Source: Candidatus Omnitrophota bacterium
GTDB taxonomy: Bacteria > Omnitrophota > Gorgyraeia > B26-G9
Reading direction: 5' to 3'
NCBI GenBank assembly: GCA_043805415.1
Contig: JAZDHZ010000007.1
Span: forward strand, 29,786-93,785
Length of the DNA: 64,000 nucleotides
Shown here: piece by piece, positions 1 to 64,000 of the stretch
Position numbering within the stretch: position 1 is the first letter of the stretch
Layout of the letters: every line of letters starts with the position of its first letter
The notes under the pieces: generated by a model
Told to the model about the DNA's origin: nothing
What the model saw: only the letters and a program-made list of their open reading frames with translations
Databases searched by the model: none
Program-made: the position numbers and the translations under genes

Positions 1-369
1 AGTTACTGTAGTCTTGCCATTACTCCCGGTAATCGCGATGATCGGCGCCTGACAAAACCACGAGGCAAATTCAATTTCACTGTAGATTTTTATTTTATTT
101 TCCTTTGCCCAGACAAGCGCCGGGGAATTATTTTTAACTCCCGGGCTGGTAATAAAAAAATCCGCGGCTTTAAAAAACTCCGGACTATGACTGCCCAGTT
201 CAACAAAAACCCCTTTTTTATTCAGGATTTTTGCTTTTTGCCGCAGCGATTTATTGTCAGAATTTTCACTTACATATACCTGAGCCTGATGCTTAAGCGC
301 TAAAAAAGCCGCGGCATATCCCGAGCGGCTAAGCCCGATGATCACAATTTTCTTATTTTTAATATCCAT
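1..369 (-). CDS. murD: UDP-N-acetylmuramoylalanine--D-glutamate ligase MurD, N-terminal part only (ORF continues past window start)
   Basis: The reverse-complement translation from ATG (369..367) reads MDIKNKKIVIIGLSRSGYAAAFLAL...CQAPIIAITGSNGKTTVT. It has an N-terminal Rossmann region and the Mur-ligase GxxGxNGKTT P-loop. Its position after mraY matches the canonical dcw order. Confidence 0.85.
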   Translation of the reverse strand, partial: MDIKNKKIVIIGLSRSGYAAAFLALKHQAQVYVSENSDNKSLRQKAKILNKKGVFVELGSHSPEFFKAADFFITSPGVKNNSPALVWAKENKIKIYSEIEFASWFCQAPIIAITGSNGKTTVT

Positions 370-501
370 AACGTTTACCTGTTTTCGCAAATCGTAGGGG
401 CGCTGCTTGCCTGCGCCCGGTCATAAATGATTTTCCCAATCTCTGATAATTGTATATTATTGCGGGCCGGGGCAAGCACGGCCCCTACATTATGACCTTG
501 C

Positions 502-1593
502 TTATCTTAATTTCAAAGTCGACAGACTAAACAGCGCCAGAATAATCGCCACAATCAAAAAGCGGAATATTATTTTTGACTCTGCCCAGCCTTTAAGCTG
601 AAAATGATGATGTAATGGGGCCATCAGAAATACTCTTTTTCCGCGCAACCGAAAAGAAAAAACCTGGATAATCACAGACAAAGCTTCGGCAACAAATATT
701 CCTCCCACCAGCACAAGCAATAATTCCTTTTTTATTAAAATAGCCACAGTACCCAAAGCACCGCCCAAAGCTAATGAACCGGTATCGCCCATAAAAATAT
801 CCGCCGGGTGACAATTATACCAAAGAAATCCCAGGCCCGCGCCGAAAATAGCCGCGCAAAAAACCGCAAGTTCGCCAGCTTGCGGCATAAAAATAATCTG
901 CAAATAATTACTAATTACATAGTGTCCGGTTACATAACTCATGCCGCAATAAGTAAGGGCCACGATTAAAACACAGCCTATGGCCAGACCATCTAAACCA
1001 TCAGTCAGGTTTACGGCGTTAGATGTTCCGATTATTACCAACGCGGAAAAAAATACATAAAAAGCGCCTAAGTGAATAATCAGATTTTTAAAAAACGGCA
1101 CATCTAAGCGATCCCCGATATTCGGATCCGCGTACAATAACAATCCGATAGCAATGCCCAAGACCATTTGACCGGCGAGCTTAACGGCAGCAGTTAAACC
1201 CCGGGATTTTTTCCTGGTCAGTTTTATATAATCATCGATAAATCCCACTATTCCTAACCAGACAGTGGAAAATAACGCGATCCAAATATATTTATTCGAT
1301 AAATCCGCCCATAATAAAACCGATAGAACAATAACAAAAATGATCAGGATTCCGCCCATGGTCGGAGTACCTTCTTTAGCTTTATGATGTTCATATAAAG
1401 ATGCCGTATCCTTTGTTTTACGTACCGATTCACCGATATTAAGCTTCTTCAGCATCTTGATAACTGTTTTACCCAGCATCGCGCTTAAAATAAATGCCGT
1501 GATCGCGCAAGCAACAATCCGAAATGTTATATATTTAAATACATTAAAACCAAAGAATACATCTTTTAAAGAATATAAAAAATGATAAAACAT
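502..1593 (-). CDS. mraY: phospho-N-acetylmuramoyl-pentapeptide transferase MraY
   Basis: A 363-aa polytopic membrane protein carrying typical MraY motifs (NAVNLTDGLDGLA, HHHFQ..GW). It lies between murF and murD. Confidence 0.95.
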   Translation of the reverse strand: MFYHFLYSLKDVFFGFNVFKYITFRIVACAITAFILSAMLGKTVIKMLKKLNIGESVRKTKDTASLYEHHKAKEGTPTMGGILIIFVIVLSVLLWADLSNKYIWIALFSTVWLGIVGFIDDYIKLTRKKSRGLTAAVKLAGQMVLGIAIGLLLYADPNIGDRLDVPFFKNLIIHLGAFYVFFSALVIIGTSNAVNLTDGLDGLAIGCVLIVALTYCGMSYVTGHYVISNYLQIIFMPQAGELAVFCAAIFGAGLGFLWYNCHPADIFMGDTGSLALGGALGTVAILIKKELLLVLVGGIFVAEALSVIIQVFSFRLRGKRVFLMAPLHHHFQLKGWAESKIIFRFLIVAIILALFSLSTLKLR

Positions 1594-1603
1594 AAGCGAT
1601 TAC

Positions 1604-3001
1604 CTATTCTTTTAATTTAGGGTTTAAAAAATCAATTATTTGTTCCAGATGCATGCCTCTTGAACCTTTAAGTAATACCACATCATCTTGTTTTCTTATT
1701 TTTTCTAAAACAGCCGCTGCTTCTTGATTAGTTTTACATTGATAAACATCTTCAGTCAACATCCCGCAATCTTTTGCGGCCATAGCCGCGTACTCCGCCT
1801 TTTGGCCAACAGTAATCAGCTTGGAGATCGAACTTTCCGCGATAAGTTTTCCAATCTGCTGATGCGCCTTATTACTGAATCTCCCTAATTCTAACATATC
1901 GCCAAAAACAAAAACTTTTCTTGTTTTACCTTTAATTGATACCAGCGTATTTATCGCCGCCAGGGTAGAATCAGGATTAGCATTATAACAATCGGCAATA
2001 ATACTCACTCCCTGACATTCTATTGTCTGCATGCGCAGCGATACTGGCTGGAATTTCAGCAATTGTTCTCTGATCAACGCATAGTCGATTTTAAAATGCT
2101 GGGCAATGGCTATTGCCGCTAAGGCATTGTACACATTATGCTCGCCTAAAACATTAATCCTAAACGTATACTTTTCATTAACCGTAAAAGCCATCCCATC
2201 AACATGACTGATTATATTTGATCCTTGATAAGCCGAGAGACTTTTTATTCCAAAATCCAGAAGCTCAACGCCAAACTCCTTAACTCTAGTATAAAGCGGC
2301 TTGCAATCAGCATTAACCACTGCCAGACTATTCGGCCCAAGCAGCTCAAGCAGCTCGCATTTCGCCTCTATTATATCAGAAATACTGTTAAAAAACTCTA
2401 GATGCGCGTTTGCCGCATTTGTAATCACCCCGATATCAGGAGCAGCGATAAAAGCCAGTCCCCTGATTTCTCCTTTATGGTTCATCCCCATTTCAATCAC
2501 TGCCGCCTGATGCGTGGCATCCAGCTCAAGCAAAGTCAGCGGCACTCCAATATGATTATTAAACGACCCTTTGCTTTTTAAGACTTTATATTTAGCTTCC
2601 AGAACGCAGGCAATCATATCCTTGGTAGTGGTTTTACCATTTGAGCCTGTCACGGCAATGATCGGGATAGAAAACTTTTTTCTATGGGTTTTAGCCAAAC
2701 AAGCTAAAGCCGCGATTGTATTTTCTACCGCGATAATCGGTTTATTAATCTTATTTAAATCTTTAGTATTTTCTTCGGCCCAGGCACTGGCAAGCAGCAC
2801 AGCTCGCGCACCCTTTTCCAGTGCCGGCAAAATATAGTCATGCCCATTAAAATTATCGCCGCGAATAGCGATAAACAAATTCCCGGGTTTTAAAGTCCGG
2901 GAATCAATCGACACTTGATTGATTTTCGTATTCAGATCAATCGCATCCTGATTAATTAAAACCCCTTGGGTAGCTTCAAGTATTTCTTTGATCGTAAACA
3001 T
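1604..3001 (-). CDS. murF: UDP-MurNAc-tripeptide--D-Ala-D-Ala ligase MurF
   Basis: The Mur ligase P-loop AVTGSNGKTTTKDM and a MurF-like N-terminal substrate domain are present. I trimmed the start to the ATG at 3001 (MFTIKEILEAT), which is preceded by AGGGAG 7 nt upstream. The longer ORF starting at 3049 would include that RBS. Confidence 0.9.
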   Translation of the reverse strand: MFTIKEILEATQGVLINQDAIDLNTKINQVSIDSRTLKPGNLFIAIRGDNFNGHDYILPALEKGARAVLLASAWAEENTKDLNKINKPIIAVENTIAALACLAKTHRKKFSIPIIAVTGSNGKTTTKDMIACVLEAKYKVLKSKGSFNNHIGVPLTLLELDATHQAAVIEMGMNHKGEIRGLAFIAAPDIGVITNAANAHLEFFNSISDIIEAKCELLELLGPNSLAVVNADCKPLYTRVKEFGVELLDFGIKSLSAYQGSNIISHVDGMAFTVNEKYTFRINVLGEHNVYNALAAIAIAQHFKIDYALIREQLLKFQPVSLRMQTIECQGVSIIADCYNANPDSTLAAINTLVSIKGKTRKVFVFGDMLELGRFSNKAHQQIGKLIAESSISKLITVGQKAEYAAMAAKDCGMLTEDVYQCKTNQEAAAVLEKIRKQDDVVLLKGSRGMHLEQIIDFLNPKLKE

Positions 3002-3014
3002 GTTGTTACTCCCT

Positions 3015-3090
3015 ATTGAGTATCGAGTATTGCGTCGTGCGTATTGCACAAAAAAACTCTAATTAATAAACAACGCTGTACTCAAGATGA
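3015..3090. repeat. IR-flanked ~75-nt conserved intergenic element, copy A (upstream of murF)
   Basis: ttgagtat...gtattgcgtCgtgcgtattgcAcaaaaa...aataaacaacGctgtactcaa matches copy B at 54253-54356. Its termini ttgagta/tactcaa are inverted. Internally GTATTGC is a direct repeat. Confidence 0.5.
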
Positions 3091-3356
3091 CCGGCAAATT
3101 TTATGCTCAGTATAAATTTTCTTGCTAAAAACCAGCAAGACCAGCTAAATATAAACTGTGTTTTTGGCTGCTGCGGAACTCACCCAGCTATGGCTGGGCT
3201 CAGACAGTCCTCGCAGCCCAAAGGGTTCCCAAAAACCCAATTCATATTTGCCTAAATTTATAAACTCGCTTAAAAATTTCCCAATCATCTTTCATAAAGT
3301 TCGTTTTTGCTTTATTTTTCTTTCTTTTTTTTTATCTATAGACCATTAGCTATTGA

Positions 3357-4839
3357 CTATTGACCATTTTCCGTCAAGAACTTCCGCACAATTTTTTTGT
3401 CATCAAACGCTATTGTTTTATCTTTAAATATCTGGTATGTCTCATGGCCTTTTCCGGCAATCAGAACAAAATCTCCCTTAACCGCGCTGCGACAGGCTTT
3501 TTGAATTGCCTGATCTCGTTCCGGCACAATTTCATAAGCTTTAAATCCCAGCCCAAACCCGGTTTTTATTTGCTCAATTATTTTAAGCGGCTCTTCTGTG
3601 CGGGGATTATCATTGGTGATAAACAGAAAATCAGAAAGCTTGCTTGCTATCCGGCCCATTAAAAACCGTTTTTCTTTATCTCTGTCTCCGCCGCAGCCAA
3701 AAACAGTAATTATTCGATTCGGGTTTAATTCGCGCAACGCGTTTAATACATTCTTCAGCGCGTCGTCAGTATGCGCATAGTCGACAAAAACATCAAAACC
3801 TTTATCAGTTTTAAGCCGCTCAAGCCTGCCGTTTACCTGCCCCATGGTTTTCAGCGCGGCAGCGATTTTTTCAATTGAGATGCCTTCTTCCCTAGCCGCG
3901 CCAATAGCGGCGAGAAGATTATAAATATTATATTTCCCAATCAGGCTTGTCTGAATCGGATAACGGCCTTGTTCACAAACCAGCATAAAACTAGTCTGAT
4001 CAATGCCTAAAACAATATCTTCCGCCTTAAGCGTAGCATTTTTATCATCAATCGCATAGCTGATTATTTTTGCTTTTGTAAGCTGTTTTAATTTTTGGGC
4101 GTAGGGATCATCACTATTTATAATCGCGGCTGAGCTGGCCGCTAATCCGGAAAACAAACTCGCTTTAGCAGCAAAATATTGTTCCTTAGATTTATGATAA
4201 TCTAAATGGTCATGCGTAAGATTAGTAAAAACCGCTGTTTTAAAATTTATCCCTTCTACCCGGAATTGGTCAAGCGCGTGCGAAGAAACTTCCATGATAT
4301 TATGAGTTAAATTATGGGCAAGCATATGATGCAGCAAATGCTGTATTTTAATCGCGTCCGGAGTTGTATTTACAGCCGGAACAATATGATCGGATATTTT
4401 ATACTGGATGGTGCCGATTACCCCGGAGTTGATTCCATTTTTTTTTTAAGATGTGCTCAATTAAATAGGATATTGTTGTCTTGCCATTTGTCCCGGTAAT
4501 CCCGATTGAGGTTAATTTATTTGAGGGGTTTCCAAAATACTCAGCAGCAAGTTTACCGACACTTATCCTGGCATTGGCAACTTCAATAAACACAGCCGAG
4601 TTGAATAATCCGCTATTTATCGGTTTATTTCCTGTTTCATAAACAATCAGCCTTGCCCCTTTCTCTATCGCTGCTTTAATAAAATCATGGCCATCGCTGC
4701 TCGTGCCTTTTATCGCGAAAAAACAATAATCCGCGGAAACAGTTCTTGAGTCAAGACTCAATCCTTTTAAATCAAAATCATCAAACTCATACTTTTCCGG
4801 GTTTTTGCCCAGGATGTTTAAAGCCTTATAAGCCTTCAC
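3357..4839 (-). pseudogene. murE: UDP-MurNAc-L-Ala-D-Glu--meso-DAP ligase MurE, interrupted by a frameshift at a T9-10 homopolymer near 4439-4448 (two ORFs, 4399..4839 and 3357..4337)
   Basis: The N-terminal ORF has the MurE leader and the P-loop GITGTNGKTT, then goes out of frame right after ...EHILKKK. The downstream ORF carries the rest of MurE, including the DNPR motif (meso-DAP specificity) and the C-terminal domain. Continuous MurE sequence (NGINSGVIGTIQYKISDHIV...) is readable across the junction in the alternate frame. Confidence 0.8.
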
Positions 4840-4872
4840 AGGATTTCCTTTGTTTAATATATTTAACCGCGG

Positions 4873-6612
4873 TTAGTCTGTTATGCTGGTCGTGTTTTTT
4901 TGATTAGTTGACGGTTTTTGATCAGCAATGTTGTTCTGCATCGGCACATCCATATACTTTAATACTTTTTCGGCAATATTTTTAAATATCGGAGCACAAA
5001 CAGTGCCGCCATAATAAAACGGCTTTGGTTCGTCAAAGACAACGGCAATAACTACCTTGGGGTTCTCTGCCGGAGCAAAACCAATAAAAGAAGCAATAAA
5101 TTTATTGTGAGAATAGCCTTCACCGGCAACTACTTTTTGCGCGGTACCGGTTTTCCCGGCAGTTGAATATCCCTTAACTTTCGCGCTTTTACCAGTCCCA
5201 TTCTCAACAACCCCTTGCAATATATCGCGCATTTTTATCGCTGTCTTTGCGCTGATAATTCTTGCCGCCGGCTCTGGCTGAATATCTTTTATAATTTCAT
5301 TTTTACTGTCGATTATCTTACTAACTAGATGCGGATTAACAAGATATCCGCCATTGGCGATAACTGCCATAGCGCGGGCCATTTGAATTACGGTTACCCC
5401 GATTTCATGTCCAATCGGAAGGGCAGCAATCGAGAGTTTTGACCATTGTTCCAGCGGTCTAAAGAACCCCTCAACTTCACCCGGAAGATCAATATCCGTC
5501 TTTTGACCAAAACCAAATTTTTTAATATATTTATATAATAAAGCCGGTCCCAGCTTTTGGGCAATTTTTACAGTTCCGATATTGCTTGATTTTTCGATAA
5601 CCTCGACAAAACTAAGATTGCCATGCGGGGTATGATCATGTAAAATATGCCGGGATACGGTATATTCGCCGTTTTCACAAAAAAATACATCATCTAAAGC
5701 AACAACATTTTCTTCTAAAACCGCGCTGGCGGTAATAATTTTAAAAGTAGATCCCGGCTCAAAATAATCACTAACTGCCCTATTTCGTTTCGCGTCATCC
5801 ATTGCTTGGCCGAAACAATTTAAATCATAGCCTGGACGGTTTACCAGCGCGTAAATTTCTCCATTTTCCGGATTCATTATAATCACCGAAGCGCCGACGG
5901 CTTTACTTTTTTCAAATCCCGCGTCTAATTCTTGTTCGGCAATATGCTGAATAACCGCGTCAAGGGTTAATACAATATTATGCCCATTAATTTCCGGAAT
6001 ATATTCATATTCAAAAGCCGGCATAATCCGCTGCTTCGCGTCGCGGACTAATGATCTTTTGCCGGCCTGGCCTCTTAAATATTTATCATAGATTAATTCC
6101 ACTCCGGAAAGACCATTTTCATCAATACCGGCAAAACCAACAACATGTGCCGCAAGGCCGGCATTCGGATAATATCTTTTATTTTCAGTTAATAAAGACA
6201 CTCCTTTGATTTTTTCCTGTTTTACCCGTAAGGCGAGATCATCTTCAATCCTTCTTTTTACCCAGATAAAAGACTTATCGCGTTTTAGTTTTTCCAATAA
6301 AACATTGTAATCAAGTTCTAATATTGATGAAAGCTTTAAAGCGACTTCTTCTTTATTTTCGATTTCCCGCGGAACAGCATATACTGAAAAAACTTTTAAG
6401 CTTAAAGCAAATGTTTTTAAATTTCGATCAAAAATAAAGCCCCTTTGCGGGAAAAGTTTCAAAGTAAGATTATGCTGCGAATCAGCAAGTTTGATATAAT
6501 CACTGTAGTTTATGACTTGAATATAAAGCAAACGGAAAAAAATAACCAGTAGGATAAAAAGGTAAGAGAAAAACACTATTGCAAGCCGAAGCTTTTGCGG
6601 CCTTTTGTACAC
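4873..6612 (-). CDS. ftsI: peptidoglycan D,D-transpeptidase FtsI / class B PBP
   Basis: There is an N-terminal TM anchor and a PBP dimerisation region. The transpeptidase motifs STFK (GSTFKIITAS), SSN (KSSNIGT) and KTGT (GKTGTAQK) are all present. The dcw position between ftsL and murE fits. Confidence 0.9.
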   Translation of the reverse strand: MYKRPQKLRLAIVFFSYLFILLVIFFRLLYIQVINYSDYIKLADSQHNLTLKLFPQRGFIFDRNLKTFALSLKVFSVYAVPREIENKEEVALKLSSILELDYNVLLEKLKRDKSFIWVKRRIEDDLALRVKQEKIKGVSLLTENKRYYPNAGLAAHVVGFAGIDENGLSGVELIYDKYLRGQAGKRSLVRDAKQRIMPAFEYEYIPEINGHNIVLTLDAVIQHIAEQELDAGFEKSKAVGASVIIMNPENGEIYALVNRPGYDLNCFGQAMDDAKRNRAVSDYFEPGSTFKIITASAVLEENVVALDDVFFCENGEYTVSRHILHDHTPHGNLSFVEVIEKSSNIGTVKIAQKLGPALLYKYIKKFGFGQKTDIDLPGEVEGFFRPLEQWSKLSIAALPIGHEIGVTVIQMARAMAVIANGGYLVNPHLVSKIIDSKNEIIKDIQPEPAARIISAKTAIKMRDILQGVVENGTGKSAKVKGYSTAGKTGTAQKVVAGEGYSHNKFIASFIGFAPAENPKVVIAVVFDEPKPFYYGGTVCAPIFKNIAEKVLKYMDVPMQNNIADQKPSTNQKNTTSITD

Positions 6613-6676
6613 GTTAGCAGATAGATCCTTATTTGATGAATGTTAAATTAAATTTAAAATTATTGAGCGGGAAAAA

Positions 6677-7051
6677 TTATCTTCTTAGATCTGAAGCGGC
6701 TTGCGCTTTAGGAACAAGTGCATCCAAAAGATTTGTTTTCCAATTCAATCTCGTTGTTTTTGCCAGTTGCGGCTGATTCTTCCGAATCACCCTGACTTGT
6801 GCCACTGCCGCAGGTTCAGGAAAACTTAAATCCATATTGTTCTGTTTCAGCATGCTAGCCAAATACTGGGGTGACTTCAAACTCATATTATTATATAATA
6901 AACTCTGGTTCTGGTCAATCATCTGACTCAAGCATTTTTCTTTATCTCTTAAACTATAACTCAGTTTTACAATTTCTACCTGCTGCCTAACATAAGCTAA
7001 GCAAATAGAGGTACTTATCACTGCGCAGATTAAGACACTTTTCAATCTCAT
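6677..7051 (-). CDS. ftsL: cell division protein FtsL-like (small bitopic membrane protein)
   Basis: A 124-aa protein with a single N-terminal TM segment followed by a coiled-coil-like region. The slot between rsmH and ftsI is the conserved FtsL position. Confidence 0.6.
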   Translation of the reverse strand: MRLKSVLICAVISTSICLAYVRQQVEIVKLSYSLRDKEKCLSQMIDQNQSLLYNNMSLKSPQYLASMLKQNNMDLSFPEPAAVAQVRVIRKNQPQLAKTTRLNWKTNLLDALVPKAQAASDLRR

Positions 7052-7076
7052 ATATTTCCCTTTTAGTAATAAAGAA

Positions 7077-7964
7077 CTATATTTTTTCAGCTACACGCAA
7101 CTTCGCGCTACGGCTTTTCCGATTTTCCGCTAACTCTGGTTCGCCAGGCACAAGCGGTCTCTTGGTGATTATTTTTAAAACTCCTTTTTTGGCCTGAGCT
7201 CTAAATTCATGCTTAACTATTCTGTCTTCTAAAGAATGGAACGATATTACGCAGATTCTTCCGCCCGGACTAAGCAAATCAATCGCGTCAATAAGCCCGG
7301 ACTGTAATACTTCCAGCTCCCGGTTAACCGCGATTCTTAAAGCCATAAATGTTTTAGTCGCGGGATGGATTTTTTTATATCTTTCTTTAACCGGAAGCGC
7401 CGCGATAACAATATCGGCTAATTCCTGAGTCGAGGTAATTACTTTATTATTCCGCTGGCTGACAATTCTCCGGGCGATTCTCCGGCTGAATCTTTCTTCG
7501 CCGAACTGAAAGATTAAATTGGCGATTTCTTCTTCCGAGAGATTATTAATCAGATCAAAAGCCGTTATTTGGGCTTTTTTATCCATGCGCATATTCAGCG
7601 GCCCGTCAAACTGAAAGCTGAAACCGCGCTCCGGATCAGTAAACTGCAAGTTGGAAACTCCCAGGTCAAAAAGGACGCCATCCATGGCGTTTAAACCCAG
7701 GCTTTGAATCACATCCCTGATACCTTGAAAGTTTCGGTTAACCAGCGTAAACGATCCGTCAAAACAAGAAAGACGCCGGCGGCTAAGACTTAGGGCATCA
7801 TCATCCTGATCAATGCCGATAAGCTGACCGCCCGGCGTTATCTTTCTCAATATGCCTTCACTGTGCCCTGCTTCCCCCACTGTACAATCAACGATCACCT
7901 TCCCTGGCAAAAGCTGCAAGTACGATAAAACTTCATTAAGCATCACAGGTACGTGTTGGCTCAT
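7077..7964 (-). CDS. rsmH: 16S rRNA (cytosine1402-N4)-methyltransferase RsmH (MraW)
   Basis: The product starts MSQHVPVMLNEVL... and contains GxAGHS and a SAM-MTase fold, which match RsmH. I trimmed the start from the longer ORF (8045) to the ATG at 7964, in line with RsmH N-termini. Confidence 0.9.
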   Translation of the reverse strand: MSQHVPVMLNEVLSYLQLLPGKVIVDCTVGEAGHSEGILRKITPGGQLIGIDQDDDALSLSRRRLSCFDGSFTLVNRNFQGIRDVIQSLGLNAMDGVLFDLGVSNLQFTDPERGFSFQFDGPLNMRMDKKAQITAFDLINNLSEEEIANLIFQFGEERFSRRIARRIVSQRNNKVITSTQELADIVIAALPVKERYKKIHPATKTFMALRIAVNRELEVLQSGLIDAIDLLSPGGRICVISFHSLEDRIVKHEFRAQAKKGVLKIITKRPLVPGEPELAENRKSRSAKLRVAEKI

Positions 7965-7986
7965 TTCAGTTTCTTCTGGTTTATCA

Positions 7987-8436
7987 TCACTCCAGACCCA
8001 TGAGTTTTTCCGCAGTATCCTCAAAGGTCTCTCGAGTATTTTCATAAAATTCCTTCCAGCTATGTTTGCTCCAGATTTCTATTCTGTTAGCAACACCGAT
8101 AATTAAAACATCCTTGTCAATCTGGGCAAACTCTTTGAGATATTGCGGAATCAGAACCCTTCCTTGGGCATCGCAGATAATTTCGCTGGCACCGGAAAAG
8201 AATAAGCGATTAAACCGTCTGGCTTCAGCTTTGGTAAACGACAAAGCCTTAAATTTCTGTTCCTGGCGCCGCCATTCATCTTCCGTGAACACAAATAAAC
8301 ATCCGTCAAGCCCACGGGTAATAAAAAACTTTTCCCCGAAATTATTCTTAACTGCCTCGCGAAACTTGGCAGGAATAATAACCCGGTTTTTTTTATCTAA
8401 TGAATGTTCAAACTCTCCGTAGAACATATACCCCAC
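7987..8436 (-). CDS. mraZ: transcriptional regulator MraZ
   Basis: The duplicated MraZ/SpoVT-AbrB motifs DxKxRVxIPAKFR and RxxIPxxLxEFA are present and the protein (MFYGEFEHSLDKKNRVIIPAKFRE...) is about 145 aa. It is the first gene of the dcw cluster. The start is ambiguous: GTG at 8436 or ATG at 8427. Confidence 0.9.
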   Translation of the reverse strand: MGYMFYGEFEHSLDKKNRVIIPAKFREAVKNNFGEKFFITRGLDGCLFVFTEDEWRRQEQKFKALSFTKAEARRFNRLFFSGASEIICDAQGRVLIPQYLKEFAQIDKDVLIIGVANRIEIWSKHSWKEFYENTRETFEDTAEKLMGLE

Positions 8437-8638
8437 TTTCTACCACTTTTCTCCACATAAACAAATATACTTTATTTTCCAGTGCATGTCAACTAAAAAA
8501 CAGAATTATTTTAAAAAATATTTAATTATACTGTTTGCGATATTGGAAGTGAAGATTTACCTCAAGATATTGCGCTTGGCCTTAAAACTAAAAAAATCAT
8601 CCGGCATGGCTTGACATCATGCGCTTTGGGGATACCAC

Positions 8639-8667
8639 TTGACTTTCAGATATTAACTTGATAAAAT
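8639..8667 (+). promoter_or_regulatory. sigma70-like promoter: -35 TTGACT (8639-8644), 17-bp spacer, -10 TAAAAT (8662-8667)
   Basis: This is a near-consensus hexamer pair with optimal spacing. It points at the downstream SD (AGAGGAG, 8693-8701) and small ORF, then at the rSAM gene. A second TTGACA lies 25 bp upstream. Confidence 0.45.
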
Positions 8668-8706
8668 AATAAACAGACAAAATGTTGTTAAAGAGAGGAG
8701 ACTCCA

Positions 8707-8790
8707 TTGAAGCTGAAAAAAATTAATAAAACCACGGAAAAGAAAAATTTACTATCTCGTTTCTGCCGTTCCGGTAGAGTCTTGTGGTAG
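8707..8790 (+). CDS. 27-codon small ORF (TTG start) (M)KLKKINKTTEKKNLLSRFCRSGRVLW, a candidate RiPP precursor peptide
   Basis: A strong SD (AAGAGAGGAG) sits 5 nt upstream. It is the only open frame here. It lies between a consensus promoter and the RRE-rSAM-SPASM gene about 160 bp downstream. The product has a Lys-rich N-terminal half and a Cys/Trp-containing C-terminal half. Confidence 0.3.
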   Translation: MKLKKINKTTEKKNLLSRFCRSGRVLW

Positions 8791-8951
8791 AAATCAATTT
8801 ACGCCCAGAATAAACACCTGTTAATTTTTACCAGATTCGCTTTCCGATCAATCTCCCGCATATTTTAATGAGATTGAAGCAAGCAGACTGGAATGTGTTT
8901 TACATTTAACAATACTCTACAAGATATTTTTATCATTAAGCGCAGAAACCA

Positions 8952-10454
8952 ATGAACAATTTTACCCCCCCATGTTACTTATTTCAAAAATTAGGCCGTT
9001 ATTTTGCTGTTTCCACGGTTTCCGGTGATTTTTATGATATTTCTGAGCAAACATACACTGCTTTGCGTAAATGGAATGAACAGCTTTCCTGTTTAGCTAA
9101 ACCAGAAGAAGCGATTGCCGATAAATTAGCCCAAGCGGAAAATATTCCGGATGATATAATCAAAGCTTTTCCTTTGGTTAAGCCTGAATCTTTAGTTAAA
9201 TTAAGCAATGCTGAAAAGTATAATATAAGCGATTTGACCTTAAATTTAACTTCTTCCTGTAATCTGGCATGCATCTATTGCTGGAATGACCAGGGCAAGT
9301 ATTCTGACAATTCATTTGCTTCGGCGCAAACCCCAATCCCAGCCCATCAGCAAAATGTTGAGAAAATGTCGATTAAAACCGCGCAAGCGGCTGTAGATAT
9401 GTTTGTGCAACAGCGCGATCCCGGCACTAAGAATCTGCTGATTGATTTTTATGGCGGCGAGCCATTATTGAATTTAGAGACAATGCGTTTTGTGATTAGC
9501 TATGTGCAGAAGAATGAGGCTAAGTGGGGCGTAAGGATCAGATTTCTCTTAGCCACAAACGCTACTTTGCTTACTCCGTCGATTGCCGAGGAATTGCTGA
9601 ATAATGGAGTGCAAATCGCGGTCAGCCTGGATGGCCCCAAAGAAGTGCAGGATAAGAACCGGCCGTTTAGTGACGGTACAGGAAGTTTTGATACGATTTA
9701 CGCTAATCTGAAAAGCATGGCTCCGGAAACGCTCAAGCGTTTGGTTGGCAGAGCTACGGTTACTCCGGCTTATTGCGATATGGTTAATCTGTACAAATCT
9801 TTAAAAGCTGTCGGGTTTGAACGGATAGAGCTGTTTGAAAGCGAAGATGCTTGCCATCGGATTAATCCGACTCGGCAAACAATGTTTTTTAATACCCCGG
9901 AACAGTATGCGGAATTATGCCGGGAATATGAAAGGCTGGCTTTGCTTTATATTGAAGAAGTGGAAAATGGATTTCTTGATTATCGCAAGACTTTTTTTAA
10001 CCGTTTTTTTAAATTAATGCAAAGATTATATTATCAGCAGGAAGTTTCCGGCGGTTGTCCAGCTGGTCGCGGACAAATAGCGGTTTCTTTGGATGGCAAG
10101 ATTTTCCCCTGCACCGCTTTTATCGGAGTGGATAAGTTTGAGATCGGCAGTGTGGACCAAGGAATTAACCAGGATAAATATAAAGCGTTTATTAAAAAAG
10201 CAGACAAACGCATTGAGCATTGTCAGGAATGTAAATTATTCAGTTTGTGCAGAGCAACCGGCTCTTGTCTGAATCTAAATCATTATTATTGCGGTGATAT
10301 GTGTAAGCCTTATGAAATCGGCTGCAAGTTTTTTACTTTTAAAATAGAATTAGCCATTGCCGCTTTGTCGATTTTATCAGATAAAATTCCCGATTCTTTG
10401 GAAGATTTATTCGGTAATGATCCGGTTGGGGAAAGAGGAAATGTTTATTATTAA
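8952..10454 (+). CDS. radical SAM/SPASM peptide-modifying maturase with an N-terminal RRE (PqqD-like)-type extension
   Basis: A ~100-aa N-terminal extension precedes CNLACIYC (CX3CX2C). The C-terminal SPASM Cys-rich region reads GGCPAGRGQIAVSLDGKIFPCTAF...CQECKLFSLCRATGSC...CGDMCKPYEIGC. At 500 aa the architecture resembles sactisynthase/ranthipeptide/streptide-type maturases. Confidence 0.8.
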   Translation: MNNFTPPCYLFQKLGRYFAVSTVSGDFYDISEQTYTALRKWNEQLSCLAKPEEAIADKLAQAENIPDDIIKAFPLVKPESLVKLSNAEKYNISDLTLNLTSSCNLACIYCWNDQGKYSDNSFASAQTPIPAHQQNVEKMSIKTAQAAVDMFVQQRDPGTKNLLIDFYGGEPLLNLETMRFVISYVQKNEAKWGVRIRFLLATNATLLTPSIAEELLNNGVQIAVSLDGPKEVQDKNRPFSDGTGSFDTIYANLKSMAPETLKRLVGRATVTPAYCDMVNLYKSLKAVGFERIELFESEDACHRINPTRQTMFFNTPEQYAELCREYERLALLYIEEVENGFLDYRKTFFNRFFKLMQRLYYQQEVSGGCPAGRGQIAVSLDGKIFPCTAFIGVDKFEIGSVDQGINQDKYKAFIKKADKRIEHCQECKLFSLCRATGSCLNLNHYYCGDMCKPYEIGCKFFTFKIELAIAALSILSDKIPDSLEDLFGNDPVGERGNVYY

Positions 10455-10591
10455 AGATAAAAAGTAAATTTATGATACAGCTGTAATCGAAATAGTCGGA
10501 TTAAATACCCAAAGCGCACTTCTCGCGGAAAAATTTAATTCCATCCAAGAGTTGGGACTGTTAAGCGAATCCGCTTCAAAAAAAACACTAT

Positions 10592-12226
10592 TTATTCCGC
10601 GGCAAACTTCTTATTCCCCGGATAAAAGCTTAAAGCCTTTAGTTTATATGCCGCTCCTTCCGCTTTCATCTGAAAAGAAAAATAGTATTTACTTAAGTAA
10701 TAATAATAAAAAGCATAATTTTTATTCAAATTTATCGCTTTATTATAATAATCAACTGCAGCCTGAGAAAATTTGCCGGGAGATTTACGCTCCGCGCAAA
10801 GCGCGAGAAAATAATATATCGCGTCATTATTTTTCCGAAAGTTTAAAGCCTTATTCGCCTGAGCTATCGCGCTATTTACTTCCTTGTTTTCCATTGACAA
10901 ATACGCTTCATCGAGTAATGTCTGAGATTTATATTCAAGGTTAAGATAAAAAATCATTAATCCACTGAGCAAAATATAAACGCTTTTTGTGAAAAAAACC
11001 GCTGCCACGCCTCCATTGTTTTTCCTTGGCGATAAATCCGGCTTTGGTTTAAACAAGCAGGCGGTAATAATAATCCAAACATATCCGCTCTGAGTTATAA
11101 AAAAACTATAATCAAAAAAATTATGCGCCAAAAAAGCAAGCACGCCTGCCCTTAAACCAATTTCTACCGGATCGCTTGATCGTTTAAAACCGCGCGCGAA
11201 CATATACACCAAGACGCACAAAAACCCGAAAAACATAATTGTCCCGGTTTCTGCCCATAATTGCAAAAACATATTATGGCTATAAATTGTTTCATTAGCA
11301 TCCGGCTGCTTAAACCGCGGATAAACAATCCCGAAATTCCCCAGCCCTATGCCCTTTAGCGGATTTGCTTTAATAACCGCGGCTGAACTTTTCCAATAAT
11401 ATAAGCGCTGGATCAGTGAATTTTGCGGATTATTGATCTCGAGAAAATATTTTGCTCTTTGACTAAACATCGCGCCAAAAATCAGCAATAATAAAACTCC
11501 GGCGATTATCCAGTTTTTTTTATTATTTTCTTTGTCGTTTAATAAATTCCCGCTCATAAAAAATAGAGATACACCAAAAGCTAAATATGCGCCGAAAGAG
11601 CGCGTTAAATATAAACCCGCACATAAAACTAGGAAAATAATCGATAAAACCATACTTTGCTTTACTTGTTTTTGCCGATAACTTTTAATCATATATCCTC
11701 CGAGAACCGGAGCAATGGTTATTAAATACGCGGCAAGCAGATTCGGAGCAAAAAACCAGGAAATTACTCTTTTTTGTTTAAGCATTTCCCAGGCATAAAA
11801 CCCCTGATTTACAATTTGAGCATAAGAATAATGCTGATTGATATAGTCCATACCTGTAAAGAACTGATAAACCGCTCTGATACTTATAAGCGCGGCGGCG
11901 AAAAGCATTAAGTTTAGGAGTATTTTGCGTTTTTCCTGCGACTGCCAGTAAACAAAAATAAAGATCAGCAGGTACATCAGGAATTTTAAAGTCTCATTCT
12001 GGCTATTGTAGGTATTTAGGGAGAACAGGGTATTGAGCAGCAATAGGCCTGATAAACCTAAGGGATAAAAAAAGGTTTTTCGATTTATTATTATTTTCCG
12101 GTCAATAATAATATACAGCGCAAAGCAAACAGTAAAACAAATATCAAAAAAAATTCCCGCGGTTGGCCAGGCTTTTTCGCAGATAAAAACTCTTAGCGCT
12201 AACATGAAAATTATCAAATAGCTCAT
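10592..12226 (-). CDS. O-antigen ligase/polymerase (Wzy_C)-like polytopic membrane protein with C-terminal TPR repeats
   Basis: A multi-TM core is followed by TPR-like repeats (AIAQANKALNFRKNNDAIYYFLALC..., YYNKAINLNKNYAFYYYYLSKYYF). Confidence 0.5.
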   Translation of the reverse strand: MSYLIIFMLALRVFICEKAWPTAGIFFDICFTVCFALYIIIDRKIIINRKTFFYPLGLSGLLLLNTLFSLNTYNSQNETLKFLMYLLIFIFVYWQSQEKRKILLNLMLFAAALISIRAVYQFFTGMDYINQHYSYAQIVNQGFYAWEMLKQKRVISWFFAPNLLAAYLITIAPVLGGYMIKSYRQKQVKQSMVLSIIFLVLCAGLYLTRSFGAYLAFGVSLFFMSGNLLNDKENNKKNWIIAGVLLLLIFGAMFSQRAKYFLEINNPQNSLIQRLYYWKSSAAVIKANPLKGIGLGNFGIVYPRFKQPDANETIYSHNMFLQLWAETGTIMFFGFLCVLVYMFARGFKRSSDPVEIGLRAGVLAFLAHNFFDYSFFITQSGYVWIIITACLFKPKPDLSPRKNNGGVAAVFFTKSVYILLSGLMIFYLNLEYKSQTLLDEAYLSMENKEVNSAIAQANKALNFRKNNDAIYYFLALCAERKSPGKFSQAAVDYYNKAINLNKNYAFYYYYLSKYYFSFQMKAEGAAYKLKALSFYPGNKKFAAE

Positions 12227-13215
12227 TTTTTCGCTTTTATTCTTTCTTTTTTTCTTTGCTTGATTCTCTTTTTCAACTTAGCTCTTTTTTTAAAAGCACT
12301 CAGAATAAGCGGCAGTCTAAAAATTATATCCGCGATAACTCTGGGTTCAAAAATCAAACAATAAAGAAAAAGCTTTGCTTCGTAACTAGCGATGTGGTAG
12401 ATATTCAAAAGGAAATCTTTTAAACAGTCATTTTTTATTATTGTCATATAGCGATTTTTTATCAGATCACTTTTCAGACTGGTTTTTAGCCAGGCGAAAT
12501 TATAGGCGCGCAAAAACTCAAAAATCGGTTTCTTTTCTTTGGACGTAGCGCCCCGTTCATGATAGCCGACCGCTTTCGGATTATAAAAAGCTTTCCAGCC
12601 AAAATTGGCCGCTCTCCAGGAAAGGTCAAAATCCTCATAAAACATATTATAATCTTTATCAAAATATTCGTTTTCTTCGATAGCGCAATCTTCCAACATG
12701 CTTTTTCTTAATAAAACCGCTGCCCCGCAAGAACCAAAGACAAAACACTCTTGATCAAACTGCCCCTTATCCAGCGTGCCATAGCCGCGTTCGACTGGCG
12801 TACGTTTTTTGCCAAGCAGCTCCCCGGCAGTATCAATCGTAGTTTTATCCATACGCAGCAATTTACCGCAAACCATGCCGATAGAATCCTCTTTATTAAT
12901 CGCCCTTAACAGCTCCTCAATAAAATTTTCTTTTAAAACAACATCATCATTTAACAGCAAAACAAAATCTGTTTCCATAAAACTAATTGCCTGATTTTGC
13001 AAATAAGTCAATGACGCGTTTTTAGTATTATCAATCCAGGTTATCTGAATAGGACAATTTTCAAAAGTTTGCTTATCCGGGCGTTGCGCTCCATCATAAA
13101 TAATAACCACCTTTTGCACCTGTGCTGTCTGAAGGCAAAGAGAGCTGACCAAATTCTCAAGGAGCTTTTTATTTTTTGCTGTAGTAGTTATTAACGCTGT
13201 AATTGATGAGCTCAT
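12223..13215 (-). CDS. glycosyltransferase family 2
   Basis: GT2 motifs VVIIYDGAQ and LLLNDDVVL (DxD) are present. Its start overlaps the stop of the upstream gene (ATGA). Confidence 0.8.
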   Translation of the reverse strand: MSSSITALITTTAKNKKLLENLVSSLCLQTAQVQKVVIIYDGAQRPDKQTFENCPIQITWIDNTKNASLTYLQNQAISFMETDFVLLLNDDVVLKENFIEELLRAINKEDSIGMVCGKLLRMDKTTIDTAGELLGKKRTPVERGYGTLDKGQFDQECFVFGSCGAAVLLRKSMLEDCAIEENEYFDKDYNMFYEDFDLSWRAANFGWKAFYNPKAVGYHERGATSKEKKPIFEFLRAYNFAWLKTSLKSDLIKNRYMTIIKNDCLKDFLLNIYHIASYEAKLFLYCLIFEPRVIADIIFRLPLILSAFKKRAKLKKRIKQRKKERIKAKK

Positions 13216-13595
13216 AATTACCTATCCGCTCCTATTATTTTTTGTAGAAATTGGCAAATACCGCTTGAATCACAAATTCCACATCCGAACGTGTCATTTT
13301 CGGATAAAAAACTAATGAGATCAGCTGGATTTCAATAGTACGGCAATCGCCTTCAATTCATTATCATATGTTTGCGGCCGATAAAAATCAAGCGGCAAAA
13401 TGTACTGCTAAAATCAACTTCTATATTATACCGCATTTCCGCTCTATAAACTTGCATAAACTGAAAATTAAGCTTAATCTTCGACACACCGCGACACGTT
13501 TAATTGGAACCAGAATCGCAGCATATCGCGCAAGGCACAAACCTTATACAAAGATGTCCGCGTTGAGCCTCATGTTTTGACGGTATTATCCTTTG

Positions 13596-15494
13596 TCAGC
13601 GCCCTTTTTGCGCCTTACAAGCAGGAGTTCCGTTGCCGCGCCGTTTCCGAACAACCCACGGCCAGACTAATAAATTCAGACATCCTATCAAAGAAACAGC
13701 GGAAATCACTACTCCAGCATAAAAAAGTACTGGCACCAAGTAAAACGAAACCGTCTGTTTTCCTGTCTGCTCGATCCGCAATGACAGCAATCCCTTGAAA
13801 TTTTCCACAACACCGGCATTTGATTTCCAATTCTTATCGAAATTCTGATTAACAACGACAATTCCCGGCTTCTTAACATCAACGTGAACAATAATTTTCC
13901 GCGGTAAAATGGAACAGCCAGTCACATGATTAAAAGAGTCAATAAAAAACGCTTCCCCTTTATACGCGGGATTAGCGACAATGAAAATTTTTGTACTCGG
14001 AGACATAAAAGCAAACCTATGCATAATAAAATAACGCGGCGTAACCGCAATAGCCCGTCCGAAAAAATCAGCCATTCCCGGATAAAAATTCGTCATGCCA
14101 AAACCTTTGCAATATAAAATAAGTTTTAAAGCCGCGCCACCACCCTCATCTCCTTTGTGCATATTCACTATCCTTACCGTAGAATTAAACGGTTGAAGTT
14201 CAGGTAATTTAAAATCAGTTCTATAATTCCTGAAATAAGCGATATTCGCGCATAACAAATCAACAAATACATAGGCTATAATTAAAATTGATATGATTCT
14301 GAATTTTTTATTAGATAGTTTTTTTTCCAATATCATAAAAAATCCTCCGCTGATAACACTGATCAAAAAAACGATTATCAGCCCATAATATTTTGCCAAA
14401 GAAGATATTGATTTAAAAAAAGGTAAATACCATAAAATCCGATGAAGATCAAGCCAGGAGTTTTGCCCAAACGATAGCACAGTAAAGATTACTAGCAACA
14501 GCAGCCAATGTTTCATTCTTCGAAACAATACAATCCCGGAAAAAAAACATAGTACAACTGGTAAAAAACCGAAATACATTGATCCCACTCCGAAGTTCTC
14601 AGGAACAAACAAACGCTGTAATAATAATGTAATCGAATTCCCATACACAACAATATCCTCATACCTTTGTCCAGTAATATTCATGTCCGCAGACAAAAGC
14701 GCCAAAATCGGCAATATCCTATAGGCAGAAAAAAGCAGGGTAAGAACCAAAACAGCAAAAAAAACAACAAAGCCGCGTTTATGAACCATAAAAGCTTGAC
14801 CGTTTCTTTTTACCATGCCAAACAACGTAATCAAAAAAAGCAATAAAAATAACAAGGGCAAAAACAAAACCGTTGTGATAAAAAATACAGCCACTGTTAG
14901 TGCCGTAAAAAATATATACTTATTATCATGCCGCGCTTTCAAAAAAAGCGCCACGACAAGCGGTAAGAATAAAATGTCTCGATTATAAATTAATCCACAC
15001 TGCTGTATAACCGGAAAAAACCCGCACATTGAAAATGCAAGTGAACAAAATACCGCGCCAAAAATATTATATTTTAAAACAAATCTCGCCAAATAAAACA
15101 TCGAAAGAGCACCGGCAAAATAGGCAAAATACCATCCCGAATTTACTCCGCAAACAATTCCCAATCCCAATACAAGTAAGAAAAAAGGGCTGTAAGAAAA
15201 ATTAAACATTGAAATATTCCAATTTAAACCTCCCTCCTCAAAGGGAACCCAGAATGGAAGCGACCGATCAGCCAGAATACTGGCGTAACTAATCAGATTA
15301 TACGAGCAAGCGCAATACCAATTATAAACCTGATTCTTGTGCGTCATTAACGGCGCCTTATTCAAAGACAATAATAGCGGTAATGTGTAAACAAAAATAC
15401 ACACTAAGATCACAAGCACTGCGGCGCAATGAGAGCGGTAAGCTCCGGACTTTTCTCTCCTAAATATTTTTCCAATCAAGCGCGACACATTCAT
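13596..15494 (-). CDS. large polytopic membrane protein (YfhO/GT-C-like?), function unknown
   Basis: A 632-aa protein with more than 12 predicted hydrophobic helices. No catalytic motif was recognised. Confidence 0.45.
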   Translation of the reverse strand: MNVSRLIGKIFRREKSGAYRSHCAAVLVILVCIFVYTLPLLLSLNKAPLMTHKNQVYNWYCACSYNLISYASILADRSLPFWVPFEEGGLNWNISMFNFSYSPFFLLVLGLGIVCGVNSGWYFAYFAGALSMFYLARFVLKYNIFGAVFCSLAFSMCGFFPVIQQCGLIYNRDILFLPLVVALFLKARHDNKYIFFTALTVAVFFITTVLFLPLLFLLLFLITLFGMVKRNGQAFMVHKRGFVVFFAVLVLTLLFSAYRILPILALLSADMNITGQRYEDIVVYGNSITLLLQRLFVPENFGVGSMYFGFLPVVLCFFSGIVLFRRMKHWLLLLVIFTVLSFGQNSWLDLHRILWYLPFFKSISSLAKYYGLIIVFLISVISGGFFMILEKKLSNKKFRIISILIIAYVFVDLLCANIAYFRNYRTDFKLPELQPFNSTVRIVNMHKGDEGGGAALKLILYCKGFGMTNFYPGMADFFGRAIAVTPRYFIMHRFAFMSPSTKIFIVANPAYKGEAFFIDSFNHVTGCSILPRKIIVHVDVKKPGIVVVNQNFDKNWKSNAGVVENFKGLLSLRIEQTGKQTVSFYLVPVLFYAGVVISAVSLIGCLNLLVWPWVVRKRRGNGTPACKAQKGR

Positions 15495-16339
15495 CCTCCC
15501 ACAGCAACCAGTTCCATGACATAGGTATCACCGCGATCACGATATTCGACATTTTTCAGAAAAAAAGGAAGAAAAAACTGCTTCAACCAGTTTTTCCCCT
15601 TCATTGCTTCAGCTGCTCTGTAATTATATTTTTCAAGATATCCTGATTTAGAAAATTCCATTCTCACAATGCCTAAAAAGGGAACTTGTGAAGATCGCCA
15701 TAAATCCAATCCTTCATCCGTGTACGCGTCTTTTTTATCAGTCGCTACCCAAAAATGAAAACATTGAAAAACGCCAACTGGTGTTTGAATGGTTTCCACC
15801 TGCGGCAACCAACGCAACTTAGCATAATCCACCGTATTTTTTTCGTCCGGAATGTCTTTATAAAATGTATCTGCCAGGATATCCGGCTGATTCAAAAATT
15901 CCTGAGGATCCACCGCGAAACTCTCGCCATCACGCGGAATAATGATTATTTTTCGCGCGGTTTCAAACAAGCTGAATAATCCTTGCGCGATATATGCCGC
16001 GGGGTCTTGAACAAAATCGTTATGATTATAGGGAAGAACTAGCGCTCTAAAAGATATTTCTCTTAATGTATCATTATACACAGCAAGTTCTATCCAAAAA
16101 TATTTATTATCCCCTATAGTTTCTTCATCAATTACAGAAATAATGTATCTATTTTTCTGCGACAAGGACTCTAAACTGATTATCCGGTATTCCGCGAATT
16201 GCCCCACATGAAACGGCAATAATCCGAAACAGCCCGCTTTCGGCTCAGACCATGATCGCGGCACCGCGAACAGCGCGCTAAAGAGAAACACCCCCAGCAG
16301 TATACACATATTTTTTTTCATATCACACATTTTCATCAA
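15491..16339 (-). CDS. secreted hypothetical protein (signal peptide)
   Basis: The N-terminus MKKNMCILLGVFLFSALFAVPRSWSEP is signal-peptide-like. It is translationally coupled to its neighbours. Confidence 0.5.
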   Translation of the reverse strand: MMKMCDMKKNMCILLGVFLFSALFAVPRSWSEPKAGCFGLLPFHVGQFAEYRIISLESLSQKNRYIISVIDEETIGDNKYFWIELAVYNDTLREISFRALVLPYNHNDFVQDPAAYIAQGLFSLFETARKIIIIPRDGESFAVDPQEFLNQPDILADTFYKDIPDEKNTVDYAKLRWLPQVETIQTPVGVFQCFHFWVATDKKDAYTDEGLDLWRSSQVPFLGIVRMEFSKSGYLEKYNYRAAEAMKGKNWLKQFFLPFFLKNVEYRDRGDTYVMELVAVGG

Positions 16340-16390
16340 TTACCCTGTCAGTATTCAAACAAAAACAACCTCAAAAAATCTTTAATAAAA

Positions 16391-17968
16391 TCATTGAAAC
16401 TTATTTGATTTAATAATGTTATCCAGATATTTATTGTTTAAATAATACCTATTTATCCTGTCTTGTTTTTTATCCGGGGTAATGAATGGCGTTATTGATA
16501 TAATAAAATTAATTATTTTCCTAATCCGGAATTCCATAAAAACGCTTCGCCACGCCCCTTGATACACCCTTAATAACACCATTTTCACTATGGGTGAGTG
16601 AGAAAAAAATTTATTAATTGATAACATACTCTTCCCTGAAGGAAGAATCCTCATTTGATTTTTACCCTTAAACCTAAAGGTAGGTATGAATTTGTCATTA
16701 TAAAACATATTTTTAAATTCTATATTCTTGTCTTTTAGCAATGCCGCATAACCCGGCATTGTCACAACAGGCTTAAAATTGGAAAACAGACCCAAATCAC
16801 AAACTCTGTTTACGTTTTTGCGCGTTAATGAGGAAGTCCTCTGCCCGGGAAACCCGTTTACGAACAAGCCTATCACCGTAATCTTATTCTTATTAAGCAT
16901 CCGGTAAATCCGTTCATAGTGGTTTATTACATCAATTTTTTTAGCCCGCATGATTTTATAATTCTTATCAAAGAGCGTTATATCACTATCTTCCAAAGAT
17001 TCTAATCCAACTGAAATAACTTTAAGCCCGGCCGGCACCGCCAATCTAATGAGCTCGGGATTATCAATGAAAACATCCGCGCGCATAGACGCTCCTAATT
17101 TAAAACCAAAATTTTTTTTAATTAAACCCTCCAAAATCGCCGCGTCCCTTTTAACGTTAGATCCAAAGTTATCGTCACTGATATGAACCTGACGAACGCC
17201 TCTTGCGTGCAATAGTTCAAATTCTTCCAGGGTTCTTTCAACAGATTTAAATCTTTGTACATTTCCAAACATTGGCCCCACACTACAAAAAGAGCACTTA
17301 TGCAAACAGCCCCTCGAGGTTTCTATGCACGCGCTCAACCCCTTCGCGCCCAATCCCAAGTCGTAATATTGCAAATCGACCTTTTCCCATCGAGGGATCG
17401 GAGACAAATCCAGATTATCAAGCAATCCCCTTTCCTCATTAAATACTATCTCCGTTTTACCGTCCTCTCGCTTCGGAGGATTACTCCCGGCATCTGTTTT
17501 TTCAAAATCACGCAAATAGGTAATGCCTTGTATCCGGCCGATACCCTTGCCGCGGTTGAAAGCGTCTAATATCTCAGGGAAGGTCTTTTCCGCTTCACCT
17601 CTGACCACAATATCCGCGCCTTTTTCAATCCATTCTTTACTATAAAAAGTTGCGTGATGGCCACCTACTATTATTTTAATCTTCGGGTTCATTATCTTAA
17701 TTAAGCGTATATTCATCTCTATATTTAATGCCACAACACTTTCCGGGCAATTCATACATACAACATCAAACATGTTTATGAGCTTAAAGTAGGATTTGGG
17801 ATCAATGTCCCGAATCGTCGCGTCAAAAATTGTAAATTCAGCGTCAGGATACAAAGATGCCAAAAGAGGATATACCGCGGAGAGCACTCTAAAAATAAAT
17901 TTAGCCGCATCATTGTGTATGGGCCAGCTCTGATAGAATTCTTTCGGTATCAACAAAAGCACTTTCAT
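16391..17968 (-). CDS. cobalamin (B12)-binding-domain radical SAM protein (class B rSAM, probable methyltransferase)
   Basis: An N-terminal B12-binding Rossmann-like domain is followed by CLHKCSFCSV (CX3CX2C) and a C-terminal rSAM TIM-barrel region. Confidence 0.85.
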   Translation of the reverse strand: MKVLLLIPKEFYQSWPIHNDAAKFIFRVLSAVYPLLASLYPDAEFTIFDATIRDIDPKSYFKLINMFDVVCMNCPESVVALNIEMNIRLIKIMNPKIKIIVGGHHATFYSKEWIEKGADIVVRGEAEKTFPEILDAFNRGKGIGRIQGITYLRDFEKTDAGSNPPKREDGKTEIVFNEERGLLDNLDLSPIPRWEKVDLQYYDLGLGAKGLSACIETSRGCLHKCSFCSVGPMFGNVQRFKSVERTLEEFELLHARGVRQVHISDDNFGSNVKRDAAILEGLIKKNFGFKLGASMRADVFIDNPELIRLAVPAGLKVISVGLESLEDSDITLFDKNYKIMRAKKIDVINHYERIYRMLNKNKITVIGLFVNGFPGQRTSSLTRKNVNRVCDLGLFSNFKPVVTMPGYAALLKDKNIEFKNMFYNDKFIPTFRFKGKNQMRILPSGKSMLSINKFFSHSPIVKMVLLRVYQGAWRSVFMEFRIRKIINFIISITPFITPDKKQDRINRYYLNNKYLDNIIKSNKFQ

Positions 17969-18475
17969 GAAAACTTCTCCTAAAACTTTCCGTTTAGGCC
18001 CCTGCAGCGACAGGGCATCAATTCCGCAAGTGACCTACGTGAACGCATCCTCAGCGGCGCGCGTTTTCACATCCGGAGAAAATAAGATTATCTCATACAG
18101 CGGATTATCCGTTACCCGTGCAGAATCACGGCAGCGCAGCAGCGGAAGCAAACAGCCCCTCTTACCTTTTATTTTCATTCGAGCCGGGGCAGACAGAGCA
18201 CGGCAACAACACCACAATAGAACCTATCAGCGTAATCACGGAAATTATTATCCCTAGATAAAAAAGCACCGGAACGAAATGCAATACTATCGTTTGCTCG
18301 CCCCTTTGGGAAATAGGGAGAGAAATCAACAAAGCCGTAAAAAGATATACCTGTTATCATCCTGCGCTTTTAGAAAAAAGGCCGTCATCAGCGGAAAAAA
18401 TCTGTTTGAAAACCTCACGGCAACCATCGCTTCCCTCATTCCCTCGCGACAGGAAAACAATCGCCTCGGTATATT

Positions 18476-20041
18476 TTATGAATCATACCAATCCGGCTTT
18501 CTCTCGTGCATAAAACCAGTCAGGCCTTCACCTTTTCTTCGGTTAAGAATAGTATCGATGATATCCAACGACATCATCCTCATCGTATTCAGAAAAAACC
18601 ATTGATACAGTTTTCGTTTATGCCGATGCCGGGAAAAGAGCCCGCGAATTAACCAATGCGGACGGTACAGGACATACCGCTTGTTGAGTTCCATATTCAG
18701 GGCAGCAAAGTCATTGCGGGAAAGCCCCGCGCGTGAACGCATTAAAGGCGTTGTCCAATCATATTTTTTAAAATCTTTTTCTTCCAAAAGATCTTCCCGG
18801 CAAACTTCCTGATAAAAATAAGTCCCGGGGATCGGCGTTACCGGGTGAAAAGCCGGATAATCGATATCCAACTCCACAGCATACTTTACCAGTTCCAGCA
18901 TCGATTCCCTAGTATCCCACGGCAAACAGGTTAAAAAAGTACCTTGTCTAAAAACCTGGGGATATTTTTTTTTAAAAATATGGAAAACTTCTTTTACCAA
19001 ATCCTGGGAATACCCCGATTTGCGAATTGCTTCGAGGTCCTGTACACAACAGCGTTCGACTCCGATCAACGGATGAATCAGGCCAGCCTTAACCATCTTT
19101 TCAAGGATACCTTTTTTCTCGTCACGCAAAAGATAATCCGCCCTCAGAAACGCCCACCAATTCAAATCGCGGTAACGTCTCTTTAAAAGTTTTTCGCAAA
19201 ATTCATCATTCCAAGCCGGATCGACATTAAAGGTAGGGTCAGCCCAGAAAATATAGCGCACATTGTATTTTTTGTAGACAATATCAATTTCCTCGAGTGT
19301 CCTATCGACGCTCTTCGTCCGATATTGCGGAACAACCTCCAATTCCCCTTTTTCTATATCCGTTTTTACCTGTTTGCCCCAGAAAGTCCACAGGGAACAA
19401 AAACTGCAGCGATCGACACATCCCCGGGAATGTTCCAATGTAGCGCTTTGCGGCCATAAATAGCCATAAGGGGAATACTTATTCATGGGGAGCAGGTCAA
19501 AGGCCGGTAAGGGCAGTGCGTCCAAATCCTTGATTAAGGGACGCAAAGGGGTGCTGATAACCTGTCCATCACGCAGATAAGCGATACCGCTAACACGGGA
19601 CGGGTCTTCTCCTTTGAGCAAAACGCGCAACAGCTCCACCATGGTCTGTTCTCCTTCGAACCGCACGATAAAATCCAAAGGAAATTTGTTAAGACAACTC
19701 TCCGGCATCCAAGAAAAGAAATATCCCCCTGCGATCGTGATCGTTGCGGGATTGATCTCTTTAGCCAGTTCAAAAAGCTTGCCAGCTTCATGATGGTACA
19801 GCGCTTCCTCTCCCGCTCCAATGAAATCTGGACGTTCCTGCTCCAAAATAGTTTTAAGACTTTTCCATCCTATCTTTAAAGGAGCACAATCGATTATTTT
19901 TATTTCGATATCCGGGATATTGGCTCTAATATTAGCGGCTATGCAAGGAAGCCCGAGGGGAAGGAGAAAATTATCAGATTCATTGACAAAAGGCCAAATA
20001 TATCTGGGGGGTCGGATTAAAATTATCTTTTTCCGTGCCAT
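18476..20041 (-). CDS. cobalamin-binding-domain radical SAM protein (class B)
   Basis: N-terminal B12-binding domain, then CVDRCSFCSL. It is a paralog of 16391..17968. Confidence 0.85.
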   Translation of the reverse strand: MARKKIILIRPPRYIWPFVNESDNFLLPLGLPCIAANIRANIPDIEIKIIDCAPLKIGWKSLKTILEQERPDFIGAGEEALYHHEAGKLFELAKEINPATITIAGGYFFSWMPESCLNKFPLDFIVRFEGEQTMVELLRVLLKGEDPSRVSGIAYLRDGQVISTPLRPLIKDLDALPLPAFDLLPMNKYSPYGYLWPQSATLEHSRGCVDRCSFCSLWTFWGKQVKTDIEKGELEVVPQYRTKSVDRTLEEIDIVYKKYNVRYIFWADPTFNVDPAWNDEFCEKLLKRRYRDLNWWAFLRADYLLRDEKKGILEKMVKAGLIHPLIGVERCCVQDLEAIRKSGYSQDLVKEVFHIFKKKYPQVFRQGTFLTCLPWDTRESMLELVKYAVELDIDYPAFHPVTPIPGTYFYQEVCREDLLEEKDFKKYDWTTPLMRSRAGLSRNDFAALNMELNKRYVLYRPHWLIRGLFSRHRHKRKLYQWFFLNTMRMMSLDIIDTILNRRKGEGLTGFMHERKPDWYDS

Positions 20042-20265
20042 GCTGTTCTACCTCACAATACCCGATTAGAGGGAGCGACCATGCTGAGATTTTTATTCAT
20101 CTTAACTATCGTCATCCCATCGACTAACGTCATAAAAACACTTATGCTAAAACATCTTTCAAGACACGCAATTATAGTGCTGAGTTGGCATTATAGCATA
20201 GCCCTCTTAATAAAGCAAGCCGGCAAACAGCCTCTCTATTTTTTGCTTCATTTCTTTGCAGCGAT

Positions 20266-21465
20266 TCAGGCAAGAGAGCATACAATCTTATTTTTCCTGC
20301 AAAAACGTATCGCTTCCTGTAAGCGACCGTGAATTACCGCGGGACTCACTACATTATCAAGTACTTCGGTATCCCGAATATGCTGGTTAATGCTGTAGCC
20401 GTGAATATGAACCAGTCCGGGACGGATATCCCGCAGCAGTGCAAGCGTTTGGCGGAAATCATCCGCTGTTTCCGTAGAAAAGCCAACCAATATATGCGTA
20501 TTGATCTGCAATTCAGACCAGGCGCTCTTTAGTTTTTTCCAAGCATCTTTTAACTCAGCCTTTGTGTGCCGGCGATTCATAAAACCCAGCATCCGGTCAC
20601 TGCCTGACTGCACAGGACAATGCAGCACACTTATTTTCCCGGATCTAATTAACAAAGCCAATTCATCGGCATAACGGATCAGCCATACCGGGTGCAAATC
20701 CTCTATTTCTATACGAAAGTCTCCTTCAACTGATAAAATAGCTTTAAGCAATTCCGGTAAGCTGCTGTTTATATCTAATCCATACGCGCCTGAATTATTA
20801 GCGGTCAGGACTATTGTCTTTATTCCTTTTTTAACAGCGAGTTGTAACTCATTAAGGCAAATGGAAATATGCTTGCTGCGCAAAGCACCGATCGCTTGCC
20901 AGATCACACAAAAGCGGCAATGTTCTTTTTCACAGCCTGAAGCAATTCTAATATAACAATAATTACGAACATCTCTTCTGCGAAAATAGAATAACACTCG
21001 CTTGATAAAATTAAGATCAAAGCGAAAGACAAATAAATTTTCCTTTAAAAACCGCAATAGGTTAAAGCGGTAAATATTATTGCCATCTTTTACCGCGCTA
21101 AATCCAACCTTAAACTCAGGAAATAAAATATCAATATCATTATGATCAGCAGTCACAAGACTTAATCCTTTAAAATTTTCGTCCAGCCGCTTTTTATTTA
21201 TCCCCTTTAAGCATCCCGCAACAATAAGCCGCCCGCGATATTTGTCCAGTTCTTTTATCCGCTTTATTGCCCTATCTTCCCGGTCCTGGCTAAAAGCACA
21301 GGATATATAAAGAATATGCTCGGCCAATCCAGGCGATTTAATTACCCTGCATCCGTTTTGCATAAAATAATGTTCAAAGCGGGTAGCATCGATCCCTCGA
21401 TTAGGGCAGCCGGAATATTCGATATAAACTTTAGTTTTTCTAGGCAGTACCATATTCATGCTCAC
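20266..21465 (-). CDS. MiaB/RimO-family methylthiotransferase-like radical SAM protein (no TRAM domain; non-canonical CX4CX2C)
   Basis: The N-terminal MTTase domain has three Cys (SGCPNRG, ISCAF, AGCLKG). The rSAM motif is GCEKEHCRFC, aligned to MiaB GCNKYCTFC with a one-residue insertion. Confidence 0.65.
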   Translation of the reverse strand: MSMNMVLPRKTKVYIEYSGCPNRGIDATRFEHYFMQNGCRVIKSPGLAEHILYISCAFSQDREDRAIKRIKELDKYRGRLIVAGCLKGINKKRLDENFKGLSLVTADHNDIDILFPEFKVGFSAVKDGNNIYRFNLLRFLKENLFVFRFDLNFIKRVLFYFRRRDVRNYCYIRIASGCEKEHCRFCVIWQAIGALRSKHISICLNELQLAVKKGIKTIVLTANNSGAYGLDINSSLPELLKAILSVEGDFRIEIEDLHPVWLIRYADELALLIRSGKISVLHCPVQSGSDRMLGFMNRRHTKAELKDAWKKLKSAWSELQINTHILVGFSTETADDFRQTLALLRDIRPGLVHIHGYSINQHIRDTEVLDNVVSPAVIHGRLQEAIRFCRKNKIVCSLA

Positions 21466-22613
21466 TGGAGAATTTTACCAAAACAGATACTTTTATACAA
21501 AGCCTCTAGCTGAACCCTTGGATCAGACATGAGATATTTAGGATCCCGATAGCAGCCAAATAAGCAGCCGCTACAATTGGTTCTTATCTTACGGCATTTA
21601 TTTTTAAATTCTACACTTTTAAAAACACGCATAAAATCACGGCTCTTACAATCTGCCACCGGAGTCTCATAAGCACGCATAATCGTATCACAACAGGGCG
21701 CCATAACCCCTGTAGGCGCGATGTCAAAAGAAAGTATTCCGGCAGCGCATGGCCAGCCGCATTGACCGCTTGTGAGATAATTTTGCAGATCATCTATCAT
21801 CCGCTTTGTCGTAAGGATGCGATAACCTCTATCCATGAACTTGCGTACTTTTTTACATACCGCTTCAGCTGCTTTCTTTTCCAATCTGAGCAAACTGAAT
21901 TCATTATCAATCTCTGCCGGATTTTCAGAAGATAAACTGGAGAAATTACGCACAAAAATACAAGGATCAAAAAACGCGCCCATTGCTTGCACATATTCTA
22001 TTAAATCCGGCAATTCAAAAAAATTCTTAGCCGAAATAACAACATTGACCGCGACCACTCCTTTTCGCGAGTAATTTTTTACGCAGTAGCGGATAACCCG
22101 TTGAGCATTACTAAGCACATTTTCAGCATTGCAGATGTCATCCTGCTTTTTAGGATCAAGCGTATCCAGCGAGATACTGATATCATTAAGCCCGGCTCGA
22201 TAACAACTGTCCAGCAATGCTTCACTCACATGCTCTCCGCCATTAGTCTGAATCCGCACAATAAACCCGTAGCGGCTGAAAAGTTCTATTATACTTAAAA
22301 TATCCTCACGCAATAAAGGCTCACCACCGGTAAGAATTACCTGAGAGGTTCCGATTTTTTTTAGATTTTCCGCTACTACCGTCAATTCGCTTAACGACAT
22401 TTCAGGCGTGCCGATGACTTTATCTACAGAACACATTTTACAGTGATAATTGCACCGGCTGCTCAGCCACAAACGAACATTGAGCGGGGTGCCAAACAGC
22501 ATGCTTTTCAAAACTCCCTGTGCAAATCTAAACATAATCAGCCTTAGAAAAAAAGTTGAATATCCAAAATAATGATCTAAAATTAATATCCTAACCGATA
22601 AACGCTTTGTCAA
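21462..22613 (-). CDS. radical SAM/SPASM-domain protein
   Basis: CNYHCKMCSV is present. The C-terminal Cys cluster reads GQCGWPCAAG...APCCDT...CSGCLFGC. Confidence 0.8.
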   Translation of the reverse strand: MTKRLSVRILILDHYFGYSTFFLRLIMFRFAQGVLKSMLFGTPLNVRLWLSSRCNYHCKMCSVDKVIGTPEMSLSELTVVAENLKKIGTSQVILTGGEPLLREDILSIIELFSRYGFIVRIQTNGGEHVSEALLDSCYRAGLNDISISLDTLDPKKQDDICNAENVLSNAQRVIRYCVKNYSRKGVVAVNVVISAKNFFELPDLIEYVQAMGAFFDPCIFVRNFSSLSSENPAEIDNEFSLLRLEKKAAEAVCKKVRKFMDRGYRILTTKRMIDDLQNYLTSGQCGWPCAAGILSFDIAPTGVMAPCCDTIMRAYETPVADCKSRDFMRVFKSVEFKNKCRKIRTNCSGCLFGCYRDPKYLMSDPRVQLEALYKSICFGKILQ

Positions 22614-23550
22614 ACGCGGTCAAACATTCCTTATTAACCCGATTAAAAGGAGCCAGCCTGATCACATCTTGCCATATTTCATTCAAGGAATTATCATTAA
22701 TATTCCCCAGTTTTTTCCGCATAAAATCGCAGCCATACACATTCCCCGCGGGATCAATATAAAGCCGTTCACGTCCGGCAAGACATTTAACTGATCCATA
22801 ACTTGACTGTCCATCCCAACGCACTCCGGGCATCAAAACAAACCTAAAAAAAAGTTCCTTATCTTCCTGATTAAATAATACATCCTTACGCTCATTCCAC
22901 TTGCCCATCGCACGCGCGGGCAAAAGCTGTAAAGCTAGTTTTAGGTTTTGACAATACTTTATTTGCGCCGCCAGATCTCCATTGCGCAAATTTTCCCGAG
23001 TTACTACCATAGCGGCCATGACCTTTAAACCCGCCTGCCGCGCGGCGAAAATTCCCTTCCAGGCCTGCTTATGCGCGCCTTGCACTCCCCGGATAGAATC
23101 ATGTTCAGCAGGATTAGAACTGTCAATGCTGACAATCACAAGATCAAACCCGGCGTTTTTAAGTTTAATTGCTTGCTGTTCCAATAATAAACCGTTTGTG
23201 GCAAGACTAAGAATATTTAATTTTGGACTGACTACTGCTGCTAATTCATACAGATTTTCATAGAGTAAAGGCTCACCCCCGCTAAAATGAATATTAATCG
23301 CGCCGCAGCGCATAGCATCTTGGAAGACTTTGGCAACAAGCGTCAATGCTGTCTGAGTTTTTGAACGAGTATCCGCGGAGCAATGCTGGCAATGGCATTG
23401 ACAATCATAACCCAAAGCTATGGTAACAACACGAAGCCGCGGCTTTTGCATAAAAACATATCCGTAATTCTTAAGCAGTCTGAACCAGACTAGCGGCTTT
23501 GCCGGTAAAAACTGAATATTGCGTGAAAAAAAATCATATATTGAAAACAT
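22591..23550 (-). CDS. radical SAM/SPASM-domain protein
   Basis: CQCHCQHCS (CX3CX2C) is present. The SPASM-like C-terminus includes YGCDFMRKKLGNI. Confidence 0.8.
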   Translation of the reverse strand: MFSIYDFFSRNIQFLPAKPLVWFRLLKNYGYVFMQKPRLRVVTIALGYDCQCHCQHCSADTRSKTQTALTLVAKVFQDAMRCGAINIHFSGGEPLLYENLYELAAVVSPKLNILSLATNGLLLEQQAIKLKNAGFDLVIVSIDSSNPAEHDSIRGVQGAHKQAWKGIFAARQAGLKVMAAMVVTRENLRNGDLAAQIKYCQNLKLALQLLPARAMGKWNERKDVLFNQEDKELFFRFVLMPGVRWDGQSSYGSVKCLAGRERLYIDPAGNVYGCDFMRKKLGNINDNSLNEIWQDVIRLAPFNRVNKECLTAFDKAFIG

Positions 23551-23555
23551 AAAAT

Positions 23556-24782
23556 TTAGCGCCCTCGCGCAATGACCTCAGATACAATATGGCTATTCCC
23601 ATCTGCCTTTTTACGCCAGAATTCTGTGTTCACACCGAAAAACCCGTTAAGAATATCCCCAGGATATTTTTTCGTTTTTTGTCTGAGCAAAGATGTTCCC
23701 ATGCTTCTGGCCAAGCAGGAAATTAACTGACGATGCCAAAACCAGTTATCTCCCTCTATCCGGCCTAAAACACAAATATCACTGCCTGACTTTAGGTTAT
23801 TATAAATAAGCCGCGCATTATCCGCCAAGTATTGTCCGTCACCATCCATAACAATAAAATACACTGTGTTTACCAGTTTTATCGCCTCACAAACACTTAC
23901 GGTTAGTCCTTTAATTTTTTTATCTTTCCCATCCAGGAGTTTAATGTCACTGCATATGCTCTGGGTTGCCATAATAATCTCAGTAGTTTTATCATTGGAA
24001 CCATCCTCGACGCAGATGATGGTTGCCCCAGGATATTGTGATATAAGATTGTTAAGAACAGGTTTAAGCTTATCTTCCTCGTTGTTTAGGGGAATAATCA
24101 GGGTTAAATCTTTACAGCTTTTTTCCAGAGGTAAACATTGTTTATACGCAGTAATAAAAAGATGGAAATTGAAAAAAGAAAAATCAGTCCATATTTTAAA
24201 ACCATTAATTTTAACTATACTCCGAAGTGATTTAGGAGAGAAATGCTGAATATGACCGCATTGTTTTTTATAGTATGCTGAACCGCAAAAATAGCTCTGA
24301 TATAATACCTGGAGAGAGAAAAACATCTTCCATAGACTAAACGGAGTATCATGCGGTACAGAAAGCACAATCACTCCCCCTGGCTTTAATATCCGATACA
24401 TCTCTGCTAATACCAGATCTATATCCGCTATATGCTCAAGCGTTTCCGTAGAAACAATAATATCGCATGAGTTATCGGCTAAACCGCTATTAGCGATATC
24501 CGCGACGCTGAAATCAGTCAGCCTGCCTTGATTCTTGCCGTGGATCAAAGAATTCTCGTTCAGATCGACCCCGATTACCGGCAAACGATCCGGATTCCAA
24601 CAGCAGCTGGCTGAGCCAAAATCAGCAATAACTTTACCCGGCCGATAAAAGCCCTTAACTAATGAACGGATAATCCGATAACGGTTCCCATGAAGCCACC
24701 GCCTAAACGGATTACTACTTTTCACCTGATCATCGTAAAAAGTATTTTTTATTGTACTATAAAATTTCTTTGTATCAAGCAT
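23556..24782 (-). CDS. fusion: class I SAM-dependent methyltransferase + GT2 (Dpm1/ArnC-like polyprenol-phosphate glycosyltransferase-type) domain
   Basis: The N-terminal part (VIADFGSASCCW...LKPGGVIVLSVP) is a Rossmann MTase. The C-terminal part (LTLIIPLNNEED...CVEDGSNDKT...IVMDGDGQY) has the GT2 DxD, DGDGQ ~ DADLQ. Confidence 0.7.
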   Translation of the reverse strand: MLDTKKFYSTIKNTFYDDQVKSSNPFRRWLHGNRYRIIRSLVKGFYRPGKVIADFGSASCCWNPDRLPVIGVDLNENSLIHGKNQGRLTDFSVADIANSGLADNSCDIIVSTETLEHIADIDLVLAEMYRILKPGGVIVLSVPHDTPFSLWKMFFSLQVLYQSYFCGSAYYKKQCGHIQHFSPKSLRSIVKINGFKIWTDFSFFNFHLFITAYKQCLPLEKSCKDLTLIIPLNNEEDKLKPVLNNLISQYPGATIICVEDGSNDKTTEIIMATQSICSDIKLLDGKDKKIKGLTVSVCEAIKLVNTVYFIVMDGDGQYLADNARLIYNNLKSGSDICVLGRIEGDNWFWHRQLISCLARSMGTSLLRQKTKKYPGDILNGFFGVNTEFWRKKADGNSHIVSEVIARGR

Positions 24783-24812
24783 ATTCTTATTTTTTTAAGG
24801 GATTAAGTTGTA

Positions 24813-26735
24813 TTATTTTAGCACGAAATGCTGTTGCATGCCATCTTTCATAAAATTATCATGCCAAATAAAAAAACTCAACAGTGCCCAGATCTTTAAA
24901 CTATTGTCCTTTTTCAAAGCAAAATGATCATTCAATATACTTTTTATATAATTTTCATTAAAAACTCCAACGTCCTTTATTTTTTTTGAGCTGAGATGAT
25001 CAAGAATAAAATCCTTCAATTCATGCCTTATCCATTTAGATATCGGGACACTAAGACCTCTTTTTTTTCTATAAATAATATCTTTTGCTAATCTGCCTTC
25101 CATCGCTCTTTTTAGAATATATTTAGTTGTTAATCCCTTTAATTTCAATCTGTCCGGAATCGCAAAAATAAAATCCAACAAATCATTATCTAAAAAAGGA
25201 ACCCTTACCTCAAGCCCTGATGCCATACTCATCGAATCGATTCGCGCAAGCATAACATCCGGCAAAAGCTGTTTTATATCAGCCCTTAAAAATTCATTCA
25301 AAATAAATTTTTTATCCGCTTTGAAATCATCTGAATTTGGCTCTAATCGCTTATTGAGAAAGCGCTGAACATCTCCATTTAATATCCTTGTTCTTTCTTT
25401 ATGATAAAATGTTTCCCTCCAATAATCGTGCACAGCATTATTTCCGGCATAACTTGATGCTAATAAAAACCTTTTTATCTTATATCCCATATTTAAAGGA
25501 TATTCAAAAGCCGGAAGATTTTCTCCTAACGAGGTAAGCAAACTGTTACTTAAGCTATAAGGAAATATTCTTTTATAATAATAATATAATTTATCGGCAA
25601 TATATGTTTCATATCCTCCCAGCAGCTCATCTGCTCCTTCACCCGACAAAACCACATTAATCCCCGCTTTTTCTTTAATAAATCTACAGATATAATGTGT
25701 CGGCATTATAGCAGGATAAGCCTGCAAGCGATCTAAAGAACTCATGCTCTGGATAAGATCAGCAGCGGATATATTGAACTTTATAGTTTCAAGATCAAGA
25801 CCAAGATACCTAGATGTCTGCTCCGCGAAAGGGCGCTGGTCAAAAGAACTTTCTCCAAATCCAACACAAAAAGCCTTTACTGGGGTTTTACTTAAATGCG
25901 AGGCAAAATAAGCTATACTGCTAGAGTCTAGTCCCCCGCTCAAAAGAATTCCTGCCTGAGATTCTGCGGGAACCTGCCTTTTTACAGATTGCTCTAATAA
26001 ATATCTAAATTTATCTATCTGCTCGGTGTCTGACATAGTATTTTTTAAAAAATCAGCGTCAGGGATACTCCAATATTTTTTAGTAATAATCTCTTTTTCC
26101 TTTGAACATAAAATATACTGTCCTGGCTCTAATAGCTTAATATTATTAAACATTGTTCTTGGCGCACGCACATAGCTGTGGGCTAAAAAATCTGATAAGG
26201 CATCAATATCTATTTCTTTTTTATAATTAGGATCAAGTAAAATAGCCTTTATTTCCGAAGCAAATATTAAGCCCTCAACATCAATTGAATAAAAAAGCGG
26301 CTTAATCCCTATCCTATCCCTTGCCAGGAATAAGGATTTTTTATTTTTATCCCAAATCGCAAAAGAAAACATACCATTTAATTTGTTTAAGCAATCTATC
26401 CCAAATTCCTCATATAAATGAACTATGACCTCTGTATCTGTCTCTGTTTTAAAATTATGTTTTTTTGCCGATAACACATGTTTTAATTCTTTATAATTGT
26501 AGATTTCTCCGTTAAATACTATAGCAATATTCCTCTCTTCATTAAAAATAGGCTGAACGCCTTTAGGGCCTCCTGTTATATTAAGTCTTCTTGCCCCAAA
26601 GCCAATCTCCGCTTCTAGAAAAATACCGACATCATCAGGACCGCGATGCATTAAACTATAAGACATCCTCTCAAGAAGATCTCTGCTTAAAGGTTTACTG
26701 CTTAGATAATTATATTTTCCGAATATCCCGCACAT
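24813..26735 (-). CDS. asnB: asparagine synthetase (glutamine-hydrolysing)-family amidotransferase
   Basis: The N-terminal MCGIFG carries the Ntn Cys. The PP-loop SGGLDSS is present. The size (640 aa) is typical. Confidence 0.9.
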   Translation of the reverse strand: MCGIFGKYNYLSSKPLSRDLLERMSYSLMHRGPDDVGIFLEAEIGFGARRLNITGGPKGVQPIFNEERNIAIVFNGEIYNYKELKHVLSAKKHNFKTETDTEVIVHLYEEFGIDCLNKLNGMFSFAIWDKNKKSLFLARDRIGIKPLFYSIDVEGLIFASEIKAILLDPNYKKEIDIDALSDFLAHSYVRAPRTMFNNIKLLEPGQYILCSKEKEIITKKYWSIPDADFLKNTMSDTEQIDKFRYLLEQSVKRQVPAESQAGILLSGGLDSSSIAYFASHLSKTPVKAFCVGFGESSFDQRPFAEQTSRYLGLDLETIKFNISAADLIQSMSSLDRLQAYPAIMPTHYICRFIKEKAGINVVLSGEGADELLGGYETYIADKLYYYYKRIFPYSLSNSLLTSLGENLPAFEYPLNMGYKIKRFLLASSYAGNNAVHDYWRETFYHKERTRILNGDVQRFLNKRLEPNSDDFKADKKFILNEFLRADIKQLLPDVMLARIDSMSMASGLEVRVPFLDNDLLDFIFAIPDRLKLKGLTTKYILKRAMEGRLAKDIIYRKKRGLSVPISKWIRHELKDFILDHLSSKKIKDVGVFNENYIKSILNDHFALKKDNSLKIWALLSFFIWHDNFMKDGMQQHFVLK

Positions 26736-26748
26736 ATTATTTAATTGT

Positions 26749-27735
26749 TTAAAATTTCTTTAATCCGTTAAAAATAGCTCCGAGCTTAAGCGAATATATA
26801 AAATTAAGCTCTAAAGTAGTTGTGCATAGACAATGTCTGCAATTTACAGATACTACTTTCTTAAATTCTTCTTCTATGCTCGTTTGTGTAAAAGGCGACT
26901 TATTTGTTTTATCATGCGTCATTTGGCAAGGATATAAATAGCCATTGCTATTTATTCGCGCGTAGATTTTACCCGCGCAGCAAGTAATATTCCTGACATT
27001 AGGATAAGCATACATATATTTTAATGCTTCAATTGAATTTATAATGTTTTTATTTTTCTTTTTTTTATTTATTAAATATTTTAAAATCACTTTTTTTTGC
27101 GTATTAGAAAGCGCATATGAAGATATATCCTTATCCCCGGATAAAAACGCGTTAATGATTTGAAATTTTACCGGAACTTTTAATTCATTAGAAACTTTTA
27201 AAATATAGTCTACCTGATCCACATTCCCTGCATGTAAACTGCAATTTAAAGTCATTTTTATTCCATTACTCCTGGCAAGCTCTAAAGCTCTTAATACTTT
27301 CTTATGAGTCCCTTTACCCCTTAGGCTATCATGCGCGTTCTCATTACCATCAAAACTTATTTTAACCATGTCTGAGAGCTTTATAACATCAATTTTCTCT
27401 TCGAAAAGAACTCCGTTAGTAAGCACTACCGTACTAATACCCCTTTGCTTACATAGCGTTAATATCTGTCCCAGATCATCTCTTAAAAGAACCTCCCCCC
27501 CGCCAAAATGTATTCTTTTTGTTCCCAGAGCCCATAGCTGTTCTATTCCTTCGCAAACTTCCTTTGTTGAAAGCTCAATCAATGGCTCAATTTGAGGAAT
27601 CTTACAGTATTTACAATCTAAATTACAGCGATAAGTCAAATCCCATCCAACAAACAAAGGAATTCTACGGCGCAACAAAAATGCTTTAATGAATGAATAT
27701 ATTATCAAGATCCTTTTCGAAACTTTACTAAACAT
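26749..27735 (-). CDS. radical SAM/SPASM-domain protein
   Basis: CNLDCKYCK is present. C-terminal Cys motifs CCAGK...YPCQM...CRHCLC. Confidence 0.8.
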   Translation of the reverse strand: MFSKVSKRILIIYSFIKAFLLRRRIPLFVGWDLTYRCNLDCKYCKIPQIEPLIELSTKEVCEGIEQLWALGTKRIHFGGGEVLLRDDLGQILTLCKQRGISTVVLTNGVLFEEKIDVIKLSDMVKISFDGNENAHDSLRGKGTHKKVLRALELARSNGIKMTLNCSLHAGNVDQVDYILKVSNELKVPVKFQIINAFLSGDKDISSYALSNTQKKVILKYLINKKKKNKNIINSIEALKYMYAYPNVRNITCCAGKIYARINSNGYLYPCQMTHDKTNKSPFTQTSIEEEFKKVVSVNCRHCLCTTTLELNFIYSLKLGAIFNGLKKF

Positions 27736-27743
27736 AAGCTTTT

Positions 27744-28727
27744 TCAGGTTATGATCTTTTCTATTGAAGCCAAGACCTTTGTTTTAAATGACATTAAATA
27801 ATTAAGCTCTAATGATCCGCAAAAACCGCATCCGTTACAATGCACTTCCGGCAATCTAGCCAGTGCTTCTTTTACGCTCAAGCTTGTAATATTAGGCAAT
27901 TCTCTATCATAGCTAATTCTATCACAGGCACACATTTGGCCATCCGGATTTATAATGCAAAAAATCCATCCAGCATAGCATTTTAGCTTTTTGTATTTCG
28001 GACAGTTATATACATGCCTCAGCCCCAACAGGGAGTTTCGGATATTTTTATTACCGGATAGTTTTTTAGATATAAGCCCATCAATCGCTTTTTTAAAATA
28101 GCCCTCATCAGGAATAAGCTCATCTATATTTTCTAAGCCTCGGTATAATTTTTTAAGCGGCTGAAAAGCAACAATAGTATTATAATACTTTGCTATTTTA
28201 AGAATTTCATCCAACTTATCAATATTGTACTTAGTCAGAGTAGTAGTAAACCCAAACTTTATGCCTTCGGTTACACAAGCATCCGCAGCCTGCATAACCT
28301 TACGATATGAGCCATTACCTCTTAAAAAATCATGGCTATCTTCAGGCCCATCCAGGCTAAGCTTAATGAAATCAAGATATTTAAGTAATTTTATTTTTTC
28401 TTTTACCATAACTCCATTGCTATTCATTTCGGAGTATATCTTCCTCAGACTCGTATGTTTTAATATTTTCTCAAAATCATCTCGCAGCAATACATCTCCC
28501 CCGCTATAAGATATTCTTTTTGTTCCCAGCTTAGCCAGGGCATCGATACCTTTGGCTACAGTATCAAAATCAAGTTCATCACAGTGAGTTTTCCATACAT
28601 TGCAGTAGCGGCATCGCAATGTACAGCGATTTGTCAACTGCCAGCGCACAGCTAAAGGAACGCGTTTCCTAAAAAACCGGCATTTCCCGATTGACCAGAG
28701 GCATAATATTTTATCTTTAGTTCTCAT
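27744..28727 (-). CDS. radical SAM/SPASM-domain protein (paralog of 26749..27735)
   Basis: CTLRCRYCN is present. C-terminal Cys motifs CYAG...CACD...CNGCGFCG. The start was trimmed to the internal Met (MRTKDK), which avoids a 53-nt overlap. The start is uncertain. Confidence 0.75.
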   Translation of the reverse strand: MRTKDKILCLWSIGKCRFFRKRVPLAVRWQLTNRCTLRCRYCNVWKTHCDELDFDTVAKGIDALAKLGTKRISYSGGDVLLRDDFEKILKHTSLRKIYSEMNSNGVMVKEKIKLLKYLDFIKLSLDGPEDSHDFLRGNGSYRKVMQAADACVTEGIKFGFTTTLTKYNIDKLDEILKIAKYYNTIVAFQPLKKLYRGLENIDELIPDEGYFKKAIDGLISKKLSGNKNIRNSLLGLRHVYNCPKYKKLKCYAGWIFCIINPDGQMCACDRISYDRELPNITSLSVKEALARLPEVHCNGCGFCGSLELNYLMSFKTKVLASIEKIIT

Positions 28728-30996
28728 TATCTTTTCCCTTACGAATAGCCGCGGGCATTGTCCCGGCAACCCCCCGGGGCTTTTTATCTCTTGGCTTTAT
28801 TTTTATAAATCTTCTTAGCGAGAGTTTCAAGACAAGAGCAATCGCCTCGCGAAATATCTCAAGAGAAATTTTCGATCTTCCTCTTTGCCGTTCACAAAAA
28901 ATTATCGGGATTTCCTTTATACTCGCCGCGATGTTTCTTATCGCACATAGCGATTCAATCTGAAACGCGTATCCTTTAGATCCGATATGCTCCCAGTCAA
29001 TTTTTCGCAGTAAGGACCGTCTATAGCATTTATATCCTGAGGTCACGTCGCTAAAACTTGTCCCCAACAAAAGGTTTACTCCCCATTTTGTTGTCTTGGA
29101 AATAAGATTTCTCCAAAGCCTTCGGTTCTTAATACTCACCCTGCGTAAAAATCTTGAGCCTAAAACCAGATCATAAAAACAGGCATAATAAAGAAATATC
29201 GGCAAATATTCAGGATCATGTGAAAAATCAGCATCCATTTCAAAAATATAATCAGCATCAATATTACTCAATATATACTTAAATCCATTAATATATGCTG
29301 TTCCCAATCCCTGCTTTTCGGCTCTATGTATAACTTTTATTCTTTCATCGGCTAAAGCCATCTCTGTTGCTAATTTCCCCGTACCATCAGGAGAATTATC
29401 ATCAATAATTAGAATAAACGCATTACTCAAAACATTATGTATCTTATTACAAATAAGCCGGATATTGTCTTTTTCATTATAGGTAGGCATCACTATTGCT
29501 ACTTTTTTTTCTTTGGCACTTTTGAGAAAATATTTACTTTGCGACAGCATTCCCGCCGCTTCAGCAGTGTCGGTGAAAATCAAAGCATAAAACTTAACTT
29601 TCTGGATAAAAAAGTTAATGCCTGCCCTTAAATAACGCCGCAACTCAGTGAAAGACTTTAACCGAAACAATAACTTTGCTATAGTCTTAAAACTAAAATA
29701 GAATTTGAAATAAAATTCCTGAGTTAAAGAAAGAATCTCCTGTTCGGTCAAACTACTCCAGGGAGTTGGTAGCCGCTGTTTTAGTTCATTGCCTAAAACA
29801 TGCTCTTGCCACAGATCAATCCCAATTGTCTTGTTTAATCTAAGATGCAATTCGGTTCCGGGTTTCGCGATAACCTGACAAACCTGAATAAAATCAAGAT
29901 CTAATATTTTCGCGAACTTTATCGTCTCTCTAACCGAATCAGGGGTATCCCCTTCGTTCCCGACCATAAAAAAGCCCATTGTTCTAATTCCATATTTTTT
30001 CGTAAGGAAAATTGCCTTTTTGACATCGCTGATAGAAATTCGCTTGTTTATGTTATTTAAAACGCTCTGGTTTATCGATTCAATCCCGTAGTAGATCTGG
30101 CGGCATCCGGCATTTCTTGCTGCCTCCAGAATTTCCGCGTCAACAAGATCTACTCGGCTGCGGCATGACCACTCAAGATCCAGATTCAGTTCTTGCAGTT
30201 TTCTCATTATTTCCAGACTTCTTGTTTTATCCATAAAAAATATCGCGTCAAAAAAATCAATTTCCCGAATATTGTATTCTCGATAACAAAACTCTATCTC
30301 ATTAACTACACTCTGAGCTGCGCGAATACGATAAACACTTGGAATCGCGCAAAAGACACAAGTAAATGGACACCCCGTACTTGTAAGCATTATTGTGAAA
30401 TTTTTTCTCTGTGAGATAAAAGAATAATACTTCTCATTAGCCAAAAGATGACGCGCTGGATACGGATAATCATTAAAATCGAAAATTTTCGCATCCGGCT
30501 TATTCACAATTACCTTATTATCTTTCTGCTTGTAAGCAATGCCGGCAATACCGGAAAGATCTTTATTTACTGAAAGAGCTTCCAGCAATTTTGGTAAAGA
30601 TTCTATCGCCTCACCGATAACCCCATAATCAATTTGAGCATGCGACATAGTTTCTTCCGGATAGAGTGTCAGGTTAGGCCCGCCGGCAAACACGGGTTTT
30701 TTGAGTTTGCTTTTCAAAAATCCGATCCACTCAAGCGCATCATGAAAATGATAAGTTTCCGCTCTAAAACCCAGGATATCCGGATTAAATTCTGTTAATA
30801 TCTCAAGTGCCTGCTCTTTCCCAACTGCAAGCGCACGCGCATCTAAAATTTTTACAATATGCCCATGCTTTTCAAGAATAGCGGCAACATAAGCCAATAT
30901 TATCGGCGGAGCAAAACAGAATTCTTCATCAACTACCTGAAGATTTTCTGAAAAAATTTTATGATTATATGGCGGATAAATCAGCGCAACACGCAT
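28717..30996 (-). CDS. fusion: cobalamin-binding radical SAM (N-terminal) + Dpm1/GtrB-like polyprenol-phosphate glycosyltransferase GT2 (C-terminal)
   Basis: The N-terminal half has a B12 domain and CPFTCVFCAIPS. The C-terminal half (VAIVMPTYNEKDNI...IIDDNSPDGT...EMDADFSHDP) is the classic Dpm1/ArnC signature (DAD.SH). Confidence 0.8.
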   Translation of the reverse strand: MRVALIYPPYNHKIFSENLQVVDEEFCFAPPIILAYVAAILEKHGHIVKILDARALAVGKEQALEILTEFNPDILGFRAETYHFHDALEWIGFLKSKLKKPVFAGGPNLTLYPEETMSHAQIDYGVIGEAIESLPKLLEALSVNKDLSGIAGIAYKQKDNKVIVNKPDAKIFDFNDYPYPARHLLANEKYYSFISQRKNFTIMLTSTGCPFTCVFCAIPSVYRIRAAQSVVNEIEFCYREYNIREIDFFDAIFFMDKTRSLEIMRKLQELNLDLEWSCRSRVDLVDAEILEAARNAGCRQIYYGIESINQSVLNNINKRISISDVKKAIFLTKKYGIRTMGFFMVGNEGDTPDSVRETIKFAKILDLDFIQVCQVIAKPGTELHLRLNKTIGIDLWQEHVLGNELKQRLPTPWSSLTEQEILSLTQEFYFKFYFSFKTIAKLLFRLKSFTELRRYLRAGINFFIQKVKFYALIFTDTAEAAGMLSQSKYFLKSAKEKKVAIVMPTYNEKDNIRLICNKIHNVLSNAFILIIDDNSPDGTGKLATEMALADERIKVIHRAEKQGLGTAYINGFKYILSNIDADYIFEMDADFSHDPEYLPIFLYYACFYDLVLGSRFLRRVSIKNRRLWRNLISKTTKWGVNLLLGTSFSDVTSGYKCYRRSLLRKIDWEHIGSKGYAFQIESLCAIRNIAASIKEIPIIFCERQRGRSKISLEIFREAIALVLKLSLRRFIKIKPRDKKPRGVAGTMPAAIRKGKDNEN

Positions 30997-31007
30997 TTTT
31001 AACTCTT

Positions 31008-32702
31008 TTACCTACTCTCTTTGTTTAAGTTTTCAAAATCAGCAACTATTTTTTTAGCATCTATGACTATGTACTTTTTATCTTTAAAAACTATTTTTGA
31101 ATCCGGAAACTCAAGCAGAGCAAAGCGTTGTTTTTTGTTATTATTAATAATTTTTCCAATAAACTCATTATAAGGCGCGAAATAAAAACTGTCTGACTCT
31201 AGGTATTCAGCAGTAAAATGCTCACGATCAACCACAATATAATCTAGTTTATAAGTCTTTGAAAGCTTATAAATCTCTTGTTTTGACGCAGCATAGTATG
31301 CGGTAAAAAAATCATATGTGCGCTTACTTATTTGCGCATAATATTTTTGCTGATACGGAATATCTGCTTCCTGCATTATAAGTCCTTTGCGCAAGGCAAA
31401 AACCGTAATATCATCCATAACCTCTGGGTGCGCCGCGATAAAAGTATCTTTGGGCGTCTTGCCCAAAAATTCATAAAGCTTAATACCTTTGTCCGCTTTA
31501 TTGCTGAAAGAATAAGCATTTTGCAAATAAGGCAGAAAAGCAAATAAAACAAAAAGGCTTAAAGAAAAATGTATTATTGCCCTTTTTCCTGGGTTTTTCG
31601 TTAAATTACTGATCAGCCTTTGGATATTTAGACTAACAAAAATAATCAGCACAAACAAGAACGTATACCGCATATATCGCTCCGGCTCAAACAATTTCAG
31701 CATAAATATACGCGCGAGACAAAATAAAAATAAACCGCATAACAGCAATATCCATAACTCAGAACGGATCTTAAACGCCTTTTTCCCCATTAGAATCACC
31801 AGCAAACACGCGGCAAAAAATAATCCTGTCTTTGCTCTATCCAGACCCAGCCCGCTTCTATAATTTGTAATGCTTTGAAAAAAACTATCATAAAAGACAG
31901 GCAGCCTTCCCTTACTGCTGAACTCAGCCATTTGTTTCATCTCGCTAAGATTAAATACCGGTCCAAGTTCATCCGGAGGATTAAAATACTTTGGAGCTAT
32001 TAAACAAACAGCCACCAGGATAACTCCTGAAAAAACGATCCATATTTTTCTGTTTTTAATAAAACTGAGTGATTTTTTCGAAAACCTAGTCGCTGAAAGC
32101 GGATAGGTTAAAGCCGAAATAATAAACAGCGGCGGATATATGAACACTTGCGCTATCATTACTATTCCAGTTTTAAGATAATCCTTTTTTAAGAAATAAA
32201 AAATAAACATTAGCAATAAAACCGGATGGAATGCTCCCGCTCCGCCTTCTCCAAACCAGACATCTGAGAAAGCGAATGAACGCTCTGTATACCACGCGCT
32301 AAGAGTAACCAAAAAAGATACCCACAGCCCTGTTGTATTATTTTTAAGATAACAACCAATATGATAAGCAAATAGAGCAGAGATAGCTCCCAGAAAAAAA
32401 GGCAGAATTTTAACTACCGCAAGCGGGTTAAAAAATCGCCCGGATACATAATAAAAAGCCTTAAGGCCAATAGGTATTTTCCAATTTTCATAAACTAAAT
32501 GCAGATCACCTCTAAAAAGCTCACTATCTGCCAAATGCGCCATCCAGATAATGCTTTCTCTTGTATCTTCATGAACAGCGTATTTATTAAACAATAAATA
32601 AGACTGCGCATTAAAACATATCAATACCGCAAATACAACTACCGCAATTCGCATGATACATTTCTTATGGCTTTTTATTACTCCGACACCGGCATCTTGC
32701 AT
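31008..32702 (-). CDS. polytopic membrane protein with C-terminal soluble domain, function unknown
   Basis: A 564-aa ORF with multiple TM helices. The likely true start is the internal MRIAVVVFAVLICF (~32654). Confidence 0.5.
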   Translation of the reverse strand: MQDAGVGVIKSHKKCIMRIAVVVFAVLICFNAQSYLLFNKYAVHEDTRESIIWMAHLADSELFRGDLHLVYENWKIPIGLKAFYYVSGRFFNPLAVVKILPFFLGAISALFAYHIGCYLKNNTTGLWVSFLVTLSAWYTERSFAFSDVWFGEGGAGAFHPVLLLMFIFYFLKKDYLKTGIVMIAQVFIYPPLFIISALTYPLSATRFSKKSLSFIKNRKIWIVFSGVILVAVCLIAPKYFNPPDELGPVFNLSEMKQMAEFSSKGRLPVFYDSFFQSITNYRSGLGLDRAKTGLFFAACLLVILMGKKAFKIRSELWILLLCGLFLFCLARIFMLKLFEPERYMRYTFLFVLIIFVSLNIQRLISNLTKNPGKRAIIHFSLSLFVLFAFLPYLQNAYSFSNKADKGIKLYEFLGKTPKDTFIAAHPEVMDDITVFALRKGLIMQEADIPYQQKYYAQISKRTYDFFTAYYAASKQEIYKLSKTYKLDYIVVDREHFTAEYLESDSFYFAPYNEFIGKIINNNKKQRFALLEFPDSKIVFKDKKYIVIDAKKIVADFENLNKESR

Positions 32703-32864
32703 TCTTCCTCTACTTTTGAATCATTTAAACATATTTAAAATCCTTAAAAGACACCGAAAGCTTCGTCCGTTTTGTTAATTAAGGCATCTATGATATGATA
32801 ATATAATATGAAATAGCTGATAATTTTTCTTAGAGTCAGTATCCAACATAGACAGGCAAAAACC

Positions 32865-33887
32865 ATGAATAGTTTTTCACTCTTATTATACAAATACAAA
32901 TCGCTTTTTCAAGCACTATTTTGCAAGAACAGGTGTTATAATCTGGTATTTTCGCTGCTTTCCTGTTTGCGGAAAGATCCCAAAACAAAGCATCTCCCTT
33001 TTATTTTCCAGATAGAACCGACAAATCAATGTAATTTATGCTGTGTTCTTTGTCCTACCGGAGAAAAAACCTTAAAACGCCCTAAAACTAATTTATCCTT
33101 AGATATCTACAAACAAGCTGTCGATCAGCTGGAGAATCACGTAATCTATTTATCTTTATATAATATGGGCGAACCGCTTTTAAATAAAGACATTTTTCCA
33201 ATGATCCGCTATGCGCGCGACAAAAATATATTCGTCAGACTCAACAGCAATGGAACGCTTATTAATAAATCAGTTGCCGAACAAATCATTGACAGTGATT
33301 TAAATGAGATCCTTATCTCTCTAGATTCCGCAACCGCAGAAAAATATTTAACATACAAAAAAAGTGATGGTTTTGCTAAAGTGCTGCATAATCTCAAGCT
33401 GCTTATTGAAAAACGCGCTAACAAAAAACACCCTTTTATCGCTATTCAACTCCTCCTGCAAAAAAATTCAGAATATGATATCCTTAAATTCAAGCAGATC
33501 GCCAAGAGCTTAAAAGTAGATAAAGTGCTGTTAAAAAAAATAAGGGTAAACTCCCCTGGTTCTGCTATTAAAGCGGATTTTTTACCTCAAAACAAAAAGC
33601 TGATAAGAAATTATTACAAATCCAAGCAAAACAAAAAATCATGTCTGCGGCCATGGCAATCAGCGGTAATACTTAGTAACGGCGATGTCGTTGCCTGCTG
33701 TTTCGACATGGAGGCTAAGCATGTTTTTGGTAACATATCCCAGAACAGTTTTCAAACAATATGGAGCAATAAAAAATACATTGAATTCAGAGAGAAAATT
33801 AAAACCGATCTCAATCAACTTTCACTGTGCAAAGCATGCAGTCTTGAAGATATTTCCTTTTATTTAGGCCTTTTACTAAACAAGTAA
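32865..33887 (+). CDS. radical SAM/SPASM-domain protein (only plus-strand gene inside the cluster)
   Basis: CNLCCVLCPTG is present. The SPASM-like C-terminus reads CLRPWQSAVILSNGDVVACCFDM...GNISQNSFQTIW...CKACS. Confidence 0.8.
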   Translation: MNSFSLLLYKYKSLFQALFCKNRCYNLVFSLLSCLRKDPKTKHLPFIFQIEPTNQCNLCCVLCPTGEKTLKRPKTNLSLDIYKQAVDQLENHVIYLSLYNMGEPLLNKDIFPMIRYARDKNIFVRLNSNGTLINKSVAEQIIDSDLNEILISLDSATAEKYLTYKKSDGFAKVLHNLKLLIEKRANKKHPFIAIQLLLQKNSEYDILKFKQIAKSLKVDKVLLKKIRVNSPGSAIKADFLPQNKKLIRNYYKSKQNKKSCLRPWQSAVILSNGDVVACCFDMEAKHVFGNISQNSFQTIWSNKKYIEFREKIKTDLNQLSLCKACSLEDISFYLGLLLNK

Positions 33888-34004
33888 TAACCTGTTTATA
33901 GCTATAGCTGCACTTTGGATTTAGCGATTAATCCGAATTATTTAGCTTCAACTTAACCATCCGCTTATTATTATTGATATTTTCCTCGTGTTTTTTAAAC
34001 CTTT

Positions 34005-35567
34005 TCAGAGGCTATCCGGTTTATAGTAAAGTACCTCCACTCCATCCCATACAAATCTACTTTCTTTCTCTAATTTATAATTTTTTTGTAAACCCAACTT
34101 AAGCTTGCGCATATTTTCTCTGCCATACCAATCAGGAGACACAACTATCCAAAAGGCATGCCGCCGAACAAGGGGATTAAAAACCTCATCACAATTAGCT
34201 GGTATATTTCCTAATTCAAAGCCTGTAATTAAATTATCCTTATCGTAAAACTCTTTAACCCATTTATCATTAATCTTTCTAGTTTTCCCAAAAAAGGAAT
34301 CCCCGATATCTTTCAGCTGCCTTGGTTCATTATATTTATAGTAATACCAGAAAGGTGTGATCTGCGCCATCGGAAAAAATACTATAGAATCTCCTTTTTG
34401 CATATTCTTCTTAACTAAAAAAGCAATCTCTCTCCAAGAGTCCTGGTTAGGCGCATAATAATAATAAACTAAATTTATTGAATAACTTAAAACAAAAAAA
34501 CCGATAAGCAACCTGCTTATGTCCTTTCTTAATGACAAAAACATCCGTCCAACTAGCAAACAAAATGCAGGGAGAAGAATAATAGCGATTTTACTCCACC
34601 GGCTAAAAGCCACAAACAAATTTACTATCCCAAAAATCCCAAACGGAATAAAAAACCATAAAATAGTAAAACCATCATTAAATTTTATCTTTTGTTCACT
34701 TTTCCTTTTGCAAAGCAAAAATCGCAAAAAAACCAAATAGGTTAAGCCCAATATCATGTAGAAACCGCATTTTGTAATCCATGGTCTATTGGTATCTAAA
34801 TATCCTCCCACCCCTGCTTGCGATAATACTCTTCCGTAACTAAAATCTTCTATTAGCATTTTAAAAATATTTTCATTAACAATCGGGCAATACTTATCAT
34901 TCTCTATTTCAATATTATAATGGTTAAGCACCGGGATAAGCAGGATTGATGCTAACAGGATTATAACTGCCTGCATAGACATCCAGCGTTTTAAATCAAT
35001 TTTAAACAAAAACAAAAAACAATTTGTTAACAGAAAAACCATACCGCCAATAAAAGGATTTGTATACACCAGCATAAGCAGACTTACCGGATAGGCTATC
35101 CAATAAAATAACTTCGGTTTACGCCTTAGCTGCAATAAGCAAAATGCTGTGCTGATAAACAGCAACATTGCTAAGGAATACCACCTTGCTTGTTGACTAC
35201 GAATCACATGGTAAGCTGATAAAGCGAGCAATAAAGCGCAAAATAATCCTATTTTTTTATTAAATAATAGCTTGCCTAAGCGGTATAGCATAATTATCGA
35301 TAGGGTCCCAAAAACCACAGACAGCATTCTAAGATTAAACTCCGTATACCCAAACAAAGATGCCCAGCACTTAACTATCATAAAATATAATGGTCTGATC
35401 GAATAATGATGGAAAAAAATAGTTCCCCAGTCTTTTTGCGCGAAAGCCACGGTAAATGCCTCATCAAGCCAAAGACTCTTGGCATCAAGCTTGAATACGC
35501 GCAATAAAAGCCCAAGCATAGTAATAATTAAAAGTGGAACATTAATTTTTCTAAATTTATGAATCAT
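34005..35567 (-). CDS. GT-C-fold glycosyltransferase, ArnT/PMT (GT39/83)-like, polyprenol-phosphate-sugar dependent
   Basis: The N-terminus LLRVFKLDAKSLWLDEAFTVAFAQ is the typical ArnT/PMT first-loop DE motif. It is followed by about 11 TM helices and a C-terminal periplasmic domain. Confidence 0.65.
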   Translation of the reverse strand: MIHKFRKINVPLLIITMLGLLLRVFKLDAKSLWLDEAFTVAFAQKDWGTIFFHHYSIRPLYFMIVKCWASLFGYTEFNLRMLSVVFGTLSIIMLYRLGKLLFNKKIGLFCALLLALSAYHVIRSQQARWYSLAMLLFISTAFCLLQLRRKPKLFYWIAYPVSLLMLVYTNPFIGGMVFLLTNCFLFLFKIDLKRWMSMQAVIILLASILLIPVLNHYNIEIENDKYCPIVNENIFKMLIEDFSYGRVLSQAGVGGYLDTNRPWITKCGFYMILGLTYLVFLRFLLCKRKSEQKIKFNDGFTILWFFIPFGIFGIVNLFVAFSRWSKIAIILLPAFCLLVGRMFLSLRKDISRLLIGFFVLSYSINLVYYYYAPNQDSWREIAFLVKKNMQKGDSIVFFPMAQITPFWYYYKYNEPRQLKDIGDSFFGKTRKINDKWVKEFYDKDNLITGFELGNIPANCDEVFNPLVRRHAFWIVVSPDWYGRENMRKLKLGLQKNYKLEKESRFVWDGVEVLYYKPDSL

Positions 35568-36124
35568 TTTAAAATAATCTCGTTTTGCTGAAGCATTTTC
35601 CGCGTATCTACTTCAATTAAAATAAACTTATCAATAAAAATTTTCCCTTCCATTTTCATTGTTTTCTGTTCCCAACAGGAATTCTTTGAATCCGCCCAAA
35701 ATCTTATTTTTGCTTTACCTTTGCGCAATTTCCAAAAAGGTTCCGCGCTAGGACTGCGGTATTCCCAGCGGCCCTGGCCATGCGGCAAATACCAGCGCTG
35801 CTCGGAAAATACATAATTATAATAATGCTTGCCTTGCGCGTCAGTAAGCTTAATATATATAAATGGACAATATTTACGCCATTGGTGATAGAGGCTTATA
35901 TAGAGCTGATAATATCCATCCTCAGGGATATCAATATTTAAAGTCTGAACAGCATTACTCTTGTCTGTGGCAATTGCCTGCCGGTCATCAAGCAAAACTT
36001 TCTCCCAATCACCGGTTGAATTTTTAATTAAAAAAGTAAGCGGCTGCTCAGCGGCATAAACCAAATCCGCTGCCGCGAATATAAACAAAACAATAAATCC
36101 GAATTTAATTATCCGCTTAAACAT
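35564..36124 (-). CDS. secreted hypothetical protein
   Basis: The signal-anchor MFKRIIKFGFIVLFIFAAADLVYA is present. The start was trimmed to this Met. Confidence 0.45.
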   Translation of the reverse strand: MFKRIIKFGFIVLFIFAAADLVYAAEQPLTFLIKNSTGDWEKVLLDDRQAIATDKSNAVQTLNIDIPEDGYYQLYISLYHQWRKYCPFIYIKLTDAQGKHYYNYVFSEQRWYLPHGQGRWEYRSPSAEPFWKLRKGKAKIRFWADSKNSCWEQKTMKMEGKIFIDKFILIEVDTRKMLQQNEIILK

Positions 36125-37226
36125 AATTAGGCAATTCCGGATATGTATTATTAGCCGGCATCTCCCAGTCCATGGACACATCCGCTATCCTATCTCCTTT
36201 AATCTCAATCATTGATTCTTTTATCTGGCCTAATCCCTGCTGATAAGCTAAACGCAGATGTTTAACATACCAGGGAACGCCAAGATCTTTATTCTTAGGC
36301 CGCGGCTGCCAATTCCTTGTGATAATCCGCGTAGCCGTGGCGTCAGTAGCCACAGGGTCAAAGCCGGCAATCACCAAAGCCCCTCCCAGAATCGCGCTGA
36401 TATCAACTGTTTTACCGCCTAAAAATTTAACCACGCCTTCGCCTTGCATTCCATAAGCGCCGCTGATTACTGTCAGGCGGGGTTTTATCCCTTTATTTAT
36501 ATCCACGATAACTTGATGGATTCCGGCTTGATGCAATTTAGCTCTTGGCTCGCCATAAATCACGGAAGGCATTATTCCCATGAAGTTTTTCATGCCAAGA
36601 GTAACTGAAATCGGCCAATGATGCGTTTTAAGCACCGCGATTGAAATAACGGTATCCGCTTTTTTAACAATGTCCGGGATCGCTAACCAATCGAGCTTGC
36701 TACACGATGGAACATAAATAAATGATTTTGTATGTTCCCGCAGATTGATCAGCGACACTTTATTCCCGTATTTTTTATTTATTTCCTCAATTAATTTTTT
36801 TACTTGCGCGCCTTCAATATTTTTTTTCCCTTGCCATAAAATATTAAGCGGCCGTTCAATCCATTCCCCGATAATAACATGCTTAGCTCCGGCTTTAACA
36901 CATTCGCGAGCGACTGCCGCGACAACCTCCGGATGCGGTATTTCACCTGCGGTAACCGGATCATGCCCCATCAAGCCGCCGGTAATATAATTTGGCTTGA
37001 TAAAAACAATCTGCCTTGGTTTAACAACTTTTCCCACACCGCCGATTATCGCCAAAGCCTGTTCCGTAGTTTTTCTAATATCATTACCTTTAATTACCCC
37101 AACAATGCTCGGAGAAATTATCGTCTCTTTCCCATAAATATATTCAGGCAATAGCGCTTGGGCGGCTAATCCCGCGCCAAAGCCCAGGCTTGTCTTAACA
37201 AATTCTCTTCTGGTGAATTTCTTCAT
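36117..37226 (-). CDS. Tat-signal (twin-arginine) exported protein, DUF362-like?, function unknown
   Basis: The N-terminus MKKFTRREFVKTSLGFGAGLAAQA matches the S/T-R-R-x-F-L-K Tat consensus. Confidence 0.5.
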   Translation of the reverse strand: MKKFTRREFVKTSLGFGAGLAAQALLPEYIYGKETIISPSIVGVIKGNDIRKTTEQALAIIGGVGKVVKPRQIVFIKPNYITGGLMGHDPVTAGEIPHPEVVAAVARECVKAGAKHVIIGEWIERPLNILWQGKKNIEGAQVKKLIEEINKKYGNKVSLINLREHTKSFIYVPSCSKLDWLAIPDIVKKADTVISIAVLKTHHWPISVTLGMKNFMGIMPSVIYGEPRAKLHQAGIHQVIVDINKGIKPRLTVISGAYGMQGEGVVKFLGGKTVDISAILGGALVIAGFDPVATDATATRIITRNWQPRPKNKDLGVPWYVKHLRLAYQQGLGQIKESMIEIKGDRIADVSMDWEMPANNTYPELPNYV

Positions 37227-38149
37227 AAAAATAATGCTCGGTTATAGCGTTTTTTTCTAAGCGCCGGGAAATAATCATATATTTGCCGCAAAGCTTTAGA
37301 AGTATTCTTATTAAATAAAAGCATAAAAATGAATCGGGGTAATTCGTAAATAAAAAAACCGAATACAAACAGCAGCAAATGCTTCCAGCTCCCGTTTTTA
37401 ATCAGGAGAAAATATCTATTGCGAAAAGAAAGATACTGTTTAAACGGATCGCTATGCTCAGAACTTTCGCGGTAATGATAGGCAATAGCCGTAGGCACAT
37501 ACATAGCACTCCATCCGCGAATCCGCGCCCTCCAGGCCAAGTCAAAATCCTCGACTAAAAAAAAGAATTTTTCATCAAAAAATTCATCTTTATCCCGGAC
37601 AGCATCCAGTAATTCTTTTTTATAAACAGCCGCCGCGGCGCATGGACCGAAGATCTCAATTTGCTTATCAAATTTCTTACTATCAGCTTTAGCTTCTCCA
37701 ATATTGTAAAGCCGCATTAGCGCCGAGAACCGCAAGCCCAGGCTATCGATTGTTTTCCTATCCAGCCTAAGTAATCTGCCCTGCACCATGCCGACATGTT
37801 TGTGCTTATCAAGACAATCTTTTAAATCTCTAATGTATCCTTTTTCCAATATCACATCACTATTTAATGTAAAAATATAAGCCCCTTCAGCTTTAAGGAT
37901 CGCTTGATTATTAGCAGCGCAAAAACCGCTATTTATTTTATTTTTAATCAGCTTTATCCGATCCGAGTAATCTTCTAATATAGTAAGCGTCTTATCGGTT
38001 GAGCCATTATCCACGACAATAATCTCCATATCCTCAATTTGCTGTAAAAATACTGACTCAAGACAATCCTGTATAAATTTTTCAGCGTTCCATGTTACGA
38101 TAACTACGCTTACCTGAACCATCGTTTTCCTTAATCCCCTATTATTCAA
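37223..38149 (-). CDS. glycosyltransferase family 2
   Basis: VSVVIVTWNAEKFI, DNGSTDKT and TLNSDVIL (DxD-like) are present. Confidence 0.8.
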   Translation of the reverse strand: MNNRGLRKTMVQVSVVIVTWNAEKFIQDCLESVFLQQIEDMEIIVVDNGSTDKTLTILEDYSDRIKLIKNKINSGFCAANNQAILKAEGAYIFTLNSDVILEKGYIRDLKDCLDKHKHVGMVQGRLLRLDRKTIDSLGLRFSALMRLYNIGEAKADSKKFDKQIEIFGPCAAAAVYKKELLDAVRDKDEFFDEKFFFLVEDFDLAWRARIRGWSAMYVPTAIAYHYRESSEHSDPFKQYLSFRNRYFLLIKNGSWKHLLLFVFGFFIYELPRFIFMLLFNKNTSKALRQIYDYFPALRKKRYNRALFL

Positions 38150-38153
38150 ATTA

Positions 38154-39620
38154 TTATTTTGCTCTAAAATATTTTATTTCCAATAAAAATCGCCGATAAG
38201 CTTTTACAATAAACCCGGCAAATCCATAACGTTTAAAAGTCTCGATAACCCACTTTAAAAAACTGCGCTGTTTTATTTTTTTCTTTAAATATAAATGATC
38301 GCGGATAAGCAAAGCCTGCTGTTTTATTTTTTCTATCTGTCCATGATTATAGCTTGGATAGCTTATCATTGCAAAATTTCCGCCATCATAATCACAAAAA
38401 ACCGCTTTCTCGCGCAACAAATTATTCTCTAAGGCGGTGTTATAAAAAGGAGTTCCCGGCTGGGGAGTACAAATAGAAAGCTGCAATCCGTCTAAAAGAT
38501 CCTGTTTTATCAGATCTTCCATAAACTGAATTGTTTTAGTATCTTCAGCATAATCAGACCCTAAGGCTCCAAAAGTAAATGTTCCGTAAGTTCTTAAGCC
38601 GATCTTTTTAGCTGATAATAATGTGTCTTGAATATGGGTTAAATTCATTGGTTTATTTATCGCCCGCATAACCTTTGCGCTTGCAGTCTCAATCCCGATT
38701 CTTATCTTATAATATCCGGCTTTTTTCATTGCCAGCAGCACTGGTTCATCTAAGAACCGCACATCACACATCGCTTCATAATGCAGAGTATTCAGCCCGG
38801 CGTTTATAATCGCCTTACTTAATTGCAAAATAAATTCTCTATTGCCGTTATGGACTTCTTCATCAAAGAAAACCCCCTGCATTTGAGGATATTTTTCTTT
38901 CAGATAGGCGATCTCTTTAACAAGATCATCCACATTACGGCCGCGCCAATTAGCGCGATTATAGTAAACATGCCGGGCAACGCAAAAATTACACGCTCCC
39001 GGACAGCCGCGCGACGCGTACATTTGAATTTCACGGAATTCGGAACTAGGCTCACCAGGAACAGCATAATCCAGCCTGCTGACATCCTCATCTTCTGGCC
39101 AAGGCAGCGCATTTATATCAAGTAATGGTCTTCTTTGATTTGGATAAACCCCTAATATCATCGCTTGATCAGGGTTTTGGATCAATTCTAATACCGAATA
39201 TTCATATTCACCGATGCAGACATTATCCACTCCCTGCTCAATAAGCTGCTGGGGAAAAGCAGTAGCATGCTGTCCGACAAAGATAATCCGGCTGGCACAG
39301 TCCTTTTTAATGTCTAAAGCTAAAGCCAGATTTTCATCAATCATCCGCGTAGCGCTTTCAAGTATTAAAATATCCGGTTTTAAGCTTTTAATAAGTTCCG
39401 AATAATGGGCTCGATCCATTTTCAGCAAACAGCCGTCAATAAATTTCACCTCATGCTTAGTTTCTTTTTTTAATAAGCTGGATAGATAAGCCAGCTCCCA
39501 GGGATAATAAGCAAACCAATGCGATTTATCTTTTACCCCCTCAGACCATCTGCTGGGCGAGTGGATTATATAGTATCCGTTTTTATCAATTCCAATTGAA
39601 TTAGCGATAACTATCTTCAT
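38154..39620 (-). CDS. cobalamin-binding-domain radical SAM protein (class B)
   Basis: B12-binding N-terminal domain and CPGACNFCVARH. Confidence 0.85.
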   Translation of the reverse strand: MKIVIANSIGIDKNGYYIIHSPSRWSEGVKDKSHWFAYYPWELAYLSSLLKKETKHEVKFIDGCLLKMDRAHYSELIKSLKPDILILESATRMIDENLALALDIKKDCASRIIFVGQHATAFPQQLIEQGVDNVCIGEYEYSVLELIQNPDQAMILGVYPNQRRPLLDINALPWPEDEDVSRLDYAVPGEPSSEFREIQMYASRGCPGACNFCVARHVYYNRANWRGRNVDDLVKEIAYLKEKYPQMQGVFFDEEVHNGNREFILQLSKAIINAGLNTLHYEAMCDVRFLDEPVLLAMKKAGYYKIRIGIETASAKVMRAINKPMNLTHIQDTLLSAKKIGLRTYGTFTFGALGSDYAEDTKTIQFMEDLIKQDLLDGLQLSICTPQPGTPFYNTALENNLLREKAVFCDYDGGNFAMISYPSYNHGQIEKIKQQALLIRDHLYLKKKIKQRSFLKWVIETFKRYGFAGFIVKAYRRFLLEIKYFRAK

Positions 39621-40708
39621 ATCAGCCTGATTACTTTCAATAAATCCTTTGCGGTTTTTTCCAGAGAGTACTTTTCCAATACAGTTTTTCTTGCTTTTTT
39701 ACCCATAGCCTGTCTAAGATTCTTATCTTTGCACAGCAAAAGCAGTTTATTCACAAAATCATCTTTAGTTACTGCCAGCATCCCATTCTCACCATCAATA
39801 ATAATTCTTCGCGCTTCCGCGAAACAACTGGCAACAAAGGGTTTTTCCATCGCCATATACTCAAACATCCGCGTCGGACTCTTAGCTTTGTTAAATTTAG
39901 TATCCTGAATTAGCGGCATTATTCCAATATCTATCTGATTAAGATATTCCGGAATATCTTCCGGAGCCATCCAATCCTTAATTATTATCAAATCGCTGTT
40001 TAGCTGTTCCACTTTCCGCTTAACTTCGGAAACATAAACTCCATCCCCAAGTATCTCCAGTTTAATTCCGCTGACTTTATTCCTTAATATCTGAAAACAA
40101 TCAATTAAAAAATAGAGGTTTTCTAAATTATCCTTGCGATGCATGGTTCCAATCCAGGACAAGACAAGGCCGTGTTTTTCAATTAGCTGCTTTTCCGGCT
40201 TAAATATCTCTGTATCCACCGCAGTAGGAGCATAAATAACATTCTGATTATACGAAAGCAAAAAATCTTCTAAAAATTTACTCGCGCCAAGACATAAACA
40301 ACTCTTCCGGGCAATAAAACTCATCGCGGCATATGCCAGAGATTTAGGGAATCTTCCAAAATAATATTCTATATTTTCCCTTGCCTCCCAATCATCTAAA
40401 TCAAAAATCAGCTTTCTGTTTCTCAATAAGCTTACCAGTAAAGGAGCCAGGGAATGATAATTACAACGCTGCAAAAATAAGACAGCATCTTTATCCCATA
40501 GATATTTAAAAGCCTTTAGATTATAGACCATCTTATCAGCCAGAGACATTTTTGATTCCTCTTTACCGCTTTTTGCCCCTAAATTATCGGCAAAAGAAAA
40601 TATCTCTGTTTCAATACCCGCTTGATTTAAATACTTGGCAAATCCGTAACAGCGCACTCTTACTGCCGGCATTTGTTTACTTTCTCTGGTTATAAATATT
40701 ATTTTCAT
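39617..40708 (-). CDS. glycosyltransferase family 4 (GT-B fold)
   Basis: The GT4 C-terminal EX7E region FEYMAMEKPFVAS is present. The overall GT-B length is typical. Confidence 0.75.
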   Translation of the reverse strand: MKIIFITRESKQMPAVRVRCYGFAKYLNQAGIETEIFSFADNLGAKSGKEESKMSLADKMVYNLKAFKYLWDKDAVLFLQRCNYHSLAPLLVSLLRNRKLIFDLDDWEARENIEYYFGRFPKSLAYAAMSFIARKSCLCLGASKFLEDFLLSYNQNVIYAPTAVDTEIFKPEKQLIEKHGLVLSWIGTMHRKDNLENLYFLIDCFQILRNKVSGIKLEILGDGVYVSEVKRKVEQLNSDLIIIKDWMAPEDIPEYLNQIDIGIMPLIQDTKFNKAKSPTRMFEYMAMEKPFVASCFAEARRIIIDGENGMLAVTKDDFVNKLLLLCKDKNLRQAMGKKARKTVLEKYSLEKTAKDLLKVIRLI

Positions 40709-40714
40709 CTGATT

Positions 40715-42112
40715 TTATTTTATTCTTTGAAAAATTAAATACCCTTTTAGCGTCTTTATTTTATCCCATTTTTCAAAATCAATATTCATCTCGGAAGATA
40801 AAGGTAAAACCAGGTATTGCTGTTTATTTTTCGGTTCAATATCGGCAAACTCTTTGGGTAAATAGCAAAAATTCAACTGCGGCAATCCGCTTTCCATGGC
40901 AATAAAACTATGAAAGCCGGCAGCTTGTTTTTGAATATAAATCAAAGAATCAGCACTTGCGTTTTTCTGCAGCCAAAAGCTAGCTTCTTTAACCAAAACC
41001 GGGACTTCAGGTCTTTGAAAAAATCCTGCCTGCAATGATAGTAAGCAGATGATAACTGTCGCCAGCAACGCGTATATTTTGCGTTTTAAGTTCAGCGCTT
41101 TTAATCCGGCAATAAGGCCCCTGACTAAATAAGGAATAAGCAGGGCCGCGACAAAAAGCGATCCTTGCTCCAGAATTAATATTTCCTTGCGAAAAACATT
41201 CAAGCTAAGCAAAAATACTATAGAAATTACGCATAAAAGATATCCCAAATCCTTTCTCTTTTTCACAGCGGAAAATATCCCGATTAAACCCAGGAAAAAT
41301 ATCCGGGACTCAGGCTTTAAGAATAAACCCGCTAATATCTGCCGCATGGTTTTGCCGACTAAAAACAGAAAAGTATATAAACTATCCGCTTCGTGAAAAT
41401 TTTTATACCACAACCAACCCGGTCCATATTGTTTATCAACAAGAAAATTCCAAAATAACGGAAAGATACAACTTATCGCTAAAAAGAGAAAACTGTTTAG
41501 CAGCTTCTGCTTGAGACTTTTTTCCTGCTTCAAAAGAATATAGATAATTATCCCTGGAGCTGTCAGCCAGGCCAGATAACTATAGCCGCAAGCAATCAGG
41601 CAAAAAACAGCCCCCAGTAAATATTTTTGCTCAAACACCATCCACAAGCACAAGAATAAAAATCCTATCGCGATAACCTCAGGCATAGTCACAACACTCA
41701 TTATTATATGCTGATAATAACTATACAGCAAAACTCCGGAGAGTAACGCGATTTTACTGTTAAATATTTTTTTTACTAAATAGTAATAGGGGATTAATGA
41801 AAGACTGGAAGCAGCCGCGATGAAAAATCTGGCACTAACTATCTGCTCCGAACCAAGCTTAACCGCCCCGGCAAGACTATATAAAAAAAGCGGTAATTGC
41901 TGATAAAAAATATTCTGGAGAAAAGCCGGTTTAGTTAATATATGCAAAGCAGTAGTGATATTCAGCATCGGCTCTGGGCCATAAAAATTATCCGAGCTAA
42001 GCAAAAAAGCAAACCGGATAAGATAAGCATCGATAAATAAACAAATCGCTACGACCAGATGGTTTTTTAATAATAAGGCGTAAATGGAATTATATTGTGG
42101 TTTTTGATTCAT
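40715..42112 (-). CDS. polytopic membrane protein, probable GT-C-type glycosyltransferase
   Basis: 465 aa with more than 10 TM helices, embedded among ArnT-like genes. No soluble catalytic motifs were seen. Confidence 0.45.
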   Translation of the reverse strand: MNQKPQYNSIYALLLKNHLVVAICLFIDAYLIRFAFLLSSDNFYGPEPMLNITTALHILTKPAFLQNIFYQQLPLFLYSLAGAVKLGSEQIVSARFFIAAASSLSLIPYYYLVKKIFNSKIALLSGVLLYSYYQHIIMSVVTMPEVIAIGFLFLCLWMVFEQKYLLGAVFCLIACGYSYLAWLTAPGIIIYILLKQEKSLKQKLLNSFLFLAISCIFPLFWNFLVDKQYGPGWLWYKNFHEADSLYTFLFLVGKTMRQILAGLFLKPESRIFFLGLIGIFSAVKKRKDLGYLLCVISIVFLLSLNVFRKEILILEQGSLFVAALLIPYLVRGLIAGLKALNLKRKIYALLATVIICLLSLQAGFFQRPEVPVLVKEASFWLQKNASADSLIYIQKQAAGFHSFIAMESGLPQLNFCYLPKEFADIEPKNKQQYLVLPLSSEMNIDFEKWDKIKTLKGYLIFQRIK

Positions 42113-43337
42113 AATATTTCTCGATTGATTTCGCGATCTTAACCATATCCTTCTCGGTTAAAGGTAAATACACCGGCAAATATACATTTTCCCGCTCCAG
42201 AATCAGACTGTTCGGACAAGCACTGGCATATGCGGCAAATTCCTTTAGATAAGCACATGCCTGCACAAATCCCGGACTGATATCAATGCCTTGATCAAAT
42301 AAAAACTTAATCAGTTCTTGTCTATCAGCAACGCGGATTACATAGTTAAGATAAATATTTTTTATATTTTCCCGGCTATTAAAAATTCCAATTTGTTTAA
42401 TTATTGATAATTTTTCATTTAACACCTTGGCATTGTTTATCTTCTGCTGATTTAATTCATCCAGATCTTTAATCCGCAGCAGCCCCAAACTTGCCTGTGC
42501 CGGAGAAAATGAAACATTAAACTTATTTAAATCGGTTTTATTTAATGACTTTACTTTAAGAGTTTGCTTAATATTTTTATCGCGATACCTGCCCATCAGT
42601 CTTAATCCCGGGTATCCCAGCCAAGAAAAGATAAAGGGTTTTGTAAAAAAAGCCAGCAGGCCCGCGATAAAAAATCTTTTTATCAGTTCTCTTTTAGAAA
42701 TCGGTTTAAATTCACTGACAAGTTGTCTTATCTTGGCAGCCAGATTATGATCATCAGTAACAATCATCGAACCGCCCAAAGTGTTTAAATTCTTAAATAG
42801 ATTAAAACTAAAGTAAGCGATTTTACCAAAAGAGCCGATTTTTTTTCCCTTATACTCTGCCCCGCAGGCCTGGGCGGCATCTTCAATTACTCTGATGCCG
42901 TATTTTTTAGCGATGCTTATTATTGAATCTATCTCACAGGGATTACCATGGATATGAGTCATTAAAATAAATTTAGTCTTACAAGTGATTTTTTGCTCAA
43001 TTAATTCCGGGATCATATTCCCATCTTGTAAACTAATATCAACAAATACCGGTTTCAGCCCATTAGAGATAATAACATCAATTACCTCAGTTACCGTATA
43101 ACCGGGCACAATAATCTCATCGCCGGCTTGGGCTTTTAAAATTTTTAGCGATAAGCTTAAGGCTGTCTTCGCGCAGGAAACAGCAATTGCCTGTTTCCTC
43201 TGGATATACAAGGAAAACTGGTTTTCAAACTCAGCAAGCAGAACCTTACCCTGTTTATTACTTAGGAATAAAGCTCCCAGAAAAACCTTGGCATATTTTC
43301 CGGAAAAACTAATCCTTCCTCTGCAGATTTTAGTCAT
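42090..43337 (-). CDS. DegT/DnrJ/EryC1/StrS (ArnB-type) PLP-dependent sugar aminotransferase
   Basis: The family motifs are present: GDEIIVPGYT, VFVDI, IEDAAQACGAEYKGKKIGSFG, and SFNLFKNL carrying the PLP Lys. Confidence 0.85.
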   Translation of the reverse strand: MTKICRGRISFSGKYAKVFLGALFLSNKQGKVLLAEFENQFSLYIQRKQAIAVSCAKTALSLSLKILKAQAGDEIIVPGYTVTEVIDVIISNGLKPVFVDISLQDGNMIPELIEQKITCKTKFILMTHIHGNPCEIDSIISIAKKYGIRVIEDAAQACGAEYKGKKIGSFGKIAYFSFNLFKNLNTLGGSMIVTDDHNLAAKIRQLVSEFKPISKRELIKRFFIAGLLAFFTKPFIFSWLGYPGLRLMGRYRDKNIKQTLKVKSLNKTDLNKFNVSFSPAQASLGLLRIKDLDELNQQKINNAKVLNEKLSIIKQIGIFNSRENIKNIYLNYVIRVADRQELIKFLFDQGIDISPGFVQACAYLKEFAAYASACPNSLILERENVYLPVYLPLTEKDMVKIAKSIEKYYESKTTI

Positions 43338-44847
43338 TGTTTTTCACTTTCTGAATATCATATATAAAATACGGAGCGCTCTTATATTTCAGGATAAATA
43401 AAAAACCCTGTCTTTGCTGCGGCGCGTTTTGCGCGTTTAAATTTAAAACAGTTTTTAACTGCCCATAAGGAGAATACACCAGCGTCGTTATGTTTTCCTC
43501 TCTAAGCGCTTGAAAAAACTTATTCTCATCCAGCGCGTACTCATTTTTTTCATTAATAATCTGGGGGATTAAAACAAAGCGAAGCGGATTAATCCTGCTT
43601 AGTACCTTTATCGGCTCTCGATATTTTTCATCTCCGCAATGGTCGATCATAATATTTTCCAGGGAATTTGAATTGGTTTCCAGAAATAAAGCCGTGTTTT
43701 TAGCAAACACAGGCAAATATAATGGACTGGCCAAAATCAGCTCTCCTATAGGAATAATCATGGTCCATAACAGAATCAGGACTATCCATTTTGGGATTTT
43801 TCGATTAAGCTGCTCAAGGACTTTAATAAATAAATAGACGCTAAACGGAATCAAAATTAATCCCAAGGTTATTCCATAACGCGGCTGCAAGTAAAGAGTT
43901 TCCCGCAAAGTATTAAGCACAAAAACCGAAAAAAACATTATAAATATTGCCGAAAGTTCTTTTATTCTGCCTTTTAATCCAGAGTATAAAACTCCTGCCA
44001 GACCAAAAGCAAACACTCCTATCCCTAATGTTTGGATCAGAGATCTAGGCCAAAAAAGCAATTTGTAAGCAAAATCAATATTCCCTCCCTGCCCTCTGAT
44101 CCAATTAATCTGTTGGGGAACAATAAAATTATTGCTTGAAATAAACTCAAAAGCATTGCCAAATGCCGCATAATTAACCAGCAGCCAGATTCCGGGAAAA
44201 ATTAAAGCATGAATTGTGAATTCACTTAGCGCAAGCTTGTTTTTCCGCAAAAAAACAATGTAAAAAGGAATTAAGAGCAAGCCTTCATAACGGCACATGC
44301 CGGCCATGCCTACGCATAGCCCAAGGAGAATTAATAAATATCTTTCTGCTTTTTGCTTAAATAATTCATAAACATAAAGACTGAGAAATAAAAAGAAATG
44401 AAAACTTGTTTCTGATGTGGCAATAATACTATACACAATATGCGCTGAATACAAGCTAATCCCAAGTATGGAAAACAAAGCGATTTCCTGATCAAATACA
44501 CGCTTAAGATACAAATAAAACACGACAATAGTCATAATTCCAAAACCCAGACTAATAAGCCTCGGGATAAGCATAAACGAACCAAATAGCTTTATGCCGG
44601 CAATTAAAAATAATATGTGCGCCGGAGGATGCACCGGAGTCCAGAGCTTAATATTGGCTGGATTATTTATAATCATTAAAGCCTCTAAGATTTTTCCATT
44701 GGCAACTCCATGAAAATCAACAGTATGCGATAATATTCCCAACCGGAGAAGCAAAGCCCCTAGGATAATCGCGCCTGCCAATATATATTCCTTATATTGA
44801 AGAAGTGTTTTTTTTATTTGGTTTCTTGACTTAGTTTTTAACATCAT
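43330..44847 (-). CDS. GT-C-fold glycosyltransferase, ArnT/PMT-like (tandem paralog 1)
   Basis: The protein is polytopic and carries an RYEGLLL motif. It shares clear similarity with 44831..46240 (PRLISLGFG..., FHG). Confidence 0.6.
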   Translation of the reverse strand: MMLKTKSRNQIKKTLLQYKEYILAGAIILGALLLRLGILSHTVDFHGVANGKILEALMIINNPANIKLWTPVHPPAHILFLIAGIKLFGSFMLIPRLISLGFGIMTIVVFYLYLKRVFDQEIALFSILGISLYSAHIVYSIIATSETSFHFFLFLSLYVYELFKQKAERYLLILLGLCVGMAGMCRYEGLLLIPFYIVFLRKNKLALSEFTIHALIFPGIWLLVNYAAFGNAFEFISSNNFIVPQQINWIRGQGGNIDFAYKLLFWPRSLIQTLGIGVFAFGLAGVLYSGLKGRIKELSAIFIMFFSVFVLNTLRETLYLQPRYGITLGLILIPFSVYLFIKVLEQLNRKIPKWIVLILLWTMIIPIGELILASPLYLPVFAKNTALFLETNSNSLENIMIDHCGDEKYREPIKVLSRINPLRFVLIPQIINEKNEYALDENKFFQALREENITTLVYSPYGQLKTVLNLNAQNAPQQRQGFLFILKYKSAPYFIYDIQKVKNND

Positions 44848-46240
44848 AAATCCTACAATCCCCTGAATTAAATACTTGCTTTAAATTATGCATTTTTCTT
44901 TGGGAAATTAAAACAACATACTTTAACCGTGCCCGGCCGAGAGGATCCATTAATTCCAAATGCCGAAAAAAATGGTTTTTACCAATAAACCGGTCTATAT
45001 CAGTATTTGTCTGCAGTTTTAGCGGGTCTTTATAATTATCCTCCTCCGAATCAATATAAACCGCATTATCCTCTTTTAGATTATCATGGAGAAATTCTCC
45101 TGCCTGCACCAGCCATATCGGAGTCTTCGGAAGCGATATCGCCGTTAAATAAGTTCCTCTTACCAGAACATATAAAACAAGGGCCGCGATAATCACCATC
45201 CGCTTGTTTCCTTTTATTTTGTTCAGCAGCTCAATTGCCGCCAAGGCAAAGAACGGAATAAACAGAATCGCTAAGCTAAGCCCGTAACGCGGCTGCATGG
45301 CCAGCTCTTCTTTTACGGTTTTCCAGGTAAAATAGCTTATGATGATTAAGAACAGGAATAAGATTCTTTTATTCTTCGCGTAAGCCCCCCGGACTAAACC
45401 GAATAAGCCAATAATAAAAATCGGCAGGCCGAAGAATTTAGCTAATTGGCCTGGCCAATAAACCAATTTTTCGCTAAATGTCACGCTTTGGCCTAAATTG
45501 CGCAAATAATCATATTCCGTATGTACTATAGAGTCACTGGCGGAAAGAAAAAATAAAAAATTGCCGCCGTAAACATAATTAAAAATCATCCAGATAACCG
45601 GCAGAATCGAGGCAATACTTATAAATAAAAATAGCTTTTTCGGCTGTTTAAGTAAAAATATTCCCGCGAACAATATAAACAGCCCTCCCTCAAAACGGCA
45701 CATGCTCGCTAAGCTGATTAAAATCGCCGCGTAAATCAAGCAATTATCCTGCTTGTTTTTTAAATATCGCTCCATAAAAAATAAGCCGCAAACTAAGAAA
45801 AATAAAAAACAAGCCTCAGCCGTGGAAAGAATACTATGGATAATATGCAGGGGAAAAAGCGCGATCAAAAAGCTGCTAATCAATGCGATTTTTTCATCAA
45901 AAGCCTGTTTGAGAAAATAGTAGTAAACCCCGACAAAACCAATACCGGCAAATAAACTAATCAACCGCGGCGCTAATAAAGGATCATTGAATAATTTAAA
46001 AACCAACGCAATAAGATAAATATGCACCGGCCCATGAGCCGGGATAATCCAGGATTCAAGATAATTCGGATGTTTAACTAAACTCTGCGCGCAAACAACC
46101 TTGCCCGCCGCGATTCCATGGAAATTATCTGAATTCAAAAGCGCGATAACCCGGATAAAAATAGTCAACAGCATAACCAGATAAAATAAATATTTCATTA
46201 TTTGGGTTTTATCAACATTTTTTAAATTGATTTCAATCAT
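44831..46240 (-). CDS. GT-C-fold glycosyltransferase, ArnT/PMT-like (tandem paralog 2)
   Basis: The protein is polytopic and carries an RFEGGLF motif. It is a paralog of 43330..44847 (PRLISLFAGIGF...). Confidence 0.6.
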   Translation of the reverse strand: MIEINLKNVDKTQIMKYLFYLVMLLTIFIRVIALLNSDNFHGIAAGKVVCAQSLVKHPNYLESWIIPAHGPVHIYLIALVFKLFNDPLLAPRLISLFAGIGFVGVYYYFLKQAFDEKIALISSFLIALFPLHIIHSILSTAEACFLFFLVCGLFFMERYLKNKQDNCLIYAAILISLASMCRFEGGLFILFAGIFLLKQPKKLFLFISIASILPVIWMIFNYVYGGNFLFFLSASDSIVHTEYDYLRNLGQSVTFSEKLVYWPGQLAKFFGLPIFIIGLFGLVRGAYAKNKRILFLFLIIISYFTWKTVKEELAMQPRYGLSLAILFIPFFALAAIELLNKIKGNKRMVIIAALVLYVLVRGTYLTAISLPKTPIWLVQAGEFLHDNLKEDNAVYIDSEEDNYKDPLKLQTNTDIDRFIGKNHFFRHLELMDPLGRARLKYVVLISQRKMHNLKQVFNSGDCRIYDVKN

Positions 46241-46790
46241 TTTTAGGCCTCAAAAGCAAAGCAGTATAAGCAAATATGCTTTGGCTAAAACTAAAACTAT
46301 TTTCAATATAAAAATCCTCAAGAAAAAGCTTCGCGAATTCATCGCTATGGCGCACATAGTGGCCGCGGTCAAAGTACCTGATCAACCAACCCAGAACATT
46401 CAGCCTTGAATCAGGATAAACCCCGTCCGCAATAATTGCCCTGCCGTTTTTACTTAAAATTCGCTTTATCCGGACAATAAGCTGCTTTGCCTGTTTGGCA
46501 CTCAGATGATGAAAAAAGCTTACAGATAGAACATAATCAAAAAATCCATCCGGATAAGGCAAGCCCTGACATACATCCTGTAATTTATAAGTCCCATCCC
46601 TTCTTTCGGCAAGTTTTCTCAGTACATTCCTGTCCGCGTCTAAACCAATATAATTTTCCGGAGCGAATCCCCAGAAATTTCCGGTTTTCCCGCAGCCAAT
46701 ATCGAGAATTCTCGTTTTGCTTTTAATCTCCATATTTTTAAAAGCAAATCGGGTGATCTGGTCATAACACTTTTTTAGAAGAATTTTCAT
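46233..46790 (-). CDS. class I SAM-dependent methyltransferase
   Basis: SAM motif I is ILDIGCGKTGNF and a post-I acidic residue is present. The protein is 185 aa. Confidence 0.75.
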   Translation of the reverse strand: MKILLKKCYDQITRFAFKNMEIKSKTRILDIGCGKTGNFWGFAPENYIGLDADRNVLRKLAERRDGTYKLQDVCQGLPYPDGFFDYVLSVSFFHHLSAKQAKQLIVRIKRILSKNGRAIIADGVYPDSRLNVLGWLIRYFDRGHYVRHSDEFAKLFLEDFYIENSFSFSQSIFAYTALLLRPKND

Positions 46791-47854
46791 AATTTACAAC
46801 ACCGCACGCATCCCGGAAGAATCTTTTTGCTGAGAATCGCGGAAAACTCCCGGCGTTTTTGGTTTTGCCAAACATCAGACAGCTCTCCAGTTTTAATATT
46901 CCCCAGAATATAATCAGAAAAGAACTGACAAGGGATAATATCCCCATTAGCCTTGATAAATACAGAATGCCGCACAAACATACACTTGCGGTCAAAGTCA
47001 AAATTATTGGCAAACCATTTTTCCCGCTCCTTAGCCGTCAGGTAAGGCTTAAATATAATAAAATTTCCATATTTTTTCTTTAAACGCGAAACTTCTTTTT
47101 GCAGTTTGATCCCTATTCCCGGCTGATTAATGTCTTTGATATAGGTCGTCATTTCCGCTTCTTTTTCAGTTAACAGCCCATTGTCATCGCAGGCCGCTAG
47201 ATGCTGTTTATATTCATCCCGCGATAAAAAAATAAGCTGCTCAAATCTGACTCGATCAACACCTAATCTTTTGCCTTGGGCAATAATATCTTCTAAATCA
47301 TAATAATTATCCGGGGTGATCACGGAATTAAGCAATAAAGCGGCTTTTTTTCTATGGGCAACTGACAGTTCTATGGCTCTAGACAGCGCGGAATATGCTC
47401 CTTTTTTTCCGGTTTTAGCATCGTGGCCTAATTCATCTCCATGAACTGAAAAGATTACAACTTCCGGTTCAACATTAAAAAGTTTTTTAATTTTATCCTG
47501 ATCCAGCAATGTTCCATTAGTAACTAACCCATATTTTAAGTTGCACTGTTTAACCGCATGAAGAATTTCAAAAATATCTTTTCTGATAAACGGCTCTCCC
47601 CCTCCAAAAAAAACAGCGGGTTTATATCTTGCGATTTTCTTAATAAAACAAATAATATCTGCAGCCGGAAGCGCTTCGGCTTTATTCAGCATCGAATGGG
47701 CAGAGCAAATGCTACAGTCAAGATTGCAGTTATTTGTAATCAGAAAGTTTACAGTAACCGGGAATCTATTGCCCGCAGACAAAATTTGTCTTAGCGAAAA
47801 TAGACCGCGAAAGGCTAATAAATTATTTATTTGAGAATAAATACCGCGAAACAT
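46787..47854 (-). CDS. radical SAM/SPASM-domain protein
   Basis: CNLDCSICSAH is present. The C-terminal motif reads GDIIPCQFF...CVRCC. Confidence 0.8.
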   Translation of the reverse strand: MFRGIYSQINNLLAFRGLFSLRQILSAGNRFPVTVNFLITNNCNLDCSICSAHSMLNKAEALPAADIICFIKKIARYKPAVFFGGGEPFIRKDIFEILHAVKQCNLKYGLVTNGTLLDQDKIKKLFNVEPEVVIFSVHGDELGHDAKTGKKGAYSALSRAIELSVAHRKKAALLLNSVITPDNYYDLEDIIAQGKRLGVDRVRFEQLIFLSRDEYKQHLAACDDNGLLTEKEAEMTTYIKDINQPGIGIKLQKEVSRLKKKYGNFIIFKPYLTAKEREKWFANNFDFDRKCMFVRHSVFIKANGDIIPCQFFSDYILGNIKTGELSDVWQNQKRREFSAILSKKILPGCVRCCKL

Positions 47855-49555
47855 CTAGTTTATCCTTTTATAAATATGCACATTTTCATAAGTATTATCA
47901 TTTTTAAGATCATCCAAAACAATAGCGTTTATTTTTTGAAACTTTTCACGCATTGCAACCAGGCTTATTACATCAGCATCTTTAACAATTAACTGATTGG
48001 CGGTTTTTAAATTCATTTGCTCAAGAAACCGGCGGAAACTTTTTTTTGTTATCCATTGCTGGTCTGAGCGGCTAACAAAAATCATAATATCAAAATCATT
48101 TAATCCCGCCCAAAACACATCAGAACAAAACGAAAAATCAACTATTTGCGCTTTTTTTTGCGGTTTTAAACCAACTAATCTGACAAAATATGAAGGGAAA
48201 AATAAACCGATATTATCATTATCATAAAAAATCCCCACTTTAGCATCGCTATTGCCGATATTTTCCAGAACTTGGTTAACATCATAACTTCCGTTTTCCG
48301 AATAGGTTGCGTTTATTTTTGGCAAAGGCGGATAATAAGTAGCATAAAACATTCTATCTTTGCCCAATGAGAGCCGATAATAACTGAAAATGCTTATACA
48401 GATAACTGCGGCTATAATCAGAATTCGGATGAATTTTCTGTTTATGCTTGCTATTGCTAAACCAGTTATCAATCCAAAAGCCGGCAAATAAGCAATCGTG
48501 TATTCCGCGTATTTAAGTTTAATGAACGTAAACACGCAAAACGGCACTAATCCCCATAGGATTAGGATATATTTTATATATTTCGTGTTTTCTATATCTT
48601 TTGGATTTACTTTTTCTTTTAAGATTACTTTATCTTTTGCGTTTTGTTCAATCATGCCAAAATTAAAAAAAGCCGCGATCAATAGGAATAAGAAAAAAGC
48701 TCCGATTGTATTCAGCAATGAAACCAAATAATAACTAAGATGTTCAAAGGAAAACAGATTGTTGTTATTTACCGCTCCGATAAAGCCAGCTCGGTTCAGC
48801 ACACTCAGATAAACACCTTGATTATAGTAAAAAATAGAACTTATTAAAACCCCGATGCTCAGACAGATAAACAGATTAAGCTTTCTTTTATCCAAAATAA
48901 GACTTGCTTGTTTTTGGGAAAAGCATGCCCATAAGTAAAAACCCATTGGCCCAGAGATATAAATAAAAAATGTCTGTTTTGTCAGCATGCCCAAGCCTAA
49001 AAAAACACCCAGAAAAAAAGAAAATTTCAGATTCTGAAAAAAGTCAGTTTTAAGCAGAAAGTAAATACTTACCGCGCTCATAGCCGAAAGCGCGAGTTCA
49101 ATACTAAAATGCCGGGATGAGAGAAAAATCATCGGATACATGCCGCAGATAAAAGCACTGATGATTCCGGCAAGCGGGCTGATCCGGTTCGCGATAGCAT
49201 AAACACTTAAAAGCAAAATAATCAGATAAAAAGTATTGGTCAGCAAAGCCGCGTTCATAATAAAACTGCCTAATAGTAAATTTACTATACAAGCGCTGGC
49301 ATAAAACAAAGGCGGATAATCAATCACCCCGAAAACCAGATTATAAACCAGGCTTTTTTCCTGGCGATAAAAAGGATTATGTTTCCCGTTTTCAATAATC
49401 TGTTTAAAATTAGAATACGCGGTTAGATGCGCGTAGCTATCCTTGCCCTCGGCCAAAGGATGCTTGGCTAAAAAATAGAGATTATTCGTAATATGAAAAA
49501 TAATTAAAATTGCTAGTAACCCCAGGCATATGTATTTTATTTTTTTTTCATTCAT
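47855..49555 (-). CDS. polytopic membrane protein, probable GT-C-type (ArnT/PMT-like) glycosyltransferase
   Basis: 566 aa, multi-TM with a large C-terminal non-membrane domain. Adjacent genes abut it exactly at both ends. Confidence 0.5.
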   Translation of the reverse strand: MNEKKIKYICLGLLAILIIFHITNNLYFLAKHPLAEGKDSYAHLTAYSNFKQIIENGKHNPFYRQEKSLVYNLVFGVIDYPPLFYASACIVNLLLGSFIMNAALLTNTFYLIILLLSVYAIANRISPLAGIISAFICGMYPMIFLSSRHFSIELALSAMSAVSIYFLLKTDFFQNLKFSFFLGVFLGLGMLTKQTFFIYISGPMGFYLWACFSQKQASLILDKRKLNLFICLSIGVLISSIFYYNQGVYLSVLNRAGFIGAVNNNNLFSFEHLSYYLVSLLNTIGAFFLFLLIAAFFNFGMIEQNAKDKVILKEKVNPKDIENTKYIKYILILWGLVPFCVFTFIKLKYAEYTIAYLPAFGLITGLAIASINRKFIRILIIAAVICISIFSYYRLSLGKDRMFYATYYPPLPKINATYSENGSYDVNQVLENIGNSDAKVGIFYDNDNIGLFFPSYFVRLVGLKPQKKAQIVDFSFCSDVFWAGLNDFDIMIFVSRSDQQWITKKSFRRFLEQMNLKTANQLIVKDADVISLVAMREKFQKINAIVLDDLKNDNTYENVHIYKRIN

Positions 49556-50410
49556 TTATTTTTCCGGATTAGCTACTTGAATATTAACATCATCCACTAA
49601 TACCATTGGTAAAGGCATTCCCCGCGCCTGGTTTAAGGTAATTTCCAGCATTATTGCTCTTCCGTCATTAGGCACAGTTCCCTTTAATTCAATATATTCC
49701 CATTGGCTGCAAGCCGAGCCGGAAACACTGGCCAGATTATCCCATTGGCCATTAGGCTTAAGCACATTAACTGTAAATTTTATAATATCTCCTTTATACC
49801 ATAGACTTGCCTTTACATCCGCGTTGGGTAAAACCCCTAACCAGCATTCTGTCTGTCTATAACTATAAGCGTTATTAATCAGGCTTTTAGCCGTTTTTTT
49901 TGAATAATGATAACGGCTAGCCGGAACAAGACATTGAATTTTCAGACAGCTGGGCGCGGAATGAAACTCCTTACTATCAATACTGGCAATACTTTTTGAA
50001 TTAGGAAATAATTTCCCGCCATCAGAAGTTACCCAATGCTCCAAGCCCTGGTTAAAATCATTGTTCTCGAGTTTATGGTCAGGACTAAAATAATTTTTCT
50101 CAATATGAGTTTTAATATATCTCTCCGACTCAAAAAACTGTTTATAAAAAAAGCCTTTTATCGGCTCATAAAATATCCAGAATGAAAATATGGCCGTCAT
50201 TGCCAGGATTAAAATTATCTGAATCGGACCAAGATTAATCGCGTCTTCATCAACATTTGACTGCTCAGGATTTTTCTCCTCCTCAAAAAACCATCGAATA
50301 ATTTTCAACAGTTTATTTTCTTTCTTTGTTTTATGATCCTTGGGATCTTTATTCTCCTTACTCTCTTTATCTGCCGCATTCTCTTTATTGCCTTTATTTT
50401 CCTGATTCAT
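49556..50410 (-). CDS. membrane-anchored hypothetical protein (K/E-rich cytoplasmic tail, single TM, extracytoplasmic beta-rich domain)
   Basis: The N-terminus is low-complexity (NKENAADKESKENKDPKDHKTKKENK). A TM segment (ILILAMTAIFSFWIF) follows. The C-terminal domain has Trp/Cys in a CBM-like pattern. Confidence 0.45.
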   Translation of the reverse strand: MNQENKGNKENAADKESKENKDPKDHKTKKENKLLKIIRWFFEEEKNPEQSNVDEDAINLGPIQIILILAMTAIFSFWIFYEPIKGFFYKQFFESERYIKTHIEKNYFSPDHKLENNDFNQGLEHWVTSDGGKLFPNSKSIASIDSKEFHSAPSCLKIQCLVPASRYHYSKKTAKSLINNAYSYRQTECWLGVLPNADVKASLWYKGDIIKFTVNVLKPNGQWDNLASVSGSACSQWEYIELKGTVPNDGRAIMLEITLNQARGMPLPMVLVDDVNIQVANPEK

Positions 50411-52085
50411 CGCCCCTCCTTTTTACCAGAAAATCGCCTATAGCCAGATAATCCAGCCCGCTTTTCTGAAAACTGTTTATCGCGTCTTGCGGACTGCGGA
50501 CAATCGGTTCTTCATGAATATTAAAACTCGTATTTAATACTCCCGGAATATTGGTAATCTGTTTATATTCAGTAAGAATCTGATACAAATCATTATTTGA
50601 CTCGCCACAGACAAACTGCGGCCGGGTTGTCTTGTCTTTGTGCACAGCCGCGGGACAGGTTCTTTGAAAATAATCCGTTGCCTTAAAACTTATATTCATA
50701 AACTGTCCGGAATATTCCGCCTTTTGCGTATTAACGCAGCATTTTGACTTATATTCATCAAGAATACTTGGACCAAAAGGCATAAATCCGTCTCTGCGCA
50801 GTTTAATGTTCAGAGAATTCTGGATATCGCTGTCTGTGGCCTGCGCCAGAATCGAGCGGTTGCCCAAAGCTCTTGGCCCAAACTCCATCCTTCCACTAAA
50901 CCTGGCGACAACTTTTTCCTGACTAAGCAATTCGGCGATCTGCCTATGAATATGATTGCTTTTTATATATTCAATTTTTAGAGCTTCCAGGGTTTCTTGG
51001 ATTTGCTCATTTGAATAGCTTGGCCCCCAGAAAACATTGTTTACTTTAAACGGCTTTTGTTTTTTAACGAAAAAAGCCGCGCCTAAACCTAATCCGCCGT
51101 CCCCCATATGCGGACAGACAAACAACGTTTCTACCGGCGCGAGTTCGCAGATTTTCTGATTAACTTTTATATTAGCAAAAAATCCGCCGCTGAGCACAAC
51201 TTTGGAAATACCGGTTTTCTCAACCCAATAAGCCACTATTCGCTCTAAACAATCCTCAGCCTGTTTTTGAAAAGAAGCCGCGACTTCCTGTTTACTGAAT
51301 GTTTTTAAGCGGCTGAATATTTCCCTGTCTTTAACAAAAGGATTCTTTGGTTTAAATCTGCCTTTTTTTACGCGCAAAAGTCTGATTGCCTGCTCTAAAG
51401 CCGGGTATTCATCACCATAAGCCGCCAGTCCCATTACCTTGCCTTCATCCTGTATCGGCTTAAACCCGAGAAATTCAGTTAAGCGCGAATAATAAAGAGT
51501 TATATCATTTAAAGCGCTTTGCCGGAATAGCGGCTTTATTATTCCGTCCCTGCCGATATTAACGCTAAAGGACACGCCGTCGCCTAATCCGTCAATAGTA
51601 ATAATCAAAGCATTGTCAAAGCCGCAAATACTATAAGCGCAATAAGCATGCGCTGTATGATGGTCAACACTAATCACTTTGGCTTTAATTCCCAGCCTGC
51701 TTAATTTTCGGCTTAAAACCCCGCGGCTTAAAAACGCTTCGATTTTTTTAAGCAAAATAAATTTTTCCGCCAGAACCTGATAAGTAATATACCCGGCTAA
51801 TAAAAAGCTGAATTGCTTATTGCCGCTTCTAAGCTTAGCATGGCTTTGGGAAAATAACCTTAAAATAAATGCCGGAGTCATGTCCGAAGCCGCGGCAACC
51901 AAACTGACATCTTCGGGTTTTATTTTCTTTAAACGTAAAACTTCTTTGATTGACAAAACCGGAAATCCGCCCTGAAGTTTAATCCGGCTCAAACGCTCTT
52001 CATTAACCGCGACAATTTCAGGGGATTGACTGCTGAGCAAAGCCGCGCCCGCGTCCTGGCTGTCGCAGATTCCGAGTATATACAT
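50394..52085 (-). CDS. carbamoyltransferase, NodU/CmcH family
   Basis: The N-terminus MYILGICDSQDAGAALL...VNEERLSRIK is the Kae1/YgjD-like ASKHA start of NodU/CmcH. The size (563 aa) and the C-terminal carbamoyltransferase domain fit the family. Confidence 0.85.
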   Translation of the reverse strand: MYILGICDSQDAGAALLSSQSPEIVAVNEERLSRIKLQGGFPVLSIKEVLRLKKIKPEDVSLVAAASDMTPAFILRLFSQSHAKLRSGNKQFSFLLAGYITYQVLAEKFILLKKIEAFLSRGVLSRKLSRLGIKAKVISVDHHTAHAYCAYSICGFDNALIITIDGLGDGVSFSVNIGRDGIIKPLFRQSALNDITLYYSRLTEFLGFKPIQDEGKVMGLAAYGDEYPALEQAIRLLRVKKGRFKPKNPFVKDREIFSRLKTFSKQEVAASFQKQAEDCLERIVAYWVEKTGISKVVLSGGFFANIKVNQKICELAPVETLFVCPHMGDGGLGLGAAFFVKKQKPFKVNNVFWGPSYSNEQIQETLEALKIEYIKSNHIHRQIAELLSQEKVVARFSGRMEFGPRALGNRSILAQATDSDIQNSLNIKLRRDGFMPFGPSILDEYKSKCCVNTQKAEYSGQFMNISFKATDYFQRTCPAAVHKDKTTRPQFVCGESNNDLYQILTEYKQITNIPGVLNTSFNIHEEPIVRSPQDAINSFQKSGLDYLAIGDFLVKRRGDESGK

Positions 52086-53042
52086 TTAAACTTTTTCCTT
52101 GTTCTCTGGTTTTATTCTGTAACTGGACTGGTCGCGCATACCGGAATAAAGCCGGATAACAATCTCGGCTAAAATCCCGATTAAAATAAACTGAATGCCA
52201 ATTATAAAAAAAAGCACGAATAAAAATAAAAGCGGGCTGACCCACTGCCCGGCCCATAAGACTTTGCGCAGAACGATAAACACGCCGATGAGTACGGAAA
52301 ATACCACGGAAACCAGGCCAATGCCGCCGAATACCTGCATCGGTTTGGCCATGAATTTCCAGGTAAATAAAATCGTCAACATATCCAGGATAACTTTAAA
52401 AAACCGCGACGCGCCGTATTTTGAGCAGCCGTGTTTTCTTTCATGATGGCGCACCGGGATTTCACCGATCTTCGCTCCCTGTATGGCCGCGCATAAAGGT
52501 AAAAACCGGTGAATATCCCCTTTAAATTCAATATCTTTCAGCACCTTCGCTTTATAGGCTTTTAAGGTACAGCCCAGATCATGCAGTTTTACCCCGGTCA
52601 AGCGGGCGCTGAGAAAATTCGCCAGCGCTGAAGGCAGTTTTTTGCCCCAGAAACTGTCCCGGCGCTTGATCCGCCAGCCGCTGACCACATCATAGCCCTG
52701 GCTGATTTTATCCAGCAGTTTGGGGATATCCCGCGGATCATTCTGCAGATCAGCATCCATAGTCACAATCAGCTTGGCCAAAGCATTATCCACACCCGCG
52801 GCAATTGCCTGGGTCTGTCCGTAATTTCTTAAAAAGGTTATTATCCGCGCGTGCTTATCGGCTTGGGCTATTTCCTCAAGCTCCTGGCTGCTGTTATCCG
52901 TACTGCCGTCATTAATAAAAATAACTTCATAATTAAAATCCATTTTACTCATCACATCAGTAATCTGCTGATCCAGGATCTTAAGATTGCCCTGTTCATT
53001 AAAAACCGGGATGATAATCGATACTTGAATATTATTTTCCAT
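52086..53042 (-). CDS. polyprenol-phosphate glycosyltransferase GT2 (ArnC/GtrB/Dpm1-like) with C-terminal TM helices
   Basis: VSIIIPVFNEQGNL and TMDADLQNDP (DAD.Q) are present, followed by two C-terminal hydrophobic helices. Confidence 0.85.
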   Translation of the reverse strand: MENNIQVSIIIPVFNEQGNLKILDQQITDVMSKMDFNYEVIFINDGSTDNSSQELEEIAQADKHARIITFLRNYGQTQAIAAGVDNALAKLIVTMDADLQNDPRDIPKLLDKISQGYDVVSGWRIKRRDSFWGKKLPSALANFLSARLTGVKLHDLGCTLKAYKAKVLKDIEFKGDIHRFLPLCAAIQGAKIGEIPVRHHERKHGCSKYGASRFFKVILDMLTILFTWKFMAKPMQVFGGIGLVSVVFSVLIGVFIVLRKVLWAGQWVSPLLFLFVLFFIIGIQFILIGILAEIVIRLYSGMRDQSSYRIKPENKEKV

Positions 53043-53060
53043 GTTATATTATCCTATTTA

Positions 53061-54215
53061 TTATTGCCATGACTGAGCGTAAATATTCAGTAAATTCTCT
53101 GCCGTGGTCTGCCAATTATACAGTTCTTCCGCTCTTTGGCGCGCTTTTTTGGCTAATCTCCGGCGCAAAGGTTCATCCTCCAAAAGTTTAATTATCCCGC
53201 GGGCTAAGTCCTCGGAATCTCCGGGTAAAGTAAGGATTCCGGCTCCGCCAAGCATCCGCTTTACTTCCCCAACATCACTGGCGACAATCGGCTTACCGCT
53301 GGCTAAATACTCGGCGATTTTAAGCGGGCTTTTACACTGGGTAATGTCATTATCCTCAAAACAAGCCACGCAAATATCAGTTGCCGCTAAGTACAGCGGC
53401 GTTTCTTGATGGCTGATTGCCCCGGTAAAAATAATCTGCTTAGCCATATCCATATCCTTAGCCATTTTTTTTAATTCCTCCAAACGGTAACCGCCGCCGA
53501 TAATAAAAAAAATTATTCCTTTCATCTGATTGCTGATCATTTTGGCCGCGCGGATAAACTGCTCCGCGTATTGGCCGCCGTGCAATTGGCCGAGATAGCT
53601 GATGATCGGGCCATGAATATTATACTTTTCTCTGATCCGGACAGGAGAAATATCCGGATTAAATAAATCAAGATCCGCGCCCACCGGAGCCATGGCGATT
53701 TTATCTGGCTTAATGCCGTATTTAATACACTCCTGCTTCAGGCGCTGGCTGGAAACCGAGATAGTGTCGCAAAGATTCGGGATATAGCGCTCTAAAGCCC
53801 AAAGAAAACTGCCGGCCAAACGCGGCTGTTTAGCGCAATAGTAAAATATTTTTATTTCCCAGTCATCCCAGTCATAATGTACTGGCTTATTATTTATAAA
53901 ACCCGCGAGCAAAGCCGGCAATGCCGCGTAATAAAAACACTTTTGGACATGAATTATATCCGCCCATCTGGCCTGAGCGCGGACACGGCCGATATTCTTA
54001 AAATAATTATTAATTCCCAGCCTCCGGCTTAAAGGAATATATTCAATGCCTTGGATTGTAAAATCAGCCTGCTGCTCCTGATATTCCAAAGGAAAATAAA
54101 TTATTTTCACGCTATGGCCTTTCCGCTTAAATTCCTGGGCGATTTTTTTAATCCGGATCGTCCAGGGCTCTTTGCGCGAAAACAAATCATGGGGATGAAT
54201 CATTAATATATTCAT
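53061..54215 (-). CDS. glycosyltransferase family 4 (GT-B fold)
   Basis: GT4 motifs are present (GKPIVASDVGEVKRML, EX7E-type). It is the first gene of the 54215->34005 operon. Confidence 0.8.
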   Translation of the reverse strand: MNILMIHPHDLFSRKEPWTIRIKKIAQEFKRKGHSVKIIYFPLEYQEQQADFTIQGIEYIPLSRRLGINNYFKNIGRVRAQARWADIIHVQKCFYYAALPALLAGFINNKPVHYDWDDWEIKIFYYCAKQPRLAGSFLWALERYIPNLCDTISVSSQRLKQECIKYGIKPDKIAMAPVGADLDLFNPDISPVRIREKYNIHGPIISYLGQLHGGQYAEQFIRAAKMISNQMKGIIFFIIGGGYRLEELKKMAKDMDMAKQIIFTGAISHQETPLYLAATDICVACFEDNDITQCKSPLKIAEYLASGKPIVASDVGEVKRMLGGAGILTLPGDSEDLARGIIKLLEDEPLRRRLAKKARQRAEELYNWQTTAENLLNIYAQSWQ

Positions 54216-55072
54216 AAAAATTCCTTAATGTCTTTATCACTATACGCTTTTAAGTATTGCGTTGTGAGTCGTGCGTATTGCGCAAAAAGAACTAACAAAT
54301 AAACAACTAATATGCTTTTTCGCTTTTTCTAACCGCTATTCGCTGTACTCAATACTATTTTCTTTGTGACTTTGTGTCCTTGTAACCATCGTATCGAAGG
54401 CGGTCCGGAATCAATCATTTTGGCTCATTCTCGCATTACATCCTGTAATGCTCCGAGGATGAATCTCTGATTTTGTCAGTCCTATCAAAATCAGGCTTCA
54501 AACCCGCCTAAATAATTATTCCTGCCCTCCAAAGTGTACAGTTATTAATTACGAATTTTTAGTTTTTACCATTAGCCATCGACCATCATCCATTAGCCCT
54601 ACGCTTTTACTTTGTGACCTGGTGACTTTACAAACTTTATAAACTGTTTTGTCTTGTGTCCTTGCGTAGAGCAACTTTTTCTAAAGATGATCATCATCTT
54701 AAAAACAAATTAATAAAGAACTAAACGCTATTCGCAGATAGCTAATGACTAATGGTCACTAGTCTATTCGCCAGGCGAAAATTCTCTTTTAGCGGCGCTT
54801 TAAATGAGAGCCTGACTTACTGAGTGTTAGCGAAGTCAAGTCAGCCTGCTCGAATTTAGTCCGAAATAGCTGCGACCTAGCAGATATTTTCGGAATCATT
54901 AGCGAGAACGCGCGGCTGAGCCTGTACGATGCAGGCTCAGGCTTAGCTAAAAGATGTGTTTTTGCCTGTCAAACAACTCTTGCGTGTCATTAATTTTTAA
55001 CACGTTAACCTATTACCCCTCAACCTGCTTTTCTGCTTTGGCTATAAGTCATGCGCTATGCGCTAAACGCTA
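54216..55072. other. 857-bp ORF-free, locally GC-richer inter-operon region with multiple stable hairpins and short motif repeats (possible ncRNA or regulatory region)
   Basis: No ORF of 60 aa or more lies on either strand. There are three clear hairpins: gcattacatcctgtaatgc (54433-54451), ctgattttgtcagtcctatcaaaatcag (54467-54494) and gagcctgtacgatgcaggctc (54918-54938). Recurring motifs include ccattag/ctaatgg and ttgtgtccttg. Confidence 0.4.
54253..54356. repeat. IR-flanked conserved intergenic element, copy B (upstream of the GT4 gene 53061..54215), with a ~28-nt insertion relative to copy A
   Basis: agtattgcgttgtgagtcgtgcgtattgcgcaaaaaga...aataaacaac...cgctgtactcaatact. The termini agtattg/caatact are inverted. 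The core shared with copy A covers about 60 nt. Confidence 0.5.
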
Positions 55073-56752
55073 TTAGTTTCCTGGGAAAACAATCGATTTC
55101 CGGATTTTCTTTAAAATTAATAAATAAAACTCAATAATAATACTTGCGCCAAATAAAGCCAAAAGCAGGATAAACTTAAATATTTTATGTTCGCGCTTAA
55201 ATTGTCCCGGATTAAGAACAGTTAAGTCCTTGTCCTTGTCCTTGTTCTTTTTCTGATTCAAAATTTCTGTTTCTTCAATTATTAAGCTATCCTTTGCTTT
55301 TGGATTAAAGTTTTCATCCTGGTAATTTACAATCAGGTTTTTAATCTTTAGCTCTTTAAGTAGATCACAGATCCGCTTAACCCGCTGATTCCGCTCGGCC
55401 TGGGATAAATTATTTTCATCTGTCCATTTGCCTGGATCAAGCGGGTCAAGAAATTTAATCCCAAAACGCCGCGGATAAATCCCCACGTCAGAACCCGGCA
55501 TCAGCACAAAAGAAGAAACATTGGTCACCTGAGATATATATTTACAGTTGCGCTTAATAAAATCAATTGTCTGCTGAAAATCCTCTTCAGTCTCCCCGGG
55601 AAAACCGACAATAATATTCAGGCTTCCCTGGATGCCGGCTTTAAAGCTTTTTTCCAGCACTGCCTGGGCATCAGCAGCTGTATAATGTTTGTTCATTTGC
55701 TTTAAAATCCTGTCTGAGCCGCTTTCCAGTCCATAACACAAAGAATTACATCCGGCCTGTTTCAGATCATCGAGCAGTTCCTGAGTCATGTTTTTTCTGA
55801 TTGCCGCGTAGCTGATCCAGGTTAAATTAAGCTTTTCTTCCCGGATTTGTTTACAGAGCTTATCCAGAGCATGCGGATTGCCGTTACAAAGCAAATCATT
55901 AAACTCAATATGAGTTATATTGTATTTCTGTTTAAGATATTTCAGCTCTTGAATTATAAGCTCCGGGCTTTTCATCCGGAAACTTCCGCAAATATACCAG
56001 TCAATACAATAACCGCATTGATTGATACAGCCGCGGCTAAGCAGCATGGGCAGCGGATGATATTCGCTGTTTTTATTATAGCGGTTTAAATCAAATTCCT
56101 GGAAATCCGGATAAGGCAGGCTGTTTAAATCTTTTATCGGCTGCCAGGGCAGATAGGCTATATCTGCCGAATCTTGGGCATAAAGCAGTCCCGGGATTTT
56201 TGAACATAAATAATCCGCGGACGGATTATTTGAAAATTCCCGGATGAATTTTTCCAGGGCCAGCTCGCCCTCGCCGATTATAAAAAAATCAATGTTTTTG
56301 GTTGCAATCGCCTTTCTGTCCCAGCTGTGATAAATCCCCGGTCCTCCGAGAATAATAACTTTGTCGGGATATTTAAGCTTTATTTTATCCGCGGCAAATC
56401 CGGCAAAAACCGCGCTGATCAGATTATTGGCGGAAAAGCCGATGATTTTATACTGTTCCAAACTATCAACAAACCGCTCAATATGGTTTTCAAAAGCCTG
56501 AAAAATATTTTCGGCGATCTTTACCGGCTTGATCCGGTTGATTTCAGCCAAATGCCAAAACAGCTGTTGTTGGGAGTCTGCCTGTTCGTATAAATCCAGA
56601 TTTAAATCAAAAATATCTGCCGCTAGGCCTTTGGCCCTTAAGTACGCGGATAAACAAGCAATGCCCAAAGGCGGCATTACCACTCCCCAGGGCGGACAAT
56701 TAACTAAAATTAATTTATTCATTTGCTGCCTTTTAGGTTTAGTTTTAAACAA
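55073..56752 (-). CDS. cobalamin-binding-domain radical SAM protein (class B) with C-terminal TM helix
   Basis: B12 N-terminal domain and CINQCGYCIDW (CX3CX2C) are present. The C-terminal hydrophobic segment is FKFILLLALFGASIIIEFYLLIL. Confidence 0.85.
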   Translation of the reverse strand: MFKTKPKRQQMNKLILVNCPPWGVVMPPLGIACLSAYLRAKGLAADIFDLNLDLYEQADSQQQLFWHLAEINRIKPVKIAENIFQAFENHIERFVDSLEQYKIIGFSANNLISAVFAGFAADKIKLKYPDKVIILGGPGIYHSWDRKAIATKNIDFFIIGEGELALEKFIREFSNNPSADYLCSKIPGLLYAQDSADIAYLPWQPIKDLNSLPYPDFQEFDLNRYNKNSEYHPLPMLLSRGCINQCGYCIDWYICGSFRMKSPELIIQELKYLKQKYNITHIEFNDLLCNGNPHALDKLCKQIREEKLNLTWISYAAIRKNMTQELLDDLKQAGCNSLCYGLESGSDRILKQMNKHYTAADAQAVLEKSFKAGIQGSLNIIVGFPGETEEDFQQTIDFIKRNCKYISQVTNVSSFVLMPGSDVGIYPRRFGIKFLDPLDPGKWTDENNLSQAERNQRVKRICDLLKELKIKNLIVNYQDENFNPKAKDSLIIEETEILNQKKNKDKDKDLTVLNPGQFKREHKIFKFILLLALFGASIIIEFYLLILKKIRKSIVFPGN

Positions 56753-59700
56753 AATTCCTGCGCGTCGCCGGGCAGAAAAATCCTCGCTTTATTTGTTTCG
56801 ATTTTCTGCGCTGAAATGATCCGGGCATTGATCAGCTTATCGGCATTCTGGACCTGCGGCCTTAAGCCTGATCCACTATCCGCGGAAAAATCAAAAATCA
56901 GTTCAGGAAATTCACTATTCTTTGTTTTTCCTCCCAGGACTTTTATTTGTCTGGCGTTTAAATTTTTAATCTCAGCTTGCTGCCAATCTTTTAAATTAAA
57001 AAACTTGCCTGTTTCATTGGCAATCTGCCATTTTTTATAAACCGGGCAAAGCATGATGCTTGATTTAGTCTGTTCGATTTCGATTTTCGCGTCAACTGCC
57101 ATCCGGATATTCCATTCCAGCAGATAATCCTGATCCAGTTTTATCCGCCAAATCTGGGAAAGCGGAATATTATGCCAGGTGCTTTTCAGCTCAAGCTCAT
57201 GCTGATTATGCTTAAGCACTTCCCATTTTGCTTTGGAAGAGTCATACCATAAGCCAAACACGCGTACCGAAGTATTTAAGCCGATACTCTGAGTGATTTC
57301 CTGATTATCCCAAAAGAGTTTTACTCCTTCGCCATGATACACTGCCTGCAATCTGCCTTGTTTGATACTCTTTTTACTGTCTGATTTTCTTTTATCGATT
57401 CTCGCTTTTACGGCCTGGGAAAATGTTTTGCCTTTAAGATAGTTTTTCAGCTTTAGCCAGAATAAAGCCAGTTTCAATAACTTATATTCTAAGCCGGTCA
57501 AAGACTGGATCTTTTTATGCATATGAATATTCCGGGCAAGGTCGTCACAGCCTTTAAAACAGCCGACTTTTACATTCGAGTCATTGCCGATAAATGAAAA
57601 AAATACATCCTGCTTGGGCAAAGACATTGCCCGTTTTCGGAATTCCTGCTGTTTGCGGCTATTCCAGATCTGAACAAAATCATGAGCATAAATATTTCCC
57701 ACGGGGATGCGATGGGCTTTTAAGCAAAAATTCACATTGCCGTCAGCCCGGATTCTGGCAAACAGCCAACCCATATAACAAGGGATTTGATTTAAAATAT
57801 CATTATCATATTGAGCGATTTTCGCCTCATAATTCTCCACCCGGCGCATAAACTGCTCAAACTGTAGGATTTTGATTTTATTTTTTAAATCCCCTGTTTC
57901 TAAACGCTGTTTGATTTTATAACAATCATTGATTACGCTTTTTTGCTGCTCATCATTGAGCGTCAGAGCATCCGTAGCATCGGGAATAGTATCAATAACC
58001 GTAAATTCCAAAGAATCACAGCCGGTTTCCAGGGCGAAATCAAGCATTTGATTTATTTCCTGATAATTCTGATTGGAAATCACATTATAAATATTTACCC
58101 ACGGCTTTTGCTGTTTAAGCGAATTAAGCAGTTTAAGCGTACCTTTAAGCTGATAAAACATTGCCTCGGATTTATTGGGATGGGTCAGATGATAGGTTTT
58201 TGCTGTTCCGGCCCAGATACTGACCACCAGATTATCCACGCCAATATCAACCAATTGCTTTACCATATCCTCGCTGACTAAAGTAAAATTTGTATTAATA
58301 TAACAGCGCAAACCCAGCGCCTTAGCATGTTCCAGAATTTTCATAATCTGCGGATGCATAAACGGCTCGCCGCCTCCGGCAAAATAGATTTCCCGGGTGC
58401 CCAGACGCTTAAGCTGATCAATGGTTTTTTTAACAACTTCCATAGGTAAAGTCTGTTGTTTAACCTGCTCAGTGATCTTTTTATCTTTTAATAAAGGCGA
58501 ATTGCACCAGCAGCCGATGCAGTCATTATTACAATCATTGGTAAGGTCTATTTGCGCGCAAAACGGCCCCTTATAAGCCATATTACCGTCGATAACTCCG
58601 ATAATATCCAGATAATAATCTTTCAGTTTTTTCAAATTAAGATTTTTGATGATTTTAGCGCAAACCGCGAGCAGCCCTTTATCGCTTAGCTGCTCTTTAA
58701 TAAATTTTAAAGGCGCTTTTGTTTTATATTCCTGAATCGCCTGAGACTGTTTATTTTGCCTTAAAGTAATCTCCAAATCAAAATAATCATAAACTCCGGG
58801 CAAAAACCTGTCTATTTTTAATCTGCGCATCTGGACAATCCGTCCCTTGATCTTTTTATCCGTATTCTGGATCTGGGGATAAGTATTATCTTTGTACAGT
58901 CTAAGAGTTTTTAGCTCAATCTCCGGCAGAGCATTTTTGTATTTATTCTCACTGCCTGCCAAAAGCCGGGAACTATTGGGATTATATAATTCAATTTCTT
59001 CCCATTCCGTTATTTTTGGGAAAAAGCCTGTACCCAGGTTATCCTTCCACATCGTATATTTACTGTCCAGCAGCAGCCCGGCTTTGTATTCCATGATCTC
59101 CATATCCTGATCAATCCGCATCTGGCTGGACCATTTGATAATATCATTATCTTCAATAATGATCAGCCATTGCTGGCGTACCGGATGCTGATCCCATTTC
59201 AGCCAGACCTTAATCATATTCTCAGCGGTTTTTTCCAGTTTCCAATGCGCCAGAGAAGAATCAATCCAGCTTTGGCCGCAATGCATGGAAGTATTCAGGC
59301 CCACGTCTTTGCTGATTTCCTGATTTTTCCAAAACAGCCTTACCTTGCCTTCGCTAAAAGCAATTTTTGTATTTCCATTGGTAATTGTCTCTTCAATAAG
59401 CCAAAGTTTTCTGCTAAAATACTGCCTGACACGCAAAGGCAAAAACATCAGCCGCCTTAAAATAAATAAGCATATTTTAAAAAGCGCGGCCAGCAGCCCT
59501 TTGGTTTTATAATAAACTATTAATTTTTGCTTTAGGCTCCGCGGCTGAACCGGCAGCAGCTTTTTAATTTTCAGCTGACAGTGTTTTTCCCATTGCTTAT
59601 ACGCGTTATTTTTTGCCTGTTTAAGCTGTTTCGAGGACAAGTCCTGAGTGCGGATAACGCAGCTGTGATTTCCGTCAAAATTATCCCAGTTCTTATCCAG

Positions 59701-60918
59701 AATATAACCCTGCTTATCCATTTGCTCATAAAACCGGGTTCCGGGAAAAGGCGTGGCCAGAGAAAACTGCACGGAAGTCGGATTTAATTTTTTGGCATAT
59801 TCAATAGTATCGCTGACTGTCTGGCTGGTTTCACCCGGCAGCCCAAAGGTAAAAGTCAAATGCGTCCTGATCCCTAAATATTTCGTGTACTTAACCATTT
59901 CCTCGACTTTTTTCAAATCACTGCCTTTATTAATATTATCCAGCAATTGCTGGGAGGAAGATTCCACGCCGTATTTGACGGAAAACAAGCCGGCTTTACG
60001 CATTCTTTCCAGCAGCGGCTCATCCATAAGCTCAGCTCTGGCCATAATCGCCCAAGGCACCTGGAGATTTCTTTTTTCCAGCTCATCGCAAAACGCGAAG
60101 ATCCGCTGTTTGCCGATATTCCAGGTATCATCATCAAAATAAATTGATTTAAATCCCAGCTGTTTAACCAAATATTCCATTTCATCAACAACATCAACCA
60201 CATCTCTGACGCGGTACGAACCGCCTTTATACATTACCTGCGGCCATAAACAAAAACTGCATTTAAACGGACAGCCGCGGCTGGCCCACATTGAGGCGCA
60301 AGGCACAGGAATATCCCCGGGAGCATCATTGTAGGACTTGAGCAGCAGTTTTTTTCGCCGCGGCCAGGGCAAAGAATCCAGATCCTTAATCAAAGGCCGA
60401 GGCGGATTTTTCATGGCTTGATTATTTTGTTTATAAATCAACCCTGAGACATCAGCTAAGCTGCTTTTATCCCTAAGTTTTTGGCAGAGCTCAAGTAAAG
60501 TAGCCTCATACTCGCCGTACATGAGATAATCAATAAAAGCGGTTTTTTCTAAAAATTCCGGATTTTCCAGCTGCGCTTCCGGGCCGCACAAGGCTATGGG
60601 CAGATGACCTTTATGCCGGATAAGCATTTTCAGGTCATGCGCCAAAGTAACAGTTGATGTTTCCGCTACCATTAACTGCGGCTTAAGCGCGATTATTTTC
60701 TGGAAAAACTCATTTTTCGAGAGTTTCTCGGCAATCGCGTCAATAATTTCCACTTCAAAACCGTTTTTTTCCAGCAAAGCAGCGGCATAAGCCAGATAAA
60801 ACGGAAACGGCAGATAATTATTTTCCGTATGATCTTTTATATGCGGCCAGCGCGAACCGGCTCTGACTCCCCAGCGATTGCCTTTTTTCCAGGGTAAATT
60901 AACTAAAACAATCCTCAT
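56719..60918 (-). CDS. giant 1399-aa multidomain protein: B12-binding rSAM (aa 1-~470) - hydrophobic helix - novel Trp-rich domain (aa ~515-700) - rSAM/SPASM (aa ~770-1130; CNNDCIGCWC) - novel Trp-rich domain copy 2 (aa ~1165-1399)
   Basis: The first rSAM motif is CPFKCSFCLW. The second rSAM with SPASM reads CYMGWLFARIRADGNVNFC...CFKGCDD. Two internal repeats carry LFW-NQEI-GLNTS-W.DSS conserved positions. Confidence 0.85.
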   Translation of the reverse strand: MRIVLVNLPWKKGNRWGVRAGSRWPHIKDHTENNYLPFPFYLAYAAALLEKNGFEVEIIDAIAEKLSKNEFFQKIIALKPQLMVAETSTVTLAHDLKMLIRHKGHLPIALCGPEAQLENPEFLEKTAFIDYLMYGEYEATLLELCQKLRDKSSLADVSGLIYKQNNQAMKNPPRPLIKDLDSLPWPRRKKLLLKSYNDAPGDIPVPCASMWASRGCPFKCSFCLWPQVMYKGGSYRVRDVVDVVDEMEYLVKQLGFKSIYFDDDTWNIGKQRIFAFCDELEKRNLQVPWAIMARAELMDEPLLERMRKAGLFSVKYGVESSSQQLLDNINKGSDLKKVEEMVKYTKYLGIRTHLTFTFGLPGETSQTVSDTIEYAKKLNPTSVQFSLATPFPGTRFYEQMDKQGYILDKNWDNFDGNHSCVIRTQDLSSKQLKQAKNNAYKQWEKHCQLKIKKLLPVQPRSLKQKLIVYYKTKGLLAALFKICLFILRRLMFLPLRVRQYFSRKLWLIEETITNGNTKIAFSEGKVRLFWKNQEISKDVGLNTSMHCGQSWIDSSLAHWKLEKTAENMIKVWLKWDQHPVRQQWLIIIEDNDIIKWSSQMRIDQDMEIMEYKAGLLLDSKYTMWKDNLGTGFFPKITEWEEIELYNPNSSRLLAGSENKYKNALPEIELKTLRLYKDNTYPQIQNTDKKIKGRIVQMRRLKIDRFLPGVYDYFDLEITLRQNKQSQAIQEYKTKAPLKFIKEQLSDKGLLAVCAKIIKNLNLKKLKDYYLDIIGVIDGNMAYKGPFCAQIDLTNDCNNDCIGCWCNSPLLKDKKITEQVKQQTLPMEVVKKTIDQLKRLGTREIYFAGGGEPFMHPQIMKILEHAKALGLRCYINTNFTLVSEDMVKQLVDIGVDNLVVSIWAGTAKTYHLTHPNKSEAMFYQLKGTLKLLNSLKQQKPWVNIYNVISNQNYQEINQMLDFALETGCDSLEFTVIDTIPDATDALTLNDEQQKSVINDCYKIKQRLETGDLKNKIKILQFEQFMRRVENYEAKIAQYDNDILNQIPCYMGWLFARIRADGNVNFCLKAHRIPVGNIYAHDFVQIWNSRKQQEFRKRAMSLPKQDVFFSFIGNDSNVKVGCFKGCDDLARNIHMHKKIQSLTGLEYKLLKLALFWLKLKNYLKGKTFSQAVKARIDKRKSDSKKSIKQGRLQAVYHGEGVKLFWDNQEITQSIGLNTSVRVFGLWYDSSKAKWEVLKHNQHELELKSTWHNIPLSQIWRIKLDQDYLLEWNIRMAVDAKIEIEQTKSSIMLCPVYKKWQIANETGKFFNLKDWQQAEIKNLNARQIKVLGGKTKNSEFPELIFDFSADSGSGLRPQVQNADKLINARIISAQKIETNKARIFLPGDAQEFCLKLNLKGSK

Positions 60919-61031
60919 AAATAAAACCTCTCTTTTTCAAATTCTCTGCTGCTAAATAATAGTTTAAAGCTTTAATCTCTTTAGCTTTATTTTTTCTATC
61001 CCATTTTTATTATCGCTATTCTTCTTATCAA

Positions 61032-63980
61032 TCATAAAAACTCTTCCAGATGATACAGGGAAAACTGATCCCAGACATCCCTAAGCACCTGATGCGTATC
61101 GCAATGCTGACAATCATCACCAAATAAAGGAGTGCCGTTTAGGAATTTTTCCTGTTTATGAGCACTAAGATATTTAGCTTGATACCGGAAGCGTTCATAT
61201 GCTTCGGAGTTCCAGATTTCTTTAAATGATTTATCTTTTAAATACCCTACGGTTCTTAAATGACAGCAAAAGCTCACGTCTCCGGCAGCGGGAATAAGGC
61301 TGAAATTCCAGCCCAAAGCGCAGCCTTTTTCCAGAAAAACATCTTTGGACCATGACCCTGTATCCGGCTCGAGATTTTTTAACTGAAATTGGGTAGTATC
61401 AAGCAGCTCGATTTCTTTACCTTTAAGCATTTGTTTAATTTCAGGTAAAGCCTGCTTAATCGCCTCAATATCCTCTGGTTTTAGTTTTAAAGCCTGAATA
61501 TTCTGATCAAGCCTGACCAGATAAAACCGGATCACATTTGCGCCAACGGCAATATCATTTTCCGCCATCTCCACCAGCTCATGGGCGTTCATTGTATGAA
61601 TAACATGAGTCATAATCAAACGCGGCTTTTTTGCTTTGCTCTGTTTTTTATAATCAGATAAATATTTAAGATTTTCCAGGATCGTATCAAACGCTTTCTC
61701 ATTCTGCTTGGTATTTATTTGGGCAAAGGTTTTTGCCAAACCAGCTGGCAGACTGCAGAAAATTTCGCTTACCCCATAATCAACCGCCTGTTTAGCCACT
61801 GTTTTATTCAAAAGAATGCCATTAGTAAAAAACGATACTTCAATTCCCTTTTCCCGGCCGTATTTAACCATATCAAAAAATCGCTCATGCAATAGCGGCT
61901 CGCCGTCTCCTTGAAAAATCATCAGGTCAGTGTAAAGTTCACTTAGATCATCAGCGATTTTTTTAAAGCCTTCAAAGCTGAGTTTCCGGTCAAGAAATTC
62001 CTGGGGATGTTTTATGCTCGGCGTATGCACCCAGCAATGCACGCAATTAGCATTACAGCGGTGATACGGATCAATAACCACGATCTGCGGTCCAATAAAA
62101 GCGTGTTCGCAGATCACGCCCAATAAACGCAATAACTGGCGTTCATTATCTGTTTCCACCTGAGTATAAACCGCAGTAATCAGATCAAACAGCTTATCAT
62201 CAGCCAGAACAAATTCAATATTACCGATACGGCTGGCGATTTTTTTCAAGGCACCAAGATACTCAATAAAACTACGCCGCAATTTTTTTAAGGGGAAGAT
62301 ATTTAAAGTCAAAGACCTCAGGTCAATCGGTTCCCCGATTTCCTTAGCCGCAAATTGAAGAATTTCATTAAGTTTAAAGAAATTATATCTGGACACTCCG
62401 ATTGTTATCAGAGGAGTTCTTCCCTGTTTTTTCAGCAAACGCAGATTGTTTATTTTTGTCTCAAACTCTTTTACTCCGCTAATCCGGTCATGGAGAATCG
62501 GGTTGTCCGCGTATATATAGCTTGATTGCGGCTCAAAACGCAATGGCTGGGCATCCCGCCTATAATCATCGATACAGCTATTGTCATCACTGAGATATAT
62601 ACCGCCTTTAAATTCACGAAATTCTTTGGCCGCGTATTTACTGGTCTGGCTGGTTTCAATTACCTGGGCCTGCAAAGCCCGGCCGCGGATAATCCGATCC
62701 GAATTCTGAATCAAAGAGATGTATTCCGGGTCAATGCAAAACATCACTGCCGGCAAACCATTATCCGCGTAAGTACCGAAAGTTTCTCCGTCCCGGTTAG
62801 CGATAATATCATGCCAGGACCCGAACTGTTCAGGAAAAACACCTTGCTCAAAAGAATTAAACCAGCGCTGATACGCGCCGCTTAGGATAATCCCGGTTTT
62901 GCGCTGCTTAATCTCCACTGCCTGTTTAAACTCAATGCGCGCGTGCCATTCAATAGTATGATCGTCTTTTAGCGTAACCATCCATTTCTCAACCGCGGGA
63001 AAAGGGCTAAAATCAATTACTATCTCCATCTTCCTATCTGATATCTTGGTTACATCCCAATTAATTTTTCCGGAATCATACCAATAGCCGTCGGAATACA
63101 GCGCTGTATGCAAACCAATATCCGTAGTTATTTCCCTGCTTTTCCAAAAAATCCTTAATCTGCCTTTATCCGGCAATAGCTTAATATTTTTATTTTCCAA
63201 ACCGCTGCGCGTAATCATAGCCTGCATTTTCTGATTAAGCTGCTGTTCGATTAAATCAGGCTGGGGAATAAGCGTGATTTCCAGAGCAAAATTATTTTTT
63301 TCTTGCGAACCATTTACTTTCACTGCCTGGAGATAACGCGCCTGATTATTCCGGTCTGAATTCTGGACAAGCAGATAATCGCAGCTTTGCTCTTTAGCTC
63401 TGAGCATTATCCCGGGAATTTTCCCCTGGTTTTTCAAACCAACCGCGCCCTCAGGTTTATCTTTAATTACCCGCTGCCAATCAGCGAATTCTTGGCTGAA
63501 AATTCCGCTTTCATATCCGCCAAACCATTGTTCATATTCCGGGCTCAAGATTATTCCTGCTGCCTGATTTTCAATAAGCGTGTTTTTATCCAGAATATCC
63601 GTGGAAATTTTCCACTCAATCAGTTGCTGATTATTAAGCATTATCTGCCAGCACTGGCGGATGGCTAAAGGCCGCCAGTCAATTTCAATGTATAAAGACT
63701 GGGAATTGATCCGCTCAACCTGCCAAATACACTTACTGGAATCAAACCATTGTCCGGACACAAACAAAGCTGAATGCAGTCCAGCGCCTTTGCTCAACTG
63801 TTTATCCTGCCAAAACAACTGAATTGACTGGTCTTTAAGCTCAAGCTTTAGATCAGCTTCAATGATCTGTCTTGACCGCAGAGCCTGGCTGATGCTTTCC
63901 TGCTTTATTTTGCTGAACAAATCCCGATCCAAGCAAAACAGGATCTCTGATTTTAACAACCGGTATCTGGCCTTAGCCAT
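61032..63980 (-). CDS. 982-aa protein: two tandem copies of the novel Trp-rich domain (aa ~50-225 and ~272-445) fused to a C-terminal rSAM/SPASM domain
   Basis: The repeats begin QLFWQDKQLSKGAGLHSALF...WFDSSKCIW and RIFWKSREITTDIGLHTALY...WYDSGKINW. The rSAM motif is CNANCVHCW. The SPASM region (CALGWNFSLIPAAGDVSFCC) is paralogous to that of 56719..60918. Confidence 0.85.
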   Translation of the reverse strand: MAKARYRLLKSEILFCLDRDLFSKIKQESISQALRSRQIIEADLKLELKDQSIQLFWQDKQLSKGAGLHSALFVSGQWFDSSKCIWQVERINSQSLYIEIDWRPLAIRQCWQIMLNNQQLIEWKISTDILDKNTLIENQAAGIILSPEYEQWFGGYESGIFSQEFADWQRVIKDKPEGAVGLKNQGKIPGIMLRAKEQSCDYLLVQNSDRNNQARYLQAVKVNGSQEKNNFALEITLIPQPDLIEQQLNQKMQAMITRSGLENKNIKLLPDKGRLRIFWKSREITTDIGLHTALYSDGYWYDSGKINWDVTKISDRKMEIVIDFSPFPAVEKWMVTLKDDHTIEWHARIEFKQAVEIKQRKTGIILSGAYQRWFNSFEQGVFPEQFGSWHDIIANRDGETFGTYADNGLPAVMFCIDPEYISLIQNSDRIIRGRALQAQVIETSQTSKYAAKEFREFKGGIYLSDDNSCIDDYRRDAQPLRFEPQSSYIYADNPILHDRISGVKEFETKINNLRLLKKQGRTPLITIGVSRYNFFKLNEILQFAAKEIGEPIDLRSLTLNIFPLKKLRRSFIEYLGALKKIASRIGNIEFVLADDKLFDLITAVYTQVETDNERQLLRLLGVICEHAFIGPQIVVIDPYHRCNANCVHCWVHTPSIKHPQEFLDRKLSFEGFKKIADDLSELYTDLMIFQGDGEPLLHERFFDMVKYGREKGIEVSFFTNGILLNKTVAKQAVDYGVSEIFCSLPAGLAKTFAQINTKQNEKAFDTILENLKYLSDYKKQSKAKKPRLIMTHVIHTMNAHELVEMAENDIAVGANVIRFYLVRLDQNIQALKLKPEDIEAIKQALPEIKQMLKGKEIELLDTTQFQLKNLEPDTGSWSKDVFLEKGCALGWNFSLIPAAGDVSFCCHLRTVGYLKDKSFKEIWNSEAYERFRYQAKYLSAHKQEKFLNGTPLFGDDCQHCDTHQVLRDVWDQFSLYHLEEFL

Positions 63981-64000
63981 GGCCTGGTCATAATAATCTC

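Follow-up and report, generated by a model that had tools for sequence, protein, structure and literature searches.

Two related heptamer-array copies upstream of murF and a GT4 gene in an Omnitrophota genome: a probable composite dispersed repeat

Does a non-coding sequence that recurs upstream of two distant envelope genes mark a shared regulatory site, or is it a repeat that has come to lie there? The question arises in a 64-kb stretch of Omnitrophota DNA (the whole stretch analysed, hereafter the window), in which an initial annotation noticed one such sequence upstream of murF and another upstream of a GT4 gene, and proposed either a shared promoter/operator or a small MITE-like mobile repeat. 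Pfam matches place a dcw cluster (rsmH, ftsL, ftsI, murE, murF and mraY) at 502-8045, and a very large envelope-glycan cluster with unusually many radical-SAM (rSAM) enzymes takes up the remainder. A shared peptidoglycan and surface-glycan operator, if true, would be an elegant case of regulation for an uncultivated phylum, and evidence against it spares a false annotation. On balance, the comparisons described here favour the reading that the two sequences (A and B) are copies of a lineage-specific, non-coding composite dispersed repeat resembling the STRR, SDR and BIME repeats of other bacteria, and not a regulatory site.

Two related copies and their anatomy

The two look-alike copies lie on one strand, A at about 3013-3085 and B at about 54247-54352, and all genes around them are encoded on the minus strand. 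Three blocks common to both exceed chance by far, which bears out their description as related copies. The longest is GTCGTGCGTATTGCRCAAAAA on the plus strand (A, 3034-3054; B, 54268-54288). A search of the window that tolerates three mismatches still finds it only twice, and 100 shuffles contain no match; this 21-nt block varies only at its R position and contains the 14-nt GTCGTGCGTATTGC, identical in A and B. The other blocks, also given for the plus strand, are AATAAACAAC (3065-3074 and 54298-54307) and CGCTGTACTCAA (3074-3085 and 54341-54352), and B has 34 additional nt (54308-54341) between blocks relative to A. A combined gapped pattern of 33-34 nt matches the window at A and B alone (0 matches expected), and an nhmmer profile of A and B recovers the same number of full copies, two, with E values of 4e-17 and 7e-15.

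Both copies sit close upstream of minus-strand start codons, as had been annotated. For murF, the ATG at 3001 is preferred over the GTG at 3049 because of its RBS, GGGAG, and of a MurF homologue of 465 aa (P0001) that is 100% identical to the MurF of the window. The heptamer array of A ends 11 nt from this ATG, and the shared core of B ends 37 nt upstream of the GT4 start, an ATG at 54215. The direct GTATTGC repeat ascribed to the element exists in each copy, but its geometry is not constant: its units lie at 3027 and 3041 in A (14-nt spacing) and at 54254 and 54275 in B (21-nt spacing). Inverted termini are likewise present (TTGAGTA/TACTCAA in A, AGTATTG/CAATACT in B), but they measure only 7 nt each, occupy non-homologous positions in the two copies and belong to sequences whose RNA folds, on either strand, are no better than those of shuffles (z -1.6 and -1.8).

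In the direction of the genes (minus strand), the element has first a short antisense heptamer segment (TTGAGTAC AGCG), next an A/T-rich linker closed by a T-run, and last a sense array of degenerate heptamers (Table 1). Copy A accordingly reads TTGAGTACAGCG, then TTGTTTATTAATTAGAG-T7-GT, then the five heptamers listed in Table 1, and then GGAG-N7-ATG. The A/B core is not palindromic; an 8-bp palindrome, TTGCGCAA, is present in B and in several relatives and is imperfect in A.

Table 1. Coordinates in the window of the parts of copies A and B, the neighbouring modules and the two spacers that hold them
Feature	Position	Strand	Remark
Whole murE-murF spacer	3002-3356	-	Mosaic insertion, 355 nt; absent in L001
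Copy A sense heptamer array (GCAATAC GCACGAC GCAATAC TCGATAC TCAATAG)	3013-3047	-	Adjoins murF RBS GGGAG
Copy A A/T-rich linker with terminal T-run (TTGTTTATTAATTAGAGTTTTTTTGT)	3048-3073	-	Common to B only
Copy A block 1 (TTGAGTACAGCG)	3074-3085	-	Antisense-type heptamers; 5' arm of weak inverted repeat
Module W	3079-3126	-	Directly 5' of and overlapping copy A block 1; 81% identical to sequence 5' of the L034 GT4 orthologue
Whole rSAM-GT4 spacer	54216-55072	-	Mosaic of X1, X2, X3, Y and B; absent in L033 and L035
B core (linker, T-run, heptamers), 82 nt	54247-54328	-	Splits 20-mer AATAGCGGTTAG|CGTATAGT, unbroken in L036
Copy B sense heptamer array (GCAATAC GCACGAC TCACAAC GCAATAC)	54254-54281	-	
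Copy B block 1 (TTGAGTACAGCG)	54341-54352	-	Outside the 82-nt insert, beyond native 12-mer 54329-54340
Module Y	54401-54528	-	rSAM-GT4 spacer, 128 nt
Third linker copy, partial and degenerate (GCGAATAGCGTTTAG TTCTTTATTAATTTGTTTTT)	54700-54735	-	Without GCAATAC heptamers
Module X3	54742-54801	-	rSAM-GT4 spacer
Module X2	54798-54901	-	rSAM-GT4 spacer
Module X1	54900-54967	-	rSAM-GT4 spacer

The two junctions in related genomes

A search for MurF homologues retrieved five Omnitrophota relatives, for which MurF identities of 80, 74, 72 and 71% are given. The murE-murF spacer measures 4 nt in the closest relative (L001) and 248, 805 and 324 nt in L002, L004 and L006, respectively. All long spacers at this junction finish with a T-run and variable heptamers before an identical RBS, and their interiors are differing mosaics. 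The number of heptamers at the murF leader ranges from two (L006) and three (L004) to five (L002 and the window), and the murF-proximal 24-42 nt are 88-100% identical between the window and both L002 and L006 despite saturated synonymous sites. The check for conservation at orthologous positions in relatives, which the initial annotation had named, thus gave a negative answer for the full element, which is absent there; the heptamer end alone is common at murF in L002, L004 and L006. Inverted heptamer arrays lie at both flanks of the whole spacer in L004 and L006. In the window, direct copies of TCAATAG bound the insert, one at 3357-3363, where it supplies the murE stop codon, and one at 3013-3019; checked as a possible target-site duplication, TCAATAG turns out to be a heptamer unit itself. 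A mini-ORF in this spacer (MKDDWEIFK..., also present in L004) was weighed as a possible leader peptide or remnant of a gene and rejected, since its frames differ between genomes and enter a GC-rich hairpin.

The rSAM-GT4 junction provides filled and empty sites as well. Its spacer is 19 nt long in L033 and L035, both of which lack the element, versus 857 nt in the window. Amino acid identity of GT4 to that of the window is 90% for L033, 84% for L034, 82% for L036 and 80% for L035; L034 and L036 have module Y 5' of GT4 but not the B core. In L036, AATAGCGGTTAG and CGTATAGT are contiguous, whereas in the window the two halves are 82 nt apart, so that a heptamer array intact in L036 is interrupted by the B core (a single case). 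Any duplication at the B insert is limited to AG or to an imperfect AAAAGCG. Given spacers of 4 and 19 nt in the closest relatives, A and B can be described as the gene-proximal ends of mosaic insertions of 355 and 857 nt. Moreover, because B block 1 lies outside the 82-nt insert, a single unit inserted twice does not account for A and B, which are instead related mosaics.

The remaining modules of the two spacers extend this pattern. Sequences 91-94% identical to modules X and Y exist in relatives whose genes have a third-codon identity of only 0.50-0.59; conservation of the modules far exceeds that of synonymous sites. These modules of the window spacers also occur at other junctions, namely, in the mraY-murD spacer (L002 and L006), in the murE-murF spacer (L004) and 5' of an rSAM-SPASM gene (L033), and modules are found in both orientations across genomes. 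The 5' flank of A, comprising W and block 1, has its homologue in the region upstream of the L034 GT4 gene, and not in B, which demonstrates exchange between both kinds of site; the alignment of module W covers IG_A 231-278 and L034 142-188. Three lineages have module Y upstream of the GT4 cluster; a fourth has it upstream of murE. The module has three stems, the third of which is a hairpin with three compensating versions that all keep the same AGGAU loop, and on these sequence grounds it is a candidate new structured RNA. The contigs of L004, L034 and L036 all terminate at or inside module Y; breakage of relatives' contigs at this module, as expected from assembler behaviour, suggests multicopy repeats.

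Filled and empty sites, different junctions in different genomes and the occurrence of both orientations largely agree with the other annotated alternative, that of a small mobile repeat. This alternative is broadly right, but needs re-description as a module of a heptamer-array mosaic.

The wider heptamer-array family and known repeats

Heptamer periodicity sets the two spacers apart from most other DNA of the window. For the spacers holding A and B, identity at lags 7 and 14 reaches 0.33/0.32 and 0.33/0.31. Coding DNA gives 0.26, the four other intergenic spacers longer than 200 nt (8046-8951, 13216-13595, 17969-18475 and 20042-20265) give 0.20-0.28, and short A/T-rich spacers approach the level of the A and B spacers (0.30-0.33). 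Because a generic heptamer detector proved noisy in A/T-rich DNA, it was replaced by a defined unit set, with which 19 GCAATAC-type arrays were counted in Omnitrophota loci (13 sense and six antisense; 0.2 in the shuffled window). Most arrays led by a T-run are sense and lie directly 5' of a start codon. The T-run and heptamer half of the element also occurs upstream of gcvT (L008/L020), a GGDEF gene (L010/L024) and a pyridine-nucleotide oxidoreductase (Pyr_redox) gene (L014), and on both sides of rpsR (L029). In the ssb-rpsR spacer of L029, the architecture of A recurs in full, with antisense heptamers, A/T linker, sense heptamers and RBS, and here the fold is significant (z -3.8).

Public scans with the T-run and heptamer motif returned few true relatives, all in Omnitrophota-like contigs. 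A scan with TTTTGYGCAATACGCACGAC of a genome collection that does not contain the source MAG gave two true matches and one chance match in Sphingobacterium, and the exact 20-mer is found once in each of two related genomes of the collection. A strict metagenome scan including the A/T linker gave no matches; a looser one gave 22 loci, 18 of them matching by chance in the coding DNA of unrelated contigs. The empty strict scan, together with a 20-mer that occurs once per related genome, suggests that the family is either low-copy or fast-diverging. Scans of viral contigs with the A/B motif, Y and X1 had no matches and hence gave no sign of a phage origin. Neither the window nor 11 related loci had an Rfam match at the gathering score, and a permissive threshold gave only chance-level matches (E above 1).

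Among known repeats, the closest in organisation are the cyanobacterial STRR, intergenic 7-bp tandem arrays that are often hairpin-capable within operons, vary between relatives and have no known function (PMC2670836; PMC4692102). The Omnitrophota arrays are likewise intergenic and built of 7-bp tandem units, and their copy number and sequence vary between relatives at one locus. Several of their unit flavours, such as CTAATGG, TCAATAG, ATGAGTT and GACAAGG-like ones, presumably resemble cyanobacterial units. Two differences stand against this likeness: the host belongs to the Omnitrophota (PVC group), and the units are degenerate, whereas those of STRR are near-perfect. A literature search found no description of the GCAATAC/GCACGAC flavour with its conserved T-run leader, and no account of comparable repeats from Omnitrophota.

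Small dispersed repeats (SDR) of Nostocaceae offer a second parallel (PMC5861425; Elhai et al. 2008, Genome Res 18:1484, reference 43 of PMC3116915). Both SDR and the present element are very short, non-coding, without a transposase of their own and seen as filled and empty orthologous sites. SDR are reportedly often inserted inside tandem heptamer arrays, and the interruption by the B core of an array intact in L036 is a similar event. However, SDR have a palindromic core of 21-27 nt and hundreds of copies, in contrast to a non-palindromic element of 50-80 nt with two full copies documented, and there is no sequence similarity between SDR and A or B.

The mosaic character recalls other repeats. 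REP, BIME and REPIN of proteobacteria are modular motif mosaics with hairpin modules, lie in intergenic positions within operons and have a proposed effect on mRNA stability (PMC3116915; PMC3733652). The Omnitrophota element is also a mosaic of short motifs of variable order and orientation, with hairpin-forming modules. Pneumococcal BOX elements are a further modular intergenic mosaic with hairpin modules, for which an effect on mRNA stability has been proposed. REP, BIME and BOX lack heptamer periodicity. A GTAG/CGTC-tagged palindrome is missing from the A/B unit, and no RAYT was found. The element belongs to none of the sequence families compared and is a new one of the same general kind.

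Origin and possible roles

If A and B are parts of a composite dispersed repeat, intergenic modules (W, X1-3, Y and several heptamer-array flavours) would have colonised the junctions of tightly packed operon genes in this Omnitrophota clade. Heptamer arrays would grow and shrink by slippage and could supply the microhomology that makes them landing pads, and recombination, template switching or some transposition activity would copy short modules from one array to another. By analogy, such copying would resemble the insertion of small dispersed repeats into heptamer arrays in Nostocaceae. Since the genes on either side have the same orientation, the element is probably transcribed within the leader of the gene downstream, in which the G-poor sense array beside the RBS would have no structure. 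If expression is affected, the effect would be a general one, on mRNA processing, mRNA stability or ribosome access, and would not amount to a specific link between murF and the glycan cluster.

Some observations pull the other way. The documentation of only two full copies in the 64-kb window counts against a dispersed repeat. Mobility is deduced from presence and absence only, as there is no transposase, clear target-site duplication or convincing pair of terminal inverted repeats. The spacers may have been lost in L001, L033 and L035 rather than gained elsewhere. Finally, sense orientation directly 5' of start codons and a conserved murF-proximal segment are also to be expected of a selected leader or promoter. 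A bolder extension of the repeat reading, which we regard as doubtful, is that the clade may have an SDR-like, transposase-independent copy-paste process, with module Y as a selected cis-acting RNA on envelope genes and the A/B array as a standby or processing leader. Heptamer arrays at operon junctions would then be the landing pads, the 50-80-nt A/B core, X1-3, W and Y the modules shuffled between them, and the sense array of A and B would restore expression of a gene cut off from its operon.

The alternative that survives best, although it is unlikely, is a functional 5' leader, i.e., a transcribed repeat selected as an mRNA feature. Such a leader could take two forms. It could serve as a C/A-rich ribosome standby site, free of structure and adjacent to the RBS, or it could form a hairpin with the antisense heptamers that is processed by RNase III and uncouples the downstream gene from the upstream cistron. 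There is a precedent for the latter in hmw1A and hmw2A of Haemophilus influenzae, where an (ATCTTTC)n array in the 5'-UTR pairs with a complementary arm into a long hairpin that RNase III cleaves, and expression is tuned by the number of repeats (PMC12721329; PMC8262952). A heptamer array in a 5' leader is what both systems have in common, the one described here being known from sequence alone; the hmw repeats are perfect and phase-variable, while those of A and B are degenerate and no significant hairpin is predicted for either copy. The sense orientation of both copies at 11 and 37 nt from start codons, the mostly sense T-run-led arrays upstream of other genes, the conservation of the murF-proximal segment in L002 and L006, the significant fold of the L029 spacer and the inverted arrays flanking the entire spacer in L004 and L006 all suit a leader. 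It is opposed by folds of A and B that do not surpass shuffles and differ in their pairing partners, by the dispensability of the element in the closest relatives, by the freely varying number and content of heptamers and by the antisense orientation of six of the 19 arrays.

A classical MITE, that is, a non-autonomous insertion-sequence derivative mobilised in trans by a transposase that recognises terminal inverted repeats, is improbable. Like a MITE, the element is short and non-coding, is present or absent at orthologous sites, has short inverted ends and occurs at different loci, and relatives' contigs break at neighbouring modules. Other features speak against a MITE: the 7-nt ends are non-homologous between A and B and are not convincing terminal inverted repeats, no target-site duplication is unambiguous (2 nt or less at the B insert), and neither a parent insertion sequence nor a partner transposase was found, the latter being absent among the 30 window ORFs scanned. 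In addition, only two copies were found in the window, the halves of B are split by native sequence, which does not fit one unit inserted twice, and viral contigs had no matches.

Hardly probable, too, is the shared promoter/operator, in which a dimeric regulator bound to the direct GTATTGC repeat would co-regulate murF and the GT4 glycan cluster. It would account for the common orientation of A and B close to start codons, for the identical 14-nt segment in both and for the 8-bp palindrome in B and several relatives, and GT4 may need a promoter of its own after an 857-nt structured insertion. Yet both orthologous junctions are without the element in the closest relatives, and GTATTGC spacing differs between the copies. 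Scans for sigma-70-like promoters and for terminators, with a tool that covers no other promoter types, revealed nothing common to A and B, including no common -35/-10, and the sole promoter-like match in B falls in B-specific sequence. Compared by eye, the core does not appear to fit sigma-54 (GG-N10-GC), ECF (AAC-N16-17-CGT) or Bacteroidota (-33/-7) promoters. As an iterated or operator motif, TTGCGCAA shows no enrichment in the window (five found versus 3.1 expected), and the palindrome is imperfect in A. The proposed regulatory link between peptidoglycan synthesis and the glycan cluster is not borne out by gene context either: the same T-run and heptamer motif precedes unrelated genes (gcvT, the GGDEF gene, the oxidoreductase gene and rpsR). 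The shared-operator idea is therefore not supported, failing on conservation, geometry, promoter content and gene association.

Chance similarity of two A/T-rich intergenic regions, which the initial annotation had named as a refuting option and which two copies in low-complexity surroundings might suggest, has a negligible probability, as shuffles give 0 expected occurrences of the 21-mer and of the gapped pattern, the nhmmer E values are far too low, and the 21-mer runs on into homologous heptamers in four other contigs.

To our knowledge, the composite dispersed repeat favoured here is the first heptamer-array mosaic repeat family described in Omnitrophota. A STRR/SDR-like system in an unrelated phylum bears on the origin and spread of such arrays. 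Repeats of this kind interrupt assemblies and separate operon genes, which makes them relevant to MAG quality and operon prediction in the group. Module Y, with its compensatory base changes, merits a study of its own. As a separate observation, a pair of GTAG-headed palindromes distinct from A and B lies in the mraY-murD spacer (394-488).

Module Y, a candidate structured element

Among the pieces of the mosaic spacer between the radical-SAM (rSAM) and GT4 genes, module Y is conserved across relatives and is predicted to fold into a closing stem and two hairpins. Its identity to the relatives is 92%, in contrast to a third-codon identity of ~0.55 in the same relatives. The third hairpin occurs with three versions of its stem (GCAUUAC/GUAAUGC, GUCCCGC/GCGGGAC and ACCUUAC/GUAAGGU), across which six pairs covary and the AGGAU loop is invariant. 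The module lies 5' of GT4 in three lineages and 5' of murE in L004, and contigs break at it in three instances. A comparison with Rfam returned no match for module Y. We regard it as a candidate for either a new structured RNA or a structured mobile module.

Coordinates of the spacer modules and associated features
Feature	Locus	Position (nt)	Strand	Remark
Module Y	window	54401-54528	minus	~128 nt
Module Y	L034	1-123
Module Y	L036	1-83
Module Y	L004	7-134
Module X1	window	54900-54967	minus	GC-rich hairpins
Module X2	window	54798-54901	minus	GC-rich hairpins
Module X3	window	54742-54801	minus	GC-rich hairpins
Conserved non-coding module	L002	2822-2960		~150 nt
Conserved non-coding module	L006	2745-2880		~150 nt
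Conserved non-coding module	L008	5915-6050		~150 nt
Bracketing inverted heptamer arrays	L001	5491-5525 and 5668-5702
Bracketing inverted heptamer arrays	L006	2662-2689 and 2935-2969
GTAG-headed doublet (mraY-murD spacer)	window	394-488	minus	inverted copies ~40 nt apart
ATGAAAGATGAYTGGGAAATTTTTAAGC module	window	3220-3316	minus	82% conserved
ATGAAAGATGAYTGGGAAATTTTTAAGC module	L004	2313-2408		82% conserved
GC-rich hairpin	window	3167-3218		continues ATGAAAGATGAYTGGGAAATTTTTAAGC module

Modules shared among gene junctions

Modules X1-X3, further pieces of the same spacer (window 54742-54967), show 82-94% identity to sequences at other junctions in relatives. These matches lie in the mraY-murD spacer of both L002 and L006, in the murE-murF spacer of L004, in L010, and 5' of an rSAM-SPASM gene in L033; their orientation relative to the genes is usually reversed in those loci. 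A further conserved module (CGGGTAAAGGTAAATGGTAA...GGTTACGGTTAA...TTAACCATAACC), which contains several internal complementary segments, occupies the murE-murF spacers of L002 and L006 and lies 5' of gcvT in L008; it is not present in the window.

In relatives, heptamer arrays (degenerate tandem 7-nt units) in inverted orientation bracket whole intergenic spacers (e.g. GCTAATGGTCGATAG and CTATCGACCATTAGC). Such arrays would fold the bracketed spacer into a long closing stem, which in L004 and L006 is directly followed by the T-run and sense array.

The mraY-murD spacer of the window holds a pair of GC-rich inverted copies, both headed by GTAG (GTAGGGGCCGTGCTTGCC... and ...GGCAAGCAGCGCCCCTAC). 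This doublet is REPIN-like and differs from the heptamer mosaics; the same junction in relatives carries X modules or TAGCGNT heptamer arrays in its place. Another conserved module, starting with ATGAAAGATGAYTGGGAAATTTTTAAGC, continues in the window into a long GC-rich hairpin. The module contains a mini-ORF (MKDDWEIFK...), but reading frames diverge between genomes; it may represent the remnant of a gene, a leader peptide or one more repeat module.

The murE frameshift and the radical-SAM-rich cluster

On the minus strand of the window, a 1-nt frameshift within an A10 homopolymer (4438-4447) divides murE (3357-4839) into two ORFs, 4399-4839 and 3357-4337. The gene is intact in relatives (492-496 aa). 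The frameshift probably stems from an error in sequencing or assembly, but could also reflect a real pseudogene or a slippery site.

The stretch that separates the dcw genes from the window end holds a gene cluster (8952-60918) in which radical-SAM enzymes are exceptionally numerous, with at least 13 encoded. Many of these carry B12-binding or SPASM domains, and a 1399-aa protein and a radical-SAM-GT2 fusion are among them. Interspersed with them are genes for GT2 and GT4 glycosyltransferases, Wzy, PMT_2, asparagine synthase and carbamoyltransferase, and nearly every gene of the cluster lies on one strand.

Follow-up and report, generated by a model that had tools for sequence, protein, structure and literature searches.

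A conserved 27-codon gene beside a radical SAM-SPASM enzyme in uncultured Omnitrophota and Elusimicrobiota: a putative undescribed family of enzyme-modified peptides

Among the described peptide-modifying systems, CteB/CteA (SCIFF, thermocellin; structures 5WGG and 5WHY) comes closest to the locus analyzed here. It is a two-gene cassette of Clostridia, which is kept across the whole lineage without a conserved protease or exporter; its enzyme unites an RRE, a radical SAM (rSAM) domain and a SPASM domain with seven Cys in a 3 + 4 ligand pattern, and its peptide holds six Cys in about 45 residues. A further thioether-forming rSAM-SPASM enzyme is QhpD, whose substrate QhpC, the gamma-subunit of quinohemoprotein amine dehydrogenase (QHNDH), contains a functionally important Cys and a functionally important Trp, two residues also found in the peptide of this study. 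Carbon-carbon cross-links are exemplified by streptide with its Lys-Trp link and by darobactin as a comparable case. PapB, the maturase of the ranthipeptide freyrasin (PapB/PapA), activates the carbon adjoining a carboxylate, for which a thiol and a carboxylate suffice and 0-6 intervening residues are tolerated, and a conserved Asn in the PapA leader has been proposed to bind the RRE (PMC9413430), a PqqD-like domain of three strands and three helices (PMC6231123). In CteB, PapB and Tte1186 the AC1 site is open, and a (seleno)cysteine of the substrate bonds the AC1 iron (PMC10177961, PMC6231123).

A first-pass annotation of the window (the whole stretch of 64,000 nucleotides from a Candidatus Omnitrophota contig that was analyzed) had proposed a RiPP-like locus with a 27-codon ORF as the precursor for a radical SAM/SPASM enzyme encoded downstream. 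It had named as points against this idea an N-terminal extension of the enzyme that is no RRE, a clustering of the enzyme with anSME-type sulfatase maturases, and the absence of a conserved small ORF beside its homologs. Judged by sequence and structure comparison, all of these points came out in favor of the proposal, which appears to be largely right. Gene and enzyme seem to represent a so far undescribed family of modified peptides, and a literature search for the peptide motif, or for SPASM, ranthipeptide or RiPP in Omnitrophota, yielded no description of it.

The peptide gene and its surroundings

Both genes of the cassette lie on the plus strand, separated by a spacer of 161 nt (Table 1), whereas almost every other large ORF of the window lies on the minus strand; the first-pass annotation had described the locus as running opposite to all its neighbors. 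The additional claim of a compositionally distinct locus did not hold. Its GC content (0.34-0.44) is like that of the flanks (0.33-0.46), by which a foreign island was rejected; the GC skew alone changes sign, which is to be expected of a gene on the other strand. An RNA element in place of a peptide was rejected as well, as there was no Rfam match in 8350-9050, the predicted folding of the 161-nt spacer does not exceed that of shuffled sequence (z = -1.2), and the region scan revealed no terminator-like site after the peptide gene.

Table 1. Features of the cassette and of a candidate accessory gene (positions in the window; residue numbers refer to the respective product).
Feature	Position	Strand	Remarks
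Sigma70-like promoter of the peptide gene	8639..8667	+	TTGACT 8639-8644, 17-nt spacer, TG then TAAAAT 8662-8667
Shine-Dalgarno sequence	8693..8701	+	GAGAGGAGA, 6 nt before the TTG start at 8707
Putative precursor peptide gene	8707..8790	+	27 codons and stop, TTG start, (M)KLKKINKTTEKKNLLSRFCRSGRVLW
Leader motif I6-N7-K8 ([ILV]-N-[KR])	8722..8730	+	Putative RRE contact; N7 nearly invariant
Core F19-C20-R21-S22-G23-R24-V25-L26-W27	8761..8787	+	C, R24, V, L and W invariant
Predicted RRE-rSAM-SPASM peptide maturase	8952..10454	+	500-aa ORF; domain and structure matches
N-terminal RRE-like domain, residues 8-72	8973..9167	+	Three strands, then three helices; aligned with the CteB N-terminus
Radical SAM cluster motif C103-x3-C107-x2-C110	9258..9281	+	Invariant in 25 sequences
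SPASM domain	10056..10325	+	Seven invariant Cys: C369, C387, C424, C427, C433, C439, C458
B12-binding radical SAM gene, candidate accessory	18476..20041	-	70-74% identical to the gene downstream of the maturase elsewhere

The proposed sigma70 promoter is present and matches 10 of 12 positions in a promoter-site scan, with an extended -10 TG in addition, and the strong Shine-Dalgarno sequence and the TTG-initiated ORF are likewise found as described. Taken by themselves, these signals are not beyond chance level: 11 promoter-like sites were observed in the region against 7.2 +/- 2.9 in shuffled sequence, and 8 kb contain 100 ORFs with a length of 20 aa or more. The significance of the ORF and its signals comes from the comparison across genomes. 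There, a sigma70-like site with at least 10 of 12 matches lies within 120 nt upstream for 36% of the members of the peptide family, compared with 3.4% of the shuffles. Among the 104 members with an assignable start codon, 99 possess a Shine-Dalgarno sequence 4-16 nt before it and 100 start with ATG. In some loci the peptide and enzyme genes converge, and there the former must have its own promoter.

The comparison argues strongly that the 27-codon ORF is a real and highly conserved gene, which is translated and under purifying selection. All synonymous codons occur among the peptide genes; in 44 distinct peptide sequences Arg is encoded by 5-6, Ser by 4-5 and Val, Leu and Gly by 4-5 kinds of codons, with the residues C, R, V, L and W remaining unchanged. 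The family ends in [F/Y]-C-R-[S/C]-G-R-V-L-W-stop, with W always being the last residue, directly followed by the stop codon, and six residues lying between Cys and this Trp; the same core is also present in a high-GC genome. In none of the 75 distinct sequences do the last 12 residues include Asp or Glu, and position +2 from the Cys is always occupied by Ser or Cys, with neither Pro nor Ala occurring there. The leader motif lies about 12 residues before the Cys (its N 13 positions before it in 64 of the 75). Overall, the peptides comprise 26-36 residues (26-27 codons in most copies), contain one Cys, or two in one subfamily, and are very basic (about nine Lys/Arg in the last 24 residues). Four representative peptides gave no NCBIfam match at E <= 10, and the sole Pfam match was non-significant (E 0.59, far below its cut-off); by these searches, the peptide appears to lie outside every precursor-peptide family named in the two collections.

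Linkage, distribution and the enzyme family

Seen from the enzyme, a small ORF with the pattern [FY]C..[GS]RVLW-stop is present beside it in 47 of 48 species-representative loci with readable flanks. This number comprises the window and 46 of 47 genome loci, i.e., the 50 loci with an enzyme at least 36% identical minus L036, L047 and L048, in which the upstream sequence is absent. A related small ORF was also looked for alongside enzymes of at most 31% identity (nearest outgroup 28-31%), and none was found. Seen from the peptide, 74 true metagenome peptide genes, picked by DNA pattern alone, included 69 with an enzyme within 18-353 nt; two of the remaining genes lie on contigs without room and three have no enzyme (69/72 when contigs without room are excluded). 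The peptide genes without an adjoining maturase (L078, L079 and L120) are all group-2, and transposase genes interrupt one of them. The linkage is even kept despite an inversion of the gene order, as five genome loci, one locus from a metagenome and the closest relative (enzyme 70% identical) have the peptide gene downstream of the enzyme gene and on the other strand. In genomes and metagenomes alike, the small ORF is thus nearly always kept beside the homologs of the enzyme.

The cassette was found in well over a hundred genomes of uncultured Omnitrophota, Elusimicrobiota and others, some of them high-GC. The peptide gene is mostly unannotated: most copies have 26-27 codons and were missed by annotation pipelines, and the 26 copies of 30-59 aa in a collection of 5.8 billion protein sequences are all unnamed or termed "hypothetical protein". 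The enzymes fall into three subfamilies, at 785, 592 and 456 bits, followed by a gap to 280 bits. The type of leader (KINK.., LLNR.. or [IL]S[KR]..) tracks the enzyme subfamily, the third one having [IL]-S-[KR] where the others have [ILV]-N-[KR], and the core is common to all. Its C-terminal residues are invariant over three phylum-level groups, with enzymes diverged to 37% identity.

That the 500-aa protein is a radical SAM/SPASM enzyme is borne out by Pfam, with Radical_SAM at residues 98-262 (50.5 bits, cut-off 29.5) and SPASM at residues 369-428 (26.5 bits, cut-off 21.5), and the cluster motif follows, as suggested, an N-terminal extension of about 100 aa. According to the profile and the whole-enzyme model, this extension is RRE-like. 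The AF2 model shows the elements E8-13, E16-21, E27-30, H32-46, H53-62 and H67-72 (block-mean pLDDT 79-97). The best match of the enzyme-family profile among solved structures is CteB 5WGG (E 1e-65, residues 6-468), and the alignment spans CteB residues 5-445, including its RRE. CteB is also the best Foldseek match (TM 0.71 query-normalized, 0.83 target-normalized; 23-25% identity), followed by anSME (E 3e-16, TM 0.59-0.75). The seven SPASM Cys match the AC1 (three Cys) and AC2 (four Cys) ligands of CteB column by column (ligands from PMC10177961), and the enzyme-family alignment contains no eighth conserved SPASM Cys. Two features set the enzyme apart from CteB, an insertion of 25 residues following CX3CX2C and a conserved tail at the C-terminus (..DPVGRRGN.LY). 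In the main subfamily, an extra C301-H302 pair in an insertion absent from CteB could provide a fourth Aux I ligand; the second subfamily does not have this pair. With the cluster motif, the SPASM domain, the RRE-like domain and a co-conserved precursor, the enzyme displays the sequence features of the generic class of RRE-dependent rSAM-SPASM maturases.

The best NCBIfam matches are all peptide thioether maturases, namely PapB (NF047865; 234.8 bits, cut-off 340), nif11 (217 bits), QhpD (TIGR03906; 199.6 bits, cut-off 453) and SCIFF (TIGR03974; 181.8 bits, cut-off 425). In contrast, anSME TIGR03942 reached 85.5 bits (cut-off 349; all anSME models 77-85 bits, cut-offs 349-441), which places the enzyme outside this group. 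RumMC, a sactipeptide model, scored 99 bits (cut-off 720), and YhhB, DynA and FxsB scored 71-89 bits. Since no named NCBIfam family is matched at or above its curated cut-off, the enzyme may also catalyze a different reaction.

The similarity to the SCIFF system, the best match in sequence and fold, also extends to the two-gene architecture. The SCIFF peptide, however, differs from the one described here by its number of Cys (six versus one or two), its length and the lack of the very basic character and the invariant RVLW end, and the phylogenetic distribution is different (Clostridia versus Omnitrophota and Elusimicrobiota). The peptide shares a conserved leader Asn with PapA, and its spacing of six residues to the C-terminus is within the range tolerated by PapB; unlike PapA, which contains C-x3-D motifs and obtains six cross-links, it has no Asp/Glu in its core and allows for one cross-link. 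QhpD matches the enzyme end to end, but no QhpA, QhpB, QhpC or QhpG genes are near, and the Asp/Glu acceptors are missing.

Proposed chemistry and competing readings

By analogy to these relatives, the two genes probably form a cassette in which the 27-residue peptide, expressed from its own promoter and Shine-Dalgarno sequence, is the substrate of the enzyme and receives a single intramolecular thioether, based on Cys20, within its C-terminal octapeptide. The Lys-rich leader with its [ILV]-N-[KR] motif would dock as a strand on the N-terminal RRE and thereby bring the octapeptide C-R-S-G-R-V-L-W into the active site, where the thiolate of Cys20 would be bound to the open iron of auxiliary cluster I. 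Next, the 5'-deoxyadenosyl radical would take a hydrogen from a carbon of a downstream acceptor residue, and the sulfur would capture the carbon radical, yielding the thioether ring and a mass change of -2 Da. The preferred acceptor would be the carbon of Trp27 beside the free carboxylate, since PapB-type chemistry needs a thiol and a carboxylate, and the C-terminus is the only conserved carboxylate of the peptide. Arg24 may serve as an alternative, because C-x3-R parallels the C-x3-D of PapA.

To our knowledge, the invariant residues that follow the Cys in the core (R, V, L, W) have not been documented as acceptors in ranthipeptides, and we know of no rSAM thioether synthase forming a thioether to the carbon of a C-terminal Trp. 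The proposed chemistry is modeled on relatives with 23-25% identity. Moreover, the Cys on Aux I in the CteB crystal structure came from the leader and was not the cross-linking Cys (PMC6231123), which counts against the placement of Cys20 on Aux I. Of the two cross-links considered conceivable in the first-pass annotation, Lys-Trp and a Cys thioether, the latter fits better with the relatives of the enzyme.

The most serious competitor, although a rather improbable one, keeps the same pair of genes and has the enzyme form a C-C cross-link from Arg24 or a Lys to the indole of Trp27, the Cys merely anchoring on the auxiliary cluster. Trp27 and Arg24 are indeed invariant, the mass change would likewise be -2 Da, and RRE-bearing rSAM-SPASM enzymes with short peptide substrates are known for Trp cross-links (StrB/SuiB of streptide; WprB, reported to link Trp-C5 to Arg-C-gamma, PMC11851443). 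Their sequence relation to the enzyme is, however, far weaker, with SuiB matching the SPASM part only (E 1.8e-5) and YhhB, DynA and FxsB staying at 71-89 bits versus 182-235 bits for the thioether enzymes. In addition, the Aux I cluster of SuiB is fully ligated (PMC6231123), unlike the CteB-like 3 + 4 Cys pattern found here, no Cys is involved in the substrates of these enzymes, and the invariant Cys of the peptide would be left without a chemical role.

It appears very unlikely that the enzyme acts like anSME and oxidizes the Cys of a C-x-x-x-R context to the aldehyde formylglycine (-18 Da) without forming a ring. In the invariant C and R(+4), the peptide has what we take to be the spacing of the sulfatase motif C-x-P-x-R; anSME shares the rSAM-SPASM fold, being the second-best structural match, and a sulfatase gene adjoins the cassette in L006, L007 and L023. 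Against this stand the low anSME scores, the absence of an RRE and the fully ligated Aux I of anSME (PMC6231123) versus an RRE and seven SPASM Cys here, and the Ser or Cys at position +2 of the peptide. As the sulfatase neighbor is confined to these three of the examined genome loci, it was also rejected as a partner.

There is a similarly slim chance that the peptide gives rise to a small cofactor-like molecule from its C-terminus, with the enzyme acting on the C-terminal Val-Leu-Trp and unlinked peptidases trimming the product later. Mycofactocin, for which MftC decarboxylates and cross-links a C-terminal Val-Tyr, is the precedent, with PQQ as a parallel case. The C-terminus with its last residue Trp, invariant across the three phylum-level groups and enzymes down to 37% identity, suits a fixed product chemistry more than an arms-race antibiotic, and no conserved exporter is nearby. 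Yet the mycofactocin and PqqE models are absent from the best 25 NCBIfam matches, genes for a peptidase, a dehydrogenase or a carrier are not conserved beside the cassette, and the invariant Cys and Arg would be unexplained.

Finally, that the small ORF lies nearby by chance and encodes no substrate but an independent small protein of basic character, or else a leader peptide with a regulatory role, is hardly credible: its basic composition resembles nucleic-acid-binding mini-proteins and the three group-2 genes stand without a maturase, but one of these exceptions is interrupted by transposase genes, the linkage (47/48 and 69/72) survives gene-order inversion, the leader type co-varies with the enzyme subfamily, and a leader peptide acting in cis is untenable, as it could not work from a downstream position on the other strand, where the peptide gene is found in some loci.

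Neighboring genes and biological meaning

For the thioether-bearing peptide proposed here, no conserved protease or exporter was found near the cassette among the loci examined, and the whole modified mini-protein would probably have an intracellular role, which has also been proposed for the peptides of SCIFF systems. An M48+PDZ peptidase was considered as a conserved leader protease and rejected, as it occurs only in the L001/L002/L035 clade and is absent from the window. A gene for a B12-binding rSAM enzyme follows the maturase at a distance of 18-229 nt in about 30% of the loci, in both large subfamilies, and its ortholog in the window is listed in Table 1. In six reverse look-ups, this gene mostly resided apart from the cassette, in a cluster with UbiA / polyprenyl synthase / GT2 / PMT_2 / carbamoyltransferase / U32 genes, by which an obligatory third component was dismissed; a role as accessory is possible but weakly supported. 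The cassette is often located beside polyprenyl/glycan envelope machinery.

A more far-reaching version of the proposal is speculative and on balance unlikely: the peptide would be a lineage-wide "housekeeping" micro-protein with a Cys20-Trp27 thioether, which is retained in the cell for a conserved function, for instance as a prosthetic peptide active in redox reactions or metal binding or as a companion to the envelope machinery for polyprenyl/glycan synthesis, and is not a secreted antibiotic. In some lineages, the adjacent B12-rSAM enzyme may on this view modify the peptide further.

The gene has been overlooked, its short copies escaping annotation. Omnitrophota and Elusimicrobiota have few cultured members, and the cassette is widespread in these lineages with little known chemistry. 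A core octapeptide kept across enzymes diverged to 37% identity is unusual among RiPPs and suggests that the function is fixed and probably intracellular, the same question of function being raised by the SCIFF peptides. As this core is devoid of the usual acceptor residues, a new type of cross-link could emerge from the family.

Reciprocal linkage of the small gene and the enzyme

Starting from the enzyme, the enzyme-family alignment was used to fetch 77 loci from species-representative genomes; in 50 of them the enzyme was at least 36% identical, three of these (L036, L047 and L048) having no upstream sequence. Six-frame scanning of this group placed a small ORF with the ending [F/Y]-C-R-[S/C]-G-R-V-L-W-stop next to the enzyme at 45 loci and the variant ending C-G-C-S-R-V-L-W at one (L042), and only one readable locus (L019) had no such ORF. 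Including the window, the small ORF adjoins the enzyme at 47 of 48 loci with readable flanks; it is absent at the loci of enzymes that are at most 31% identical. From the peptide side, a degenerate DNA pattern covering the last nine codons and the stop was run over metagenome contigs, which returned 80 stretches, namely 74 family peptides and six unrelated chance matches. An enzyme gene lies 18-353 nt from 69 of the 74 peptide genes (68 peptide genes upstream on the same strand, one convergent), two are on contigs ending too early to judge and three are without enzyme. The conserved small ORF whose absence near homologous enzymes would, by the first-pass annotation, have spoken against the locus is hence found from both directions. 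The three group-2 peptide genes lacking an adjoining maturase (on metagenome loci L078, L079 and L120) are followed in one case by IS3-like transposase ORFs, in one directly by an orthologue of the B12-binding radical-SAM gene and in one by a GT2 gene.

The order of the two genes is not fixed. The peptide gene lies just downstream on the opposite strand in five genome loci (L001, L002, L003, L014 and L035) and one metagenome locus (L110), which means that the pair stays joined through inversion. The same flip separates the window, where the peptide gene is upstream and co-directional, from its closest relative L158 (enzyme 70% identical), where it is downstream and convergent and the peptide is cut by the contig end at ...TKKKNLPSRFCRSGRVLW. 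As a convergent peptide gene has to be transcribed from a promoter of its own, a cis-acting leader-peptide role of the small ORF is ruled out.

Signals of selection and expression point in the same direction. The last 13 codons occur in 44 distinct nucleotide versions, in which Arg, Ser, Gly, Val and Leu each draw on four to six synonymous codons, with C, R (at +4 from the Cys), V, L and W constant and the stop always directly after Trp; the high-GC genome L159 encodes the same core. Of 106 distinct peptide genes, 104 had an assignable start, and 99 of these show a Shine-Dalgarno match 4-16 nt ahead of it. The start is ATG in 100 genes and TTG only in that of the window, and the length distribution of the peptides has maxima at 26-27 and at 36 residues. 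A sigma70-like site matching at least 10 of 12 positions occurs within 120 nt upstream in 36% of the peptide genes, compared with 3.4% of shuffles, its -10 end being mostly 17-30 nt from the start codon (39 nt in the window). On this comparative evidence, the small ORF is shown to be a translated gene under selection, which is reciprocally and tightly linked to the enzyme.

In the window itself, the promoter, ribosome-binding site, TTG-initiated 27-codon ORF and 500-aa downstream ORF of the first-pass annotation are all in place (see table), as are the setting between dcw and glycan genes and the orientation against almost all other large ORFs of the window. The proposed compositional distinctness was not borne out, as GC skew alone flips, and does so with the coding strand. 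Neither the promoter match nor the small ORF would by itself stand out from chance, since 11 promoter-like sites were found in the region against 7.2 +/- 2.9 expected, and 100 ORFs of at least 20 aa lie within 8 kb. The best sigma70-like match (11/12) of the 270-nt gap between mraZ and the peptide gene is on the minus strand, so that this gap probably holds divergent promoters, one for the dcw operon and one for the peptide gene. As listed, the ORFs of mraZ and rsmH share 59 nt (7987-8045), and the true rsmH start is probably further downstream than listed. The window is part of an Omnitrophota metagenome-assembled genome, and its 500-aa protein is 100% identical to an NCBI entry (on a 182-kb contig).

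Features of the window and of other genome and metagenome loci (L handles)
Feature	Locus	Position	Strand	Remark
mraZ	window	7987-8436	-	Pfam MraZ match; one flank of cassette
sigma70-like site TTGACA-17-TATATT	window	8464-8492	-	28 nt ahead of mraZ GTG
promoter TTGACT-17-TAAAAT	window	8639-8667		TG ahead of -10
Shine-Dalgarno GAGAGGAGA	window	8693-8701		
peptide gene	window	8707-8790	+	product (M)KLKKINKTTEKKNLLSRFCRSGRVLW
maturase	window	8952-10454	+	161-nt spacer after peptide gene
Wzy_C/GT2 gene pair	window	other flank of cassette	-	first genes of envelope-glycan cluster
envelope cluster, co-directional	window	10592-54215	-	Wzy_C+TPR, GT2, two unnamed membrane ORFs, five PMT_2 glycosyltransferases, DegT aminotransferase, carbamoyltransferase
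four B12-binding radical-SAM genes	window	16391, 18476, 28717, 38154	-	28717 fused to GT2 domain
B12-binding radical-SAM orthologue	window	18476-20041	-	71% identical to copy in L011
MiaB-like radical-SAM gene	window	20266-21465	-	
further radical-SAM gene	window	21462-22613	-	
M48 peptidase with PDZ domain	L001	2360-3406		directly upstream of maturase
M48 peptidase with PDZ domain	L002	2902-3957		directly upstream of maturase
M48 peptidase with PDZ domain	L035	2881-3903		directly upstream of maturase
peptide gene	L158	2625-2696	-	convergent with maturase
peptide gene without maturase	L078	1371-1463		
peptide gene without maturase	L079	about 1169-1250	-	
two cassettes	L018	283-387 and 5216-5296		two subfamilies, 5 kb apart

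Domains and cysteines of the enzyme

The enzyme matches Radical_SAM and SPASM in Pfam, and its best NCBIfam matches are all peptide maturases that either form thioethers or have Cys-rich substrates: PapB (235 bits, cut-off 340), nif11-type (217, 519), QhpD (200, 453), SCIFF maturase (182, 425) and CcpM (177, 500). No NCBIfam model scored it at or above its curated cut-off. Combined into a profile, 25 family members match the SCIFF maturase CteB (PDB 5WGG/5WHY) with E 1e-65 over profile positions 6-468 and CteB residues 5-445, thus covering the CteB N-terminal domain. In the AF2 model (mean pLDDT 83.5, pTM 0.86), residues 8-72 are predicted with high confidence to form three strands followed by three helices, which is the RRE topology (PMC6231123). 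Both results support the RRE-like N-terminal extension that had been proposed. The model is closest to CteB in a Foldseek search of the PDB (TM 0.71-0.83, 475 columns), followed by anSME, TigE, ChlB and SuiB. With an anSME score of 85 bits against a cut-off of 349, higher scores for thioether maturases and CteB as best fold match, the enzyme does not appear to be of the anSME type, the class that would have spoken against a peptide maturase.

Ten Cys are invariant in the family, three in the radical-SAM motif (C103, C107, C110) and seven in the SPASM domain (C369, C387, C424, C427, C433, C439, C458). In CteB, auxiliary cluster 1 is held by three Cys and cluster 2 by four (PMC10177961). As the seven SPASM Cys align in HMMER onto these ligands and the family alignment holds no eighth conserved Cys, auxiliary cluster 1 would be left with an open site, like its counterparts in CteB, PapB and Tte1186, enzymes for which a bond between substrate seleno-Cys and iron was measured at this cluster (PMC10177961).

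Within a library clustered at 50% identity, three full-length sequences (785, 592 and 456 bits) represent the family; some shorter and seemingly partial ones follow at 321-357 bits, and the next full-length proteins at about 280 bits. By these scores, the family is compact and sharply bounded. Compared with CteB, it has a low-confidence insertion of about 25 residues straight after CX3CX2C (residues 112-135) and a conserved C-terminal tail, L-F-G-x-D-P-V-G-R-R-G-N-x-L-Y (residues 480-500). Residues 347-361 (T-F-F-N-R-F-F-K-L-M-Q-R-L-Y-Y) are strongly conserved and partly invariant.

Peptide anatomy and the candidate cross-link

The peptide family was described from its alignment and a position table of 75 distinct C-terminal 24-mers. 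The invariant C-terminus reads aromatic (Y or F), C, R, S or C, G, R, V, L, W. Invariance at -1, 0, +4, +5 and +7 in the 24-mer table is partly imposed by the search pattern, and a looser pattern on loci picked by the enzyme alone recovered the same residues. The N-terminal part is very basic (about nine Lys/Arg among the last 24 residues), varies in length through KKxKAKK-type repeats and carries an [ILV]-N-[KR] motif, with its Asn 13 positions ahead of the Cys in 64 of the 75 sequences; none of the 75 has Asp or Glu within the last 12 residues. Three leader types match three enzyme subfamilies, namely ..K-[IV]-N-K-T-T-K-x-K-K-K-L-S-R-Y-CRSGRVLW in the main subfamily (enzymes 52-70% identical to that of the window), M-I-R-L-L-N-R-..-Y-R-A-A-F-CRCGRVLW in the second (37-42%) and ..[KR]-[IL]-S-[KR]..K-R-T-R-[FY]-CRSGRVLW in L044, L050, L099 and L159 (about 37-39%). 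Such a pattern, in which the leader co-varies with the enzyme and the core stays invariant, would be expected if the leader is recognised by the RRE. Two cassettes occur in one MAG (L015 and L038, same subfamily) and at L018, which suggests paralogous systems with separate leader/RRE specificities and a common core.

In the most probable mechanism, by analogy with CteA, whose leader pairs as a strand with the RRE of CteB (PMC6231123), the leader would dock onto the enzyme, with its conserved Asn possibly acting as proposed for the PapA leader Asn (PMC9413430). The single invariant Cys would then bond to the open iron of auxiliary cluster 1, the 5′-deoxyadenosyl radical would take a hydrogen from the acceptor carbon, and a thioether would close the ring. 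PapB is described as requiring no more than a thiol plus a carboxylate; the carbon adjoining the latter is activated, and 0-6 residues may lie between the two groups (PMC9413430). As the only conserved carboxylate of the peptide family is the C-terminus, on the invariant Trp, a link between Cys20 and Trp27 (spacing six residues) is, speculatively, favoured; Arg24 is the alternative acceptor, its C-x3-R paralleling C-x3-D.

A less likely product is a C-C link to the Trp, as in streptide or the WprB type, with the same mass change as a thioether; thioether synthases are, however, by far the closer relatives of the enzyme, and no chemical role would be left for the invariant Cys. The C-x-x-x-R spacing, and the second place of anSME among the fold matches, hint at oxidation of the Cys to formylglycine. 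Against this reading stand the low anSME scores, an S or C at +2, the presence of an RRE and a SPASM domain with seven Cys. The frozen C-terminus would be explained by a cofactor precursor of the mycofactocin or PQQ kind, yet both the accompanying genes and the enzyme similarity are missing. Their reciprocal linkage contradicts the idea that the small ORF has nothing to do with the enzyme.

Genomic setting and relation to known systems

An all-against-all comparison of flanking ORFs from 51 loci revealed no universally conserved further neighbour, with a transporter and a conserved protease specifically absent. The M48 peptidase with PDZ domain was rejected as a conserved leader protease, being confined to one clade and absent from the window. 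Given the affinity of PDZ domains for hydrophobic C-termini, it could act as a processing protease in that clade. A sulfatase adjoins the cassette in three loci. The commonest neighbour is a B12-binding radical-SAM gene, a specific orthologue of which follows the maturase at a distance of 18-229 nt, on its strand, in 11 of about 42 genome and about 10 of 29 metagenome loci with room for it, beside both large subfamilies. The copy in the window, 8 kb from the cassette on the other strand and left unnamed by its best NCBIfam match (BchE, 185 bits, cut-off 481), is 70-74% identical to the gene directly after the maturase in about 30% of other loci. Since six reverse look-ups from B12 orthologues led mostly to a cluster of UbiA, polyprenyl synthase, 398-aa radical-SAM, GT2, PMT_2, carbamoyltransferase and Peptidase_U32 genes, and only one to an upstream cassette, the B12 enzyme is a weak candidate for a cassette accessory. 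Firmer is the observation that the cassette often lies at the edge of an envelope cluster, including in the window, where the same kind of cluster occupies 10.6-54 kb with an unusual density of radical-SAM genes.

The cassette resembles those of SCIFF peptides and ranthipeptides in its two-gene architecture; however, the peptides lack both the Asp/Glu acceptors of ranthipeptides and the six Cys of SCIFF. For the peptide, NCBIfam gave no match and Pfam none with a meaningful E-value. As the enzyme also misses all cut-offs, the cassette is, judged by these matches, outside every named family. A collection of 5.8 billion protein sequences contains 26 family peptides (all 30-59 aa), unnamed or merely called "hypothetical protein"; the number is small because the common 26-27-aa forms escape gene calling. 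No published description of the motif, or of Omnitrophota with SPASM, ranthipeptide or RiPP, was found in the full-text literature. We rate the pair as a new predicted precursor/maturase family among the radical-SAM-SPASM-modified peptides, with a real chance of new cross-link chemistry.

Follow-up and report, generated by a model that had tools for sequence, protein, structure and literature searches.

In the Ara4N (Arn) pathway, a lipid-linked sugar is tailored by ArnD before it is flipped. In the ABC-transporter O-antigen pathway, typified by WecA, Wzm-Wzt and WaaL, a C-terminal extension of Wzt recognises the glycan, as found in E. coli O9a, Klebsiella O12 and Aquifex. Radical SAM (rSAM) enzymes act on sugars in aminoglycoside and nucleoside biosynthesis (AprD4, GenK, BtrN, NeoN, BlsE), where BtrN works alongside the DegT-family aminotransferase BtrS. 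These antibiotic systems, found in actinomycetes or Bacillus, yield small secreted products and have one to three rSAM genes per cluster. For HpnJ, which follows the GT2 enzyme HpnI in the hopanoid pathway, and for calditol synthase, the proposed reaction is a ring contraction that turns a lipid-linked hexose into a cyclitol (PMC13459092).

The window, the whole stretch of 64,000 nucleotides of Omnitrophota DNA analysed here, holds 36 ORFs of 150 aa or longer at positions 10592-63980, with rSAM and glycan genes interleaved (Table 1). This region probably represents the greater part of a conserved cluster of about 60-70 kb for building a cell-surface glycan, beside the dcw genes. The reading we favour, with moderate confidence, is that radical enzymes anaerobically tailor a surface glycan as well as the lipid-linked sugars that serve as its donors. 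Literature searches found no published description of this architecture, as the first-pass annotation had anticipated. Neighbouring ORFs overlap by 4, 8, 17, 23 nt and more; the translational coupling previously described from these four overlaps was borne out by the ORF coordinates, which include longer ones. The rSAM-SPASM gene at 32865..33887 is the cluster's only gene on the + strand.

Table 1. Features at positions 10592-63980 of the window, with their basis and their closest matches or homologues. Names beginning with L are loci from other genomes.
Positions	Strand	Feature	Basis	Matches and homologues
10592..12226	-	Wzy_C / O-antigen-ligase-like membrane protein, 544 aa, ~8 TM	PF04932 60.9 bits	last cluster gene, adjoins dcw genes; same position beside mraW in L013
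12223..13215	-	GT2_a	PF00535, PF13641	49% identical homologue, same position, L013
13596..15494	-	YfhO-like GT-C (TM632), ~10 TM + C-terminal beta domain	homologues' PF09586, AF2, Foldseek	
15491..16339	-	unk282, predicted secreted/anchored, N-terminal hydrophobic segment	no family match	always upstream of YfhO-like gene; syntenic in L018, L038
16391..17968	-	B12-binding rSAM 1	PF02310 43 bits, PF04055 55 bits, CLHKCSFC motif	best NCBIfam match BchE, 83 bits, far below cut-off
18476..20041	-	B12-binding rSAM 2 (BchE-like)	PF02310, PF04055	BchE 185 bits (cut-off 481)
20266..21465	-	methylthiotransferase-like rSAM without TRAM domain	PF00919, PF04055	TIGR00089 202 bits (cut-off 251); N-terminal Cys 20/56/85 kept
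21462..22613	-	rSAM with Cys-rich SPASM-like tail, 383 aa	PF04055 71 bits; Cys 340/347/350/354	
22591..23550	-	rSAM-SPASM, 319 aa	PF04055, PF13186	
23556..24782	-	SAM methyltransferase + Dol-P-Man-synthase-like GT2 fusion	PF08241, PF00535	GT2 part: closest PDB match 5mlz, E 2.2e-9
24813..26735	-	AsnB-type glutamine amidotransferase	PF00733, PF13537; above TIGR01536 cut-off	490 bits against XrtA/PEP-CTERM EPS amidotransferase model
26749..27735	-	rSAM_328, small, twitch/SPASM-like tail	PF04055 87 bits; Cys motifs	tandem paralogue of rSAM_341; DNA direct repeat D1
27744..28769	-	rSAM_341, small	PF04055 90 bits	
28717..30996	-	B12-rSAM::GT2 fusion: B12-binding rSAM domain residues ~28-466 (nt 29599-30915), Dol-P-Man-synthase-like GT2 domain residues ~496-724 (nt 28825-29511)	PF02310, PF04055, PF00535	HpnJ 185 bits over full length; PDB 5mlz E 2.5e-25, AprD4 E 1.4e-21
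31008..32702	-	polytopic membrane protein TM564, ~9 TM + C-terminal domain	TM prediction	47% identical homologue adjoins the fusion's B12-rSAM homologue in L019
32865..33887	+	rSAM-SPASM, 340 aa	PF13186 65 bits, PF04055 57 bits	homologue in L018 likewise opposite in strand to neighbours
34005..35567	-	PMT_2 GT-C 1	PF13231 35.5 bits; ~10 TM	
35564..36181	-	unk205, small, predicted anchored/secreted	no family match	after DUF362 in L018, L038 too
36117..37226	-	DUF362 protein, twin-arginine-like signal (RREFVK)	PF04015 103 bits	66-70% identical in L018, L038
37223..38149	-	generic GT2 (GT2_b)	PF00535 107 bits	
38154..39620	-	B12-type rSAM 3 (HpnJ-like)	PF04055 44.5 bits, PF02310 28 bits (below cut-off)	HpnJ 136 bits; 62-65% identical homologues in L018, L038
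39617..40708	-	GT4-type (GT-B) GT4_a	PF13692, PF00534	
40715..42112	-	PMT_2 GT-C 2	PF13231 26.5 bits, just over cut-off	
42090..43337	-	DegT/DnrJ/EryC1 sugar aminotransferase	PF01041 234 bits	ArnB 152 bits, below cut-off
43330..44847	-	PMT_2 GT-C 3	PF13231 45.8 bits	tandem paralogue of GT-C 4; DNA repeats D2, D3
44831..46240	-	PMT_2 GT-C 4	PF13231 54.1 bits	
46233..46790	-	SAM-dependent methyltransferase, 185 aa	PF08241	
46787..47854	-	rSAM-SPASM, 355 aa	PF04055, PF13186	49-68% identical, same position, L084, L088
47855..49555	-	PMT_2 GT-C 5	PF13231 33.5 bits	syntenic in L084, L086, L088
49556..50410	-	unk284, membrane-anchored, one TM	no family match	always between carbamoyltransferase and GT-C 5; syntenic in L084, L086, L088; 29% identical protein in a Woesearchaeota locus
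50394..52085	-	NodU-like O-carbamoyltransferase	PF02543, PF16861	NodU 109 bits
52086..53042	-	ArnC/GtrB-like polyprenyl-phosphate glycosyltransferase (GT2_c)	PF00535	PDB: ArnC 9hwj E 1.6e-58 end to end; GtrB 5ekp E 6e-36
53061..54215	-	GT4_b	PF00534, PF13439	52-54% identical to proteins of Woesearchaeota-type loci
54392..54528	-	conserved structured non-coding element	in 860-nt gap	
55073..56752	-	B12-type rSAM 4, C-terminal TM helix	PF04055 87 bits, PF02310 27 bits (below cut-off)	rSAM_ocin_1 156 bits, below cut-off; syntenic in L084, L086, L088
56719..60918	-	giant double rSAM protein, 1399 aa: HpnJ-like B12-rSAM aa 19-443 (nt 59590-60864), modules aa 512-724 (nt 58747-59385) and aa 1196-1379 (nt 56782-57333), rSAM-SPASM aa 790-1098 (nt 57625-58551)	Pfam, module HMM	HpnJ 269.5 bits; full-length homologues at 56-85% identity
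61032..63998	-	giant rSAM-SPASM, runs off window end: modules nt 63213-63863 and 62619-63200, rSAM-SPASM region nt 61173-62069	Pfam, module HMM	frame open to 63998; full-length homologues 1183 aa, one 77% identical in L084

Pfam searches identified 14 rSAM proteins with PF04055, carrying 15 such domains, so 39% of the 36 ORFs are rSAM genes. The earlier figures of at least 17 enzymes and nearly every second gene were thus too high for this region, whilst each rSAM gene named by coordinate proved to be of the type given. With an assumed, generous background of 3% rSAM per gene, the binomial probability of at least 14 in 36 by chance is ~1e-12. The CX3CX2C motif is present in 13 of the 14; the remaining protein, the one methylthiotransferase-like enzyme previously noted, has CX4CX2C. 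A B12-binding domain (PF02310) was found in six proteins (16391, 18476, 28717, 38154, 55073 and the N-terminus of 56719), two of which, 38154 and 55073, score below the Pfam cut-off. These are the same six that had been named, out of a supposed total of about nine. Eight proteins are SPASM/twitch-type or resemble it, in line with the number proposed, five by a Pfam SPASM match (22591, 32865, 46787 and both giants) and three by Cys-rich C-terminal motifs resembling SPASM/twitch, having no Pfam SPASM match (21462, 26749, 27744). A fifteenth rSAM gene, of the peptide-maturase type, lies just outside this region at 8952-10454 on the + strand.

As the window comes from a metagenome-assembled genome, its rSAM density might be an artefact of chimeric assembly or of a hypervariable island with unrelated cargo. 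Hypervariable loci with glycosyltransferase cargo have been reported in Omnitrophota genomes (bioRxiv 10.64898/2026.06.07.730766), and murE in the window is broken by a frameshift. Such an origin is nevertheless scarcely credible. Three other Omnitrophota genomes (loci L084/L085, L086+L018 and L088+L013) share the gene order at 36-84% amino-acid identity, over 24-48 kb in each of three independent assemblies from other samples, indicating that the region is not a chimera. A comparison of gene neighbourhoods, as suggested in the first-pass annotation, therefore found rSAM/GT-C co-occurrence conserved in the same order and not scattered. One of these assemblies shares the dcw junction: L013 and the window both end in the series Wzy_C, mraW, ftsI, murE and murF. 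GC content and strand bias are also even along the region, and overlaps of 4-65 nt between genes occur throughout. More widely, of 57 loci spanning 12 kb or more around homologues of the B12-rSAM::GT2 fusion, 39 contain at least two rSAM genes and 38 contain glycan genes.

In the relatives, the cluster goes on beyond the window end with 4-5 more small rSAM genes and a Wzm/Wzt-type exporter, and its upstream end carries WecA-like, Wzm-like and TagH/Wzt-like genes. The complete cluster, counted beyond the window end, may on account of these extra small genes exceed 17 rSAM genes. Within the window there is no Wzm, Wzt or WecA-like gene; synteny with the closest relatives, which are 55-84% identical, suggests that the source genome has them. 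The cluster thus resembles the ABC-transporter O-antigen pathway in starting with WecA-like, Wzm-like and Wzt/TagH-like genes in relatives, in having a Wzt-like ATPase with a C-terminal extension and in being closed by a Wzy_C-family protein, although the exporter genes here lie outside the window.

The glycan genes inside the window also resemble those of the Arn, GtrA-GtrB-GtrV and CsbB-GtcA-YfhO systems of periplasmic glycosylation, sharing an ArnC/GtrB-like glycosyltransferase, a DegT/ArnB-family aminotransferase and both ArnT/PMT-type and YfhO-type GT-Cs. The ArnC-like enzyme has two predicted C-terminal TM helices, as in those systems. The proteins at 28717 and 23556 contain GT2 domains closest to Dol-P-Man synthase. 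Three Dpm1/ArnC-like synthases had been proposed; 37223-38149 was rejected as Dpm1/ArnC-like and is a generic GT2, its best PDB matches being chondroitin synthase and similar enzymes over the N-terminal ~100 aa alone. At least five ArnT/PMT-like GT-Cs had been claimed; Pfam recovered five PMT_2 proteins and a sixth GT-C is YfhO-like. This sixth, TM632, has no Pfam match itself, but homologues at 42-43% identity match PF09586 (YfhO), and the best 12 Foldseek PDB matches of its AF2 model (pTM 0.73) are all GT-C enzymes. TM564 has no family match and may be a further GT-C, aligning with the PMT_2 profile in hhalign at 78% probability over 84 columns. The aminotransferase matched PF01041 as described, with ArnB as its best, sub-cut-off, NCBIfam family, and the GT2, GT4, AsnB, carbamoyltransferase and methyltransferase genes were each found by Pfam, as was Wzy_C. 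A polyprenol-phosphate/GT-C branch is thus supported by these domain assignments.

The differences from the Arn and Gtr systems are considerable. At least six GT-Cs are present here against one there, two of the polyprenyl-phosphate-sugar synthase domains have a B12-type rSAM or a methyltransferase as fusion partner, and the 14 rSAM enzymes have no counterpart. We found no equivalent of ArnA, ArnD or ArnE/F, and no GtrA/ArnEF-type flippase within the window; no protein reached the ArnB or ArnC equivalog cut-offs. The Ara4N-like logic proposed earlier is supported in part, through the polyprenol-phosphate/GT-C branch, but the wider frame in relatives is that of a Wzm/Wzt polysaccharide locus with WecA-like and Wzy_C/WaaL-like proteins.

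Coupling of rSAM and glycan genes is supported by synteny and by conservation of the B12-rSAM::GT2 fusion, which recurs across Omnitrophota in ~65 clusters and has Elusimicrobiota counterparts at 41-44% identity. In one homologue (P0026) the fusion carries an extra methyltransferase domain. rSAM_341 is a conserved partner, adjoining either the fusion or an unfused B12-rSAM homologue at 41-62% identity in loci of both phyla. By placing a radical enzyme right on a polyprenyl-phosphate-sugar synthase, the fusion lends weight to an alternative in which all rSAMs act solely on polyprenyl-phosphate-linked monosaccharides, as an extended Ara4N-type pathway with no polymer-level tailoring. The ArnC-like GT2, the two Dol-P-Man-synthase-like domains, DegT and six GT-Cs in the window are in line with this, as are archaeal (Woesearchaeota-type) loci, which keep the string B12-rSAM, AsnB, Dol-P-Man-synthase-like GT2 and GT-C without the giant rSAM proteins. 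We consider this alternative unlikely. GT4 enzymes, a generic GT2 and Wzy_C, together with WecA/Wzm/Wzt in relatives, indicate that a polymer is made, and a module repeated in the giant proteins also argues against it.

This sugar-binding-type module, previously undescribed, is present on two rSAM proteins and on the polymer export ATPase. An HMM built from the repeats found five copies in the Wzt-like ATPase, three in the 1183-aa rSAM and two in the 1399-aa rSAM. The five modules form the ~1100-aa extension of the ATPase, where O-antigen exporters have one small jelly-roll domain. The AF2 model of the module (pLDDT 91, pTM 0.88) has a galactose-mutarotase-like fold. It is rare: a search of 1.84 billion proteins gave 637 representatives, and the copies come in tandem arrays of 2-9; among the matches listed, all representatives with a source name are from Omnitrophota. 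Of 147 newly retrieved representatives (from the best 150 of 637), 79 have an ABC ATPase domain, 17 an rSAM domain and nine others a PMT_2 GT-C domain. Thus, unlike in the O-antigen pathway, the module of the ATPase is also found on rSAMs and GT-C transferases. In P0154, a single protein of 1900 aa, a B12-rSAM and an rSAM-SPASM are even combined with module copies and a Wzt-like ABC ATPase.

In both GT-C fusions that could be placed, the modules follow the TM domain on its C-terminal side. If these enzymes have the topology of ArnT/PMT, the module would be carried by cytoplasmic and periplasmic enzymes, and a place on both sides of the membrane fits binding of something that crosses it. The fold also occurs in the YidC P1 domain and PBCV-1 P19, which are not known as sugar binders, and the module alignment has no invariant His or Glu. 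We therefore infer sugar or glycan binding from fold and context only. The repeated module common to the giant rSAMs and the Wzt ATPase points to action on a polymer and not just on polyprenol-phosphate monosaccharides. Were the rSAMs restricted to the latter, the module would be a scaffold or a lipid-linked-sugar binder, but tandem arrays that lie mostly on a polysaccharide-exporter ATPase better suit multivalent binding of a repeating polymer.

No rSAM protein of the cluster reached a curated NCBIfam cut-off, so the radical reaction stays at candidate level. It could be C-methylation or deoxygenation, an oxidation that feeds transamination, an epimerisation, or the contraction of a ring to give a cyclitol. 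HpnJ is the closest curated family for three of the six B12-type proteins (136-269 bits in full-length alignments, against a cut-off of 577.6) and BchE for two (16391, 18476). When the B12-type domains of the fusion and the 1399-aa giant were searched against solved structures, the closest rSAM for both was AprD4, an enzyme with a sugar substrate; BlsE is among the weak matches of the SPASM domains. None of the six has a characterised C-methyltransferase as its closest match, although the best match of 55073-56752 is a RiPP C-methyltransferase subfamily model, below its cut-off. The C-methylation previously associated with class-B rSAMs is thus only one option for these proteins. The DegT-family aminotransferase beside candidate rSAM dehydrogenases recalls BtrS and BtrN. 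Compared with the antibiotic clusters, however, we have here an envelope locus on the chromosome that includes an exporter, GT-Cs, a ligase and at least 14 rSAM genes, and identities to the antibiotic enzymes are low (E 1e-21 at best).

The HpnJ matches, with weaker ones to a ladderane-lipid B12-rSAM model and the tetraether synthase Tes, could instead mean that the rSAMs modify a lipid or glycolipid head group, by cyclitol-type chemistry or chain methylation/cross-linking, to give a specialised membrane glycolipid. A GT2 paired with a B12-type rSAM is common to this locus and to HpnI/HpnK/HpnJ, and HpnJ and calditol synthase are proposed to ring-contract lipid-linked hexoses (PMC13459092). 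We judge this distinctly improbable. All of these scores fall far below the family cut-offs, and neither the window nor the syntenic loci contain a squalene-hopene cyclase, an HpnH/G/I/K set, or fatty-acid or isoprenoid synthesis genes; genes for hopanoid or tetraether lipids are likewise absent from the neighbourhood. The module shared with the polysaccharide-type exporter is folded like a carbohydrate enzyme. The locus also differs from the hopanoid one in its GT2 partner, which belongs to the Dol-P-Man-synthase type that acts on polyprenyl phosphate.

Peptide maturation is the role for which SPASM enzymes are best known, PMT_2 is the family of protein O-mannosyltransferases, and a true peptide-maturase-type rSAM is encoded at 8952-10454. 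The rSAM-SPASM and B12-rSAM proteins might accordingly mature a protein or peptide through thioether/C-C cross-links or C-methylation, the substrate being a surface protein (S-layer, pilin or RiPP) that PMT_2 enzymes would O-glycosylate as well; the rSAM_ocin_1 match of 55073-56752 (156 bits) agrees with this. The chances of this explanation are also small. The cluster's SPASM proteins score 60-125 bits against peptide-maturase models, well below cut-offs, and their fusion partners are GT2 and a polysaccharide-exporter ATPase, not peptide-binding domains. We detected neither a RiPP recognition element nor a protease or peptide exporter, and found no conserved small ORF or precursor-like gene in the cluster gaps, the sole conserved gap segment reading as structured RNA.

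Tailoring of a surface glycan and its donors would, we propose, probably combine three parts: an ABC-transporter-type polysaccharide pathway, ArnC/ArnT-type branches and at least 14 tailoring rSAMs. A WecA-like enzyme would initiate synthesis on undecaprenyl phosphate for export by Wzm/Wzt, judging by genes seen in syntenic relatives only, and the GT4 and GT2 enzymes, recognised by their domains, may build the chain in the cytoplasm. Cytoplasmic tailoring would comprise DegT amination, AsnB amidation, NodU-like O-carbamoylation, SAM methyltransferases and the rSAMs, with the tandem galactose-mutarotase-like modules perhaps holding the giant rSAMs on the glycan. The ArnC-like GT2 and two Dol-P-Man-synthase-like GT2 domains would load sugars onto polyprenyl phosphate; fusion of the latter to a B12-type rSAM or a methyltransferase suggests that the lipid-linked sugar is modified before flipping, similar in idea to ArnD. 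In the periplasm, the five PMT_2 GT-Cs and the YfhO-like GT-C could then decorate the exported glycan or its acceptor, be it LPS, a protein or another polymer, and the Wzy_C protein may ligate or polymerise the product.

The conserved gap segment, 54392..54528, has no Rfam match. It shows 92% nucleotide identity to L084, five compensatory base pairs and a folding z-score of -3.6; it may be the 5' leader of the GT4_b sub-operon.

Pfam scanning of every ORF found the radical SAM (rSAM) domain PF04055 in 14 proteins of the cluster between 10592 and 63980. One protein carries the domain twice, giving 15 domains in total, with scores of 44-132 bits against a cut-off of 29.5. The cluster-binding motif is CX3CX2C in 13 of these proteins and CX4CX2C in the other. 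The first-pass annotation had set the total too high, at 17 or more, although each of its gene-by-gene calls holds. The window holds 42 ORFs of at least 150 aa, nearly all on the minus strand, and neighbouring genes overlap by 4-65 nt according to ORF coordinates. GC content is uniform (33-46%) and GC skew is negative across the whole window. With an assumed background of 3% per gene, the binomial probability of 14 rSAM proteins among 36 ORFs is about 1e-12, indicating a density far beyond chance given that background. Two tandem gene duplications lie within the cluster, one of small rSAM genes and one of PMT_2 GT-C genes, and each can still be recognised as DNA repeats 72-74% identical.

Coordinates of the features discussed, with the loci of related genomes used for comparison
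Feature	Position (strand)	Detail
Split murE	3357-4839 (-)	ORFs 4399-4839 (N-terminal part) and 3357-4337
Short ORF	8707-8790	27 aa
rSAM-SPASM outside the cluster	8952-10454 (+)	divergent from mraZ
Candidate GT-C	13596-15494	
Methylthiotransferase-like rSAM	20266-21465	UPF0004 and rSAM domains
Methyltransferase::GT2 fusion	23556-24782	
Small rSAM tandem pair	26749-28769	
rSAM_341, small rSAM	27744-28769	adjoins the B12-rSAM::GT2 fusion
B12-rSAM::GT2 fusion	28717-30996	
TM564, polytopic membrane protein	31008-32702	
DUF362 protein	36117-37226 (-)	
GT2	37223-38149	
B12-type rSAM	38154-39620	
PMT_2 GT-C tandem pair	43330-46240	
ArnC/GtrB-like GT2	52086-53042	
GT4	53061-54215	
Intergenic gap	54216-55072	860 nt
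Candidate leader RNA	54392-54528 (-)	non-coding
1399-aa double rSAM	56719-60918	
Giant rSAM-SPASM, cut by the window end (1183 aa in homologues)	61032-63998	
Module copies in the 1399-aa rSAM	aa 512-724, 1196-1379	HMM
L084/L085	syntenic	55-84% amino-acid identity
L086 and L018	one 206-kb contig	covers ~75-123 kb
L088 and L013	one 708-kb contig	ends as the window does: Wzy_C, then mraW, ftsI, murE, murF

The domain PF02310 precedes the rSAM core in the proteins starting at 16391, 18476, 28717 and 56719, scoring 40-62 bits against a cut-off of 32.1. It scored below this cut-off in those at 38154 (28.1) and 55073 (27.4), both of which align along their length with B12-rSAM NCBIfam models. By this N-terminal B12-binding domain, six rSAM proteins are predicted to be of class B type, two of them below the Pfam cut-off, rather than the nine or so initially reported. 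The SPASM domain PF13186 was above cut-off in five proteins (22591, 32865, 46787, 56719 and 61032). About eight SPASM/twitch enzymes had been claimed; in the remaining three (21462, 26749 and 27744) the C-terminal tail is rich in Cys but shows SPASM/twitch motifs only in part. The single methylthiotransferase-like protein was correctly recognised from its UPF0004 domain, and is the one with the CX4CX2C motif in place of CX3CX2C. It was rejected as a member of MiaB/RimO since Pfam detected no TRAM domain and its TIGR00089 score (202 bits) is below the cut-off of 251, leaving a resemblance only. A fifteenth rSAM-SPASM protein, at 8952, is of a different kind. It is nearest the PapB, nif11, QhpD and SCIFF peptide maturases, at 235 bits against a cut-off of 340, and a short ORF lies upstream of it. 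No homologue of this gene was detected between Wzy_C and mraW in the related locus L013.

None of the rSAM proteins reached a curated NCBIfam cut-off. HpnJ (TIGR03471) was the best, full-length NCBIfam match of the B12-rSAM::GT2 fusion, the 38154 protein and the N-terminal part of the 1399-aa rSAM, with 185, 136 and 269.5 bits respectively against an equivalog cut-off of 577.6. At less than half of the cut-off, membership of HpnJ was rejected, and no hopanoid genes were found in the window or its relatives. The resemblance to HpnJ would agree with rSAM enzymes that tailor a lipid or glycolipid head group, but no lipid-synthesis context accompanies it. BchE was the best match of two B12-type proteins and a RiPP C-methyltransferase subfamily that of one. 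The closest solved structure to both B12-type proteins searched, the fusion and the 1399-aa rSAM, was AprD4, a diol dehydratase whose substrate is an aminoglycoside sugar. AprD4 shares the class B fold, yet a review puts it among 'unrelated enzymes', apart from the B12-dependent ones (PMC12931638). The mid-ranking match PDB 9ccb is an MCR glutamine C-methyltransferase and was set aside as uninformative on sugars.

The SPASM-type proteins matched many maturase and cofactor models weakly, and in the PDB they matched SkfB, Tes, BlsE and viperin. SPASM enzymes are usually reputed to be maturases, which would suit a role of the rSAM proteins in protein or peptide maturation. However, blastn and tblastx of the cluster gaps against six syntenic loci found no conserved small ORF as a RiPP precursor, and the fusion partners of the rSAM domains are glycan machinery. 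On sequence, nothing firmer can be said of these proteins than that they are radical enzymes belonging to no described family.

The glycan genes listed in the first-pass annotation were all recovered by Pfam: five PMT_2 GT-Cs, DegT, AsnB, a carbamoyltransferase, GT2 and GT4 enzymes and two SAM methyltransferase domains. One Wzy_C protein was also found in the cluster. AsnB resembles amidotransferases of EPS loci, the carbamoyltransferase resembles NodU and the best NCBIfam match of DegT is ArnB. Residues 6-311 of the 52086 protein align to residues 9-311 of ArnC (9hwj; E 1.6e-58), with GtrB (5ekp) at E 6e-36, and the C-terminal part has two predicted TM helices, near residues 240 and 272. Its score against the ArnC equivalog is 218 bits, missing the cut-off of 529. 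Judged by its sequence, it is a polyprenyl-phosphate glycosyltransferase of the ArnC/GtrB type. The GT2 domains of the B12-rSAM::GT2 and methyltransferase fusions are closest to archaeal Dol-P-Man synthase. The 37223 protein is a generic GT2 rather than a Dpm1-like one.

PF13231 scored 26.5-54.1 bits against a cut-off of 26.1 in five proteins, each with 7-11 predicted TM helices. The 13596 protein has no Pfam match, and its profile matched nothing among PDB sequences. Its homologues at 42-43% identity carry PF09586 (YfhO), and the top 12 Foldseek hits of its moderate AF2 model (pLDDT 67.6) are all GT-C enzymes, albeit weak ones (E 1e-3 to 0.1, TM-scores 0.30-0.39). YfhO in the homologues and a top 12 made up of GT-Cs make this protein a candidate sixth GT-C. 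TM564 may be a seventh, as hhalign aligned it to the PMT_2 profile with 78% probability, over 84 columns only. Five ORFs had no family match in Pfam or NCBIfam, even at E up to 1. Few genes in the central block are better conserved than that of the DUF362 protein, which is 66-70% identical in the related loci L018 and L038. This protein begins with a twin-arginine-like signal (MKKFTRREFVK...), which suggests that it is exported to the periplasm folded, possibly bearing a cofactor.

The genes mraZ, mraW, ftsI, murE, murF and mraY occupy the low-coordinate end of the window, and the DNA is therefore chromosomal. Scattering of the cluster genes in related genomes had been named beforehand as the refuting outcome. 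Instead the genes are syntenic, their order being kept on the contigs of homologues in three other Omnitrophota assemblies. This synteny rules out an assembly artefact as the source of the cluster. The last ORF is cut by the window end and its homologues are 1183 aa long. Upstream of these homologues lie four or five more small rSAM genes in L084 and L086. All three relatives (L084, L086 and L088) encode an ABC ATPase of 1340-1350 aa directly upstream of the syntenic genes, preceded in L088 by an ABC-2 permease, an FAD oxidoreductase and a WecA-like phosphoglycosyltransferase. The nearest NCBIfam models for these upstream genes are Wzm/KpsM, TagH/Wzt and WecA, and the matching DNA falls beyond the window end. 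The window's murE is split just past the GTNGKTT P-loop and its L013 homologue is intact (491 aa). Either an error of sequencing or assembly introduced a frameshift here, or this essential gene is truly disrupted.

In each of the two giant rSAM proteins (1399 and roughly 1183 aa), several hundred residues had no family match in Pfam or NCBIfam, even at E up to 1. BLASTP of the giants against the Wzt-like ATPase of L088 exposed repeated similarity in these proteins. An HMM built from the repeats defined a module of about 210 aa, which has a galactose-mutarotase-like fold. There are five copies in the L088 ATPase, three in the 1183-aa rSAM (two in the window part) and two in the 1399-aa rSAM. 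When its profile was run against 1.84 billion representative proteins, only 637 were found to have the module. Among 147 newly retrieved representatives of the best 150 of these 637, 79 have an ABC ATPase domain, 17 have an rSAM domain and nine of the rest carry one of the PMT_2 GT-C type; those whose source is named are all from Omnitrophota. In both GT-C fusions that could be placed (n = 2), the modules follow the membrane domain on its C-terminal side. The module has conserved Trp, Tyr, Gln and Asn but no invariant His or Glu, and we therefore infer that its role is binding rather than catalysis. What it binds would be a glycan. One module protein of 1900 aa (P0154), from a 303-kb contig of an Omnitrophica MAG, has a Wzt-like ABC ATPase fused to module copies, a B12-rSAM and an rSAM-SPASM domain, and amounts to the exporter ATPase combined with the 1399-aa rSAM of the window in a single chain. 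Others are P0308 (2244 aa, eight copies), whose source name is polysaccharide/polyol-phosphate ABC ATPase, and P0336 (1881 aa, nine copies), a hypothetical Omnitrophota protein.

About 65 protein clusters contain the B12-rSAM::GT2 fusion, with identities of 54-62%; in Elusimicrobiota it occurs at 41-44%, and one variant has an added methyltransferase domain. The comparison took in 57 loci, each 12 kb or longer, that surround homologues of the fusion in species-representative genomes. At least two rSAM genes were present in 39 of them, and 38 had at least one glycan gene, counted by similarity to window proteins. Elusimicrobiota have a small set comprising GT2, rSAM, the fusion, rSAM_341 and a methyltransferase, and loci labelled as Woesearchaeota or other archaea keep a B12-rSAM, AsnB, a Dol-P-Man-synthase-like GT2 and a GT-C. 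Such smaller sets in Elusimicrobiota and DPANN-type archaea suggest that this chemistry extends beyond a single phylum. Three loci labelled Woesearchaeota or Methanosarcinales (L053, L056 and L058) have a GT4 52-54% identical to that of the window. This identity is higher than for most other matched window proteins, and the gene adjoins B12-rSAM, AsnB, GT2 and GT-C genes. This suggests either that a set of genes has passed between bacteria and DPANN-type archaea or that the contigs were mis-binned.

Taken together, the domain identities, the synteny, the fusions and the shared module with its fold, all of them observed, indicate that the locus most likely encodes an envelope glycan pathway. 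In the order and topology that we infer, a polymer would be started on undecaprenyl phosphate, its chain built by GT4 and GT2 enzymes and tailored in the cytoplasm, and the product exported by Wzm/Wzt. In the periplasm the GT-Cs would decorate it from polyprenyl-phosphate sugars, and the Wzy_C protein would ligate or polymerise the product. The rSAM enzymes would provide oxygen-independent sugar chemistry at two levels. Action on lipid-linked monosaccharides is proposed because the B12-rSAM::GT2 fusion exists; tailoring at the lipid-linked-sugar stage has a precedent in ArnD of the Ara4N pathway. Action on the polymer is proposed because the giants' tandem modules recur on the exporter ATPase and on periplasmic transferases. 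The fusion would agree with rSAM enzymes acting solely on polyprenyl-phosphate monosaccharides, a reading in conflict with tandem module arrays on a polysaccharide exporter. Candidate reactions would be C-methylation, deoxygenation, epimerisation, decarboxylation, ring contraction and a hydroxyl oxidation feeding the DegT transaminase, drawn from AprD4, GenK, BtrN/BtrS, NeoN, BlsE and what is proposed for HpnJ.

We tentatively propose, at somewhat less than an even chance, an undescribed Omnitrophota class of carbohydrate-modifying rSAM enzymes that act both on surface polysaccharide, during or after its growth, and on polyprenyl-phosphate sugars. These would be targeted by a lineage-specific galactose-mutarotase-like glycan-recognition module common to tailoring enzymes, the Wzt ATPase and periplasmic GT-Cs. 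Their product would be a surface glycan rich in radical-derived C-methyl, deoxy, keto/amino, epimerised or carbocyclic (cyclitol) residues made by no characterised envelope pathway.

The cluster shares parts with the Arn and Gtr/YfhO three-component systems as well as with the O-antigen pathways of Wzm/Wzt type, but by family thresholds it belongs to no named equivalog of these systems. What would be new is the tailoring layer and the module on an otherwise known type, the envelope glycan locus. Tailoring of sugars by rSAM enzymes is known from a small number of antibiotic pathways, most of which use one to three such enzymes, and no envelope polysaccharide pathway based on such tailoring is known to us. 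We found no published account of rSAM enzymes at such density and fused to a polyprenyl-phosphate-sugar synthase and an exporter ATPase. Literature searches on rSAM with Omnitrophica or Elusimicrobia glycosyltransferases, or on cobalamin with polysaccharide, returned no papers, and those on rSAM, Wzt and O-antigen returned coincidental mentions in Xanthomonas and Burkholderia papers. If the proposed function is true, the locus would provide a new family of oxygen-independent sugar-modifying enzymes and a new glycan-recognition module, and would hint at unusual chemistry on the surface of Omnitrophota, a widespread phylum with hardly any cultured members. The B12-rSAM::GT2 and Wzt::rSAM fusions are concrete entry points for biochemistry. 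A predatory lifestyle has been reported for some Omnitrophota (PMC12419801). In such cells contact with other cells is probably governed by the surface.

No tRNA genes were found in the window. At gathering thresholds no Rfam family matched anywhere in the window, and the 860-nt gap upstream of the GT4 gene gave no credible match; by this search there is therefore no cobalamin or SAM riboswitch. Within this gap, a segment of 137 nt is 92% identical to the same gap in L084, above the 73-84% identity of the flanking proteins. Its first ~60 nt are found again ahead of a small rSAM gene in L084. Hairpin 1 shows five fully compensatory base-pair changes, hairpin 2 (9 bp) has a single loop base changed, and the RNAfold z-score of the segment is -3.6. 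This conservation and predicted folding make it a candidate cis-regulatory leader RNA.
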